A DNA stretch of 64,000 bases from NCBI GenBank assembly GCA_002269645.1, contig NIVC01003989.1:1-64000 (forward strand), written 5' to 3'. The stretch comes from Macrostomum lignano. Taxonomy: Eukaryota. The position numbers and the translations under genes are program-made. Below are positions 1 through 64,000 of the stretch, piece after piece (positions within the stretch are counted from its first letter, which is position 1; the number at the start of each line of letters is the position of its first letter). The notes beneath the pieces are model-generated. The model had not been told where the DNA came from. It worked only from the letters and a program-made list of their open reading frames with translations, and searched no databases.

Positions 1-234
1 CTAGCATTATTACAATGCATTTCAAGTCGAAAAGTTTGCTTGACCTTTGCAAAAAAGCATGTTTTTCGAATATTTAATCGCTTTAACATGGAGCAATTTC
101 TTAGCCAAGATGCATGTACGCGTCACGGGAAAATTTCTGATCGAATAGTGCAAGTTCGAAGAAAATCGGTCCAGCCATTTTTTCTCTAATCGATTGCGTA
201 CAACAAGCAAGATTTTCATTTTTAGTATATAGGA
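1..234 (-). mobile_element. 5' terminal part of a Helitron running off the left edge of the window
   Basis: Minus strand starts TCCTATATACTAAAAATG at 234. The subterminal sequence matches those at about 14230-14600, 21760-22253 and 38630-39120. Confidence 0.8.
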
Positions 235-375
235 CTAGCAATCTTCGCCCCCGTTGGGGGACATCTGTATAGAATCTCTGTTCTCTACAAGTATCAAAAG
301 ATAGCGAAATATAGCCTTCACAAAGAAAACAGACAAAATACTCAAAGAAGTGCAATGCAAAAAGAAATCATCGCA

Positions 376-480
376 AGACAGCAAGCATCCCCCACATAGC
401 AAGCATCCCCCAGATTGCAAGCATCCCCCGAATAGCAAGCATCCCCCAGATAGCAAGCATCCCCAGATAGCAAGAATAAG
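376..480. repeat. About 19-20 bp minisatellite (CCCCAGATAGCAAGCATC) in the Helitron 3' subterminal region
   Basis: Tandem units visible. The same unit recurs at 14745-14975 and 39290-40040, always a few hundred bp inside a CTAG end. Confidence 0.85.
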
Positions 481-1875
481 CCGAATAAGCAAGGGACAAA
501 TTGAAACGGTTTTCCTAAATTTTCCTATTGTTACATATTAAATATCGTTTGTACTCACAAAAGTATTGCTATTATCTCTGCGATTCTTGGTTGCTATTAT
601 CTCTTTGTGATTTTTATTAGAATTATATAGCATAAAAATTACACATTTCATGCACATTTGTACAAAGCAATGTAACATCCGTAAGAATGCAGTATTAGTA
701 TTTAAACAAAGATAAATAGACTTGCCACACAGAAAGTAAGGTTTATCTGTGAAGAAATAAAAATGATAAGTTAAGGCATTTTTAAACAGTAACCTAGAGA
801 TTAGTCATTTTTTACATACACATTGGTTGATGACAACTCGCACTGAAATTAATTTGAGCCGAAAATTGTTGTTTTTATAATAATGCCCTACTATGACCAT
901 ACATACAGAATAAACTGCATGACGCGTACTAAAACGAACAATATTACGCCTGTTTTATCTGTTTTAAGGACCACTGCAGTGGTCCTTAAAACAGATTTTA
1001 TGAAAAGTTACAATGGCAAGAACAAATAGATGTTGCTTCTTGAATCTTGATTTAATACATATACATAAAAATCTTCAAAGTGTCTTTCACTTTACATATC
1101 AAATCTCCATTTTAAGTCAATTTAATAATTGATAAGCCTAGTAGCTAAATTCAGTGGTGACTGCAAATCGTACGAAAACTGATATCAGTAATGAAGGACT
1201 TAAAAGGGCCTCGATTATTTCTCACTGTTGACTGTTATCTTTTATTGGTTTTATAATTTCAAAAATGTGCAGCAGCAAAAGAATATTAATTGGTGTATTT
1301 TTATGGGAATATTATCCATTCAACAGCTCAATTTGACTTTATTGAATACATACTCATATCAACTATGCTGCTTTACTAATACATTGTTAAACAGTACCAC
1401 CAAAATGTTGAATTCGTCCATTTTCTCTGTCCTTATTTGATTGATTAGTCTACTTATAGATTATATTTTCCATAAAAAATACATACACCAAAATTTAAAG
1501 TCTTTATGCGATAATTAAGCTATCGCAGTCCATTCCTGCCAATACCAATAAAAGTGACTTCCAAAGTTATTACTTATTAGTAGTGTCCGAATCAGAATAA
1601 ACTATTAACACAAAAAATGCATGAGAAACAAAAAGTAAATTTCGGCAGTTTTGGCCAATAAATAAATAGAATTCTTGTGAACGAAGGCCGAAATGAAGAG
1701 TGAATTTCGTTAAATTACATTCACCAACAAGACAACTCCGAAATTTAGCACAATATTTCTTTGCACACATGCCTTGTATGATGTTCTTGCAAAAGGCTTA
1801 CCAACAAGATAGCCCATTGCACAATTTATATACATTTAATTATTTTTGTGATTTATTATATTTAATTATCTGTTT

Positions 1876-2005
1876 TGACATGTTTATGTTTGACGCGGTG
1901 GCTGTTTTATGTACGACATGGTGGCTCTTTAGTGTTTGACATGGCGGCTCTTTTATGTTTTGCATGGTGCCTCTTTAATGTATGACATTGTGGCTCCTTT
2001 TGTTT
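1876..2005. repeat. About 5 degenerate copies of the 23-bp unit that forms the large satellite at 15050-21640
   Basis: Units resembling ATGTTTGACATGGTGGCTCTT. Confidence 0.75.
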
Positions 2006-2294
2006 GACGAACCAAAAAAACCAAAAGACTCGTTATTAAAACGGATTTATCATAAGACAAAGAGCCTCTTTGCAGCAAAAATGATTAGCTACTTTACTTA
2101 AATTTGCCTGGTGCTTCTAACTAAGCATTTTAGTCGTAGTTTAACTTACTTAATCACTTAATCAAATTTTTATTTATTTTTTAATCAATTTTTTACTTAA
2201 TCAAATACTTAACCTAGTTAACAGCACAAATAGTTATAAATAGTCAAAATACAAATAGTCAAATAGTTAACAGCACAGAAATTAAAAAAATGAT

Positions 2295-2894
2295 TCATTC
2301 TTCAACGACAGTGCTGCGGCTGCGGCTGCGGCTGCGGCTGCGGCGGCGAGGTAGGTCTCTGCATTCTGCCGCGATGTGGCCGCGCCGCAGGCAGAATCTG
2401 CAGAGTCCAACTGTGAAAAGAAAGCGATTAGATTTGTCAATATTAGTTTTGACGTATATTCACTTCACACGAAATGAGTGGTCAAACGAAAACTGATTTA
2501 GTCAAAACTACCCCTCTAAACAAACTCGTAATACAATTAACTTACGTGCGCGCATTTCGTCTCTCACAAATCGAGTTCTCGCCGAGCGCGAGAACAGCTG
2601 CAGTTGATGCTGCTGCTGTTGCTGTTGCTGTTGCGATTGTTGTTGTTGCTGTTGTTGTTGTTGCAGTTGTTGTTGCTGCTGTTGTTGTTGCTGCTCCTCT
2701 TGCTGTTGCTGCTGTTGCTGCATCGGCCAGGGTGCCGGTGGGAGAATGGGGGGTGGGTATGGGTTGGGATAGGGCATCCCAGTAGATGGGGGGGGATAAA
2801 ATACACCAGGAAATGGATAGGGATAGGGATAGGGATAGGGATACGGATAGGGATTGGGATAACTTAGGTAGGGATTACTTAGGTACGGATTCAT
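2295..2894 (-). CDS. ZK1: two-exon Pro/Tyr-rich + polyQ + CCHC zinc knuckle + RS-repeat protein (about 154 aa)
   Basis: Exon 1 2894-2546 ends GCAC|GTAAGT; exon 2 2410-2295 follows TTTCTTTTCACAG. The phase-1 splice joins in frame to give ...DEMRAL-GLCRFCLRRGHIAAECRDLPRRRSRSRSRSRSTVVEE*, a canonical CX2CX4HX4C. Confidence 0.8.
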
Positions 2895-3811
2895 AGTACT
2901 GGAAAAAAGACTGGCGTGGGCTTTTAAACTTATTTTTTATTTTGTTCGGGCGTATAGTGAAATTGTTAAGAACAGAGTTGGTTATATATACTATAGTGTA
3001 CAGTGGCCAAAACCAGATAATGGCTGGCTGATCCACCACCCCAAATTTGCTGTTTTTTCACCCCCAAATCTCTAGTTATCTCTAGCACTGATTGGCTCAC
3101 CCTGTCGGCTTTTGATTCCTGAGTTATTTCTAACCAATCACCTAACTCCCCAGCCCAGCCTAATAAGCCTATATTTTGTTTTCAGTGGACAATGAGGGTG
3201 AGACATCATACTTTAATCACCTCATTATTGATTTTATCTGGAGTCTCTCTACCTCTGTCGTGAAAATTTAGCTACAAAATGCACTTTTAAGTTTAAGTGT
3301 AAGTTTCAGTTTTGTTTTGTAAAAAATAACAAAAGTATTTGTTATTATATCTGTTAGTATTTGTTCTTGTAGTCCAAAAAATCAATAACTTTCCGCGGCA
3401 CGCGTAAACAGCCCAAATAAAGTAATTGCATGAAAAAAGTCTCAGCGATCCAGTTCGACCCAGCGGAGGGGTTGGCGCTGACTGCAGCCCCCAATCGACC
3501 CCAGCCTAAACCAGCGGACCAATCAGAGGCCACCAAAATTATAAAGGTGGCTAAAATTTACAAACAGGGGTGACTAAAAAATGAATAGAGTGGACGGTAA
3601 GAAAAAGGCTATAACAGAAAGTCGAGATGCTGACCAATCAGACGGCAGCGAGAAAATATTGAGAGTTGTTTTGGTACGAAGGGGTGGCTGCAGGGCTGCA
3701 ATATATAATAAAAACAAACTGCAAATGCAGTAAACTTTTCGCCTCAACTGTTTCAAGTCAAGCATCACTTTTATCTACTTTTAACTTAGATTCTTTAAGT
3801 AACGAAGAGAA
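2895..3811. promoter_or_regulatory. Putative bidirectional promoter between ZK1 and RPA-like-1
   Basis: Head-to-head genes, with several CCAAT/ATTGG boxes (about 3090, 3134, 3519, 3633). Confidence 0.5.
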
Positions 3812-5455
3812 ATGGAATCAAACCCTACGCCAGCCCAGAAGGTCAAATTCAGCATCTCTGCTCTTCTGCCCGGCTTGATGGATTCACCGGTCGTTGGTCT
3901 GATAACGAGACTGACAAAAATCCACGCCTACGAGAACAACAAAGCTGGATCAGGCCAAGTGTTCTCCTTCACTTTGACTGACGAGACTGCAGACATCAGA
4001 GTGAGCGTTTTTGGCAAGGACCTGAAGTCATTGCTGGAAATGTGCCAAACGGTCGAGACAGTGCGCATTTCTGGAGGCTGGATCAAAAAGGCTGACCCAA
4101 GGTACAACACTACGGAAAACGAGTATGAGATGAGCGTCTCAGTTGACAAAAGCGGCACCATCATGACTTCAAACGAGACGGTCAACAGGCGTTCCCGGGA
4201 CTACAGGAGGATATCGGAAATTTCTGCATGCCAAATGAAAACGTAAATATCTTGCACTTTATGCCTTTATTTTTTTTTATACATTTTCCTCGTGCTTTGC
4301 TTTACTTTAGGGTTAGGGTTAGGGTTAAGCTAGGGTTACGGTTAGAGTTAGGCTGAGGTTAGGGTTAAAAGCTTGACCGATTTTTTAAGATTTCAAGGCT
4401 TAATGGGGAGGGGGCATCGATGAGATGTCAAGGGGGGGAATTGATATGCTAAGGCTTGTGGGGGAATTGCTAACATGCCAAGGCTTACAAGGGACTGCTG
4501 AGGTATTGCAAAGAGACGCTACATGTAGTTTATTAAAAAACTTGTAATGCATTTTTTGGCTGCCCAACGGGGGGCGCTGATTGCTAGTCATTCAGCTAAA
4601 TTTGCCCTACTCAAAAACTTTCACCGTACGACAGGAAAGTTGACGTTCGTGGCATCATTTCTGCAGTTGAGAAGCCAAAGGAAGTAAAAACTGGTGCCGG
4701 AAAGCTCGTCGATTTAGCAAAAGTTACCATCGTTGATCGGTCCGGGTCCTCTGTGTCCTGCACTTTTTGGGCCAGTTCTTCTGCGCAGGTGAATAATTGG
4801 TCTATCGGCGACATTCTCGCGATTCATGGCTCTCAAGTCCAAGAGTACGCCCAGATGATAAGCCTCGGCTGTTCGCAAGCAGAAGTGCATCACTGGCCAG
4901 AAAATTCGCAAGAGTTCTCCGACCTAACCGAGTGGTACAACGGCGCCACAGCTAGCCAGCAGCATTTCGAGGCTGTGCGAGCGACACAGATTCCACCACC
5001 TGAGCAGCAAGCATCACATGATGAAGAAATGACATTACACTACCCGAACGAATGTTTCACCAGTTTAACAACATGCGAAGAATAAGACTGCGTTTCGGAA
5101 GCAAAGAGGTTAGTTTATTTCGAAAATGTTTGTTCACTTTAGTTTAATCAAAGGCAGTTATTATTGTATACTTCTTATGAGTGTTCACTTCAATTTAATC
5201 AAAGACAGTTATAATTATATACTTTTCAAACCGAATCCCACTTCACAGGTAACATTTTCACGAGATTCGAACAGCTGGAATCAGCAGATGCCCACAGGCT
5301 CTACACCTAGGCCTCTGTACACGAGTGACATGTCTCAGCAGAACAGCTGGAATCAGCAGGTACCCACAGGCTCTACACCTAGAACTCCGTACACTGGTGA
5401 CTCGAGCACTCGAAATCAAGAATTTTTGACATCACCAGCAGAAGATGAAGACTAA
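3812..5455 (+). CDS. RPA70-like ssDNA-binding protein 1 (two OB folds), 3 exons, one 1-nt frameshift
   Basis: Exons 3812-4242, 4635-5108, 5249-5455. GQVFSFTLTDETADIRVSVF...KKADPRYNTTENEYEM resembles RPA70 DBD-A; VDVRGII...VTIVDRSGSSVSCTFW...LAIHG resembles DBD-B. Exon 2 is 474 nt versus 475 in the paralogue (frameshift near 5045). Confidence 0.8.
4307..4587 (+). mobile_element. Degenerate (TTAGGG)n tract followed by a Helitron 3'-end fragment, inside intron 1 of RPA-like-1
   Basis: TTAGGG units 4307-4367, then GAGATGTCAAGG-type repeats like those at 53080-53800, then a CCCAACGGG hairpin and CTAG|T at 4584-4587. Confidence 0.65.
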
Positions 5456-5464
5456 TTTTTTCTT

Positions 5465-5657
5465 TTTGAATTTCTTCAAACTGAATTCGAACAGATATCA
5501 ATCAGAAAATTTTTTCCTCAACCTCTATTTCTGTGCTGTTGTCTTTTAACTTTCGCAAATTTTGAATTTCTTCAAACTGAATTCGAACAGATATCAATCA
5601 GAACATTTTTTCCTCAACCTCTATTTCTGTGCTGTTGTCTTTTAACTTTCGCAAATT
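5465..5657. repeat. About 96-bp tandem duplication downstream of the RPA-like-1 stop codon
   Basis: TTTGAATTTCTTCAAACTGAATTCG...TTTCGCAAATT occurs twice. Confidence 0.8.
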
Positions 5658-6619
5658 TATGCCTCAAAATGCAACTAAAGATATATTTAAGATCTAAAAA
5701 TCCATTTTAAATTTGTAACTGTAGAAGGGCTTGAATAATATCACCTTTTTTACTTACAGTAGTAATAAGTAATAATCACGCAAAATTCGCTAGCAGTTTG
5801 ACAAGTTTGAATATTTTTATTTGCATCAATTTGCGACGGAGCCTACGTCTTAAATTCGATAAATAAAAATGATTTCCGGGAAAACTTTTACCCAAGGCGT
5901 AGGCTCTGAATATTTGTCTTTGTCTTTATTTTTCAACTGTTGTTAAACAGTCGGACAAAGGTTTATAGTAGAAGAAGATAATTTTTAAGATACAGGCTTT
6001 AACAGTATAATATTTAGATAATAAAATAATAAGTAATACTAAAAAGAGCAAGTTTTAAATTTCGAATGCAATACGATGCATTGAAACTTCTTATTAATTC
6101 AAAAAGATAAATGAACGAGTAAGAACCGCTGAGCGTAGGGGAAAAGAATAAAACGAAAGTTAGTGTTGTTTAGTAATAAACGAGTACAGTAATTTATTGA
6201 TTTACCAATTTAATAGTTAAACAATATTCAAGCAGCCACTATAATATTGTAATATTATGCAAATCATGTAACAGTAAAGCTCACTTTCTCAAGGAAATTT
6301 TCCGTTCGTCTCTCCTTCTCGCTCAGATTTTTAGTTTGGCTCTCTTTCGTTTGCACTTTTGCTTTTTCTTGGTTCTCCCTATTGTTATCGTTTCTCAGCC
6401 AGTTCAAGAACTCTTTCTCAGCTTTGCAATCATCATTTACTCTGCTTTCGCTGTGAATCCAGGGCGTCGCCAACAGAGGGGTCATCTTTCCCTAGTAAAA
6501 GCTATACGGCCTCACCACCCAACCATGTGACCCAATATTGAAATCAATAGTATTCCTTCGGCGAAAAATATAGTGCCTGCAATTCTGCCGCATTAATAAT
6601 GAAAACTAAGTACGTGTGG

Positions 6620-7260
6620 GACCAAAATGAGTTTCTGCGGCGCTACAAGTAGTGCCTGCGCTTAAACGAGTGCCTGCGGCGCTAAAATGAGTGCCAGCGC
6701 CTAAATGAGTGCCTGCGGCGCTAAAATGAGTGCCTGCGGCGCCTAAATGAGTGCCTGCGGCGCTAAAATGAGTGCCTGCGGCGCCTAAATGAGTGCCTGC
6801 GGCGCTAAAATGAGTGCCTGCGGCGCTAAAATGAGTGCCAGCGCCAAAATGAGTGCCTGCGGCGCTAAAATGAGTGCCTGCGGCGCTAAAATGAGTGCCT
6901 GCGGCGCTAAAATGAGTGCCTGCGGCGCTAAAATGAGTGCCAGCGCCAAAATGAGTGCCTGCGGCGCCTAAATGAGTGCCTGCGGGGCTAAAATGAGTGC
7001 CTGCGGTGCAAAAATGAGTGTCTGAGGCGCCAAAATAAGTGTCTGCGGTGCCAACATGAGTTTCTGTGGTGCCAAAATGAGTGTCTGAGGCGCCAAAATA
7101 AGTGTCTGCGGTGCCAACATGAGTTTCTGTGGTGCCAAAATGAGTGTCCGCCTGCGGTGCCAAAATAAGTGTCTGCCTGCGGCGCCAAAACGAGTGTCTG
7201 CGGTGCCAAAATGAGTTTCTGTGGTACCAAAATGAGTGTCTGCCGGCGACGCCAAAATAA
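6620..7260. repeat. 21-bp GC-rich minisatellite (GAGTGCCTGCGGCGCTAAAAT)
   Basis: Tandem units, degenerating toward the right. Confidence 0.9.
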
Positions 7261-8264
7261 GCGCCTTAAATGAATCCTTTGACCTTTCTGAAGTTTGCAA
7301 TTTTCATTTTCTGCAATTTTGCATTACTCCTTGACTCAGCTTTTGCAAAAATATTTTCTCAGCAATACTCCCATCTAACTCTAATTTTAAGTTAGATCTC
7401 TCGATCTCATATTTTTATTGGTCTCTTTCTTTCGCGCTAAAATTTTCTGTTCGGCTCTATTTCCTTAGCCTTTGCGCTTTGCCTCAGTCTATTCGTATTT
7501 ATTGTTTCGCCAAAGATTAAGAAATGAAGTAAGACAAAAGCTTCATTCAGGGCCTTCGCCTTAGTTAAAATTGACATCTTGCGAGTTTCGTATATTATTC
7601 AACTTTCAATATATGGAAGACGAAGGCCCCGTCGCAAGTTGATGCAAATCGTTTTTTATGAGCTTACAGTCCACAGTTGTTACAGGTGACTTGAGATATT
7701 TTGGATTTTTGAAAAAAGACTGTCAATCGTAGTTTGCGTAAAAATTCACTCTAAATGTTAAGTTTTTGCACACCTTGGAAAACTAAAAACAAAATTGTTT
7801 CGTCTTTTGCATAAATTTGCGATATAAAATAGGTAAAGTTAGTATTCGAATTATAATGAAATTTCAGGTGAAAAATAAAAGACAAATTAACTGCTCATCA
7901 AAGACTTAATTCATTCAAAGCAGTGCAAAAGAAGGTTTGTTTCAAAAGTTACTTTCGGCTAATATGAAATTGCCTTAAAATACAAATTAACTGTAAAATG
8001 ACTGTAAAAATTAATACAATGAATAAAATAAGCCTAATTGAGCTTCAACATTAAGTTCATCAGCTATTAGCTCGTACTCACTGCCATTGCAATATCTACG
8101 CTTCGTTAGAAATGAGGTTGGGGCAATAAGTTTCCTGCGATTCTTTTAGGAATGAGAGCTACCACTTTAGAGATATGGGGAAATAATTATTCTATTTTTC
8201 CTTAAAAATAAATGAATATACTTTCTAGCCTTTTGCATAAGGAAAATTATTGCTCACCCCATTT

Positions 8265-11200
8265 TCAGTCTCGCAAGCACCGGTCGACGGCCTCCAAATC
8301 CTTCCGGTTTGTCATAGAAATCTCGTCCCAGACAATTAGATGCACTGTCCGAAATACAGCGGCCTGTTTGGACTGCGCTCCAACAGCGCACACGTCTTTG
8401 CTCGAACGGATCGCCCGAATTGGTATCTTGAACCTGGCATAGACAAATAGTTTCAGCATGCCGAACATATTTACAGCACACGAAATATTTACAACTGCTT
8501 TTTGAAATATTAACAATAAATTACTCACGTTGAATGCGCCGTCTGTCCACCTGGCAAAAGAGTCGCTGCGATTCCAGAAGCCGCAACGGCGAGGGCGACT
8601 TCACCCCGGCTGCGCACGAAGGCTAGCAGAACCTCTAGCAGGAAGGTCTTGCCAGTGCCAGCAGGTGCGTCCAGGAAGTGCAAGCCGCTGGTGCCGTCCA
8701 CAAGATTCTGAGTCACGGACTCGTACACCGCTTTCTGCTCATCTGTCAGCATTGGTAAGCGCGCCTCAGTAATCAGTGCCTGCTCAACCGTATCAAACTG
8801 CATTGGTCCATCTTGAGGTGTCACGGAGGCCGCAGGCAGGCCGTACTCTGGCAGGCTTCTCCCGCCCATGGAGATCAGCATGCTCTGAAGCTCACGCAGC
8901 GCCAGGTCAGTAATCTCCTCGGTGCTCAAGTCTCGGTGGTGAAACCGCAGGTCCTCGCTGAGATCCTCGGCAAAACTGCACCAGAGGTCGCTGCCATCCT
9001 CAGGCTCACCCCATATGAGAATTACGGCCAGAAGATGTCTCAGGGCTCTTGGCATTCTTGACTGAACGGCCTCAGCTAGACACCGCCGCCAGTGATCATC
9101 TCGCTGCAGCAGGCCAAGGGCCATGCAAGCAGCCTTGGCGCTCGGATGCACAACGCCGTCCACGGTCTGCAGCGCCTCGAAGCTAGTCGGTCCCCTAACA
9201 TTCAAAAGGAGCATTCGAACATAAAATAAATCACCTGCTCTTGGACTCACCGTGTACATGCGTGCAACGTTTTTGTTCCGCACTACACCCGGATGGCCAT
9301 CGACTCGCACACCCTGCTTGGCCCGCCGCCACTCTCTTTCGCTGGAGTGCCACACGAAGTAGGACGGCACCTCCGTGTAGAGCAAGGACCCAGCAAATTC
9401 GTCAATACGGCACAGCTTGAAAAATGCCGTCAAAGTCGAATCCTTCGGCGTTCTCGCTTTTGCTCTTGCGGTCCCCTCGTTGAAATACACGAGCTGCTCT
9501 TCCGACTTGTGAACGCAGAGTCGGATGACCGCCGGAAACCTGTTGTGCACCTGATCAGAAAGTGAAAGGAAAATATACAGCCTTTAAGTTTCGATGGAAA
9601 TTCAATTTATACTATGACGAGGTTTCACAGCTCTGGTTAAAATGAGCCAATAATAATTAGAATGCGAATTACTTCAAAGCCCAAGATGGTATTCACGGCT
9701 TCCATTGGACCAATGTAGCGCGCGGACAGGTACTCCTTAATCTCATCACGCCGCGGCTCATTTCGTGTCGTTTGCGTCGGCTGCTGGTTACCCACTGCCT
9801 GCTCTCTCGGTTCAGTAGAATTCCTATTGGCATCGACTTTGAACGTCGCCATGTCGCCACCCTTTAACAGGTACTTGATCACGTACTTGACCGACTTCAC
9901 AGTGGCGCAAACTTCGACGTTCAAGTGGCACGCAAACTGGAGCAACAGGTCAGGGCTGTACGGAACGACCCACCTGTTTTAATGAAAAAATAATATCATT
10001 AACTTTCAGAAACAAAAGCTGCAATGCACAACTAAGCAATATATTAGCGTTTGAACTTCCCTGTTGTCCATGCGAATGCTCCGGCCTTTGAACAGTTTGT
10101 CCACTGTAAATCCGCCCATCTCAGGCGATAGTCTGCGGTACAGTGGGTAGCCAGTATCGCTGGTCAGCGTCACCTGCTGGAACTCTTTCGGAAAGCCCTT
10201 GCTGCATTCGCCATTCTCCATGCAAGGACACGCCGGATTCTCCTTGCCGCAGGGGCCATGGATCATGTGCGTCTTCACCAGCTCATACAGCACAGGCTGC
10301 TGCTCTGGGTCCGGAATCTCGGCAGACACGATGTCATCGTATCGGTCCGGAGTCACTCGCTGACCGCTCACGAGCCACAGCAGAAAGTGCACATGAGGAA
10401 GACCTGGAGCGTCAAAAAAAGTATTAAAAAATATCACAAAACCTTTGTAAATCTAAATTTCAATAAATCTTAAAACTTTGATTCTTGCAAGTCAGAATTT
10501 TTACTCACCACGCTTCTGGTACTCCAGTGAGCAAACGTGAGCGGCCTCTTTCCCATAGCGCTTGGTCAACTGGGCCAGCAGAGCTTTCTTCTTCATTTCA
10601 AAGACTCGGCTAACAATGTCGGGCCGGTCTTCTGCCCGCTGTCCAGGCAGAAGCTGAGCGCTGATCTCCGGCCATTTCGGATTGCACGTTGCGGTGACAA
10701 ACAGGTCCGGCTTACCGAACTTGTGAACATAGGTCATAGCGTCCTGTAGCCTCTCCATCAGGTACCTTGGCCCGCCAACGAAGCTCGAAGACAGAAGCAC
10801 ATGCGCGGGCTTGCCTATGTCACTCGGATCTCTGTCGGTAGACCTGCCATCAGCTGCAAACAGAGCGTCCCGCAGACCGCTGTACGTCTCGCTGCGCAGG
10901 TCCTGCTGATGGGTCCGCAAATACAGCAGCCTCTCTGCCTCAATCTTGGCACACATGTCCACCAAGTACTGCTGAAATAATCTTCGGCCATAGTGCAGCA
11001 CACTGAACTGGCCCGCTCGCACCATGATTTCGCTCGCATAGTATTTCATGGGCGTCAATTTCTTGCCATTACTCATCAGCAACTCCGGGTGCCAGCCATC
11101 TTCGCCATTCGGGAACAGCAGCACATACTCCAGCGGGTCGTATGAGCGGTGCGTCTCGCTGATTCTCTGGGAACCGCCTCCACGCAGTTGAATCACCACG

Positions 11201-13330
11201 TCCCGACTGGCCGGTGTGTTCTCATTGTCCTCCACAATCAGGATACCGACCTCGTTCGCCGTAGGCAAGTTGTAGCGCCTTATTTTGAACGGAGTTTGTG
11301 GGATACTGAGTTTGTACAAATTGGATAATTTATTACGCAAAATATCTTATTAGAATGTCTTGCAGACATACCGAATGTGTTCCCCAGATGGTCGACGGTC
11401 AGGGTGAATCACGATTCGCGCATCTCCCAACTCCGGATCTTGACTGATTCGATGAGCGACTGCCCTCAGGCTGCGGACATAGCCGTTGCACTCGTGAAGC
11501 AGCGTCTGCAATAGCTCCAGTAGCTCCGGCTTCACCTTCTGGCTGAGACTCTGGCGGCTTTCAAGTTCGCGATCATTGAAATACACCTGCCAGCCATGGG
11601 GCTCAGCTGAATCCTCTGCAAACAGCGGCGCCGTGTTGTGATGCAACTGGCCGCTGATGATGAAGCTGGGACACCAGCCTGGCACCAACCGCAGTTTGGC
11701 ACCCAGCGATGTCAGGTGCAGCGCCGAGTTGTAACTCCGAATGTTGGTCAGGAACTCGGCACTCAGTCTGTGCCGCCCCAGGTACAGATCCGCCAGCACT
11801 TGAGGCACGGTGCGGCTGGGCAGCTTTACCTTGCCTTTGGCGCAGCAGAAATTCCTCGTCTCAGAGCACCAAAGTAATGCACCGCATTGGTCGCATGCTC
11901 TGTCCATTGGGCCACAGTTATGGGCTGGCGCTTCAGGCCTGATAATCCGTTCTGGCCTGTGATTGGAAGGATTAGGATTAGGAAGGATTAATGGCAAACA
12001 GTTTTCCCAGTTAATCTTTCAGTTTACAAAAAAATTTATTGGAATAAAACAACTTGAGTTCGATGACAAATAAATTATGATGACCAGTCACACCAATGAC
12101 CTACCTCTCTTGAGCAGGTCTTGCGCCAAAATGACCTGCACTCTGCTGAGTTAATCTTGGCTCCTCTGCATCTACAATGGGCTCAGAAACTGGAATCGGA
12201 TTAGCAAATCGCAATGACTCATAATGCTCATGACGCAAAAGAATTCGGACGATTGCAATCGGTGGCTGCAAAGGGGACATACAGTACTGCAGTACAGTGC
12301 CGTTTCTTGATAAATCACCAGATCAACATTAAAACAACGGCTTAAAAGCGGAACAACTTCATCAGGCACATATGTGCCTTCAGAAAAAGAGGAATCAACA
12401 ATGAAATCAGCATTTTCTGGCAAAACAAAGCCTTGTTCAATCAATTCTGGCATAATCTGCACTACACGGCTCGTCAGCTCGTGTCTTAAAGATGCCGCAT
12501 CGGTCTCAAGTGGAGTGCCCTGCAACTGATCACAGACTGCATGAAAAAAACAGTTCCCATCACCAGGAATGCGAATTATGCGCAACGCATCAAAAGGTAC
12601 CACAGACGGTGTGGCCAACTCACTACTATCAAACCTGGAATATAGGAAAAAAATTATACACAACTTCATTTGCCGGTAATTAAAGTAGTGACGAATAAAT
12701 TTTATGCTACTCTATACTGATCTCTTAAATAAAACTCTTGGAAAGCAATCGACTTGAAAAGATGAGAAAAAATGCACGAAACAGATTCCAGTTTTTAATT
12801 ATATGCCCAAGTACCAAAAAAACATCAGCTAAGATAGAAAATACCCCGAATTAGGCACAATGGGCACTTGGATTTTATATAGCTATAAAATATATAGCTC
12901 CAATTAAAATGTCATCCTACCTGCCAGCCGACACTCCTCGACGGCGAATTTGCTCGGCTTCCACTCGAGCTCTTCGTTGCTCTTCGGTTTCTGAAGCGCG
13001 TCGCTTCTCCGCACGAGTTCTGTCTCCAGATCTACGCTCTTCTCGCTGAGCCTCAGTTTCAGTTGCCCTTCGCTCAGCCTCCTGCTGCCGGTGTCCAGCC
13101 AGACGCTCTTCCCGCTTAGCCTCAGTTTCAGTTGCCCTTCGCTCAGCATTCTCCTGCCGGAGTCTTGTCAGACGCTCTTCTCGCTGAGACTCAGTTTCAG
13201 TTGCCCTTCGCTCAGCCTCCTGCTGCCGGTGTCCAGCCAGACGCTCTTCTCGCTGAACGGCACTCTCTTGCTGACGCTTCTTCTTGGCATCTCTGCTCTT
13301 CTTCAAAGCGCTGGTGCCACGTCGAGTCAT
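8265..13330 (-). pseudogene. Helitron H1 Rep/helicase polyprotein gene (STPR-like repeats, OTU, ZnF, Rep, Pif1), 3'-truncated
   Basis: Exons 13330-12921, 12634-12105, 11956-11372, 11278-10509, 10403-10061, 9973-9673, 9550-8529, 8436-8265. Motifs GDGNC...HEHY, FVTATCNPKW, EYQKRGLPHVH, KYVIKY, APAGTGKT, WDEISM. Lesions: frameshift near 12303, exon 5 donor GT>GG, deletion after CLRD, last helicase exon absent. Confidence 0.9.
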
Positions 13331-14744
13331 TTTGCAATTTGTATTTAAAAATAATAATTCAGAGTGATAATGAAAAGTAAAAATTATTAAGGCAATTTGC
13401 ACGAGAAAAGAGAAAGATTGAGAACTACATGCATTGACACGCTTTTTAAACTCAGCGAACCACACCACCCCAAAAAGCTAGACCACCCTCTTGTACGAGT
13501 ACACTGTTAAATATGTACATTGTGTACATTGTGTACACTAAGCCTAAGTTCTCTCCCCAACACCCTATGCTAATTGGTCAAGACTTTTTTAGCCTAGCCT
13601 AGTTTAATTAATTTAAATATCTGTTTCAGAAAAGGCTCAGTCCATTTGTGTAGCAATGTTGCATTCTGATTTGAATCGATATAAGAAATATATTATTTCT
13701 CTCTGTTTTGGGGGTTTGCGGGTGAATAATTTAGAATTTGGTTTGTTATCCTTTTACGCTCGTATTATTGTCAGTGTCAGTGTGCAGTGTACAGTGTTAG
13801 TGTATGTTATTATGGATGCCTTTACTTAGAAGCGATTCTAGCCAAGGTGAATTATAATTTATTGGGTGCATAGGTGGCGCATTCAATATTCACTTTCACT
13901 GGGTTAAAGTAGAAGTCACATGAAGCAGTTACGAAATTATTAATTTCTCAGTTTGCAAAAGCATGTTTTTCGAATATTTAATCCCTTTAGCATTGATACA
14001 TGTACCGTAAGAGGAAATTTCTGATCGAATGGGCTATCTCTTGTCAATTACACTGTGGCTCTTATAATTCAATTCTTTCACCATGTCAGTTAGAGTAAAA
14101 TTTATGACATAATCAATTTCTCAGTCAGCAAGCATCAATTTCAATTTCAATTTAAGTTAGCATTATGGTTACACAATTTCAATCGACTCTGATGCTATGC
14201 TTCCATATTGTTTTTTTAACACTGCGAGCCCAGTACACGGACAATAAATAAATACAATATGGTTATGCAATCTCAATCAAGTCTTGTGTGCTTTTCTTCG
14301 ACACTGTTTTCAACTTGTTGTGATGCAATCTTTATCACAATCGGAATTCAGCCAGTCAGTTTTTTCTCTAGCATTCTTACAATGCATTTCAGGTCGAAAG
14401 TTCTGCTTGACCTTTGCAAAAAAGCATGTTTTTCGAATATTTAATGCTTTAACATTGAGCAATTTCTTAGCCAGGATGCATGTACCGTCCCAGGAAAATT
14501 TCTGATCGAATGGTGCAAGTTTGAAGAAAATCGGTTGAGCCGTTTTTTCTGGAATCTATCTCACACATACACACAGACATTTCATTTTTAGTATATAGGA
14601 CTAGCAATCTTTGCCCCCCGATGGGGGACATCTGGATAGAACTTCTGTTCTCTACAAGTAAAAAAAACCGCCAAATAGAGTCTTCACAAAGACAACAGAA
14701 CAACTGCTCAAATGAAGCGCAATTCAAAAAGAAAACATCCCAAG

Positions 14745-14975
14745 ACAGCAAGCATCCCCCCTCCTCCCAGATAGCAAGCACCCCCAGATAGCAAGCACCC
14801 CCAGATAGCAAGCACCCCCAGATAGCAAGCACCCCCAGATAGCAAGCACTCCCAGATAGCAAGCACCCCCAGATAGCAAGCACCCCCAGATAGCAAGCAT
14901 CACTCAGATAGCAAGCACCCCAGATAGAAAGAACCCCCAGATAGCAAGTATCTATCCTTAAATAGCAAGCATCCA
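14745..14975. repeat. CCCCCAGATAGCAAGCAC minisatellite
   Basis: About 10 tandem units. Confidence 0.85.
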
Positions 14976-15049
14976 CCAGACAAAAAGTATATAGTGCAAC
15001 ATTTCCTTTTAGCTTTCTAGGGGCTCCTTTATGATTGGCATGACGCTTC

Positions 15050-18000
15050 TTATTACGTTTGAAAATGTCTCTCCTGTGTTTGAAATGGTGACTATTTTAC
15101 GTTTGAATTGGTGGCTTTTTAATGTTTGGCATGGTGACTCTTTAATGTTCTACATGGTGGCTCTTTAATGTTTGACATCGTGCCAGTTTTATGTTTGTCA
15201 TGGTGGCTCCTTAATGTTAGAAACGGTGGCTCTTTAATGTTTGACATGGAGTCACATATATGTTTCACATGGTGGCTCTTCTATGTCTAACTTGGTAGCT
15301 CTTTTATGTTTGACATCGTGGCTCGTTAATGTTCGACATGGTGGCTCTTTAATGTTCGACATAATGGCTCTTTAATGTTTGACATGGTGGCTCTTTAATG
15401 TTCAACATGGTGGCTCTTTATTGTTTGACATGGTGGCTTTTTAATGTTTGACATGGTGTCTCTTTAATGCTCGACATTGTGGCTATTTAATGTTCTAAAT
15501 TGTGGCTCTTTAATTTTCTACATTGTTGCTCTTTAATGTTTGACATGGTGGCTCTTTAATGTTTTACATGGTGGTTCTTTAATGTTCTACATTGTGGCTC
15601 TTTAATGATCTACATTGTGGCTCTTAAATGTTCAACATGGTGGCTCTTTATTGTTTGACATAGTGGCTCTTTTATGCTTGAAATGGTGGCTCTTTAATGT
15701 TCGACATGGTGGCTCCTTTATGTTTAACATGGTGCTCTTAAATGTTCGACATCGTGGCTCTTTAATGTTTGACATGGTGGCTCTTTAGTGTTTAACATGG
15801 AGTCACGTATGTGTTTAACATGGAGTCACGTATGTGTTTGACATGGAGTCACGTATATATTTGGCATGGAGTCACGTATATGCTTTACATGGTGGCTCTT
15901 CTATGTTTGACATAGTGGCTCTTTATTGTTTGACATGGTGGCTCTTTAGTGTTTAACATGGAGTCACGTATGTGTTTGACATGGAGTCACGTATATATTT
16001 GGCATGGAGTCACGTATATGCTTTACATGGTGGCTCTTCTATGTTTGACATAGTGGCTCTTTAATGTTTGACATGGTGGCTCTTTAATGTTCGACATGGT
16101 GGCTCTTTTATGTTTGACATGATGGCTCTTTAATGTTCGACATGGTGGCTGTTTAATGTTTGTTATGTAGTCATATGTATATGTTTTACATGGTGGCTCT
16201 TTTGTGTGTGACATGGAGTCACGTATATATTTGACATGGAGTCACATATATGTTTAACATGGTGGCTCTTTAGTGTTCGATATGGTGGCTCTTTAATGTT
16301 TGACATGGTGGCTTGTAATGTTCGACATGGTGGCTCTTTAATGTTAGACAGTGAGTCACGTATATGTTTGACATGGTGGCTCTTTAATGTTTGACATGGT
16401 GGCTCTTTAGTGTTTAACATGGAGTCACGTATGTGTTTGACATGGAGTCACGTATATATTTGGCATGGAGTCACGTATATGCTTTACATGGTGGCTCTTC
16501 TATGTTTGACATAGTGGCTCTTTAATGTTTGACATGGTGGCTCTTTAATGTTTGACATGGTGGCTCTTTTATGTTTGACATGATGGCTCTTTAATGTTCG
16601 ACATGGTGGCTGTTTAATGTTTGTTATGTAGTCATGTGTACATGTTTTACATGGTGGCTCTTTTGTGTGTGACATGGAGTCACGTATATATTTGACATGG
16701 AGTCACATATATGTTTGATATGGTGGCTCTTTAGTGTTCGATATGGTGGCTCTTTAATGTTTGACATGGTGGCTTTTAATTTTCGACATGGTGGCTCTTT
16801 AATGTTTGACATGGTGGCTCTTTAATGTTTGACATAGTGGCTCTTTAATATCTGACATGGTGGCTCTTTAATGTTTGACATGGTGGCTCGTTTATGTTCG
16901 ACATGGTGGCTCTTTAGTGTTTGACATGGCTCTTTAATGTTTGACATGTTGGCTCTTTTATGCTTGACATGGTGGCTCTTTAATGTTCGACATGGTGGCT
17001 CTTTTATGTTTGACATGGTGGCTCTTTTATGCTTGACATGGTGGCTCTTTAATGTTTGACATAAAGTCACTTATATGTTTTGCATGGTGCCTCTTAAATA
17101 TTAGACATGGTGGCTCGTTTAGGTTTGACATGTTGGCTCTTTTATGTTCGACATGGTGGCTCTTTTTTGTTCTACATGGTAACTCTTTTATGTTTGATAC
17201 GGTGGCTTTTTAATATCTGACATGGTGGCTCTTCTATGTTTGAAATTTGGCTCTTCTATGTTTGACATGGTGGATCTTTAATGTACGACATAATGGCTCG
17301 TTTATGTTCGACATGGTGGCTCTTTAATGTTTGACATGGTAGCTCTGATATGTTCGACATGGTGGCTCTTTTAGGTTTGACATGGTGGCTCTTAAATGTT
17401 TCACATGATGGCTCTTAAATGTCTTACATGGTGGCTCTTTTATGTTTGACAATGTGGCTCTTTAATGTTTTACATGGCGGCTCTTTTATGTTCGAAATGG
17501 TGGCTCTTTAATGTTCGACATGGTGGCTCCTTTATGTTTAACATGGTGCTCTTAAATGTTCGACATCGTGGCTCTTTAATGTTTGACATGGTGGCTCTTT
17601 AGTGTTTAACATGGAGTCACGTATGTGTTTGACATGGAGTCACGTATATATTTGGCATGGAGTCACGTATATGCTTTACATGGTGGCTCTTCTATGTTTG
17701 ACATAGTGGCTCTTTAATGTTCGACATGGTGGCTCTTTAATGTTCGACATGCTGGCTCTTTAATGTTTGACATGGTGGCTCTTTAATGTTCAACATGGTG
17801 GCTCTTTATTGTTTGACATGGTGGCTTTTTAATGTTTGACATGGTGTCTCTTTAATGCTCGACATTGTGGCTATTTAATGTTCTACATTGTGGCTCTTTA
17901 ATTTTCTACATTGTTGCTCTTTAATGTTTGACATGGTGGCTCTTTAATGTTTTACATGGTGGTTCTTTAATGTTCTACATTGTGGCTCTTTAATGTTCTA

Positions 18001-21000
18001 CATTGTGGCTCTTAAATGTTCAACATGGTGGCTCTTTATTGTTTGACATAGTGGCTCTTTTATGCTTGAAATGGTGGCTCTTTAATGTTCGACATTGTGG
18101 CTCCTTTATGTTTAACATGGTGCTCTTAAATGTTCGACATCGTGGCTCTTTAATGTTTGACATGGTGGCTCTTTAGTGTTTAACATGGAGTCACGTATGT
18201 GTTTAACATGGAGTCACGTATGTGTTTGACATGGAGTCACGTATATATTTGGCATGGAGTCACGTATATGCTTTACATGGTGGCTCTTCTATGTTTGACA
18301 TAGTGGCTCTTTAATGTTTGACATGGTGGCTCTTTAGTGTTTAACATGGAGTCACGTATGTGTTTGACATGGAGTCACGTATATATTTGGCATGGAGTCA
18401 CGTATATGCTTTACATGGTGGCTCTTCTATGTTTGACATAGTGGCTCTTTAATGTTTGACATGGTGGCTCTTTAATGTTTGACATGGTGGCTCTTTTATG
18501 TTTGACATGATGGCTCTTTAATGTTCGACATGGTGGCTGTAAATTGTTTGTTATGTAGTCATATGTATATGTTTTACATGGTGGCTCTTTATGTGTGACA
18601 TGGAGTCACGTATATATTTGACATGGAGTCACATATATGTTTAACATGGTGGCTCTTTAGTGTTCGATATGGTGGCTCTTTAATGTTTGACATGGTGGCT
18701 TTTAATGTTCGACATGGTGGCGCTTTAATGTTAGACAGTGAGTCACGTATATGTTTGACATGGTGGCTCTTTAATGTTTGACATGGTGGCTCTTTAGTGT
18801 TTAACATGGAGTCACGTATGTGTTTGACATGGAGTCACGTATATATTTGGCATGGAGTCACGTATATGCTTTACATGGTGGCTCTTCTATGTTTGACATA
18901 GTGGCTCTTTAATGTTTGACATGGTGGCTCTTTAATGTTTGACATGGTGGCTCTTTTATGTTTGACATGATGGCTCTTTAATGTTCGACATGGTGGCTGT
19001 TTAATGTTTGTTATGTAGTTATATGTACATGTTTTACATGGTGGCTCTTTTGTGTGTGACATGGAGTCACGTATATATTTGACATGGAGTCACATATATG
19101 TTTGACATGGTGGCTCTTTAGTGTTCGATATGGTGGCTCTTTAATGTTTGACATGGTGGCTTTTAATGTTCGACATGGTGGCTCTTTAATGTTTGACATG
19201 GTGGCTCTTTAATGTTTGACATAGTGGCTCTTTAATATCTGACATGGTGGCTCTTTAATGTTTGACATGGTGGCTCGTTTATGTTTGACATGGTGGCTCT
19301 TTAGTGTTTGACATGGTGGCTCGTTTATGTTCGACATGGTGGCTCTTTAGTGTTTGACATGGCTCTTTAATGTTTGACATGTTGGCTCTTTTATGCTTGA
19401 CATGGTGGCTCTTTAATGTTCGACATGGTGGCTCTTTTATGTTTGACATGGTGGCTCTTTTATGCTTGACATGGTGGCTCTTTAATGTTTGACATAAAGT
19501 CACTTATATGTTTTGCATGGTGCCTCTTAAATATTAGACATGGTGGCTCGTTTAGGTTTGACATGTTGGCTCTTTTATGTTCGACATGGTGGCTCTTTTT
19601 TTTTCTACATGGTAACTCTTTTATGTTTGATACGGTGGCTTTTTAATATCTGACATGGTGGCTCTTCTATGTTTGAAATTTGGCTCTTCTATGTTTGACA
19701 TGGTGGATCTTTAATGTACGACATAATGGCTCGTTTATGTTCGACATGGTGGCTCTTTAATGTTTGACATGGTAGCTCTGATATGTTCGACATGGTGGCT
19801 CTTTTAGGTTTGACATGGTGGCTCTTAAATGTTTCACATGATGGCTCTTAAATGTCTTACATGGTGGCTCTTTTATGTTTGACAATGTGGCTCTTTAATG
19901 TTTTACATGGCGGCTCTTTTATGTTCGAAATGGTGGCTCTTTAATGTTCGACATGGTGGCTCCTTTATGTTTAACATGGTGCTCTTAAATGTTCGACATC
20001 GTGGCTCTTTAATGTTTGACATGGTGGCTCTTTAGTGTTTAACATGGAGTCACGTATGTGTTTGACATGGAGTCACGTATATATTTGGCATGGAGTCACG
20101 TATATGCTTTACATGGTGGCTCTTCTATGTTTGACATAGTGGCTCTTTAATGTTTGACATGGTGGCTCTTTAATGTTTGACATGGTGGCTCTTTTATGTT
20201 TGACATGATGGCTCTTTAATGTTCGACATGGTGGCTGTTTAATGTTTGTTATGTAGTCATATGTATATGTTTTACATGGTGGCTCTTTTGTGTGTGACAT
20301 GGAGTCACGTATATATTTGACATGGAGTCACATATATGTTTGACATGGTGGCTCTTTAGTGTTCGATATGGTGGCTCTTTAATGTTTGACATGGTGGCTT
20401 TTAATGTTCGACATGGTGGCTCTTTAATGTTAGACAGTGAGTCACGTATATGTTTGACATGGTGGCTCTTTAATGTTTGACATGGTGGCTCTTTAATGTT
20501 TGACATGGTGGCTTTTAATGTTCGATATGGTGGCTCTTTAATGTTTGACATGGTGGCTTTTAATTTTCGACATGGTGGCTCTTTAATGTTTGACATGGTG
20601 GCTCTTTAATGTTTGACATAGTGGCTCTTTAATATCTGACATGGTGGCTCTTTAATGTTTGACATGGTGGCTCGTTTATGTTCGACATGGTGGCTCTTTA
20701 GTGTTTGACATGGCTCTTTAATGTTTGACATGTTGGCTCTTTTATGCTTGACATGGTGGCTCTTTAATGTTCGACATGGTGGCTCTTTTATGTTTGACAT
20801 GGTGGCTCTTTTATGCTTGACATGGTGGCTCTTTAATGTTTGACATAAAGTCACTTATATGTTTTGCATGGTGCCTCTTAAATATTAGACATGGTGGCTC
20901 GTTTAGGTTTGACATGTTGGCTCTTTTATGTTCGACATGGTGGCTCTTTTTTGTTCTACATGGTAACTCTTTTATGTTTGATACGGTGGCTTTTTAATAT

Positions 21001-21640
21001 CTGACATGGTGGCTCTTCTATGTTTGAAATTTGGCTCTTCTATGTTTGACATGGTGGATCTTTAATGTACGACATAATGGCTCGTTTATGTTCGACATGG
21101 TGGCTCTTTAATGTTTGACATGGTAGCTCTGATATGTTCGACATGGTGGCTCTTTTAGGTTTGACATGGTGGCTCTTAAATGTTTCACATGATGGCTCTT
21201 AAATGTCTTACATGGTGGCTCTTTTATGTTTGACAATGTGGCTCTTTAATGTTTTACATGGCGGCTCTTTTATGTTCGAAATGGTGGCTCTTTAATGTTC
21301 GACATGGTGGCTCCTTTATGTTTAACATGGTGCTCTTAAATGTTCGACATCGTGGCTCTTTAATGTTTAACATGGAGTCACGTATGTGTTTAACATGGAG
21401 TCACGTATGTGTTTGACATGGAGTCACGTATATATTTGGCATGGAGTCACGTATATGCTTTACATGGTGGCTCTTCTATGTTTGACATAGTGGCTCTTTA
21501 ATGTTTGACATGGTGGCTCTTTAATTTTCGAAATGGTGGCTGTTTTATGTTTGACAAGGTGGCTCTTTTATGTTCGACATGGTGGTTCTTTAATGTTCGA
21601 CATGGTGGCTCCTTTAGGTTTGACATGGTGGCTCTTCTAT
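15050..21640. repeat. 6.6-kb satellite of a 23-bp unit (TTTAATGTTTGACATGGTGGCTC) with higher-order duplications
   Basis: Continuous tandem array. A diagnostic variant block (GACATAAAGTCACTTATATG...) recurs at about 17058, 19490 and 20840. Confidence 0.95.
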
Positions 21641-23656
21641 TGCGCTTTTTTTATGTTTAGCAGTTTTTTTGATTTTAAGGTGTTTTAATAAAAAAATTAT
21701 TTTGCGCTTCTAAGATTCGAACCCAGGTCGCTACATTAGCATTCCAGTCTGTTCGCATCAGGGCTATCTCTTTTCAATTGGAGAACATGAATTGTGGCCC
21801 TTATAATTCAATTCTTACAGCAAGTCAATTGGAGTAAAAAGTTATGACATAATCAATTTCTCAGTCAGCCAGTATCAGTCTCACTTCAAGTTAGCAATAT
21901 GGTTACGCAATTTAAATCATGTCGTATGTGCATTTCTTCGGCACTGTTTTCAACTTGTTGTGATGCAATCTTTATCACAATCGGAATTCAGTCTGTCAGT
22001 TTTTTCTCTAGCATTCTTACATTGCATTTCAAGTCGAAAATTTGGCTTGACCTTTGCAAAAAAGCGTGTTTTTTCGAATATTTAATCCCTTTAACATTGA
22101 GCAATTTCTTAGTCAAGATGCATGTACTGTGCCAGGAAATTTTCTGATCGAATGGTGCAAGTTTGAAGAAAATCGGTTGAGCCATTTTTTCTGAAATCAA
22201 TCGCATACCCATATACATACATACATACAGACAACTCATTTTTAGTATATAGACTAGCTAAAGTTTTGCCCCCCTTCGGGGAGCAGAAATAATTAATATT
22301 CGTCTAATATAATATACCTTTTAGCAGGAGTACTTTAAGTGTCTTTCTTAAGCTTAAGCTTAAAATAGGAATTTTTGGAGATCGTTAATAACGCATTTTA
22401 GGTAAAACAAAACTATCAACTTTTTACAGTTTTTTAGTTTAGAGCCCTGTATATGTCAACGTGTTTGATAAAAATTATTTTATTTATTTAGTTTATAAAA
22501 CTGTTGAGATCACTTTTTTAGTTGTTACTGAAAATAAATTAAATAATATTCCAAGAAATTGCGACTTTCCGAGAAATGACTTGCTTTATTCCGATTTTCT
22601 TGTTGCTTGTATTGCTCATGTGTACTACAGTTTTATACACATCCCGAGAAATTTTTTACTTTCTTCATTTGTAAGTGAATTTCTTAGCCCTGCTCATCGT
22701 ACTAACTGCGACTGCAATGTTCCGAACAATAAGTAGCTCAGCATTGCAACTATTGCCCTTGAATGAGGCCCCTCTTATTATAATAAATGACTTAAAGAGT
22801 CAGTTCAATGCAGCTATCTCATTGTGAATGGACTTTGCAAAAGCAACTGGAGCTACATCCTTCGACCTTTGGTTTGACACTTTTAATAAAGCTAACATTG
22901 GCTATATATAGGCATGATATATGATATATATTATCATGCTAAATTCCCCCTTTCTTTTCTAGTCACACTCCTCAGCAGACTTCTCTTTTCTTATATGCCT
23001 CATTCACATTGTCAAATCTTATTTTGAATCAAATCCTATATGACATAAAAGTCTATTTCAAATTAGATCCATTTTGATAGTTCAAAATGGTTAGCTCATA
23101 TCAATGGCTAATTAAATATCAATGGATCAATTTCTAATCTCCTTTCTTTTTCTTAATGATTCCAGTTCTGATCAGATCCTATTTCTCATCTGACCTCTTT
23201 TCTTAGTAATCCATTTTGTATCATTCTTCATTTTAAATGCATGCCTGACAATTTATCTTTTAAAATAGAATAAGGCAGGTACCAGGTGTGCAGATTCATG
23301 AATCATGGGACTGGTCTTTGTCCACTGAAACATTTTTTGTATTTCTTCAATTGCAAAACACATTGAAAACAACAAAACAACAACAATTGAGTGAGCATCT
23401 GGCAAAATTATTATTATACAAATACATATCATTATGACATTATAAGAAAACAAACTCCAAATGTAGAGAATTCAGCGATTTTCCTCTTTCGTTTGTTAAA
23501 TTATTTTTTCGACAGAAACAAGTTGTGACTACTGAGTAATGTCAGAAAACGACAGTAATGGGACAGTAATGGGATTCAGTTCAATGAAAAAAGAAAAAAT
23601 TGCATTGCACCTAAAAATATTACCCACAAACAGTAAACATGATGCACTTGCAGAAG

Positions 23657-24084
23657 GCTCCGCCAACAAGACAGTATCATTGCACAGTTCATTGCATTTG
23701 ACTGCAAGAATAATGGTGTCAATCCTACTGCTTGTTGGCTTGCTTTACTCTGCACTGCTGGTCAGAGGCATTCACTGGGGCAAGTTAAGTTCACGCACTC
23801 AACGTCACACAAAAAGCTTAGCTATCACAAGTCTCTAGGTTTGCTGAAGCTGCTTCAAACCTCTCTCTCATGGCTGCATACCCTCAGTTTTAGAGTGGAA
23901 GAACCTCTGAATCGTGAAAAAGCAGCGAACACGTTATTTCAACCACAATCTCAAGGCCCATTGATATGCAGCCAACCTGCTATATATTCACCTAATATTT
24001 ACCTACATTAATTTCACTATTACTTATTAACTTTCATGGCACAACTAAATTGGGATCCGATTGTATCCGATCCTATTCTGGTTT
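23657..24084. repeat. About 430-bp direct repeat, copy 1 (copy 2 at 29101-29541)
   Basis: Near-identical sequence beginning GCTCCGCCAACAAGACAGTATC. Confidence 0.9.
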
Positions 24085-24089
24085 GCCTT

Positions 24090-24770
24090 GATCCCAATCT
24101 AGTTATGCAATGATCTCAATCTAGTTATGAAAGGATCTCAATTTAGTTATGCAATAATCCCATTTTAGTTACGCCAAATGATCCCAATTACGCTAAGCAA
24201 TGATCTTAGTTCTGTTATGCAATGAACCCAATTAGGCTAAGCAATGATCTCACTTCTGTTATGCCACAAACACAATTTAGCTAAGCAATGATCTCACTTC
24301 TGTTATGCCACAAACACAATTTAGCTATTGGGTTGGGAACCCAATTGGCTATTGGGAACCCAATCCGATCCTATTCTGGTTTGCCTTGATCCCAACTCGT
24401 AGCAGAAAATTTTCATTACCTTACGGACGCCCCTCTTACTAATCATAATTCTGGTAAACTATGAATCCAATTTTCCATTCTTCAATGATCCCATTCGTAT
24501 CATGCCATGAGCCCAATTTCATTATGCGATAATTCCAATTCTGGTTTGCTATGATCCCAATTTAGTATGCAAGGATCCCAACTTAGTTATGCCAAATGAT
24601 CCCAATTACGCTAAGCAATGATCTTAGTTCTGTTATGCAATGAACCCAATTAGGCTAAGCAATGATCTCACTTCTGTTATGCCACAAACACAATTTAGCT
24701 AAGCAATGATCTCACTTCTGTTATGCCACAAACACAATTTAGCTAAGCAATGATTTAGGATTGATATATA
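24090..24770. repeat. About 44-bp degenerate minisatellite (GCTAAGCAATGATCTCACTTCTGTTATG...)
   Basis: Tandem units; also present at 25750-25920 and 29580-29645. Confidence 0.75.
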
Positions 24771-24786
24771 AGATTCTGTGAATTTA

Positions 24787-25377
24787 CCCAATTGGAATAA
24801 ATGTTGAAAACCCGCGGACGCGCGCTTTAGAATAGAGTCAAATTATTTTCCCGCGCTTTAGGATTATTAGAGATGTCCCAAAAGAGCAGTTTCCTCAAAA
24901 TAAAAATTCGTTAACTTTCCAAACTCAAAATTGAAATTTTCCGAAATCAAAATGCAGAAAAACAAAGTTTAGTATGACCAATACTCACTTTTTACATTCG
25001 ATTTACTGTTTATGCAAAATGAAATACATGTATATGTAGCAGAAATTGGTATATATTTAGTGATTTTTTAGACGCTTCCAAATTTTGACTTCTAATTTTA
25101 TTCAAAATTGAAATTTGCTCTTAAAAAAATTCTAATTTTGGAAAATTCAAATTGAAATTTCGGAACATCTCTAAGCTTTATAAATTATAAGTGTATAGGC
25201 CCCTTCCACAGAGGTATTAGATGACCCATTTCCATGCATATTTATTTGCTAGAACAGCAGCCAGCAAGAAAAGGCAGCGCACGCAGGCGCTGCGCGCCTG
25301 TGCGCACGCCGCGCTTTAGAACAATTTCAAAAGTGCGCCGGACGCCGTCCACGGATTTACAACTTTTTCCTATAGGG
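24787..25377. mobile_element. 591-bp non-autonomous TIR element with an 8-bp TSD
   Basis: TGAATTTA at 24779-24786 and 25378-25385; imperfect TIRs of about 33 bp starting CCC; the duplicated region near 29670 shows the empty site. Confidence 0.8.
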
Positions 25378-25750
25378 TGAATTTAGGATTGGGATCTAAG
25401 AGATTCTATGAATTTAGGATTGGGATCTAAGAGATTCTATGAATTTAGGATTGGGATTTAAGAGATTCTATGAATTTAGGATTGGAATCTAATAGATTCT
25501 GTGAATTTAGCATTGGGATCTAAGAGATTCTGTGAATTTAGGATTGGGATCTAAGAGATTCTAAGAATTTAGCATTGGGATCTAAGAGATTCTATGAATT
25601 TAGGATTGGGATCTAAGAGATTCTGTGAATTTAGGATTGGGATCTAAGAGATCCATGAATTTAGGATTGGGATCTAAGAGATTCTATGAATTTAGGATTG
25701 GGATCTAAGAGATTCTGTGAATTTAGGATTGGGATCTAAGAGATTCTGTG
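25378..25750. repeat. 31-bp satellite (GAATTTAGGATTGGGATCTAAGAGATTCTAT), short array
   Basis: Tandem units. Confidence 0.9.
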
Positions 25751-26144
25751 AACCCAATGAACAAGCAATGAACCCAATTTAGCTAAGCAATGCTCTCAGT
25801 TCTGTAATGCCATAAACCCAATTTAACTAAGCAATGATCTCAGTTCTGTTATGCAATGAACCCAATTTCGCTAAGCAATGATCTCAGTTCTGTTATGCAA
25901 TGAACACAATTTAGCTAATCATTTTGCTTAGCTAATCACTGATCCCAATTCCATTATGATCCCATCTAATTTTAATTTATTAGGTGAATAAAGCAGGATT
26001 TACCTGATACGTCTCATCGGGCCGTATTATACATATCAGGTTAAACTACTTGTGATGGCTATCGAACTCAGATGCGCTACTGGCAGACAAAAATGCACTC
26101 AAGCATTACTCACGTTAATTGCATCTTTATTAGTCTTTCAAGTC

Positions 26145-27553
26145 CTACTCGTCCATGAAATAATGTGATGGCCCAGGCTTCTCGGACACATTGGGAGCCT
26201 TAGGGGTTGACATAGCGGGGATCTGCTGACTTCTGTTGATATGATCTCGGGAAAATGTCACCTGTGAAATGAAATTTATATATGAATTTAATCAATTTTT
26301 TATATTCATATTACTCTTGAATGAATGAATAAACCTAATCTTTAGAGATAAGAGGCCTCATTGAACAAGTTAATAATGAATCTAAGCAGTCAATCACTTA
26401 TTGCTTCTTTAGTACGTTCTCTGACACCATATTTCTATTTAACCCACACGTAATACTCGTAAAATCAACTTACCTCTTTGTCCCCAAATCGCACTTTAAT
26501 TCTTCGCACCTCATCGAATTGGTCGAACATTCGCTCTGGGTACTGTAATACCATTTCGTCGTCACGGTTAGCATATTTCTCCCGCTGGGAGCTTTGCGTC
26601 ACCCGTAGCTCCTCGAAGCACTGTTGGCTAGAAAGCGCATCCTTGTACCACTGGGTAATGTCGGAGACATCAGCAGAGTCTTCTGGCCAATGCTGAATTT
26701 CCGCTTTCGAACATCCGAGACTGATTGTCTGGGAATATTCCTGGACTTGAGCACCATGAATCGCTAGAACGTCGCCCACAGACCAGTCATTCACTTGGGC
26801 AGTAGAGCTGGCCCAAAATGTGCACGACACGGAGGACCCAGACTGATCAACAAGCGTCACTTTCGCCAGGTTGATAAGTTTTCCGGAACCGGTTTTAACT
26901 TCCGTTGGTTTCTGGACAGCAGAAATCGTGCCATAGACGTTAACATTCCTGAGATATGTGAGGCAAAGGGTGAACTTACAAGAATGCATTAACTCATTCA
27001 CTAAGCAACTTCACTGACTGATTTAAATAAGTTTCCCTAGAAATAATTGGCTAACCTAACATTTAGTGGGAATATATATTCCAAATCCTTTCCATTTTAT
27101 TTTTAACAATTGCAACAAGTTAACTTACATTTTCATTTCACAGTCCGAAATCTCTTTTATCTTCTTATAGCTTGGTGCACGTCGAGTGACGGTCTCGAGG
27201 GTCCTCACAATGGTTCCACGTTGGTCAATTGAAACTGTTAGCTCGTGCTCATTGTCCGTAGTGCTGTATTTGGGATCCGCCTTCTTCACCCAGCCGCCGG
27301 ATATGCGGACGGCGACGCCCTCACGACACACCTCCAGGAAAGGCTTAAGATCCTTTCCGAACACGCTTACACGTATATCGCCGGTGTCGTCACAGAGGAT
27401 AAAGGAAAACACTTGGCCTGGTCCTCTTTTGCCTTCAAAGTCCGTGATTTTGGACAGCCTCATTACGAGGCCAACGATTGCAGCGTGCATCAGGCCCGGA
27501 AGCAGAGCAGAGATACACGCTTTGCTTTTCTTGGCTCCTTCGGTTGACTCCAT
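26145..27553 (-). CDS. RPA70-like ssDNA-binding protein 2 (two OB folds, 338 aa, intact)
   Basis: Exons 27553-27129, 26948-26474, 26261-26145 sum to 1017 nt with GT-AG sites and the same phases as RPA-like-1; OB-A and OB-B motifs present. Confidence 0.85.
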
Positions 27554-28370
27554 ATTGCTCGATTGATAGTTGCCAAAAATATGGATTATAAAAATTTCAC
27601 TGATAAGGTCTTTACGGTTTGTGGTTTGATAGTTTTAGCATCAAGGCCAATTGTGCCAGTTTATATTGCAGCATTTCGTTTCGGACAACCCTAACTGTGA
27701 TGACTCATGCCAATAGAGGGTGCCATGTAAAGATCAATTTAGATCTGGCTAACCAATCAGAGAGAGTTTTGTTCTAATCCACCCACTGGGCTACTTGTTG
27801 TGGATTGGCTGGTGATTGCCTTAGCTTTTACGTTCTTTCTTTATGTACACTGTGTGGGGTGTCAGAGTCGAGTGTGGTGCGACTTGTTATGCAATCTGTT
27901 TTCGACACACTTCAATAATAGGACACAAAAAATATCTTAAATGTACACTGTAATTGGGAAGCCAGTGCGGCGTGTGGCTAACGTGGCTAAAAATAGAGGG
28001 TTTCAAGTCAGCCAATAGCAGTAAACTTTGTATTCAACTAAAGTGATTTCATTAAACTGCCAGTGCAAGCCCCAACCTAGTGCGACTTTTCAGTAATCAC
28101 AAACAGCTAAAGCCTCATGACGCTCACCAATGAAGCCTCACACGATTTTAACTGGGGTTGGGGGTGGCCCTAAGCTGGTATTCATTTTTGCCTAAGCTGA
28201 AACGGGCTTTAAAAAAATGAAATGAGTTTCATTTCCTTAGCAAGGTTTTCAAACCAATCTCGCTAATCCTTGCTTGACATGAGTGAGCGTATATAAACCA
28301 GAGTGAGCGTACGACACGCTCGTATAATTTCCACTGTATAGTTCCACTGTTTAACTCCACTGTTCCACAA
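27554..28370. promoter_or_regulatory. Putative bidirectional promoter between RPA-like-2 and ZK2
   Basis: Head-to-head genes, with multiple CCAAT boxes (about 27752, 27805, 28012, 28127). Confidence 0.5.
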
Positions 28371-28612
28371 ATGAAGTTTACCCAGAACTTCTTTTCCGGC
28401 GGCGGCAGGCGGCGAGGAGGCCGCGGTGGTGGACACCCTAGAAAACCTAGTAAGTCTCATTTCTAAGTCTCATTACTGTAATTAAGTCTTTCGAAACCAC
28501 CTGTTGAGTAAAATTGCACTTTCCAAACTTAACAGTGGCCTGTTATCTCTGCGGTGGAGGTCACCCTGTGGCCCGGTGTCCGGACCTGGCCGACATGCGG
28601 CTGCAGCAGCAG

Positions 28613-28656
<44 letters not shown>

Positions 28657-28660
28657 GCAA

Positions 28661-28695
<35 letters not shown>

Positions 28696-28726
28696 GCCGC
28701 AGCAGCAGCAGCAGCGGAATAATTAA
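28371..28726 (+). CDS. ZK2: two-exon RGG + zinc knuckle + polyQ protein (about 89 aa)
   Basis: Exon 1 28371-28449 (MKFTQNFFSGGGRRRGGRGGGHPRKP, A|GTAAGT); exon 2 28536-28726 after CTTAACAG gives MACYLCGGGHPVARCPDLADMRLQ(n); AATAAA downstream. Confidence 0.75.
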
Positions 28727-29100
28727 ATTCAATTTGTTTGTGGAATTAACTTGATATGATTTCTTGATTTTTTTATTTATGTGTTTGAGAATTTAAAGAA
28801 TTCTAAATAAATAAAATAAATAATTCTGTTTACTGAATAAATAAGTGTTTCGTGTTGCTTTTTCTTACTCCTAAATGAAAATAAGAAACTTAACTGACAC
28901 AGCTCATTGCTATGATCAATTTAGAACCTAAAATGAAGTTTTGGAGCTTAATTGAAAGTTTTTAACTAAACAAACATCCATATGAAAGTATGCAAAATAA
29001 CATATTATAAATAAGGGAATTCAATGACAACTGATGAGTTTAATAATTGCTTTGTGAATACTTACTTACAAAGACAGTAGAGATGATGAATTCGCAGATT

Positions 29101-29541
29101 GCTCCGCCAACAAGACAGTATCATTGCACAGTTCATTGCATTTGACTGCAAGAATAATGGTGTCAATCCTACTGCTTGTTGGCTTGCTTTACTCTGCACT
29201 GCTGGTCAGAGGCATTCACTGGGGCAAGTTAAGTTCACGCACTCAACGTCACACAAAAAGCTTAGCTATCACAAGTCTCTAGGTTTGCTGAAGCTGCTTC
29301 AAACCTCTCTCTCATGGCTGCATACCCTCAGTTTTAGAGTGGAAGAACCTCTGAATCGTGAAAAAGCAGCGAACACGTTATTTCAACCACAATCTCAAGG
29401 CCCATTGATATGCAGCCAACCTGCTATATATTCACCTAATATTTACCTACATTAATTTCACTATTACTTATTAACTTTCATGGCACAACTAAATTGGGAT
29501 CCGATTGTATCCGATCCTATTCTGGTTTGCCTTGATCCCAA
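29101..29541. repeat. About 430-bp direct repeat, copy 2
   Basis: Matches 23657-24084. Confidence 0.9.
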
Positions 29542-29649
29542 TTTAGTATGCAAGGATCCCAACTTAGTTATGCCAAATGATCCCAATTACGCTAAGCAAT
29601 GATCTTAGTTCTGTTATGCAATGAACCCAATTAGGCTAAGCAATGATCT

Positions 29650-30870
29650 AGGATTGATATATAAGATTCTGTGAATTTAGGATTGGGATCTAAGAGATTC
29701 TATGAATTTAGGATTGGGATCTAAGAGATTCTATGAATTTAGGATTGGGATTTAAGAGATTCTATGAATTTAGGATTGGAATCTAATAGATTCTGTGAAT
29801 TTAGCATTGGGATCTAAGAGATTCTGTGAATTTAGGATTGGGATCTAAGAGATTCTATGAATTTAGGATTGGGATCTAAGAGATTCTAAGAATTTAGGAT
29901 TGGGATATAAGAGATTCTATGAATTTAGGATTGGGATCTAAGAGATTCTCTGAATTTAGCATTGGGATCTAAGAGATTCTGTGAATTTAGGATTGGGATC
30001 TAAGAGATTCTAAGAATTTAGCATTGGGATCTAAGAGATTCTATGAATTTAGGATTGGGATCTAAGAGATTCTGTGAATTTAGGATTGTGATCTAAGAGA
30101 TCCCATGAATTTAGGATTGGGATCTAAGAGATTCTATGAATTTAGGATTGGGATCTAAGAGATCCCATGAATTTAGGATTGGGATCTAAGAGACTCTGTG
30201 AATTTAGGATTGGGATCTAAGAGATTCTATGAATTTAGGATTGGGATCTAATAGATTCAATGAGATTAGGATTGGGATCTAAGAGATTCAATGAATTTAG
30301 GATTGGGATATAAGAGATTCTGTGAATTTAGGATTGGGATCTAAGAGATTCTGTGAATTTAGGATTGGGATCTAAGAGATTCTGTGAATTTAGGATTGGG
30401 ATCTAAGAGATTCAATGAATTTAGGATTGGGATCTAAGAGATTCTATGAGATTAGGATTGGGATCTAAGAGATTCTATGAGATTAGGATTGGGATCTAAG
30501 AGATTCTATGAATTTAGGATTGGGATATAAGAGATTCTATGAATTTAGGATTGGGATCTAAGAGATTCTGTGAATTTAGGATTGGGATCTAAGAGATTCT
30601 ATGAATTTAGGATTGGGATCAAAGAGATTCTGTGAATTTAGGATTGGGATCTAAGAGATTCTATGAATTTAGGATTGGGATATAAGAGATTCTATGAATT
30701 TAGGATTGGGATCTAAGAGATTCTGTGAATTTAGGATTGGGATTCAAGAGATTCTATGAATTTAGGATTGGAATCTAAGAGATTCTGTGAATTTAGCATT
30801 GGGATCTAAGAGATTCTATGAATTTAGCATTGGGATCTAAGAGATTCTATGAATTTAGGATTGGGATCTG
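29650..30870. repeat. 31-bp satellite, long array (about 1.2 kb)
   Basis: Period of 31 bp visible (e.g. AGGATTGGGA at 30361 and 30392). Confidence 0.95.
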
Positions 30871-31129
30871 TTATGCTCAGTTCTGTTATGCAATGAACCC
30901 AATTTAGCTAATCATTTTGCCTAGGTAATCCCTGATCTCAATTCCATTATGATCCCATCTAATTTGAATTTATTAGGTGAATAAAGCAGGATTTGCCTGA
31001 TATGTCTCAGCGGGCCATTTACATATCAGGATAAACTACTTGTGATCACTATTAAACACAGATACCAATGCGACACTCACAGACAAAATGACACAAGTAA
31101 TACTCACTTCAATGACGCCTGGAAATCGC

Positions 31130-34100
31130 CTAATCTCCAGTGAGCACTTCTGGATACACCACGTTTCTGGTCTTGGTGCCACAGATCCGGACGCGAACAT
31201 TCGCGGCGTTCTTCGCCCGTGACAGCGCCGTGTACAGCTGACCATGAGTGAAGCAACCGACAGCCAGGTCAACTCCAACGGTCTCCAGGGATTGTCCTTG
31301 TGCTTTGTGTATTGTAAGGCAGAAGCTCGGCTTCACCGGAAACTGCAGCCGCTTGAAACTCACTGGTAGATCCGCATTGTTTGGAATCAGCGGAATTCGC
31401 GGCAGCAGGATCTCGTCTCCAGTGAACTGACCGGCGGCAATCTTGCAGCGCAGCACATTATCGCCCATCGTGAGAACGATGAGCCGTGTACCGTTGCACA
31501 GCCGCGGCGGGTTGATATTCCGAAGAAGCACCAGCGGCATGCCCACCTTGATCCTGAGCAGATAAGTTGGAAAATTCGGGGCATCCAGCTGGTTTAGCAA
31601 CTCTGTCGGGAAATGCGTAGCGGCCTCCTCATCAGCCAGGCTGTCTACAGAGCGATACTCTCGCAGGCAACCCGGGAAAATGCCCAGACACGTCTCGTTG
31701 ATGGCATCAACAGAGTCGTTGTACGGCGCCAGTATCGCTCGACTTGCAAAATAGTCGTCCCGCTCCGCTGATTCTTCAAACGACGGGTACACGAACTTGA
31801 TCAGGTCATTCAGCGGAGCCTCTGCAGAAATCACCATCTCAGCGGGAAGGGACACCTTCTCCTCAGCATCCTGCTCGATTGTCCCGGTTCCGATCTGTGA
31901 AAAGAAAAGCAATAAAAACATGAAACATAATATTCGCAATGATTCGCGAGAAAAAATGATTTTTACACCCCATTCTCACCTGCATGAGTAGCTCCGTGAA
32001 CTTCTGGTACATCGCTGGCTCGGAGCTGCACAGCAGACGAATGTTTCTCGTCAAGCGATGTCGCTTGAAAAGTTTCCACAGCGAAGATCTGCAGACACAC
32101 GCCATGACGCTGTTGGCGCGGGTTCCATTCACTACGACAGGCAGGAGCTGGCGGAAGTCACCGGAACACACCAGAGTGACTCCTCCAAATGGCTTGTCCT
32201 GCTTCCGAACGTCTCGCAGACACCTGTCCACGGATTCCAGATCCTTTCGATTGGTCATGGAGATCTCGTCCCAGACAATCAGCCGAACTCTACGAAACAC
32301 TTCCGCTTGCTTGGACTGCGCGCCAACAGCGCAGACATCCTTGTTGGATCGGAGCAGCCGGACTGGGATCTTGAACCTAGAGTGAAGTTGTCATAGGTAG
32401 AATCGATTAGAAACGCGACTCTAAAATTCAGAAGCATTCCCCTAATCTAAAAAACTTACGTGGAATGCGCAGTCTGTCCGCCTGGCAGCAGAGTCGCTGC
32501 GATTCCAGACGCCGCAACTGCCAGGGCGAGTTCACCGCGGCTGCGCACAAAGGCCAGCAAAACCTCCAGCAGGAAGGTCTTGCCAGTGCCAGCGGGCGCG
32601 TCCAGGAAGTGCAAACCGCCCGAGCCGGCCACAAGATCCGCAGTCACCGACTCGTACACCGCAATCTGCTCCTCCGTCAGCATTGACAGTCTCGCTTCCC
32701 GGATCTCGGCCTGTTCAACCGGGTCGAACTGCATCGGTCCGACTTGAGGCGGCACGGAGGCCGCAGGCAAGCCGTACTCGGGCAGGCTGTGACCGCCCAT
32801 GGAGGTCAGCATGCTCTGCAGCTCGCGCAGCGCCAGGTCGGTGATTTCCTCAGCGCTCAGATCTCGGTGGTGAAACCGCAGGTCCTCGCACAGATCCTCG
32901 GCGAATGTGCACCACAGATCGCTGCCATCCTCAGGGTTGCCCCAAATCAGAATGACAGCCAGCAGGTGCCTGAGAGCTCTCGGCATTCGCGACTGGACTG
33001 CCTCGGCTAGGCAGCGCCGCCAGTGGTCGTCTCGTTGCAGCAGACCCAGGGCCGTGCAAGCAGCCTTGGCGCTGGGACACAGCACTCCGTCCACAGTGTG
33101 CAGCGCCTCGAAGCTGGTTGGCCCTCTAACCTGCAGGAGGAGCATTCGCATATAAAACAGATCCCCTGCTCTCGGACTCACCGTGTACATTCGGGCAATG
33201 TTCGTGTTGTGCACAACACCAGGGTGGCCCTCAACTCTCGAACCCTTCTTGGCGCGGCGCCACTCCCTCTCGCTGTGGTGCCACACGAAGTAGGACGGCA
33301 CCTCGGTGTACACCAGGCCTCTAGCGAATTCATCAGTGCGGCACAGCTTGAAGAAAGCCGTCAGCGTCGAATCTCTGGGCGCCCTGGCCTTTGTGCTCGC
33401 ATTTTGCTCGTTGAAATACACGAGCTGCTCGTTAGACTTGTGCACGCACAATCGGATCACAGCCGGAAATCTGTTGTGCACCTGTTGTGTTTTAGTTTAA
33501 AAACCATATCATTATTTTCCCATTCTTTGCTCCTAGCACTGCCTTGCAAACATCTATGACTTACTTCAAAGCCCAAGATGGTATTCACGGCTTCCATTGG
33601 GCCTATGTAGCGCGCCAGCAGATACTCCTTGATCTCATTTCGCCCCTCCTTCTTGGCTTGAGTCGGAGCCTTGCTAGCTGAACCTTCCTGTCGTTCGCCA
33701 TCCGCAGCCTGCTCTCCTGGCCCGCTCGGCTTCTTGTTTGCCTCGAACTTGAACGACGCCATGTCGCCGCCTTTTAGCAAGTACTTGATCACGTACTTGA
33801 CCGACTTGACGGTGGCACAAACTTCAAAGTTCATGTGGCATTCGAAAAGGAGCAGCAGGCCCGGGTTGTATGGTACAACCGACCTGTATTTGTGCCAGGA
33901 AAAGAATTGCTAATTAATGATTTATGTATTCTAGCAATGGTAAATTAAACTTACAGTAAATAAACAATTTAGCAATATAAATAAACTAAACACAAGGCTA
34001 AACTAAGTACTTTGCTTTCGTATTAAAGAATCAACCTTTCAATCAAGTCTGAAAAAACACCAACACCTCCTCACTCACCTGTTGTCCATGCGAATGCTGC

Positions 34101-37100
34101 GGCCTTTGAATAGTTTGTCCACCGTAAATCCGCCCATCTCAGGGGACAGCCTGCGATACAATGGGTAGCCAGTATCGCTGGTTAGGGTCGCCTGCTGGAA
34201 CTCCTTCGGGAAGCCCTTGCTGCACTGGCCGTCCACCATGCACGGGCAGGCTGGATTTACCACGCCGCAGGGGCCATGGATCATGTGAGTCTTCACCAGC
34301 TCGTGCAGCCTCGGCTGCTGCTGTGGGTCCGGGATCTCAGCGGACACGATTTTGTCGTAGCGGTCCGGAGTCACTCTCTGTCCACTGACCAGCCAGAGCA
34401 GAAAGTGCACATGGGGGAGACCTGTGGAAGACATAAACAAGTGATTCAAAGCGACGTATGAGTGATCACAATTTAGTCATGTAAATTAATTAAAATTCTA
34501 AACCAGCGTTTGCATCGTAGAGAAAGCGAAGTTTGAATCATGGAGAAACTGGAGTTTGAATCATGGCTAAACCAGAGCTTAATTCCGGTTTGCAATGACC
34601 CCTTGCATAAAAATATGGATTGCTAAACCTGGAATGCAATTACAGAATGAAAATTGAAAGCGCAATTTGCTAACTTACCGCGCTTCTGATATTCCAGAGA
34701 GCAAACATGCGCGGCCTCCTTTCCAAAGCGCTTCCTCAGCTCGGCAAGCAGAGCCTTCTTCTTCAGCTCGAAAACACGCGTGACAATATCCGGCCGGTCC
34801 TCAGGTCGCTGTCCAGGCAGCAGCTGTGCACTGATTTCCGGCCACTTAGGGTTGCACGTCGCCGTGACAAACAGGTCCGGCTTGCCAAACTTTTGTACAT
34901 AGGTCATGGCGTCTTGCAGCCTCTCCATCAGGTACCTTGGCCCGCCAACGAAGCTGGAGGACAGGAACACGTGCGCAGGCTTGCCAATATCAGTCGGATT
35001 TGTGTCGGTCGACCTGCCATCAGCAGCGAATAGAGCGTCTCGCAGACCGCTGTACGTCTCACTGCGCAGATCGCTCTGATGGGTCCGCAGATAGAGCAGC
35101 CTCTCTGACTCAATCTTGGCGCACATGTCCACCAGGTACTGCTGGAACAGCCGCCGTCCGTGGTGCAGCAGGCTGCTATGGCCCGCTCGCACCATGATTT
35201 CGCTGGCATAGTACTTCATCGGCGTCAGCTTGCGGCCATTGCTCATGCGCAGCTCCGGGTGCCAGCCGTCCTCGCCATGGGGGAACAGCAACACGTACTC
35301 CAGTGCATCATACGATCGGTGCGTTTTGCTAATCCTCTTGTAGCCGCCACCCCGCAGTTGAATGACAACATCTCGGCTAGTTGCTGGCTCATCACCGTCT
35401 TCAGGGGCCTCAGTGTCCTCAGTGTCCTTAACAATGAGGATGCCGACCTCGTTTGCCGTGGGCAAATTGTAGCGCCTGATTTTGAACGGTAGTAACAAAT
35501 GCTTTTAACAAAACTCTTTACAACGGTAAACATTCCTGTGTACACAGGCACAAAGCTTTAAAAGACAGGTTTTAAAATGTGTTCGAATCCCTTTTCAGTT
35601 ATTGTTAGCTCACCGAATGTGTTCCCAGAAGGTCTTCGGTCCGGGTGAATCACGATTCGCGCATCCACAAGCTCCGGATCCTCCATGATCCGCTGTGCTG
35701 CAGCCTTCAGGCTCCGAACGTAAAGGTTGCACTCGTGAAGCAACGTCTGTAGCAGCTCATGTAGCTCTGGCTTCACCCTATCGCTCAGACTCTGCTGGCT
35801 TTCGAGTTCGCGGTCAGTGAAGTACACCTGCCAGCCGCGAGGAACAGCAGACGCTTCAGCAAACAGCGGCATAGCAGTGTGGTGCAGCTGACCGCTGATG
35901 ATGTAGCTGGGATTCCAGCCTGGCACCAACCGCGGCTTGGCACTCAGCGAGGTCAGGTGCAGCACAGAGTTGTAGCTCCGGATGTTGGTCAGGAACTCTG
36001 AGCTCATGCCATGCCGGCCCATGTACAGGTCAGCCAGCAGCTGTGGCACAGTCCGGGTGGGCAGCTTCACCTTGCCGCCAGCACAGCAGAAATTGCCTGT
36101 CTCCATGCGGAACAGCTTGGCACCGCAATGGTTGCATGCCCAGTCCATTGGCCCGCAGTCATGGGCTGGAGCTTCTGGCCTCGCCATCGTCTCAGGCCTG
36201 ATAATAAAAATGGAATGTATCTCTTAGTAACTGTTAAATGTAAATGTAACTGTTCATTGTGTGTCAGTTTACCTTGCAGTAGCGGGTCCGTCTTCAGCGC
36301 GGCCCGCAGTCTCATGTTCCGCCGGCATCGCGCTGGGGCCCTTGGCCTTTTTGGCCCTCTTGGCAGGAGTTCTGCTTGCTGCCAGGCTTGGGAACTCAGC
36401 ATCTGTAAAGGCTTGCAAAAGCTCTCGAAGTCTCAGTGACTCGTAATGTTCATGGCGCAAAAGCACACGCACAATGGCATTAGGAGGGCGCAAATTAGCC
36501 CTGAAATATTGCATCACACTACCATTGGCCTGGTAAATGACCAGATCCACATCAAAGCAGCGGCTCAACAAAGAGGCAACTTCATCTGAAACATAAATTC
36601 CTGCTTGAAAAGAGGAATTCACGATCTCATCAGCACTCTCAGGTGCAATGAGGCCATCTGCAATCAGCTGTGGCATGAGTTCTGCAACACGGCAAGACAA
36701 GTCCTGCCGCAGGGAGGCTGCGTCAGTTTCCAGCGGGGTTCCACGCAGCTGATCACACACAGCATAAAAAAAGCAATTGCCATCACCAACAATGGGGATT
36801 ACCTGCAACTGCTCAAAGGGTACTATAGTTTCTGTACCTTGCTGCTGGGTGTCCGACCTAAGGGGCAATGGGTGAACGTAAGCACAGCAGCCTTAATTGG
36901 CTTTTTAAGACAATTCATTCCTCAAAAATCGTTATCCGCTTAATTTATACAGAATAAAATAGATACTACAAATTATCCCCTTCAAGGCAATTCAGAAAAA
37001 AACAAAAATAAAGACTTGTTATAAAAAGTTACTATACAACTCACCTAGAAACCACAGCTCCACGGCAACGAATCCGATCGGCTTCCAGTCGGGCAGCCCA

Positions 37101-37454
37101 CTCTGCCTCAGTCTCAGCCTCTCTGCGCTGAGCGTCCCGCTGCCGCTGTTCTTCCAGTCGGGCAGCCCACTCTGCCTCAGTCTCAGCATCTCTGCGCTGA
37201 GCATTCCGCTGCCGCTGTTCTTCCAGTCGGGCAGCTCGCTCTGCCTCAGTCTCAGCATGTCTGCGCTGAGCATCCCGCTGCCGCTGTTCTTCCAGTCGGG
37301 CATCCCGCTCTGCCTCAGTCTCAGCATGTCTGCGCTGAGCATCCCGCTGCCGCTGTTCTTCCAGTCGGGCATCCCGCTCTGCCTCGGATTCTGCCTGTCG
37401 CCGTCGCTTGGCATCGCGGCTCTTCTTTAAACTGCTGGCGCCGCGTCGAACCAT
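31130..37454 (-). CDS. Helitron H2 Rep/helicase polyprotein (STPR-like repeats, OTU, ZnF, HUH Rep, Pif1 helicase), about 1740 aa, 9 exons
   Basis: Exons 37454-37045, 36857-36273, 36197-35614, 35475-34679, 34421-34079, 33883-33565, 33481-32460, 32376-31980, 31894-31130. All phases are consistent if one G is restored near 35622. All three Rep motifs and the Pif1 motifs through TIHKAQGQSL and HGQLYTALSRA are present. Confidence 0.9.
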
Positions 37455-37934
37455 GATTGAGAAATGAGAAGTGAAATGAAATTAGTTCAGAAAGAATGAT
37501 ATGGTTTGAAAGATGAAAGTTTGTGAATTTGGATGTCTGAAGAATCAGATAAGGTGCCCTTGAGCCAAACTATTACAGGCTATTTATCATCCAGTGGGCT
37601 GAATTGGAGCTTATCTTAAGACGCAGGGTAGAAACTGAAAAATCGATAAAGAAGAAAGGGGTCTAAATCTAAAAAACCTATGATTTGGGGTGTGGGCTCT
37701 CCAGGCCCGTGTGTCCAAATTCCGGGGCAGAGGGCTCACAATGTACACTGGTCTGCGCCAGCCAGTGAAAAAAACTGTGAATGTAATCTATTTATGACTG
37801 TCTCGCCAGTGGGGTTGATACAGCTATGTACTTTTGACATAGTGAAATTCTTATCAGAGTTACCAGTATCACTGATATCAGTGATATCATCAATATCAGT
37901 GATAATCAGTATCACTTTTAACAAAACTGGTTTT

Positions 37935-38440
37935 GCAATGATTCAAACTCTGGTTTAGCCATGATTCAAACTCTGGTTTAGCCATGAGTCAGACTCTCGT
38001 TTAGCCATGATTCAAACTCTGGTTTTGCCATGATTCAAACTTTGGTTTAGCCATGATTCAAACTCTGGTTTAGTCATGATTCAAACGATGGTTTAGCCAT
38101 GACTTAAACTCTGGTTTAGCCATGATTCAAACAATGGTTTAGCCATGATTCAAACACTGGTTTTAGCCATGATTCAGACTCTGGTTTAGCCATGATTCAG
38201 ACTCTGGTTTAGCCATGATTCAGACTCTGGTTTAGCCATGATTCAGACTCTGGTTTAGCCATGATTCAGACTCTGGTTTAGCCATGATTCAGACTCTGGT
38301 TTAGCCATGATTCAAACACTGGTTTTAGCCATGATTCAGACTCTGGTTTAGCCATGATTTAAACTCTGGTTTAGCCATGATTCAGACTCTGGTTTAGCCA
38401 TGATTTAAACTCTGGTTTAGTCTGATTCAAGCTCTATTTT
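37935..38440. repeat. 23-bp minisatellite (GATTCAGACTCTGGTTTAGCCAT) upstream of RepHel-2
   Basis: About 21 tandem units; two inverted units also occur in intron 4 at about 34545-34580. Confidence 0.9.
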
Positions 38441-38538
38441 TGCAATGATTCAAAGTCAGATAATATTTTATTTACGAAGTGAATGAAAAAAATAAATTTA
38501 AATAATCTTCAATCACTACTGGCTGAAATTTGACGCAG

Positions 38539-38600
38539 TGCAGAATCGAACCCTAGCCGAGCCTATAACCAATTCCTAGTGCCTACACATCGGCTATTCC
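38539..38600 (-). other. tRNA-derived / Pol III-promoter-like cassette in the H2 5' region
   Basis: Minus strand GGAATAGCCGATGTGTAGGCACTAGG...GGGTTCGATTC; homologous to 43682-43750 and 51658-51735. Confidence 0.5.
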
Positions 38601-39120
38601 ATCATCTACAGTAGCAGTCCAGTCTGTTCGCATCTTTCTTGGCTATCTCTTTTCAATTGGAGAACATGAATTGTGGCCCTTATAATTCAATTCTTACAGC
38701 AAGTCAATTGGAGTAAAAAATTATGACATAATCAATTTCTCAGTCAGCCAGAATCAGTCTCAATTTAAGTTGGCAATATGGTTACGCAATTTCATTCAAG
38801 TTTTGTGTGCATTTGTTCGGCACTGTTTTCAACTTGTTGTGATGCAATCTTTATCACAATCGGAATTCAGTCAGTCAGTTTTTTCTCTAGCATTCTTACA
38901 ATGCATTTCAGGTCGAAAGAGCTGCTTGACCTTTGCAAAAAATCATGTTTTTCGAATATTTAATCCCTTTAACATTGAGCAATTTCTTAGCCAATATGCA
39001 TGTACCGTCCCGGGAAAATTTCTGATCGAATGGTGCAAGTTTGAAGAAAATCGGTTGAGCCGTTCGGGAGAAAATCAATTACAAGCAAGCAACCAAGCAT
39101 TTCATTTTTAGTATATTAGA

Positions 39121-40694
39121 CTAGCAATCTTTGCCCCCGATGGGGGGCATCTGGATAGAATCCTTGTTTTTTACAAATAACAAATAGACAGCGAAATAAA
39201 GCCTTCAGAAAAAACAACAGACATTCCCTCTTAAAAACAAAACATCCCAAGACAGCAAGCATCCTCAGACAACATTCAAGCATTGATCCCCAAATAGCAA
39301 GCATCCCCCAGACTGCAAGCATCCCCCAGATAGCAAGCATCCCCAGATAGCAAGCATCCCCCAGACTGCAAGCATCCCCCGATAGCAAGCATTCCCCCAG
39401 ACCCCAGATAGCAAGCATCCCCCAGATAGCAAGCATCCCGCAGATAGCAAGCATCCCCCAGATAGCAAGCATTCCTCAGATAGCAAGCATCCCCCAGATC
39501 GCAAGCATCCCCAGATAGCAAGCATTCCCCCAGACCCCAGATAGCAAGCGTCCCCCAGATAGCAAGCATCCCCAGATAGCAAGCATCCCCCAGACTGCAA
39601 GCATCCCCCGATAGCAAGCATTCCCCCAGACCCCAGATAGCAAGCATCCCCCAGATAGCAAGCATCCCGCAGATAGCAAGCATCCCCCAGATAGCAAGCA
39701 TTCCTCAGATAGCAAGCATCCCCAGATCGCAAGCATCCCCAGATAGCAAGCATTCCCCCAGACCCCAGATAGCAAGCGTCCCCCAGATAGCAAGCATCCC
39801 GCAGATAGCAAGCATCCCCCAGATAGCAAGCATCCCGCAGATAGCAAGCATCCCCTAGATAGCAAGCATCCCCCCCCCAGATAGCAAGCATCCCCCAGAC
39901 AGCAAGCAACCCCTGATAGCAAGCATAACCTGGATACAAAGATACCTTATAGATATCTAGCAACCCCCTCTCAGATAGCAAGTACTCTCCACCCCCAAGA
40001 GCAAGCATCCCCCTGATAGCAAGTATCCATCCTTAAATAGCAAGCATCCACCAGAGAACAAGTAGCTAGTGCAACAATTTCCTTAGCTTTATAATGGTTT
40101 CATTTTGTTTGGCATGACACTTCTTTTATGTTTGAAATGGTGTCTCTTTTTTAACTCAATTTTAACTGTCTTCTTTCCAGATAATTACAAATCTTTTCGT
40201 AAAAACGCGATTAAAATTGGCCAATTGGTTCTATCTCTAGAACGTTATGCAAATAATAACACAAATTCTCTTCGAGTGAAAGTCACACGAAGCAGCTATG
40301 ACATAATCAAATACTCAGGCAGTCAGCATCAGTCTCAATTAAAGTTAGCAATATGGTTACGCAATTTCTGTCTTTCAACTTGGCACAGTGTTTTCAACTT
40401 GTTGTGATGCAATCTTTATCAAAATCAGAATTCAGTCAGTCGGTTTTTTCTCTAGCATTCTTACAGCGCATTTCAAGTCGAAAGAGCTGCTTGACCTTTG
40501 CAAAAAAGCATGTTTTTCGAATATTTAATCCCTTTAGCATTAAAGCAGATTAAAGAAATTTTAACCGTCTTCTTTCCAGACAATTTTAAATCTTTTGGCG
40601 AAAACGCGATCAAAATCGGTGAAGTATTGCTCGCTCTAGAGCGTTATGGACATTCATTCAAGCATACAAACCTTAGAGATTTAGTATATTTAGA
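39121..40694 (-). mobile_element. Non-autonomous Helitron N4
   Basis: 3' hairpin plus CTAG ending at 39121; CCCCAGATAGCAAGCATC minisatellite at 39290-40040; conserved 5' subterminal block; 5' TCTAAATATACTAAATCTC at 40694. Confidence 0.75.
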
Positions 40695-40930
40695 TTAGAA
40701 GATTTAGTATATTGTGATTAGAAGAAGATAGAAGATAGACAAGCAAGCAAGCATACAAATATTAGAGATTTAGTATATTTAGACGATCTCTAAAGCGTTA
40801 TGGACAAGCAAGCAAGCAAGCATACAAATATTAGAGATTTAGTATATTTAGATTAGAAGATAGAAGACTAGAGCGTTATGGACATTCATTCAAGCATACA
40901 AACAAACCTTAGAGATTTAGTATATTTAGA
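40680..40930 (-). repeat. Stack of reiterated Helitron 5' ends and TCTA(A) stubs
   Basis: TC..AATATACTAAATCT occurs about five times, separated by TCTAA/TCTTCTA stubs. Confidence 0.7.
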
Positions 40931-41258
40931 TTTAGTATATGGATTTTGATTTTTAGTATAATGGAAGTATAATGGATTTCATAATGGTTGGCTTGTGTAG
41001 CTGTCAAATAGATCGATAATTGGGGTTGACGCACTGGAGAGAGAGTGATAAAAATGTACGCGGAGATGAATTAGGGGTAGTAAAATGGCGTGATGTGTTC
41101 AGGTGAGTGTACGCACCTACACCCTGAAAGGCAGAGTAATAGTATCGCATTTTAAGAAAGCGTATTTAACAATGGCCTCGTCAACCATTTTTCATCTTGC
41201 GAGAATTCACATACTTTTGATCGCATAAAATTCTACTCATACTAAGTAACGATAGAAG

Positions 41259-42650
41259 ATGAAAATTCTTGATGTAAGAAATTGCACGAAGCTAACGACT
41301 CCCTTGCGGGGAAAAATTCTGGTTCGGAATGAGGTGAGCTGCACTTTTAGTTTCTTCGCTTACTTTTGCACAATAGTCAATTAAATGCACAATAGTCAAG
41401 AAAACAATACTACTGTAATTTGTAGGTGAAAATCAACTCAAAAATTTTTCCTGACCCCACATTTGTTTAGATTCGGTCCTACTCAAACCGTAGTGGCCCC
41501 GGCACTTTGTTCTCGGCCCTTCTGATCGACGAGACAGCTGAGATCAAAGTGTGTTTTTTCGGACGTAACCTTAACGATTCGTGGCAGAAGTGTACCGAGG
41601 GGAACGCTGTAAACCTTCACGGCGTTGAAGTGAAGACAGCGGATCAGCGCTACAACTTTGCTGAGAACCTTTTCGAGCTAAATGTCAATGTCGACAAAGG
41701 TGGTTTCGTTGAAGAAGCGGAAGACTTCGTGTGTTCACCGCACTACAGATTCCACCCGATATCAGAGCTAGCCACAATCGGGACTAATGGGTGAGAATTC
41801 TTATGTCAAAATTATATTCTTATGTCTATATCTATAACTCTATCTATCTATCCATCTATCCATCTATCCGTCTATCCATCTAGCTATCTATCCACTTCTC
41901 AATATGTCTTACCCATTTATCTATTCAAGATTTGACTTTGAACCCCATTTCTGATCCTAGCGTTCGCGTCGACTTGCTGGGGGTAGTAATATCGACTGCT
42001 GGTCCGACCGACGTCCAGACAAGAAATGGTCCTACGCAAAGGACTGGCGTTGTCTTGGCAGACAACAGTGACCGTACAGTCCTCTGTACGTTCTGGGGAC
42101 GGCGAGCCGTTCAGGTGTCCTCGTGGCACATCAATTCTATTGTGGCAATCAAGGGGGCGTGAACAAGTGACTACGATGTCCTCTCGCTTAGTTGCTCCTC
42201 CGTCTATTGTGTCCTGGATCCCGACGGAGTTGACCTCAGTGAGCTGCAAAAATGGCGTGAGGAACGAGCAGCCAAAGAATTGATGCCCGTTGCTGCCTCT
42301 CGCCAGCCGCAGATCGACGATGCGATTTGCATCGACGTGCCCAGCAGCGTCAAACGGGTCCGCATCCGTCGGGGAAATATCGAGGTAAGGCTCAATATTT
42401 AACTCAATTCAATTTAGTATGCATGCTCTTCCTGTCATAGCCAACAGAACCAGCTTCTTCACAAAACTTACAGAGGACGATCGATCTCAACGATTTGGAG
42501 CCACAGAGTTCACAGTGAGTAATCGAATACTTTCATGCCGTTAGAATTTGCGTTGCGGGTATCAAGGAGCTACAATATAAAAATTTTAACGAATCACAAA
42601 TCGTACTTGCAGACAAAGCGACACGTCATTCTCCTCTCAGTGAACGATGT
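41259..42650 (+). pseudogene. RPA70-like gene 3 (divergent; one in-frame TGA)
   Basis: Exons 41259-41333, 41471-41790, 41961-42384 plus short tail exons. IRSYSNRSGPGTLFSALLIDETAEIKVCFFG (OB-A) and VDLLGVV...VLCTFWG...VAIKGA (OB-B); the frame stays open past the TGA at 42160-42162 to the conserved KRVRIRRGNIE|GT. Confidence 0.75.
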
Positions 42651-43233
42651 ACGGCGAACATCGGTGAAGATGTACGATGTACGGTGAAGAGTGAAAGCTG
42701 ATAATAAAATAAAAGCTGAATAAAAATGTTCTGGATAAGAATATTGAAATAAAAGCTGAATAAAACTGTTCTGGATAAGACTATTTACCTTCTGTCTATT
42801 TCACTTACGTATATCCATCTGTCGTTGTGTCAGCTCATGCCTGTCTGTCCGTCTATATATAAATTGTACAGCAACAATCATTCCAGTCTCCCCAGAAGTG
42901 TAAGATTCTCCCCAGATTAGCACCGCTCCCCAGATTAGTAATGCTCTCTGCAAATTAGCACATGGGAGGAGACTTCATTATTGTCAAAATTCTGCAGTTC
43001 TCCTCCCGGCTGGCTCCTCAGTCTCCTCAGCAAACTTGCAATAGTCCTTTTATCTATTTAAAAATTTCTCAGCATTTAGTACGACTCACTAATCAGTACT
43101 CGATACATAACTACACCAATATCTTATCTATTCTATATCTATATCTATACTCGATCATAGGATTTAGCTATGCCTTCAGCAGTTTAGCAGTATTGTCTGC
43201 AGTTTAGCAATTTCATGCTTAAATGCAGGCAAC

Positions 43234-43457
43234 GGTGACCGGACATTTCGTCAACCGGCATTTCGTCAACCAGACCAACCATGTCCGGTTGCCGTAATGT
43301 TTGGTTGACAATACCAGTTGACGAAATGCCAGTTGACGAAATGCCATTTGACGAAATGCCGGTTGACGAATGCCAGTTGACGAAATGCCAGTTGACGAAA
43401 TGCCAGTTGACGAAATGCCGGTTGACGAAATGCCAGTTGACGAAATGTCCTGGAACC
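43234..43457. mobile_element. 224-bp foldback-type MITE with an 8-bp TSD
   Basis: CAGGCAAC at 43226-43233 and 43458-43465; TIRs GGT..C.GGACATTTCGTCAAC; internal 15-bp repeats; homologous empty site near 51920. Confidence 0.8.
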
Positions 43458-43681
43458 CAGGCAACACCCATTGATGAGATCAGTAACACTCAAAGCAGTT
43501 TACAAATCAAATTTGTTTAGTGGCTTGTGCCGATTAGCGAAAATATAAGCACAAGCCACTAAGCAAACGTAAAGCAAACTACGTAATAAAAATGTTTCAA
43601 TCGCTATTAATAGACAGACGTTTCAATTAGTCGATGCAGAATTTAGAAAAAAATAAATTCATGCAATTTAAATTATTCGCA

Positions 43682-43750
43682 GCGAGGTGGACTCGAACCT
43701 GGGACCTTACGCCTAGCCTAAACCTAGTGCCTACATGCGGCTACTCCGCC
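43682..43750 (-). other. tRNA-derived / SINE-head-like cassette with a B box
   Basis: GGCGGAGTAGCCGCATGTAGGC...CCCAGGTTCGAGTCC; perfect GGTTCGANNCC B box and an A-box-like TAGCCGCATGTAGG. Confidence 0.6.
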
Positions 43751-44720
43751 TATTGATGGAAAGGCGAGAAAATCAGCCATATAAGCTTCGACACTGCAGT
43801 CAAATACATAGCAGTGATGGGCTGCTCAGTGCGCAGGCAGAGCCAATGCACAGTTGAGTGAAATCTATAAATAGCAATTGTCTATGCAGTCCGCCATTCA
43901 GCTAGGGTCAGAGGAATGTACACACAGCCACTGAGCATTTTTTCTCTCCCTTGCACACTGTAGCCAGTATTGAAACTTGGAGAAAAAAGTTATGGCGCAA
44001 TCTCAATTGGAGTTTCAATTCAGTCAGTCGAGATTTTGACCATTTCTAGCCTCCCATTAAAATCATAAGGAAAACTCGTTTTTCGAATATTTAATCCACT
44101 TAGCACGGAAGCAAATATTTGAAAATTTTTAGGTACAATCCTTGAAAAATTTTGCAGGTTTAGAAAAAAACGCGATCAAATTTGGTTGAGGCATTCAGTA
44201 TTAAATGCGTCATTCACAAACAGACAAACAAAGGTAGGACTTTTAGTATATTAGAAGATTAGAAGAAGAAAGATAGAAGATAGAAGAAGATAGATAGAAG
44301 ATAGAAGATTCATTCAAGCATACAAATATTAGAGATTTAGTATATTTAGATTTGATAAAGCTTCCTGACTTTGTGCTGGATGGTCATAAAAATTGCCTGC
44401 GCGCTTATGTCTTAGCCGTAAAAATGGCCTGCGCGGTAAAGTCACTGGGTTTTTGCGCGCTTGTGCCTGTGCGCGCTTATTTCCACACTTGCCAAAAAAT
44501 ACACATCCGCGCTTATGTCACGCGCGCTTATTCAGCCCTCCCGATAAGCCTCACCCAAAGTTCGCAAGAGAATAGCAGGCGCAAATTGGCTGACCTACGG
44601 ACAAGAAATGACAGCTCTGGAATGCATGTCAACTGGGCCATATATACCCAAATGGGTATATTGATTGAATTATACTGCCTAATAAAATCCCATTTGATTC
44701 GTCAAAGGATTGAACAATTG

Positions 44721-45516
44721 AAGGTAAATATCAACATGAAGTATTATTTGAGTTGCCGATGCATTTCGTCCATTTGCATTAGGACATCGTCAGGGTCTTT
44801 TTATTGAGAAACAATTTGAACGAATATTCAGTATATATAGATAGTTGAGAGTAACAAGAGTAGTTGAATTGAGTTTTTAATTGATGGTTTAAAACTTGTA
44901 CATAGTAATCAATTTTTTGATACAGTATTGGTTGGGTAAAGTGCATATCAGTTTCAAGCCAGTCCGGTCATTGACAAATCAGCTAAAAAATTCTGAGTTG
45001 ACGGCTAGCCCCACCCATCGCAAGTTGGTTATTTAACGTGGGCTGTTTGGTCTTAATGTACAGGGCTTCTAATAGGCAGAGCATGTGATCTCTATTACAA
45101 AAATCAATAGCCTTTATCATTTCGTGTGGTTCAGCCTCACAACAAGAATTGCAGGTTAGCAGGTTAAATAACCAACTTGCGATGGGTGGGGCTAGCCGTC
45201 AACTCAGAATTTTTTAGCTGATTTGTCAATGACCGGACTGGCTTGAAACTGATATGCACTTTACCCAACCAATACTGTATCAAAAAATTGATTACTATGT
45301 ACAAGTTTTAAACCATCAATTAAAAACTCAATTCAACTACTCTTGTTACTCTCAACTATCTATATATACTGAATATTCGTTCAAATTGTTTCTCAATAAA
45401 AAGACCCTGACGATGTCCTAATGCAAATGGACGAAATGCATCGGCAACTCAAATAATACTTTATGTTGATATTTACCTTTATTTATCTACTCTTCATCAA
45501 GCGAGCCACTTTACCT
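44721..45516. mobile_element. Foldback insertion: 317-bp near-perfect inverted arms, 125-bp spacer, 13-bp flanking direct repeat
   Basis: Arms 44721-45037 and 45163-45479 (one mismatch seen); GATTGAACAATTG at 44708-44720 and 45517-45529. Confidence 0.8.
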
Positions 45517-45786
45517 GATTGAACAATTGTATATTCTGGCTTTAATTGTAAGATGTCGTAATTACGATAAAAGAGAAAAACTCAAGACAATTCAAAACTC
45601 CTGTCTAAAAACTTTCAGATGACCAGTTTAGAACACAATTTGAAGGTTGACATGTCATCATTCTTTCATTTAATATTAGTTATATGCATATAATTGTTAG
45701 TTATAGAATGAGTTATTTAGTAATAAATTAAATTAATTGAAATAGAAAGCAGTTGGAAAACAATTAACCAGTACAAGCTATTCAAT

Positions 45787-46754
<968 letters not shown>

Positions 46755-46778
46755 TGCTGATGCTGCTGCTGATGCTGC

Positions 46779-49700
46779 TCTCTCTCTCTCTCTCTCTCTA
46801 CACCGAGCCCTCGACGCCGCTGGGAGGCGGCTGGGGGCTTGGCCGGCCGAGGGGTCGGTCCACCACCCGAAGAAAGCGGCAGATCCCGCCCGCGTCGTTG
46901 AGGTCGAGGGGGTGGACAGCGCGGGCGTGGTCTCCCCGGGGGCAGTCGTCTAACAGGTGACTCTCGGTGTCTGGCTCACCGCAGTCCGGACACCGCGGCG
47001 AGTCAGCAATGCCGATGCGGTGGCGGGTAGCGGCACAGGCGGTGCTGCAGCCTGCGCAGAGCTGGCAGACCGCCGTCTCCTCCGCTGGGCTGATGCGGTC
47101 GGGGTGAGTCCATGGTGCGCTGCGTCCCCAGAAGTCACGGTCAAGGCGACGCCTGGCTCTGTGGATGAGCGCCTTAGCAGTGCCAAGTGGGATTGCCTGT
47201 TCTTCTTGGCGGAGATTCACGGCGCGGTTGGCAGCAGCATCCACTCTTTCGTTGCATTTCACCTCAACGTGGGCCGGCACCCAAGTGAGGCGGATGCGGT
47301 GCTGCATCGCGCAGAGGTACTCCGCGCCCCGCGGGTCGCTCTGGTCGCAAGGACCGCGCATGAGGGTGACGAGCGCCGCTTGGCTATCAGTGAGAATGTC
47401 GGCGCTAGTCCCGTGACTCGTGTCCAGGTGTCGGATGCTTGCAAGACCGGTGGCTATAGCAGTCAACTCCGCTGCGGTGCTGCTGCAGATCGCTCCAGCC
47501 GCAGCAGTGCGCACCTGTCCCCAGAGCCTAGTCGTGATGACCGCGGCTCCGCGTTTATTTCTGTAGCCTTCGGTGGCGCTGCCATCAGTCCAGATTTCGA
47601 TGTCCGGCACAGGTCTGGAAGCCAGATATTCGAGAGCACGGGTTCGCTGAATGCTGTCGGGGAGTCGGCGGTTGCAGGCGTCTGCCAGATTGAGGTCGAA
47701 GACGACGTTGTCGGTGAAGGTCCACGGCGGACCCGGCGCCGTATACGGCGCGCGCGTATGTAGGTCCAGTTCGTCGGTCAATTCTTGTGCTGCGCGCCTC
47801 CAGCAGCCACGGTGTGGTCGCTTGTAGTCATTGACCAGGATTGGCCGCTCCGGTGTCTGCTGCTGATCTCTGATCCAGCTTTCGTGGGCTCGGGATTTTA
47901 GTCGGGGTCTGCAGGTTCTGAGTGCCGTTTGGTGCGCTGGCTGGACCCGTAGGACCCTTTCACGGAGGACCGCTGCTCTTTCCAGGAACAGGTGACCGAG
48001 CGGCGGCAGGTCGGCGGCGGCCAAGAGCGCTCTGATATTTGTCGGCTGGATGCACCCTGTGATGATGCGGGCGGCGCAGTTCTGTTGGCGCTCCACAAGG
48101 AGGCGTGTGCTCGGGGACGCGAAGGCGCCCCAGACGCCACCTGCGAAGTCGACTACGGCCCGGACCGTGGAGATGTAGGAGAACTTTGAAACTTGCGCCA
48201 TTCGATCTGGTGGCAAGCGCCGCCAGTGGTCTTCTGCAGGCTGCCATGCGCTTGCAAATGTCACGGGCATGCTGATTAAAAGTGAGCTGGCCGTCGAGGG
48301 TCACCCCCAGGAAGGTCGGGTGGGCCTCGTACGCCAGCGGCTCTCCCGCGATGTTCAGATCTGGGCGCGTTTTCCCATTGCATTCACTTGGCGCGAGGGT
48401 GAAGGTGGTGTAGCAGCACTTAGCTGGGCTCATTTCGACCTTCCAGTGACGCACCAGGTGTGTACCGCATCCAGGGCCGGTTGCAGATTGACGGCACAGC
48501 GGTGGAGCGAGTTGGCAGTGCTCAACAGTGCGCTGTCATCGGCAAAGAGGCTAATGCAATGCCCGGGGCAGCTTGATTAACGGCTTCGACCAGATCGTTG
48601 ACGTACACATTCCACAGCGTCGGGGCGATGACGCTGCCCTGTGGGAGGCCTTCGCGGAAACTTCTCTCGCGGCTGAGGGCGGCGTTCCAGCGAACTCTGG
48701 CGCGTCTTTGACAGAGGAAACCCCTGATCCACTGGACCATGCGGTGGCTTACGCCCATTCTAAAGAGCTTGGCGTAGAGAGCCCGGCGCCACAGGCGCGG
48801 CTGAAATCGAGCAGAGCCAGGATGCTGTGCAGGGACGGGCTAGCCTCGAGTCCGTCAAGATATCTTGGCAGATGCGGCCGATCTGCTCTTCGCAGCTCCG
48901 GTGCCTGCGAAAGCCGGCTTGACTAGCGGAGATCTTTCCGTTAGTTTCGAGGAAGCAGTTAAGTCTAGCCAGCACCATCCTTTCCGCACACTTGGCCACG
49001 CAGCTGGTCCGGGCGACCGGGAGGTAGCTGCTAGGCTGTTCCGGGTCTTTTCGTTTTTTGGAGATCGGGATGATAACTGCCCCTTGCCAGGCGTTGGGTG
49101 TCTTTCCTTCTCTCCAGCTACGATTGATGAGCTCTAGCAGCGCAGAGTCGCCGGCCGGTGGCAGGTGTTTAAGCATTTCGTTGTGGATCCCGTCCGCTTC
49201 AGCGGCTTTGCCCGATTTAAGTTTACGCAGAGCAGTTCGGAGTTCGGAGACCGAAAGTTCTACTCCGATGCGTCCAGGTGCCCCGTCTGGTTCCGCAGTC
49301 CGGCTTTGACTTCGTAGCGGATAGCGGCGTCCTCAGGTCTACGCGGCACCCTGGAGACTTCAGCGTACAGCTGGCAGAAAAGATCTGCCTTATCCTTGTC
49401 GGAGTGGCAGGTATGTGCTGGTCTCCCTTTGCTTGCGCTGCTATAGATAGTAGCAGCATCTCGCTTCTTAGCTGACTCCCCTCGGAGGTTTCGGAGCAGG
49501 GCGTAAAGGTCGCTGTTGACATTAAGCTCGCTGGCCTTTGATTCCAGACAGGCTCGGCGCTCAGTGCGGATGGTTTTGGCCGCGTGGTGTCTGGCTCTGT
49601 TGTAAGCGGCCATGGCTTCCGGTGTCTTTGTGGTCTCCGCCGTGGTCCTGGCTTCTTGCACCGCGTCGCACGCTGACTGACATTTCTCGTTCCAGAAAGG

Positions 49701-49870
49701 AGCTCTTCGACCAGCTCTGCTGCCTCGCGGGATCGCCCGGTGTGCAGCCCTGAGGATCTCTTCATTGAGTGCGGCGGCCTGTTGGTCCAGTGTCCTGCTG
49801 GCTTCCAATTGGAGCGTGTTCAACGCGAGCTGCAGGTGGTCGCTGAAGGTGGCAGAACCTTTGAACACCC
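46779..49870 (-). mobile_element. 5'-truncated non-LTR retrotransposon (RT, RNase H, CCHC; I-group/Ingi-like), frameshifted
   Basis: GLPQGSVIAPTLWNVYVND, LFADD, WTDGSA...AELTAI...TDSQAAL...WVPAH...NERVD, CPDCGEPDTESHLLDDC; (GA)n tail; no endonuclease domain remains. Confidence 0.9.
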
Positions 49871-49884
49871 CGCTCTGTGCAGTT

Positions 49885-49911
49885 CTAACCCTAACCCTAA
49901 ACCTAACCCTA
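49885..49911. repeat. Short interstitial (CCCTAA)n tract at the LINE/Helitron junction
   Basis: CTAACCCTAACCCTAAACCTAACCCTA. Confidence 0.7.
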
Positions 49912-49919
49912 GCAACTGA

Positions 49920-50529
49920 ATCCTGACACTCGAGTTCTGTTTCGCGGAGAGCATTTCGATGGTGTGCAGTTTCACGGAGAGGATTTCGATGGATTTGGAG
50001 AAACGTTGAAGGATGGTATTCGGAGGGCTGCTTCTAATGGAAATCTTTCGATAGGTGATTCATTGGGGAATTTATTCAATGGGGTTTTTTTCGATCGAGG
50101 GTTCTTTGAATAGGGGATTCTTTGGATGAAGGATCCTTTCGATAAAAGGATCCTTTAGATATGGGTTTTTTGGATGGGGATTCTTTAGATGGGGGTTATT
50201 TAGATGAGGGGATTCTTTAGCCGAGAATTCTGTAGATAGGGGGATTATTTGGAGGGGGATTTTATATATGCGGGATTCTTTGAATGGGGATTCTTTTGAT
50301 TTTTTGATGGGGATTATTTGGACGGGGTTCTTTAGATGAGGGGATTCTTTGGCCAATTATTTTTTGGTGGAGATTATTTGGTTAGAAGATCTATGGATTA
50401 TTTGGATGTGAATTTTTTGGATGGGGGATTCTTTGCATGTGAAATTCTTTGCATTGAGGATTTTATGGATGGGGAAAACTGTGGTTGGAGTTTGGACGGA
50501 AAGCCCCAACGGGGGTTGGAATTGGCTAG
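49920..50529 (+). mobile_element. Helitron 3' fragment with a degenerate GGATTCTTTAGATGGGG minisatellite
   Basis: CCCCAACGGGG hairpin at about 50504-50514 and CTAG at 50526-50529, directly followed by a TC 5' end. Confidence 0.7.
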
Positions 50530-50553
50530 TCCAATATACTAAAAATCCTCCAA

Positions 50554-53500
50554 TCACAATATACTAAATCTCTAAGATCTGTCTGTCTGTCTGTCTGACC
50601 GGTATTCCAGTCCACAGCCTGAATGCCTGAACCGATTTTTTTCAAACTTGCTTTATTCAACTCAAAATTCTTGTGAGATTGTGTGGGTGTAATTGCATTG
50701 AAAAATTCGAATGGGAAGTTGGGTAAATATTCGAAAAACGAGTTTTCCCAATGCTTTCAATGGAAAGCTAGAAAAGGTCAAATCTCACTAACTGAATTTC
50801 AATTCATATTAAGATTGCGCCACAACTTTTGTCTGTTCACTGTGTACGCCTCAATACTGGCTGCAATAAGTGAGAGGAAATGCTCAGTGGCTGCGTGTGT
50901 ACATTCTGACCCTGGCTGACTGGCGGACTGCATAGACAATTGCTATTTATAGATTTCACTCAATTGGGCATTGGCTCTGCCTGCACTCAACCTGTGCACA
51001 CTGAGCAGCCTATCACTGCTATGTATTTGACTGCAGTGCCGAAGCATATATGGCTGATTTTTGCGCCCTCCCATCAGTAGGCGGAATAGCCGCACTGTAG
51101 GCACTAGGACTAGGTTTAGGCTAGGCATAATCACAATATACTAAATCTCTAAGGTTTGTCTGTCTGTCTGACCGGTATTCCAGTCCACAGCCTGAATGCC
51201 TGAACCGATTTTTTTCAAACTTGCTTCATTCAATTGCAAATTCTTGTGAGATTGTGTGGGTGTCATTGCATTTAAAAAGTTAGAATGGGAAGATGGTTAA
51301 ATAATCAAAAAAAGTTTTCCCTATGCTTTCGATGGGAGGCTAGAAAAGGTCAAAATCTCACTAACTGAATAGCAATTCCAATTAAGATTGCGCCACAACT
51401 TTTCTCTATTCACTGTGTAGGCCCCAATACTGGCTGCAGTGTGCAAGGGGGAGGAGAATGCTCAGTGGCTGCGTGTGTACATTCTGACCCTGGCTGATTG
51501 GCAGACTGCATAGAGAATTGCTATTTATAGATTTCACTCAACTGTGGATTGGCTCTGCCTGCATACAACCTGTGCACACTGAACAGCCCATCACTGCTAT
51601 GTATTTGACTGCATTGCCAAAGCATATATGGCTGATTTTTGCGCCCTCCAATTAGAAAGCGGAGTAGCCGCAGTGTAGGCACTAGGACTAGGTTTAGGCT
51701 AGGCGTAAGGTGCAAGGTTCGACTCTGCCTCCTTGGTGGATGATTAAAATTAAATTAATTTAATTCATTTATAGCTTCCCCTCAACTAATTGGAATATTT
51801 TTGTTGAATTCGCAAGGCACACTTAATGAATAATTTTTGTATATACAAAATTATTCAAATTCACTAAGCAAATTTGATTTGTAAAAAAACTGCTTTGAGC
51901 ATTACTTGTCGCATCAATGGGTATTGCCTACTAGCTCCATGAAAGTATGAAATTGCTAAGTTGCTAAATGCTGAGAAAAAATTAAGATTCTTGAAAGGAT
52001 CCTTTATTTCAGTTTGCTAAATATACTGAGGAGCCCGCCGAGAGGTGAACTGCAGACTGCTAAGGGGAACTGCAGATTGGCGAAAAGATCATTCATGCAG
52101 ACTGCAGAGGGGACAAACTGAAAACTGCTTAGGTAGTTCTTCCAGACTTATAAGGCTATAGCTGCAAACTGCTGAGGGGGACTGCTTGGAGGATTGGTAG
52201 ACTTCTGAGCTGTTGTTTGCTGAGGGGACAGTTCTAGGCTGCTGAGGAGATAAATGCTTAATAATTGTTATAGACTGCAAGGGGATAACTCCAAGCTGCT
52301 AAGATAATGACTGCAGTCTGTTTTGTAGGATTAGAAGGGTTGTTGTGGGGATATCTCAAGAATTGCTAAGATGTAATGGCTTTTTGGGGCAATTTCTGAG
52401 ATTTTAAGGCCCATGGAGCATTGCTGATATGCCATGTCTTACTGGAAGAATTGCTTGAATTGAGGTTTCAAAGGCTTATGAGGGGAAGTGTTGAGATTAC
52501 AAGGCTGAAGGGGGGAAATGCTGCAATTGCTTTCTTTTGGGGGATGCTTGCTATTTAGGAATGAACGTATTGCTTAATGCTGATTTGTGCAAAGACTGCC
52601 GATATGTATCGAAAAGTAGTGAACCGATTAGTGAACCGTACTAAATTGTTAGCAAATTTTTATTGTAGAAAATATCATTGCAGTTTGCTAAGCAGGAGAC
52701 TGAGAAGCTGGCCAACAGGAGAACTGCAGATTGTCAAAAGGATCATTCATGCAGACTGCAAAGGGGACAAACTGCAAACTGCTAAGGTAGTTCTTCCAGA
52801 CATATAGATCATATCGTCTGAACGATCAAATCATAGATGTAAAGATGTGAGATGTGCAGACGGAGTTCCTCCAGACCATATTCAGAAGCAATGATATGAT
52901 CTTTTCTCCAGACTTATGAGCGTATGACTGCAAACTGCTGAGGTGGTAACTGTGGATTACTGTGGACTGCTGAGTAAATTATTGTTTGCTGTGGGTACAA
53001 TTCTAGGCCGCTAGAGTATGACTGAAGTCTGTTTTTTGGGATTAGAAGGGATAATTTCAGGTTGTTGTGGAGACATCTCAGGTATTACTGAGATGTCCAG
53101 GCTTATTGGTTGAATTGCTGAGATGTCATGGCTTTTTTGGGCTAATTTCTGAAAATTTCAAGGCTCATGGGAATTTCTGAGATGTCAAGGCTTACTAAGG
53201 GAATTCTTGAGATGTCAAGATTTCAAGGCTTATTGAGAGAATTACTGAGATGCCAAGGCTTATTGGGGGAATTTCTGAATGTCAAGGCTTATTGGGAGAA
53301 TTGCTAAGATTTGATGGCTTTTTGGGGTAATTTCTGAGATTTCAAGGCTCACGGGGAATTGCTCAGATGTCAAGGCTTACTGGGGGAATTACTGAGATTT
53401 CAAGGCTTACTGGAGGAATTTCCGAGATGTCAAGGCTTACTAAGGGAATTCTTGAGATGTCAAGATTTCAAGGCTTATTGAGAGAATTACTGAGATGCCA

Positions 53501-54266
53501 AGGCTTATTGGGGGAATTTCTGAATGTCAAGGCTTATTGGGAGAATTGCTAAGATTTGATGGCTTTTTGGGGTAATTTCTGAGATTTCAAGGCTCACGGG
53601 GAATTGCTCAGATGTCAAGGCTTACTGGGGGAATTACTGAGATTTCAAGGCTTACTGGAGGAATTTCCGAGATGTCAAGGCTTACTGGCCTGGGAGAATT
53701 GCGTAGATGTCAAGGCTCGAGTTTAATTGCTGATGTCGATGCTGACTGAGGGAATTTCTCAGATGTCAAGGCTCATGGGGGATGGCTGAATTGTTGAGAT
53801 ATCAAGGCTCATTGGGGGTGGCTGAATTTTTGGGGGGAGGGGGTTAGGTTGTTGAGCGATTGTCAGATCTTCAAGTTGTACGGCTCAAGTAGATCATTTA
53901 AATTGATACTGGAATAGTAAACAAAAATAATGCTTATTTCTGCTAATAGGAAATAAAGGAAATCAGGGATTGGCATATTGAGCTCCTGCTGCAGACCAGA
54001 ATATGCCCAAGCCAATGAAGATATGCACTAAGAGTTTGTGCTTAAAAGGATAAGCACTATTTGCTGATTGAAAAAGGGTTTTAGGCTGATGAAGGAAACA
54101 TTTTAGGCTGGTGAAAGTTTTGATTAATGGCAATTTATTTTTGCCAGTAAGCGAAAAAATGTAACTTTTGATTAATGGAAATTGAAATTAATGGTTATTC
54201 TTGGGTCTAAATAAAAACCACTTGGTGTCAATTTTAAGGCCCCCCAGCGGGGGGCTAAATGGCTAG
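50554..54266 (+). mobile_element. Non-autonomous Helitron N5 with a duplicated 5' 577 bp and an internal about 29-bp minisatellite (53080-53800)
   Basis: A|TCACAATATACTAAATC at 50554 and again at 51131; 3' CCCCCCAGCGGGGGG hairpin plus CTAG|T at 54263-54266. Confidence 0.8.
51658..51735 (+). other. tRNA-derived cassette in N5
   Basis: GCGGAGTAGCCGCAGTGTAGGCAC...AAGGTTCGACTC; truncated copy at about 51080-51128. Confidence 0.55.
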
Positions 54267-54650
54267 TATACTAAAAAAAACTATGCACCTATAGGAACCT
54301 TCGTTTAACTTTACTCTGCGTGGTCCGAATTTCGTGGGGTTTTCTGCACTCGATGCGTATTGATGGTGCGCTGGTACACAATTTTGCTAAGAAATTGCTA
54401 TTTTTTTGGGATTTTGCAGCAACACTCAAAAGTTCCACCCTCCAGGCGAGATTAATTTTTTTCACTTATTGCAAGTGATGCAATTTACTACGCACGCGCA
54501 AAGCTTATTGCCACTTGGGGGTTGATTGGATCTGCTTAATGGTCCAGGATGACAACGCGCCGCCACACCGAGCCGATGCTGTTGTTATTCAACTGAAAGA
54601 ACAGCTACAGCTGCGCCCTCTGCGCTGGCCTTCCCAGTCCCCAGACATAA
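54267..54650 (+). mobile_element. 5' region of a further, divergent Helitron
   Basis: Begins TATACTAAAAA; contains TTGCTAAGAAATTGCT, matching the conserved subterminal block. Right boundary uncertain. Confidence 0.5.
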
Positions 54651-54654
54651 ATCC

Positions 54655-55075
54655 CATCGCAATAATCTCATAGCAATAGTCTCATAGCAGTTTTGCGGTA
54701 ATCTCATAGCAATGATCTTATAGCGGCTCTTCGAAAATCTCATAGTAGCTCTCAAATAATCTCATATTAGCTCCTCAATAATCTCATGCAATAATATCAT
54801 AGCAGCTTTGCAATAATCTCATAGCAGCTTCGCAATAATCTCATAGCAATAACCTCAGCAGTTTTGCAATAATCTCACAGCAGCTCTTCAATAATCTCAT
54901 AGCAGTTTTACAAAAATCTCATAGCAGCTCTGCAATAATTTCATTAAGCTCTTTAATAATCTTAAACTAGCTTTACAATAATCTCATAGTAGCTTTACAA
55001 TAATCTCATAGTAGCTTTACAATAATCTCATAGCAGTTTTACAATTATCTCAGCAGTTTTGCAATAATATTACAG
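54655..55075. repeat. About 22-bp minisatellite (AATAATCTCATAGCAGCTTTGC)
   Basis: Degenerate tandem units. Confidence 0.8.
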
Positions 55076-55083
55076 CAGCTCTT

Positions 55084-57314
55084 TGATGTAACCGCCCTTG
55101 TCGCCTGCCCGCTCCGTAGAGAGACGAACGCATGACTAGAGGGGGCAATGACCGTAGGCTGCCTATGACCGGGCAACCACCTGACGGACCTCCAGCACCA
55201 GACTGTCCCGCCCACATGATTAGTAGCTTTTGGTAGCGCTTCGTGACCAGAGGGCCAAGGACCCACATGGACCCCACCTGTAGCCAAGGTGCAATAGTTG
55301 GTCACTCGGTCATGGTATGACCCGAGTGGCTGCCACCACTCTATGTGACCTGGCGCACCTGGATCTTTCTACCAGACCTCTCGAGGCTAGAGCCCCGCCT
55401 GGATTGGTTACCAGGGGATTTAGGCTAACAGGGGAGACGCATGCAGCCGAGTACAGGGACTCTGCTTGGGGCATGATCGGGAACTCTGGGCTCAATCCTG
55501 GAGGATTTCTCAGCAGGGGATCCTTTGTGGCTGTGAGCGAGGCTGACTTGCGACTTTGATTACTAAGAGTAGTATGAGGCGAACATGTACTGTCTACAGT
55601 TTAGATTGCTCAGGGCGAAGGGACGCGTAAGCAGGGGGTTGCAACCTTCCTACTGCCATCCTGTGCCAAGACTCGCTAATCCCTCTACTGCACGCACACG
55701 CGGCCCCGCAGCACGCACTCACAGGCGGGCTTTGCACGGGGAGAGGCCATTAGCTTACCCAAACTTCCTTATGCTTTGCCACCCCGGGAGAAAGGCTTAA
55801 CAAGCCATGAGTTAAATGATGGTGAAAGATTGAATGATGATGAAGTTAGTTAATAGTTAATAATTAGGCCCTTAGGCGAATAATCAGGCACTTAGGCGGC
55901 TTCACTATTGAGTAAAATACAGCAAAAGATACGGTATCACAATTGGCTCAGCTCTCTAATCAGACAATGGAAAATAGGCAAACCCCGGATAAGCAGAGGC
56001 AATTAGAGCACAAATTAGTAACAGGAACTTACCGGCAGCTGCACAGAGAGAGAGAGAGGCGGAGTGACCGAGGGCGGCTGTAGGCTGCAGTCAGGCAGAC
56101 AGTGAAGCGGCGATGCGCTGGAGCGACGAGGCGCTGATGTAGATCAGGCGATGCTGATGATGCTGGGCGGTATCAGACCGCTGGCCGATAGGCGAGCTCA
56201 CTTGGGGAGCTAAGGATAACTTGGCGGTAACAGACCGCGGACCGGCAGGGATTCGTCTTATAGACGAATGGGTCAGAACTCAATCTGACTGCAAGTCCAA
56301 AGAAGGACGAGGAGAGGAAAAAAGGTTGAAGCGTAGAACGCGAAAGCACTGACGATTCTCATGCCGAAATCGCTTCCTTTTATAGACCTCACAGCCGCCT
56401 CCTCAAGGTCGTTACCATGGCTCCCTCTCTCTGATTGGCTGCCGGCAGAATGACGTCAGAATGAGTCATGATGAGAAGCATGAGACCGGCATAGCAACAT
56501 GAGAAATAGGGAAATTGCGCAATCCGGAGGTGGGGTGGGGGGATAATTGGCGCAGCGGGTGGTTGCGAAAGTGTTGCGCAAGCAAACATTGAGAACAATA
56601 GGGCTGGGGTCGAGAACAAAGGAATTGGAAATCGGGATAATTGGGGAAAACTGAGAACAATGGAAAAGTAAACATTGGAGAAAAGGTGATAATTAGGTGC
56701 GAAAACGAGAACAAAAGAAAGAGAAAATCGGAGAAAATGTGATAATTGGTGGGGGTCGAGAGAACAAAAGAAGCAAAAACGAGAACAATAGAAGCGGAGG
56801 TGGGGTGGGTGTCGCATGAGAAATTTGGGGAGGAGAACAATGGCGTGAGAAAAGGTTGCGCAAGAGAGGGGGATGAGTCATCGATGAATCACCGAGGGGG
56901 AGAGGGGGTCACACGACTTGCGTCACCGTTCGGGAGTTTGAGAGGGGATGGGGGACGGTGAGCACACAAAATACTGTAAGTAGACACAGGGAAAGAGGGG
57001 ACAGCGCAGGAAAAGAGTGCAGAGGGCGAAAAAAAAGAGAGGAGATAGAGAAAGTACAGGAAGAATAGGGCGGAAACAGAAGAGATAGGGTAGAGGGGGA
57101 GGTACAGAAAGGGGTAGGGGCTCCGGAAAGGCAGGTGTGGCGGCAGGAGAGACGGGACCAAGGCAGCAGGAGGGGTGCAGCAGAGCGAGAGTCTCCAGGC
57201 CCGGTCGGAGACCTGGCCGAGTCTCGACAGCTCTGTGCAGAGGGTGCACGGGATAGGAGGCACTTTCGAAAAAGTTCCCATGCCCTATCCCGCGACCAGA
57301 GCGTGGTTACATCA
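55084..57314 (-). mobile_element. Unclassified LTR-like or TIR element bounded by TGATGTAACC...GGTTACATCA
   Basis: Inverted termini (10 bp perfect, then degenerate); internal minus-strand TGACGTCA, CCAAT and TATAAAA in order (56458 to 56378) and a GTAAGT donor near 56030; no TSD found. Confidence 0.4.
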
Positions 57315-57899
57315 CACCCCCACTGCCTTTTGTGACGGAACTGGTTCCGTCATCATCACTGCCCAACATGGAACCACACAGACGGGAGCGGGATCTCAAC
57401 CGAACGTGAAATCACAGAATTAACAAACCGCGAGCGGGAATGGGAAAAGGCGATAAAATAGAGGGGATAGCAATAAATTCACAAAACGAGATACATAGGT
57501 TGAAGTGCAATACAGAATTTCAAAAACTTCAACTGTTGCCGTGGCTAAAGTGGGAGGGGGGAACACAGGCAGCGCAATAGTAGGGAGAAAAATAGCGAAT
57601 TGTCAACAATAAATTATCATAATTGGATAGAAGCGCAGCTGGGGGAGAGAGGAAACGGGGAAGGGTGAGGGAAGTGGGGAAAAAGAAGGGGGGAAGGGTT
57701 GCTAGCACACAGCCAAGGGCAGAGCCTCGGGAGAACGACAATTACACAGTGGGAAAATACTAATGCAGCGCAGTAAATTAATAAGCTAATTTCGCCGGGA
57801 GTTCAACCGCACGGAGGCCTAGCGTCCTTGAAGGCTCGGACCCCGCTTCAGCCAGTCAGAGGGCTTCGGGGCGATCGGTTGTAGGCTGGGAGGCGCCGC

Positions 57900-58030
57900 G
57901 CCGGGCGCTGGCCACTGTATAAAAGGCGCCACTGATGACGGGAGCCGGCTGCCTGCAACCTACACGGAGTCGCAGTTTCCAACCAAGGCACTCAGCGCGA
58001 TTTTCCAAACTATACAACTACTCGGTAAGT
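57900..58030 (+). promoter_or_regulatory. TATA-box promoter-like module with a short non-coding first exon
   Basis: GC-rich upstream region, TATAAAAG at about 57917, G|GTAAGT at about 58024; no downstream coding exon found. Confidence 0.35.
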
Positions 58031-58371
58031 CCCATCACCAACCTGATTTCCTTTCGCCTGTACGTTAAACGAAATCCACCCACTTGCCATGCCTTTCATA
58101 TTAAACTGAGCCAATTGCAGTAATAATATATGGCCTTTCTTACGGTAAAAGTAGTGAGCAGCCAACACAGAGCCATTTTTAGGAACTTTTAGGATAATGA
58201 CACAACAATGACTCGTATATTGGTTATTAAAGTTTAAAAATGAATATTAGGGAAGAACCGAATATTAATAGGATAATTTCACACACACACACACGACAAA
58301 CACACAACGCAAGGGGCGGAAAGGCGGGTCGGACCGGCCGGCGGACGTCGCTCAGCAGGCAGTCGGCATCC

Positions 58372-59719
58372 TTACTCGAAATGGGCCTCTTGATTTAGCT
58401 GGTACGGGCCATATGCCGCCACCTGAGCCATGGCACTGGCCCATGCTTCCACATAACGTTGGGCTGCCGCGGCCGTGAGCACCACTCGGTGCCATCGGCT
58501 AGGCAAGATGTCGTTGCGCAGCACGCCCCTCAACTGCGGCAGAGTCGGGATGCCCAGGGCCCGGCATTGGACGACAAAGGCCGCATTCCGTACTTGTTGC
58601 AGCCGTGTCAGAGTTGGTGCAGACAGGGGCGGCTGCACGATTGCAAAATGCTGCAAAGTGCCACGGGGCACCTCGGCCAGGCCCGCGTAGCCGGGCTCAA
58701 CGTCGCCCAGGGCCGCCAACACCCACCCACAGCGGCGATTGAACCGTTGCGAGAGAGTGGCGGCCCAGGCCACTGTGGCAAACGGCGCATAGAGGAGGGG
58801 CGCAGAGGCCGGCGCGGAGGCCGCAAGAATGCCGTCGTGGATGACGAGAGCCTCTTCCCATTCGGCGCCCTCGCTCAGGAAGCCCCAGAGCAGCCCTGGC
58901 AGGTCCGCAGGAAGCATGCCCCAGCGGCTGGCCAAGCTGGCCAGGCCAATCAATAGCCGGGCTCTCTGGGTTGGTGTCAGTTGTCTAGTCATCTGAGAGG
59001 AGGCTGCGCAGCTGATGATCACCTTCTTGTAGACCGGCCGATCGCAGGTGCTGAAGATTGCTGTGATGGGGGCACAGGACGGCGGCCGGGCTGTCAGGTG
59101 TGATGGTTCCTCCTCCACAACCTTGCGGAGGAACTTGGCGGCCTGCCGGACTAGGTCGCCGAGGGCGTATTTGTAGGCGCTCTGGGCCGCTGCCTCGATG
59201 TACATTAACAGCGTATTGTCAACCAATCCCAGCAGGGCCGCTTTTGACAGGATGAGCAGACAGGGCCGGTCCAGGTTGTCGCGAAGTTGGCGCTCTAGAG
59301 TCGCGTGCCTGTCCTCGGCCTGGAGTGGGCCATGATAGGACTCGGGCCCGACCCAGTGCACCAGATCCATTGCTGTCGCCGAAGGTTCGCCAGCCACCTG
59401 ACCCCAATCGACTTCTTCTCTTTGCAGGGCGATGTCCACACTTCGGCGGCTGTTGGCAGAACATCACGCAGGCGGCGGGCCGCCTCGCCGAATTCGGCCG
59501 CCATGTCCGAAATGTCCGCGGTGTCGCCCCAGCATTGGCCGGGTCGATTGTCTCGTCACCTTCTTCGACCCTGGCGGAGGCCGCCGCTGGCGGCTCGGGG
59601 CCGTCCTCCGCCTCTTGGATGGCGTCACGGGGCCGCTTTCGGCTAACCGGGCTGGCAGGACGCTCAGACGGTAAGCTGGAGCATAGCTGAATTCGATTGA
59701 TGGTAGGCTTCGTGTCCAT
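58372..59719 (-). pseudogene. Orphan GC-rich ORF (about 450 aa if two frameshifts are corrected), unknown function
   Basis: A 355-codon open frame, plus upstream segments that join as MDTKPT...TPRTF / DISDMAAEFG...TAAE / VDIALQ; no motif recognised. Confidence 0.55.
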
Positions 59720-59847
59720 GTCAAGCTGGATAGTTCATAGAATGCTTCAGCGATTGAATGACAGAATGATTTCTCTGATTGATGATTTCCAGCTCTGGCA
59801 GGCGTGGGTCTTCTTATAGTGCCGGTATTATGCTTTCAACACTCCCC

Positions 59848-59911
59848 TACTTCCACTCTCCCCCCGGAGAACTCAAGTATGTTTGAGTTCTCCGGGGGGA
59901 GAGTGGAAGTA
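59848..59911. repeat. Perfect 29-bp-stem hairpin between the integrase and the orphan ORF
   Basis: TACTTCCACTCTCCCCCCGGAGAACTCAA-GTATGT-TTGAGTTCTCCGGGGGGAGAGTGGAAGTA. Confidence 0.9.
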
Positions 59912-60190
59912 AATTGTAGTCTCCGTGGGAGAGACTTTGTGGCGATCATGTAGTCTCCCCTGGTCGTGTGGTCTCCCCCTAGTGTTTTTTTATCTTTTGC
60001 GTTGCAATCTCCCGCATGAACTCTCCCCCACGAAGAGCCGTATTTAAAATATGTATCGGCACAAAAAAGTTCAAACATTTCTGTAATTTTCTAAACCAAA
60101 GTCAAAAAAAGATATATTTTCAGAGATTAGTAAATCCTAGTTAATTGTAAGTGATTAAATGAGCAGCATAAATTTGACAGCACTTGCGGT

Positions 60191-61502
60191 TTAAGTGGCC
60201 AATTTTAGATGAACACCATTGATGCAACGGGAAATGTCCTCCAACTTGTACACGTTTCGGCCAAGCGCTGCAGTGATGGTGAAGATTTTACGGCTCCAGA
60301 GAGGCGACATTTTTCCACCTTTACGATCATCACGGCGCTTGTTGCGAAGCCGTACCTTGTCACCAACTTTGAAGTCGCTGAACTTGGCCGCTCCCAGTCG
60401 CTGCTGGTGTGTGCGTACCATGATGTGCTGAGCTCGGCGAATTCGGCGATAGAGTCGAAGCTTAGTTCGCGCGCGCTCTTCGTCCTTGATGCGCAGCCAG
60501 TCACGATCCAGCGTTGGCTCTAGGTAGCGCCTGTCTGCCTCTCCATCAGCGAAGTCGGAAGGAAGAACAGCGGTGTGTCCAAAAGCGGCCTTGAATGGAG
60601 AGACACCTGTGACCGAATGTTTTCTAGCATTGTATGACAGCTGAATCTGTCCCAGATGCGAGTCCCAGTCAGTTGCAGTTTCGTCACAGGATTTGCGGAG
60701 CATGAGGAGGCATGTCTGGTTGAGCCTCTCCGTTTGACCATTGCTTTGAGGGTGGTAGGAGCTGGTGACTCGACGCTCCGATGCACCAGATTGCAAAAGT
60801 TGGTCGATGACATGGTTGCAAAATTCTCGACCTTGATCCGATAGAAGAACTCGTGGCCAACCAAAAATATTAAACACCTCGCGCAAGACAGGCGATCGTC
60901 ACTGCTTGGATGTTTGGTAGAGCTCGAAAAATGGCAAACTTGGTGAATTTGCATGTGATTGTCAGGATGTACTTGTTTCCCGCGGAAGACACGTTCGGCA
61001 TAGTAATGCAGTCGATGCAGGTAAATCCGAAGAGATGCTCAGCCGAAGATGGGATGCTAATTGGGTGCAATTCACGCGAGGCAGAGCGGAACTTCTTGTT
61101 ATTTAGTTGACATGGCTCACAATGTTTTATGATATCCTCGCAGATGGCCGTGACATTAGATTCTGTGAAAAATCGCTCGTTGAACTTGGTGATAGTAGTC
61201 CGAATGCCGCAATGTTTTCCTTCTAGGTGTAGTGCCAGCACCCTTTCCCGAGTCTCAGGCTCTGAAAAAATGACGGGTCGCTCATTCTCGCTGCGTTGCT
61301 TCTGTGAGTTTTCCTTGTTCATGACTTTTTTCTGCAGTCTGCCGTCTCGAAGGGTAAAGGTCTTTGATTTTTCCCGTATTCTCCGCTTTAGATTCTTTGC
61401 TGCTGCACCATTCAGCTGCTCGGGAATGTCGACGTAAGAATTGGACAGCAAATAATGAAAAACCTGATTTAGCGAGGCAGTTGCCATTATTGCGGTCAGC
61501 AA
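60191..61502 (-). CDS. Stand-alone Gypsy-type DDE integrase (Ginger/GIN- or Polinton-like), one frameshift
   Basis: H2C2 (HLEGKHCG...CEPCQ), D (IDCIT), D (SDQGREF), E (HPQSNGQTERLN), C-terminal FKVGDKV...LGRNVYKL; frameshift near 60880; no RT/RNase H upstream. Confidence 0.85.
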
Positions 61503-62379
61503 TGAATTAATTTTTATTGAGACTTGGGACTAATTGGTGCACGTGAATTAAATAAAGCTCAATTCTATTGATCGACCAGGTTTCAGCTCTACAACCCACC
61601 CTCCCTCCGAACCCACCAATTCTAAACTAAATCAGTGAGTTGGAATTCAGATTCATAAAATTGCGTCACCAGAATATGTCACAGCTACTCATAGTGCTGC
61701 AAGACCTGGGGCTTAAAGCTTAAATGATTTGCCTGCGCTAATGTGCAAGGTGCGTGTAGGGGTGCGAAAGTGTGCTCACCGAACGTTTATGGATAAGTGG
61801 GGGAGGGTGCAAGTAAGGGAGAGACTAGAAAGTCCGACTAATGTCGTGACTTGCCGTCTCCCCTAGGGAGCGAATTCAAGTCACTCGACGATCGTTTTGT
61901 ACTCTCCGGGGGAGAGCGCATGAGGTGGGAGAGTACAAAGTCTGACACCGGGGCTGGCTTCTCATTGGTTGAGCACACTGGGAGGCACACCTGCTGCGGC
62001 CGGGGTCGCCGTTGGCTTGGGACCGCTCGCTTTAGTCTCCGTGCGCTCTGATTGGCTGGTTCCGCCACTTCCTGTTTCCTCACCTGTGAGCAGGGGGCAG
62101 ACCCGAGACCACCTCCGTTCGCGCCCGCGCAGATCCGTACTCCAGCCGACAGAGATCGCACTCCCACCTCACATGCACACATTCAGATCAGGCACACAAA
62201 TTAATTTGGTTAATATGAATAGAAGAGGGATTTGGGAGATTAGACTCCGGAGGATTAATGATGAAGCGGCCCAACTCCCTTCGATTTCTTCCTTCAACGC
62301 CACGCACACGCAGTTCTCATCCATGCCTCCGAGACCCTCATAAACTTAACAGCCGAAAGAATTTGAAAGAGGAATTAAT

Positions 62380-62700
62380 CATTAATTTGACTGCCACCAG
62401 TTTGATGTACTATTATAAAAGAGAAAGGGGAACCTACCACCATCTTGGCGCATTACTAAAGAAAAGAAAAGGAGGATCAGCCACCATTTTGAGAGAGGTT
62501 GCTAGGGAAAACTGCCACCAATTGTACATTAACAGGGAAGAGAAAGAGGGAACTCGTCACCAATTAGAGTGGATTGCACGGGGAAACTGCCACCATTTGC
62601 CCTTCTACCAGAGGAGAGGAAGACGAAAAACTGCCATCACTTAGAGGTGTATTATTAAAAGAAGGCGGGGAATAAGGCTACCACTACTTGATCACCTAGA
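62380..62700. repeat. Degenerate about 40-bp minisatellite with core ACTGCCACCA
   Basis: About 8 cores at 32-47 bp spacing. Confidence 0.55.
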
Positions 62701-62834
62701 GCTCAAGAGAAGGAAAGGGAATGAAGAAATGAAGAAACCCCAAGAAGGCCACTATCACACGCCATAAAGTTAAGATCCCCATCTATCTACATCCTAATAA
62801 TTTGCTAGTTTCCTAACTCCTATCTTATCCTTTA

Positions 62835-63260
62835 AATTCTTGCGTCCAGGGCTCCGACAGGTCACCGCCGAGCCCATTGTTGAAGAGGAGTCCGACTACG
62901 AAGCGCCCGAGGGCAGCCTTTCCGGGCCGGACACCCACTCCGATTCTGGGTCGGCCGCACCACCAGGCGGAGTCGGCGCCGAGGCGCCCGAGCCGCGCGG
63001 TAATCGGGCCGCCAGCGCGCCAGCGCCCGGGCCAGTTGGTCGCCGGCGCCGCCACCGCTGTCAGGACGAGCCCGACCTCAGCCGCCGGTGGCGACCGTGG
63101 CACCGGTAGCCGCTGCCCCACAGTTCTCGCCAGCCTCTATGGTGGAGACCGATGGCTCCTGGCACTTGGTCGTGCTGGCGACGGCCCTGGTAGCCGGTCT
63201 CACCATGCATTGGCTGCTGCTCTTGGAGCTGTTTCTGCGGCTTCCCAACTGCTGATACTA
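62835..63260 (+). pseudogene. Possible degenerate exon: acidic/Pro-rich segment ending in a hydrophobic (TM-like) stretch
   Basis: CAG acceptor, then EEESDYEAPEG...; a shifted frame ends WHLVVLATALVAGLTMHWLLLLELFL. Confidence 0.3.
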
Positions 63261-64000
63261 ATCCTTCTCACGCTGACTTAATCTACCTACTCGAAACTTA
63301 ATTGCCCCACTAACTGACTTTAATTACTTACCTGACCTACAGTGAGTCTATACCTAGCCTACTCTAAATAAACATTGCTCCCCATCTGTCTACTAAACTT
63401 AATTACAATACACACCCCACTATTGCATCATCGAAACCAATTAAAATTTTCCCCAAATCTGACTTTCACAAAGTGTGAACAAACACACGAAATCAGACCT
63501 AAAGGTGCTAATTTCCTACGGTCCCAGACTTCCATTGTTCCCAGAAAATCTTAAACAGCGGGACAGGACCTCCTGTGGAGCAGACCCATAGAAATTTTAC
63601 TAGTTTCCAAGTTAATATTTACTGTTAGGGAATTAACGCATACCGTACGGGCCTAATTTTCGAGCTAAAATCTTAGATATTTAAACAACACCAACGAGCA
63701 CGAGGTCACAACATAAATTCGAGTAATAGAGGGCATACGTAAATACGCGAAAAGCGGTCTCCAACGGGGCAACACGAGCAAAATTTCGACACGCGAATCG
63801 GGGGGGGGAATTAAGCAATCACTGGCTAGCTACCGATCTGTTACTCAGCGGGGGTCGAATGGGAGACTCACACCTAGCAAGTAAACATTTTCTGTTCGAT
63901 AGTCTATGATAGCATGCGCACTGGCTAGAAAAGCACTACCCAGGAGGGAAACTGCTGCTGAATTGCCAACGACCAGAAAGAGGATTCTCACCTCTTCTAG

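Follow-up and report, generated by a model that had tools for sequence, protein, structure and literature searches.

How different Helitrons come to lie end to end with no base between them is the question raised by this locus. The formation of Helitron tandem arrays and the choice of targets beyond "AT in AT-rich DNA" are still debated, and exact head-to-tail joints are usually ascribed to a rolling-circle concatemer. The whole stretch of Macrostomum lignano DNA that was analyzed, a 64-kb window, contains a minus-strand train of related, non-identical canonical Helitrons in the order stubs, E4, E3, E2, E1, and E0. At least five different Helitrons stand nose to tail in this train with base-exact joints, and a smaller plus-strand Helitron cluster comprises E5, a 19-nt stub, E7, and E6 (Table 1).

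Table 1. Helitrons and Helitron fragments in the M. lignano window (LTS, 5′ end; RTS, 3′ end)
Feature	Position	Strand	Description
E0	1–234	−	First 234 nt of the LTS; most downstream train member, the rest beyond the left window edge; 87–92% identical to the LTS of E1–E3
E1	235–14600	−	RepHel Helitron, degenerate and composite; type-A LTS at 14600, type-A RTS (hairpin and CTAG) at 235
E1 RepHel exons	12606→8268	−	Helicase truncated
Inverted fragment within E1	3812–5067	+	Homologues of two downstream (RPA-like) Helitron genes
Mini-Helitron (~330 bp) interrupting the inverted fragment of E1	RTS end 4587		Ordinary flank, CTAG|TCATTC
E2	14601–22253	−	Non-autonomous; type-A LTS and RTS; body a 23-bp satellite arrayed over 6.5 kb (15077–21636)
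E3	22254–39120	−	16.9-kb RepHel Helitron with full gene set (36832→26471); type-A LTS, different RTS (..CCCCGAAGGGGGGCAAAACTTTAGCTAG)
E4	39121–40694	−	~1.6-kb non-autonomous; type-A RTS; 18-bp subterminal repeat array (39288–39926); type-B LTS start (TCTAAATATACTAAATCTCTAAGG) at ~40694
Stub stack upstream of E4	40695–40976	−	~7 stubs of 11–80 nt each, all starting TC..ATATACTAAA; outermost after A (40977)
E8	43650–44350	−	Separate Helitron 5′ part: 42-nt stub, then (TCTTCTA)n, then own LTS; outermost 5′ T (44350) after host A
E5	50079–50529	+	3′ part of a Helitron; 15/32-bp subterminal repeats, hairpin, CTAG
19-nt LTS stub	50530–50548	+	TCCAATATACTAAAAATCC; forms the downstream side of the 50529/50530 junction
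E7, first 5 nt	50549–50553	+	TCCAA; cut off from the E7 remainder by E6
E6	50554–54266	+	3.7-kb non-autonomous Helitron (TCACAATATAC...hairpin-GGCTAG) at A|T within the E7 LTS
E7, remainder	54267–54420	+	Diverged LTS (TATACTAAAAAAAAC...GGTACA..TTGCTAAGAAATTGCT)

The presence of two divergent RepHel elements, claimed in an earlier note made from the sequence alone, was confirmed by matches of both E1 and E3 to the Pfam domains Helitron_like_N (E about 4e-46), PIF1, and Pif1_2B and by the HUH motif LPHVH in each. The RepHel exon order is collinear with that of an independent contig, and a 224-aa stretch of E3 is 100% identical to the M. lignano entry UniRef A0A1I8J8H4. A match to OTU fell under the Pfam cut-off. 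The termini are those of canonical, Helitron1-type elements, with seven hairpin-CTAG ends in the window and every 5′ end reading TC followed by ATATACTAAA.

Exact junctions were found at four minus-strand positions, 234/235, 14600/14601, 22253/22254, and 39120/39121, and at one plus-strand position, 50529/50530 (J1 to J5). At each of them a C4-6..G4-6 hairpin, 7–10 nt, and CTAG are followed with zero spacer by TC(C)(T/A)ATATACTAAAAAT, and all five 5′ ends directly behind the GC hairpin and CTAG take the form TC..ATATACTAAA. The spacer-free CTAG|TC joints reported at these five positions were thus reproduced to the base. For 50529/50530, the position was exact but the downstream partner turned out to be a 19-nt 5′-end stub instead of a whole element, with a nested arrangement beyond it. 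While five of the seven hairpin-CTAG ends adjoin a 5′ end exactly, one (54266/54267) adjoins a 5′ end minus its first 5 nt, and one (4587) has ordinary flank. All six junctions are oriented head to tail and none head to head (0.5^6 = 0.016).

Chance placement was evaluated against the 9788 A|T sites on both strands of the window, or against their AT-rich subset of 997, with at most ten 5′ ends as the target. The probability of at least five of seven insertions landing on 5′ ends was ~2e-14, and ~2e-9 with AT-rich sites only, which ruled out chance even under the narrower set of targets. The region is almost wholly composed of repeats and satellites, and the joints are known from an assembled contig, as would suit a misjoining of repeats by the assembler. 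Misjoins falling five times at the exact last and first bases, between copies 8–13% diverged, are nevertheless hard to envisage, and we consider such an artefact very improbable.

The train members proved to be more closely connected than the earlier note had assumed. LTS homology extends over 350–520 bp at 87–92% identity among all partners, and one 5′-end family is common to all members. E2 (14601–22253) and E4 (39121–~40694) each have ~350 bp of the 5′ end and ~240 bp of the 3′ end in common with E1 at 87–92% identity, and 5.5 copies of the 23-bp satellite of E2 lie in E1 at 1883–2008, where this satellite is seeded. The description of these two non-autonomous elements as unrelated was therefore wrong.

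The coding sequences of E1 and E3 record a longer history. Across their RepHel exons, dS is 0.7–1.0 and dN/dS 0.06–0.19, with a dN/dS of 0.11 at dS ~1 over 647 codons and of 0.106 at dS 0.78 over a further 341 codons. These values show that E1 and E3 diverged as working lineages under purifying selection before becoming neighbours. Taken with the 91% identity of their LTS, they show that the ends were conserved while the lineages diverged and that the joints link elements that were already different.

This divergence bears directly on the usual explanation, in which the train would be an old rolling-circle concatemer of one Helitron whose units diverged in place as mutations and deletions accumulated and satellites expanded. 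Such a concatemer predicts exact head-to-tail joints, as in the Myotis arrays cited in PMC2267711, and E1, E2, and E4 have both ends in common at roughly equal distances. However, dead copies decaying in place could not have been under the selection recorded between E1 and E3, the ends are ~10% diverged against a synonymous divergence of ~80–100%, and the RTS of E3 could not be aligned with the 3′ ends of the other members, so we find an old concatemer scarcely credible. In Myotis lucifugus, the Helibat arrays have perfect head-to-tail joints, CTAG meeting TC without an intervening host A, and, as far as the citing papers relate, are read as rolling-circle products in which a single element is repeated in tandem (Pritham and Feschotte 2007, cited in PMC2267711, PMC5876387), whereas the M. 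lignano units are different, pre-diverged elements. A single-donor array of the Myotis type was accordingly rejected: the joints are exact, but the dN/dS values, the E3 RTS, and the differing internal contents do not fit neutrally diverging copies of one element. The contention that one donor could not explain the neighbours was thus borne out.

The junctions themselves fall into different types. J1, J2, and J4 (three of the five exact ones) consist of the identical RTS-type/LTS-type pair, and blocks of 480–750 bp across the joint are 82–86% identical among them, as would be expected if one or a few junctions had formed once, here or elsewhere, and had then been multiplied as units, whether by transposition reading through the 3′ end, by segmental duplication, or by unequal crossing-over within an array. 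Bypass of the 3′ end is established Helitron behaviour (PMC4778049), and E1 is itself composite. Yet no joint has like elements on its two sides (RepHel, satellite, RepHel, short), the RTS distances among the three junctions are all ~11% with no sign of nested duplication, and J3, J5, and the event involving E6 and E7 use other end types. Copying would also leave the origin of the first heterologous joint unexplained, and we consider it unlikely as the source of the train. Counts of private substitutions over the train members revealed no 5′-to-3′ age gradient, which, like the recurring pair of end types, speaks against serial insertion at resident 5′ ends.

A sixth event shows what an insertion into a 5′ end looks like. 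E6, the first 578 bp of which are duplicated in tandem (50552–51130 and 51129–51708), splits the 5′ end of E7 at an A|T site 5 nt from the E7 start, between TCCAA and TATACT.... When these flanks, TCCAA and TATACTAAAAAAAAC, are joined, an intact LTS is obtained whose alignment to the family starts at nt 1, and nothing is duplicated. E6 is a true canonical A|T insertion, free of a target-site duplication, into another Helitron's 5′ end, and it supports, independently of the exact junctions, the reception of Helitron insertions by Helitron 5′ ends. The far end of E7 was not found within the window. Since the flanks of the train members are other Helitrons, the A|T target is legible only at E6, at the outermost 5′ ends, where an A precedes both stacks (40977, 44351), and at 4587, where a T follows the RTS. 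Assignment to Helitron2 or Helentron, which insert at T|T and have asymmetric terminal inverted repeats, was rejected, given that A|T is the target at the only insertion that can be resolved, the termini are TC...CTAG, and the hairpin is confined to the 3′ end.

Short 5′-end stubs provide a further trace of activity at these sites. They are stacked at 40695–40976, 44251–44350, and 50530–50548, so that in three stacks a complete 5′ end is directly preceded by short copies of the element's opening tens of nucleotides, the FoHeli-type arrangement of multiple 5′ termini. One stub of the E4 stack ends in CTAG|TC, the 42-nt stub of E8 is identical at 38/38 positions to a stub of the E4 stack (40817–40854), and the first 16 nt of the 19-nt stub equal the rebuilt E7 5′ end. 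Fungal Helitrons, which also form tandem copies, likewise carry short (<200 bp) repeats of their first 31–85 nt ahead of the complete 5′ end and reach as many as five termini (Chellapan et al. 2016, Mob DNA 7:27, PMC5148889; FoHeli1, Fusarium TR4, 2026, PMC13342296). The stub stacks of M. lignano resemble these repeats in position, but the fungal elements are of the Helitron2 type with asymmetric terminal inverted repeats, whereas those described here have canonical TC...CTAG ends and form a train of heterologous full elements.

Helitron circles offer another route to the same joints. Circles with precise ends are documented (PMC4778049; PMC5876387; PMC13286980), and a double-stranded circle with a ready-made CTAG|TC joint could integrate by homologous recombination if its LTS (or RTS) crossed over once with the matching end of a resident relative. 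The LTS homology common to all train members would provide the substrate, the LTS of E2 and E3, which flank the E3 body, match each other by BLAST over a greater length and at a higher identity than any other pair (92% over 458 bp), and only head-to-tail orientation would result. Such recombination is nonetheless inefficient at ~90% identity and would have been required five to six times at one locus, and it explains neither E6 inside E7, where the target is split and homology is lacking, nor the 19-nt stub between the E5 RTS and E7, nor the stub stacks. We regard it as rather unlikely.

Neither this type of joint nor its explanation by 5′ insertion is new, both having been described for maize (Du et al. 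2008, PMC2267711) and for fungi (Chellapan et al. 2016, PMC5148889). In the maize r1 region, a heterologous pair of adjacent Helitrons has CTAG joined to TC with no host A, and the model put forward was insertion at the AT that arises where a host A meets the T of the resident 5′ end, with entry at a G|T of the 3′ end retained as a second option (Du, Caronna, He, Dooner 2008, BMC Genomics 9:51; PMC2267711). Maize and M. lignano thus have in common a CTAG|TC joint between internally different elements. They differ in that the maize case comprises two elements and presence/absence alleles shown by PCR, while the M. lignano case comprises at least five in a row in one sequenced window of an animal genome, together with a nested 5′-end insertion and stub stacks.

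The alternative retained for the maize pair, non-canonical insertion at the resident 3′ end between the G of CTAG and a host T, would let the train grow downstream and would produce an identical joint. It requires a G|T target every time, or C|T for E7 behind the 19-nt stub, whereas canonical A|T targets suffice for insertion at 5′ ends, the stub/E7/E6 cluster included. Helraiser showed a strong preference for AT with an AT-rich 3′ flank across 1751 insertions, and GT is missing from the leading alternatives reported, which were TT, AC, and AA (PMC4778049). The clustering of 5′-end stubs and of E6 at 5′ ends would also remain without explanation, and insertion at 3′ ends seems quite unlikely to us.

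Serial Helitron insertion at resident 5′ ends is the reading we favour for the train, at a probability of about 0.5. From this one 64-kb window, we infer the formation of the exact junctions by 5′-end insertion, the order of insertion, and the rationale of a nick site. Helitrons mobilized by one transposase family would have inserted serially and strand-specifically, each at the A|T in which an upstream A adjoins the T that opens the resident 5′ TC, and every insertion would restore an A|TC site further upstream that could be used again. The resident 5′ end is probably attractive as the sequence normally nicked by the Rep nuclease, and also as an A|T ahead of a very AT-rich tract (TCCTATATACTAAAAAT), a known Helitron target preference. 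The short stubs would be what remained when events at this nick failed or stopped too early. It is possible, and we propose it tentatively, at somewhat under even odds, that the transposases of this family home strand-specifically to the point at which resident 5′ ends are nicked, cleavage of the target being the same reaction as cleavage of the donor.

A precedent for such targeting exists in bacteria. In the IS200/IS605 family (for example IS608) and in IS91, the HUH nuclease recognizes the same short sequence at the left end and in the target, so that a resident left end can serve as a target too and tandem copies follow naturally. These bacterial elements differ from the M. lignano Helitrons in their proteins and ends. 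To our knowledge, no sequence-specific target rule of the IS608 kind has been established for eukaryotic Helitrons.

The finding is an extension of the published maize and fungal observations and not a new kind of system. What the M. lignano locus contributes is joints between separately diverged working lineages, beyond what a concatemer can produce, with a clean 5′-end insertion and 5′ stub stacks in the same window. If homing to resident 5′ ends is true, a eukaryotic rolling-circle transposon would for the first time have been shown to prefer targets of a specific sequence, as IS608-type elements do, and transposase biochemistry would gain a simple target rule open to testing. Resident Helitrons would then be a safe haven for further Helitrons, sparing host genes, and read-through at a joint would fuse neighbours, which would account for chimeras that combine different ends and contain captured sequence. 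Each 5′ end of a Helitron would serve as a landing pad that renews itself, and a single targeting rule would yield trains, stub stacks, and chimeric elements with shuffled ends as its by-products.

The sequence was read at each of the five sites where a Helitron 3′ end meets a 5′ end, namely 234/235, 14600/14601, 22253/22254 and 39120/39121 on the minus strand and 50529/50530 on the plus strand, and the junctions claimed in the earlier note were borne out to the single base. The five joints share a pattern consisting of a short GC hairpin (e.g. CCCCCATCGGGGGG), 7-10 nt, CTAG, TC, 1-3 nt and ATATACTAAAAAT (within motifs, a slash hereafter marks a joint or an insertion point). An assembly artefact is unlikely in view of base-exact joints between diverged copies, as judged from the assembled sequence rather than from reads. 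A pattern scan of the window found seven hairpin-CTAG ends, five of which were exact joints; the end at 54266 was followed by TATACTAAAAAAAAC, and that at 4587 had an unrelated flank. The 5′ motif occurred about 17 times, with many occurrences stacked. Of the 9788 A/T sites on the two strands, 997 had an AT-rich 3′ flank. With these numbers, at least five of seven insertions would fall on one of at most ten 5′ ends with a probability of ~2e-14, or 2e-9 when only the AT-rich sites count. Therefore, AT-richness alone is insufficient to account for the junction pattern. Orientation was head-to-tail in all six junctions (0.5^6 = 0.016), which indicates that the acting process was strand-specific. 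The 104-aa stop-free translation across junction 14600/14601 had no match in 1.84 billion representative proteins, and the conserved 25-nt box of the 5′ end had none in metagenome contigs.

Helitron parts and stub stacks in the window
Feature	Position	Strand	Content
E0	1-234	minus	within window: 5′ end only
E1	235-14600	minus	RepHel
E2	14601-22253	minus	5′ end, 6.5-kb array of 23-bp satellite, 3′ end
E3	22254-39120	minus	RepHel, whole gene set
E4	39121 to ~40694	minus	short, non-autonomous, 18-bp subterminal repeat
First 5 nt of E7	50549-50553	plus	TCCAA
E6	50554-54266	plus	complete Helitron (TCACAATATAC ... hairpin ... GGCTAG)
E7 remainder	from 54267	plus	TATACTAAAAAAAAC..., then the family's conserved 5′-end boxes
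Stub stack upstream of E4	40695-40976		stubs of 11-80 nt, each from TC..ATATACTAAA
Stub stack upstream of E8	44251-44350		stubs of 11-80 nt, each from TC..ATATACTAAA

The earlier note had taken the neighbours in the minus-strand train (E0-E4) to be different elements, including two unrelated non-autonomous ones. A 5′ end (LTS) of ~350 bp was common to all train members at 87-92% identity, and the 3′ end (RTS) was common to E1, E2 and E4 at ~89% identity; the E3 RTS could be aligned with the others only at the hairpin and CTAG. The 23-bp satellite of E2 was also present in E1 (5.5 copies, 1883-2008). Since they share ends and E1 holds these satellite copies, both non-autonomous elements derive from the family of the other train members. 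The neighbours are different only in part. Within E2, ~286 copies of the satellite (TGTTTGACATGGTGGCTCTTTAA) fill positions 15077-21636 with a higher-order structure of blocks 86-89% identical, and the repeat looks like one that was born and expanded inside a Helitron.

Both RepHel proteins contained the Helitron_like_N, PIF1 and Pif1_2B domains and the HUH motif LPHVH. When compared with a gene map of a third subfamily, taken from an independent short-read contig, E3 had the complete gene set and E1 the 5′ part only. The E1 helicase is truncated after about residue 396, and at 3812-5067 (+) the homologues of the two downstream Helitron genes (one RPA/OB-fold-like) have the opposite orientation to the remainder of E1, which is therefore a degenerate, rearranged composite. 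The proteins nearest to those of the window were from M. lignano, and one in UniRef was 100% identical to an E3 ORF over 224 residues; an exact look-up of ORF 2508-2894 returned no record. The E1 and E3 RepHel sequences were separated by a dS of 0.7-1.0 with a dN/dS of 0.06-0.19 (pooled, 0.11 for 647 codons and 0.106 for 341 more). For dead copies that decay next to each other, a dN/dS near 1 is expected. The low ratios therefore indicate that E1 and E3 diverged as working lineages and that their differences predate the joining. A single-donor concatemer decaying in place is excluded for this pair, for which the claim that one donor cannot explain the neighbours was upheld. Despite this coding divergence, the ends of E1 and E3 were only ~9% diverged and were thus conserved meanwhile. 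An age gradient along the train was sought from private LTS and RTS substitutions, which showed no trend and were confounded by subfamily differences.

The PIF1 exon is interrupted by ~75 nt at the same codon (341) in E1 (8459-8528) and E3 (32385-32458), compared with the uninterrupted ORF of the Logan contig L002, and this is probably an extra intron in their subfamily. E3 also has an internal segmental duplication of ~2 kb with 94% identity (23616-26073 and 29057-31063), which includes a 31-bp satellite in 12 and 39 copies. The mini-Helitron with its RTS at 4587 was aligned to the homologous spacer of E3 to find its 5′ boundary, for which the divergence was too high.

In the plus-strand cluster, joining TCCAA to TATACTAAAA rebuilt an LTS that aligned with the family from the first base. 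The site 54266/54267 was rejected as a truncated exact joint, a better fit being the insertion of E6 5 nt inside E7. Directly upstream of the E7 start, positions 50530-50548 form a 19-nt stub of this 5′ end, and it is this stub, not a whole element, that the CTAG of the 3′ part E5 adjoins. In the two stub stacks of the minus strand (E8 is a separate 5′ part), one stub terminates in CTAG/TC, one is identical between the stacks at 38/38 positions, and an A precedes the outermost unit of both. E6 carries a 578-bp tandem duplication (50552-51130 and 51129-51708, +) starting exactly at its 5′ TC, with an internal joint ...GGCTAGGCATAA/TCACAATATAC without hairpin or exact CTAG; this duplication may represent a 5′ stub of greater length.

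The first ~25-60 nt of the Helitron 5′ ends contained a different short microsatellite in each copy, right after the conserved ATATACTAAA, with the types (TGTG or TGTC)n, (TGTA)n, (TGCT)n, (CTGT)n and (TTAGGG)n (e.g. 14560-14580, 22205-22235, 39075-39095 and 50575-50597). In 44252-44309, it is the initial 7 nt themselves (TCTTCTA) that recur, about 8 times. Short telomere-type (TTAGGG)n tracts were found at 4307-4367 (+), in the variable microsatellite slot that directly follows the 5′ motif of a ~330-bp mini-Helitron, and at 49883-49912 (-), near a retroelement's upstream end. A tRNA-like T-arm (GGTTCGAGTCC) at ~43690-43720 (-) inside E8 was discarded, as ARAGORN found no tRNA.

Two further M. 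lignano loci (L001 and L009, GCA_002269645.1) had no RTS/LTS joint; they carry a more distant Helitron family with 52-61% protein identity and are uninformative on the family of the window. Both contain a ~480-bp repeat (L001 6090-6590, L009 8250-8700) in which an LTS-like TTATACTAAAACTGA or TTATACTAAAACTGACGC stands behind a CT-rich, variable tract and a CCCCCGGAATGGGGGG hairpin lies close to the other end; the boundaries of this repeat are not TC...CTAG. The Logan contigs L002-L008 cover a third subfamily (78-84% DNA identity) in its coding core alone, and no Helitron ends were found in them. Unrelated to the Helitrons, a 320-bp inverted repeat with 99.4% identity and a 119-bp gap (44721-45040 and 45160-45479) could represent an element of the foldback or hairpin type. 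Retroelement remnants at 46798-49176 (-) and 60870-61502 (-) showed RNase H, a weak reverse-transcriptase match and an integrase zinc-binding domain. For the ORF with RNase H (490 aa, 46798-48270), a search of 5.8 billion proteins gave no homologue at E <= 1e-20.

The most economical reading of the train is serial insertion, in which each newcomer would enter at an A/T whose A lies upstream and whose T is that of a resident 5′ TC, since such canonical targets cover every joint, the stub/E7/E6 cluster included. By analogy with bacterial HUH transposons, we infer that a resident 5′ end would be favoured as a target, being the sequence normally nicked by the Rep nuclease. A double-stranded Helitron circle, which already contains CTAG/TC, could enter through a single crossover within the shared LTS and yield the same train in the same orientation, but this route fails on E6 inside E7 and on the stubs. 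Composite units could also have been copied, multiplying the joints, but their origin would be left unexplained; when RTS and LTS distances were compared for such unit copying of junction blocks, the RTS distances were all equal. Insertion at the 3′ end of the resident would require a G/T or C/T target every time. The published target of the reconstructed bat Helitron is AT, with AT-richness strongest beside the inserted 3′ end and with TT, AC and AA as prominent alternative dinucleotides, GT being unmentioned (PMC4778049). Serial 5′-end insertion is consistent with this target preference.

Two different Helitrons joined CTAG/TC, as in the window, were described in maize by Du et al. (2008; PMC2267711), who proposed exactly this A/T model, with a G/T alternative alongside, and set the pair against the concatemer reading of the Myotis arrays. 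In fungal Helitrons, Chellapan et al. (2016; PMC5148889) ascribed repeated 5′ termini of 31-85 nt to self-insertion, and three tandem copies to 5′-end insertion occurring twice or to rolling-circle replication. A 2026 study described active Fusarium copies with up to five 5′ termini (PMC13342296). For Macrostomum, the literature search turned up no paper on how Helitrons are organised. In light of the maize and fungal precedents, the window shows a known phenomenon on a larger scale and in better resolution rather than a new type of system; to those precedents it adds the test for selection and a 5′ end cleanly split by an insertion.

Follow-up and report, generated by a model that had tools for sequence, protein, structure and literature searches.

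A small spliced gene with a zinc-knuckle motif beside the RPA-like gene in Helitrons of the flatworm Macrostomum lignano

Helitrons of Macrostomum lignano carry a small spliced gene, here called ZK, whose product is disordered and has one zinc-knuckle motif. The stretch of DNA that was analysed, 64 kb long and referred to below as the window, contains two Helitron Rep/Hel genes (H1 and H2), three RPA-like genes (RPA1, RPA2 and RPA3) and three ZK loci (ZK1, ZK2 and ZK3). Their positions are summarized in Table 1, together with promoter words, poly(A) signals and 3' structures. The original prediction for this DNA was that three small genes combine a polyQ tract with a CCHC-type motif, and such genes are indeed present at all three loci.

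Table 1. Positions of the ZK, RPA-like and Rep/Hel genes and of associated signals in the 64-kb window
Feature	Position	Strand	Remarks
Hairpin remnant (right arm and tail)	1849-1777	minus	downstream of ZK1; nhmmer E=3e-4
23-bp satellite, short patch	1874-2008		between ZK1 and hairpin remnant
ZK1 AATAAA	near 2172-2177	minus	about 120 nt past stop; consensus match
ZK1 gene	2295-2894	minus	start codon to stop, intact, 154 aa
ZK1 exon 1	2894-2546	minus	
ZK1 intron	2545-2411	minus	
ZK1 exon 2	2410-2295	minus	
ZK1 TATA box TATATATA	2990-2983	minus	about 90 nt upstream of ATG; consensus match only
ZK1 CCAAT box	3095-3091	minus	about 100 nt upstream of TATA; consensus match only
RPA1	3812-5114	plus	two OB folds; no in-frame stops in matched parts
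H1 Rep/Hel	8268-13468	minus	STPR-like repeats, OTU, Rep, helicase
3' segment copy 2 of H2	23616-26119	minus	tail, 31-bp repeat, X; downstream of RPA2
Subterminal hairpin, in copy 2	23746-23638	minus	stem about 85 nt, short conserved tail
RPA2	27553-26465	minus	two OB folds; no in-frame stops in matched parts
ZK2 CCAAT box	28254-28258	plus	about 35 nt upstream of TATA; consensus match only
ZK2 TATA box TATATAAA	28290-28297	plus	about 75 nt upstream of ATG; consensus match only
ZK2 gene	28371-28726	plus	intact, 89 aa
ZK2 exon 1	28371-28449	plus	
ZK2 intron	28450-28535	plus	
ZK2 exon 2	28536-28726	plus	
ZK2 AATAAA signals		plus	about 80 nt past stop; consensus matches
3' segment copy 1 of H2	29057-31113	minus	tail, 31-bp tandem repeat, X; between Rep/Hel and ZK2
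Subterminal hairpin, in copy 1	29190-29082	minus	stem about 85 nt, short conserved tail
H2 Rep/Hel	31130-37454	minus	STPR-like repeats, OTU-like, Helitron_like_N, PIF1, Pif1_2B, UvrD_C_2
RPA3	41471-42387	plus	divergent remnant, one in-frame stop
ZK3	46362-45787	minus	broken copy, ZK1 type

The product of ZK1 begins with a PY-rich segment, which is followed in order by polyQ, a basic stretch, the motif CRFCLRRGHIAAEC (CX2CX4HX4C) and RS repeats. In ZK2, an R/G-rich exon 1 comes first, then the motif CYLCGGGHPVARC (CX2CX3HX4C), and finally polyQ. ZK3 is laid out as ZK1, with polyQ, a basic stretch, a phase-1 intron and the knuckle, and it ends in an Ala/Thr-rich tail; all four ligand positions of its knuckle are present, and its damage consists of one in-frame stop and a missing start codon. 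A LINE-like element, recognised by an RNase H match, abuts the polyQ of ZK3 with its (GA)n tail, and a search for the 5' part of the gene beyond this element found none. Retroelements occur in the window. Low-complexity segments, encoded by simple repeats, make up a large share of each ZK product.

The introns measure 135 nt in ZK1 (GTAAGT...CACAG), 86 nt in ZK2 (GTAAGT...AACAG) and 191 nt in ZK3 (GTAAGT...ACAG). All four known copies, i.e., these three and a copy on a separate contig, L001, which is described below, have phase-1 introns with a YAG acceptor and a donor that matches GTAAGT in six of six positions. The junctions given in the original prediction (2546/2410 and 28449/28536) agree exactly with the gene models, and its phase-1 GT-AG introns are found in all three genes; its placing of these introns one to two codons before the first Cys was not quite right, since in ZK1 and ZK3 the first Cys follows the split codon at a distance of three codons, and in ZK2 at a distance of two. 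In every copy only splicing can bring the knuckle together with exon 1, as an unspliced exon 1 meets a stop a few codons further on.

ZK1 and RPA1 of H1 are arranged head-to-head, with 918 bp from start codon to start codon, and the same arrangement is found for ZK2 and RPA2 of H2 (818 bp) and for the ZK2-type gene and the RPA gene of L001 (866 bp). For ZK3 and RPA3 the arrangement is tail-to-tail at a distance of 3.4 kb; the DNA around them is rearranged, and neither a Rep/Hel gene nor a hairpin is close by. The RPA-like partner gene of an intact ZK has a TATA box of its own, which is part of the shared word GCTGCAATATA and precedes the start by about 105 nt. ZK and RPA are thus a divergent gene pair, each with its own core promoter within the 0.8-0.9 kb that separates them. 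When the DNA between ZK and RPA was compared among H1, H2 and L001, no similarity was found except for short promoter words.

Among the RPA-like proteins of the window, RPA1 is closest to RPA2 (61%), and RPA3, in which no N-terminal part was detected, stands at 33-37% to these two at the amino acid level. A scan of JGI metagenome contigs with an RPA profile gave four distant OB-fold loci, none of which has a knuckle, a ZK gene or polyQ, and the same scan of IMG/VR gave no loci.

Both Rep/Hel copies start with STPR-like 69-bp repeats and an OTU-like domain. In H2, a Rep domain (Helitron_like_N, 4e-46) is joined to a PIF1-type helicase (PIF1, 1e-32, with Pif1_2B and UvrD_C_2), which is the combination that marks a Helitron; the frame ends after UvrD_C_2, and a tandem repeat comes next. 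H1 has about 79% nucleotide identity with H2 and has suffered one large deletion, by which the C-terminal part of the helicase is gone. A helicase ORF in the window is 88% identical to the M. lignano protein BOX15_Mlig024103g1. In the literature, RPA, OTU and endonuclease features are split between Helitrons and Helentrons. The element described here pairs RPA and OTU without the endonuclease; the AP-endonuclease domain, a Helentron trait, had no match in the scanned ORFs.

Other copies of the element were compared with those of the window. One of them is a sister of H1, L002 (M. lignano NIVC01000958.1, GCA_002269645.1), which has 98.2% nucleotide identity with H1 over 5 kb (positions 8268-13255 of the window). 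An insertion of about 4.7 kb interrupts its helicase at one point. Neither an RPA-like gene nor a ZK gene is present within 10 kb of this copy. H1 has about 5.4 kb more than L002, between the shared segment and the 23-bp satellite, and this extra DNA contains a tandem repeat, RPA1 and ZK1. In a related family with an 82% identical helicase at the amino acid level (L003-L008), RPA comes directly after Rep/Hel in the same orientation, and a knuckle motif was not found on these contigs. A more distant copy (L009, helicase 56% identical at the amino acid level) has no RPA and no ZK. The module is thus dispensable for at least some copies, being absent from L002 and not seen on the L003-L008 contigs.

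In H2, a 3' segment of 2-2.5 kb follows Rep/Hel and a second copy of it follows RPA2, so that the pair of ZK2 and RPA2 lies between two 3' ends. Each segment has a subterminal hairpin, which also occurs in L009, about 0.7 kb downstream of the helicase, with its stem kept through compensatory changes. In our reading, this structure is the hairpin that lies near the 3' end in Helitrons of this group. The conserved hairpin of H2 is found downstream of ZK2 and RPA2, and ZK1 and RPA1 lie between the Rep/Hel gene of H1 and the satellite with the hairpin remnant. The termini and target site that characterise such elements are TC...CTRR in AT for Helitron1, and for Helitron2 asymmetric terminal inverted repeats; in comparisons of copies, homology ends near the hairpin, and neither a 5' end nor an empty site was found. 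The three genes had been proposed to be Helitron genes, more specifically Helitron cargo. The former holds insofar as all three are near an RPA-like gene and two of the three lie between Rep/Hel and a 3' hairpin; the latter has to be qualified, because the genes are missing from the 98% identical copy and were not seen on the contigs of the related family and because the pair in H2 is flanked by 3' segments on both sides.

The same observations bear on an alternative, namely that the pair of ZK and RPA is a separate non-autonomous Helitron-type unit, or a product of read-through past a 3' end, which is adjacent to the Rep/Hel element and ends in the same way at its 3' side. It is favoured by the position of ZK2 and RPA2 between two copies of the 3' segment, by the inverted orientation of the pair relative to Rep/Hel and the hairpin in H1 as compared with H2, and by the lack of the pair in L002. 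Against it, a 5' terminus was not recognised in the DNA that separates the first hairpin from ZK2, duplication of the 3' segment within the element would lead to the same picture, and in the L003 family RPA directly follows Rep/Hel on one contig. We give this alternative real weight, while considering it less probable than an even chance. The reading of ZK as an accessory gene of Helitrons also draws on evidence from the L001 copy and from the searches for homologues.

The N-terminal ORF of RPA2 has a single relative in the collection of 5.8 billion clustered proteins, and this relative led to L001, a 2.7-kb Logan contig of run SRR24204725. Its RPA protein is 50% identical to RPA2. The ZK2-type gene beside it has an R-rich exon 1 that begins with MK..N.F, an intron of 97 nt (phase 1, GTAAGT...AG) and the motif CYLCAGPHPVRRC, after which a polyQ tract begins and the contig ends. 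L001 is the only external example of ZK that was found (n=1). Between ZK2 and L001, the introns and the intergenic DNA cannot be aligned. Over the 20 codons counted from the first Cys, 4 are identical, 10 differ only synonymously and 6 show a change of residue, and the codons of all four zinc ligands belong to those with synonymous differences only. A dN/dS comparison of the knuckle exon had been proposed as a check on the original prediction; for ZK2 against L001 it gave a dN of 0.29 with dS saturated, and Cys and His were kept. Codons change in this way when a sequence is translated and purifying selection acts on it, and the pattern is the strongest single argument for ZK as a real gene.

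Protein collections were also searched with the ZK products. ZK1, with its polyQ masked by X, had no credible match among the 5.8 billion clustered proteins, a collection that includes the NCBI proteins of M. lignano; the best match had E=0.02 and covered 8% of the query. Exon 2 of ZK2 had no match among 1.84 billion representative proteins, and exact look-ups of the ZK1 exon-1 ORF and the RPA1 ORF returned nothing on record. As no homologue of ZK1 or ZK2 is found in the protein collections, neither a host parent nor a product known from annotation or from transcripts is apparent. An origin as a host gene or as an LTR gag fragment had been named as an outcome that would overturn the original prediction, and neither a close host parent nor a gag context was found.

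The missing host parent (5.8 billion clustered proteins and 1.84 billion representatives) speaks against the possibility that ZK is a passenger, that is, a captured host gene or fragment that is decaying and has no role for the element. Capture of host genes by Helitrons is known (PMC6431247), and a passenger would be in keeping with the broken state of ZK3, with the copies that are without the module and with a protein that is mostly simple-repeat sequence. On the other hand, the promoter, splice sites, frame and zinc ligands have been kept while the RPA proteins are 50-61% identical and the ligand codons have changed synonymously, and the place beside RPA is constant. We find a passenger improbable, and regard a gene of use to the element as the better account of ZK.

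The known copies fall into two types. In type A (ZK1 and ZK3), polyQ precedes a knuckle of canonical spacing, and the first Cys comes three codons past the split codon; in type B (ZK2 and L001), exon 1 is R/G-rich, the spacing is short, polyQ comes after the knuckle, and the first Cys follows the split codon by two codons. Common to both types are the phase and position of the intron, the pattern of ligands and the place beside RPA, and a short Asp-Leu past the last Cys occurs in ZK1 and ZK2. The type of ZK is discordant with the similarity of the RPA proteins: RPA1 is nearest to RPA2, and the architectures of ZK1 and ZK2 differ. For this reason, the homology of types A and B is not proven, although a common origin is probable from the sequences. 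Either the low-complexity parts were rebuilt fast around a kept knuckle exon, or one type replaced the other. The description of these genes as one family thus finds backing in the intron phase, the ligand pattern and the place by RPA, while the two architectures, which have little else in common, count against it.

The differences between the types also bear on the suggestion that ZK works mainly through its polyQ, PY, RGG and RS parts, as a condensate scaffold or by interfering with host RNA processing or silencing. Low-complexity sequence is a large share of each product, and the knuckle and RS repeats of ZK1 may recall the C-terminal half of SRSF7-type SR proteins. But conservation is lowest in these parts, which are of different kinds and in a different order in ZK1 and ZK2, and no RRM or other domain was found with Pfam. 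A main role for these parts is quite unlikely in our judgement.

In a six-frame scan of the 64-kb window, CX2CX4HX4C occurs twice against 0.18 occurrences expected, and CX2CX3HX4C occurs once against 0.22 expected. These three CCHC-type motifs are exactly the ZK1, ZK2 and ZK3 loci, and the only three Q-rich tracts of the window in six frames lie one beside each of them. A chance pattern was rejected on the basis of these motif counts and the co-location with Q-rich tracts. The canonical spacing CX2CX4HX4C of the zinc knuckle, which had been proposed for all three genes, is found in ZK1 and in the broken gene ZK3. ZK2 has CX2CX3HX4C, which is conserved in L001, and Pfam scores stay below threshold: zf-CCHC (PF00098) matched ZK1 with 12.8 bits (E=0.14; the gathering cut-off is 20.8 bits), and no match to it was obtained in ZK2 at E<=1 or in exon 2 of ZK3 at E<=0.001. 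The CX2CX3HX4C motif of ZK2 and L001 may or may not fold as a knuckle. When the knuckle region of ZK1 was compared with solved structures, retroviral NC knuckles were the best matches, though weak ones (E=0.015-0.6).

These weak matches, and the retroelements in the window, would suit a gag or nucleocapsid remnant of an LTR retrotransposon, but such a remnant, or a chance pattern in simple-repeat DNA, is very hard to reconcile with the lack of gag or capsid similarity and of an LTR context, the genes' own promoters and introns, motif counts and polyQ co-location far above expectation and the conservation of the motif on the independent contig L001. A gag remnant was accordingly rejected, given the missing gag context and products of 89-154 aa with their own promoter and intron.

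Taking these lines together, we consider it likely that ZK is a genuine gene that is under selection and linked to Helitrons. With somewhat less assurance, but still on balance, we favour the reading that ZK is a lineage-specific, fast-evolving accessory gene of Helitrons in Macrostomum, which is divergent from RPA in orientation and whose knuckle is under selection. A function can be suggested more tentatively: ZK may bind the single-stranded intermediate or the RNA of the element alongside the RPA-like protein, with self-association through polyQ and PY. We hold this suggestion to be plausible, though short of an even chance, and it is drawn from analogy with other knuckle proteins.

CCHC knuckles with basic flanks, including NC knuckles, bind single-stranded nucleic acid. 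Helitrons are known to carry Rep/Hel, and some of their lineages have RPA-like, OTU or endonuclease functions as well. Helitrons move via single-stranded and circular intermediates (PMC6431247), and RPA in Helitrons has been described (PMC6431247, PMC5148889). In the working that we propose, Pol II would transcribe ZK from a promoter of CCAAT and TATA boxes that belongs to ZK alone, as a small unit that has a single phase-1 intron and a poly(A) signal and is divergent from the RPA-like gene of the element. The product would be low-complexity almost throughout, with a polyQ tract and PY, RS or R/G stretches encoded by simple repeats of fast turnover, the CCHC-type knuckle alone being under selection. 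The knuckle and the flanking Arg-rich segment would bind single-stranded nucleic acid, much as the nucleocapsid knuckles of retroelements do; ZK and the RPA-like protein might then act on the ssDNA intermediate of rolling-circle transposition, or on transcripts of the element, and the polyQ and PY segments may lead to self-association.

A bolder version of this proposal is that a Helitron lineage has its own nucleocapsid-like knuckle protein, co-regulated with RPA through a divergent pair of promoters, which would coat or chaperone the ssDNA intermediate of the element and would be an independently evolved counterpart, in a DNA transposon, of the NC of retroelements, possibly within a partner unit separate from Rep/Hel. 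We think this unlikely as it stands, and mention it as the furthest extension of the accessory-gene reading.

If true, a conserved zinc-knuckle gene paired with RPA would represent a second accessory factor of rolling-circle transposons that binds single-stranded nucleic acid, and ZK would provide a sequence marker for this flatworm Helitron group. ZK is also an example of how short spliced genes that consist mostly of simple repeats escape annotation based on ORFs and profiles, with zero credible matches in billions of proteins. In the literature searched, no report of a zinc-knuckle or CCHC accessory gene in Helitrons was found, and nothing was found on Helitrons of Macrostomum.

Several known systems can be compared with ZK. 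SR proteins of the SRSF7 type have a CCHC knuckle followed by Arg-Ser repeats. Exon 2 of ZK1 is similar in this order, which should be taken as a lead only; ZK differs from these proteins in having no RRM (Pfam, E<=1), there is no RS stretch in ZK2, ZK3 or L001, and no SR protein was found among the sequence or solved-structure matches of ZK1.

The NC knuckles of retroviruses and LTR elements are like those of ZK1 and ZK3 in the spacing CX2CX4HX4C with Gly-His and in their basic flanks, whereas ZK2 and L001 differ from them by one residue fewer between the second Cys and His. Unlike Gag/NC, ZK contains one knuckle only, without a capsid or gag domain, and it forms a spliced gene of its own within a DNA transposon. 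ZK resembles NC in its proposed working, and it is not filed as a member of NC/zf-CCHC.

Within Helitrons, the FoHeli3 elements of Fusarium oxysporum contain an anonymous extra ORF in opposite orientation (PMC5148889). Like ZK, this ORF is oppositely oriented, has no significant domain match and is found only in Helitron copies; it differs in belonging to another kingdom and in being reported without a zinc knuckle, polyQ or an RPA partner, the comparison being by description only (PMC5148889). The RPA-like genes of Helitrons are closer at hand: as with ZK, they are accessory, non-transposase genes that accompany Rep/Hel and are expected to have affinity for single-stranded nucleic acid, but ZK is without an OB fold, is 89-154 aa in length and is mostly disordered. 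ZK is thus a new, previously undescribed variant of accessory gene in a known kind of element.

The gene pair made up of a small spliced zinc-knuckle gene (ZK) and an RPA-like gene does not keep a fixed orientation: of the window's two Helitron Rep/Hel copies, H1 has it the other way round from H2, as measured against Rep/Hel and the 3' hairpin (2295-5114 versus 26465-28726). On a contig of a related Helitron family (L003, Logan runs SRR316284xx), an RPA-like gene (5736-6835) directly follows Rep/Hel on the same strand, and a ZK-type motif is absent from this contig. The long 3' subterminal hairpin is kept by both M. lignano and a distant relative, L009, with compensatory changes in the stem, and it could mark the ends of this Helitron group.

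Features mapped around the Helitron copies (window positions unless a contig is named)
Feature	Position	Strand	Details
Long 3' subterminal hairpin	23638-23746, 29082-29190; L009 5414-5525
Repeat with 17/18-bp minisatellite (CCCAGATAGCAAGCAYC)	1-477, 14255-14980, 21731-22281, 38606-40146
21-bp tandem repeat	6622-7248		30 copies; flanked by RPA1 and what remains of H1 Rep/Hel
Satellite, 23-bp unit	15077-21636		About 286 copies, 6.6 kb; between H1 and H2
Inverted repeat, 320 bp	44721-45040 and 45160-45479		99.4% identical, 119-bp spacer; between RPA3 and ZK3
LINE-like element	46363-49868	minus	RNase H match, RT-like ORFs
Integrase-like ORFs, putative LTR retrotransposon	60191-61502	minus	ORF reading

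Both sides of each Helitron copy in the window are bordered by the minisatellite-bearing repeat, which may be either a Helitron end region or the context of insertion. The 23-bp satellite is found again as a short patch (1874-2008) with ZK1 directly upstream of it, and downstream of the sister copy of H1 on M. lignano contig NIVC01000958.1 (locus L002, positions 11936-12762 of that locus). Several reading frames are open through the 21-bp tandem repeat.

The surroundings of ZK3, the broken member of the zinc-knuckle genes, contain further repeats. Its polyQ-coding part adjoins the (GA)n tail of the LINE-like element, by which its 5' end was probably cut off, and the inverted repeat separating it from the RPA-like remnant RPA3 is possibly a foldback element, or else an artefact of the assembly. 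The ORFs listed last in the table are a putative LTR-retrotransposon integrase as judged from the ORF reading alone; the one tested gave zero Pfam matches at E<=0.001.

In both Rep/Hel copies (31130-37454 and 8268-13468), 69-bp STPR-like repeats are found at the N-terminus together with an OTU-like domain, an RPA-like gene lies nearby, and the scanned ORFs are without an endonuclease. Traits that occur together here are divided in the literature, where RPA is assigned to Helitrons, and OTU plus endonuclease to Helentrons (PMC6431247, PMC5148889).
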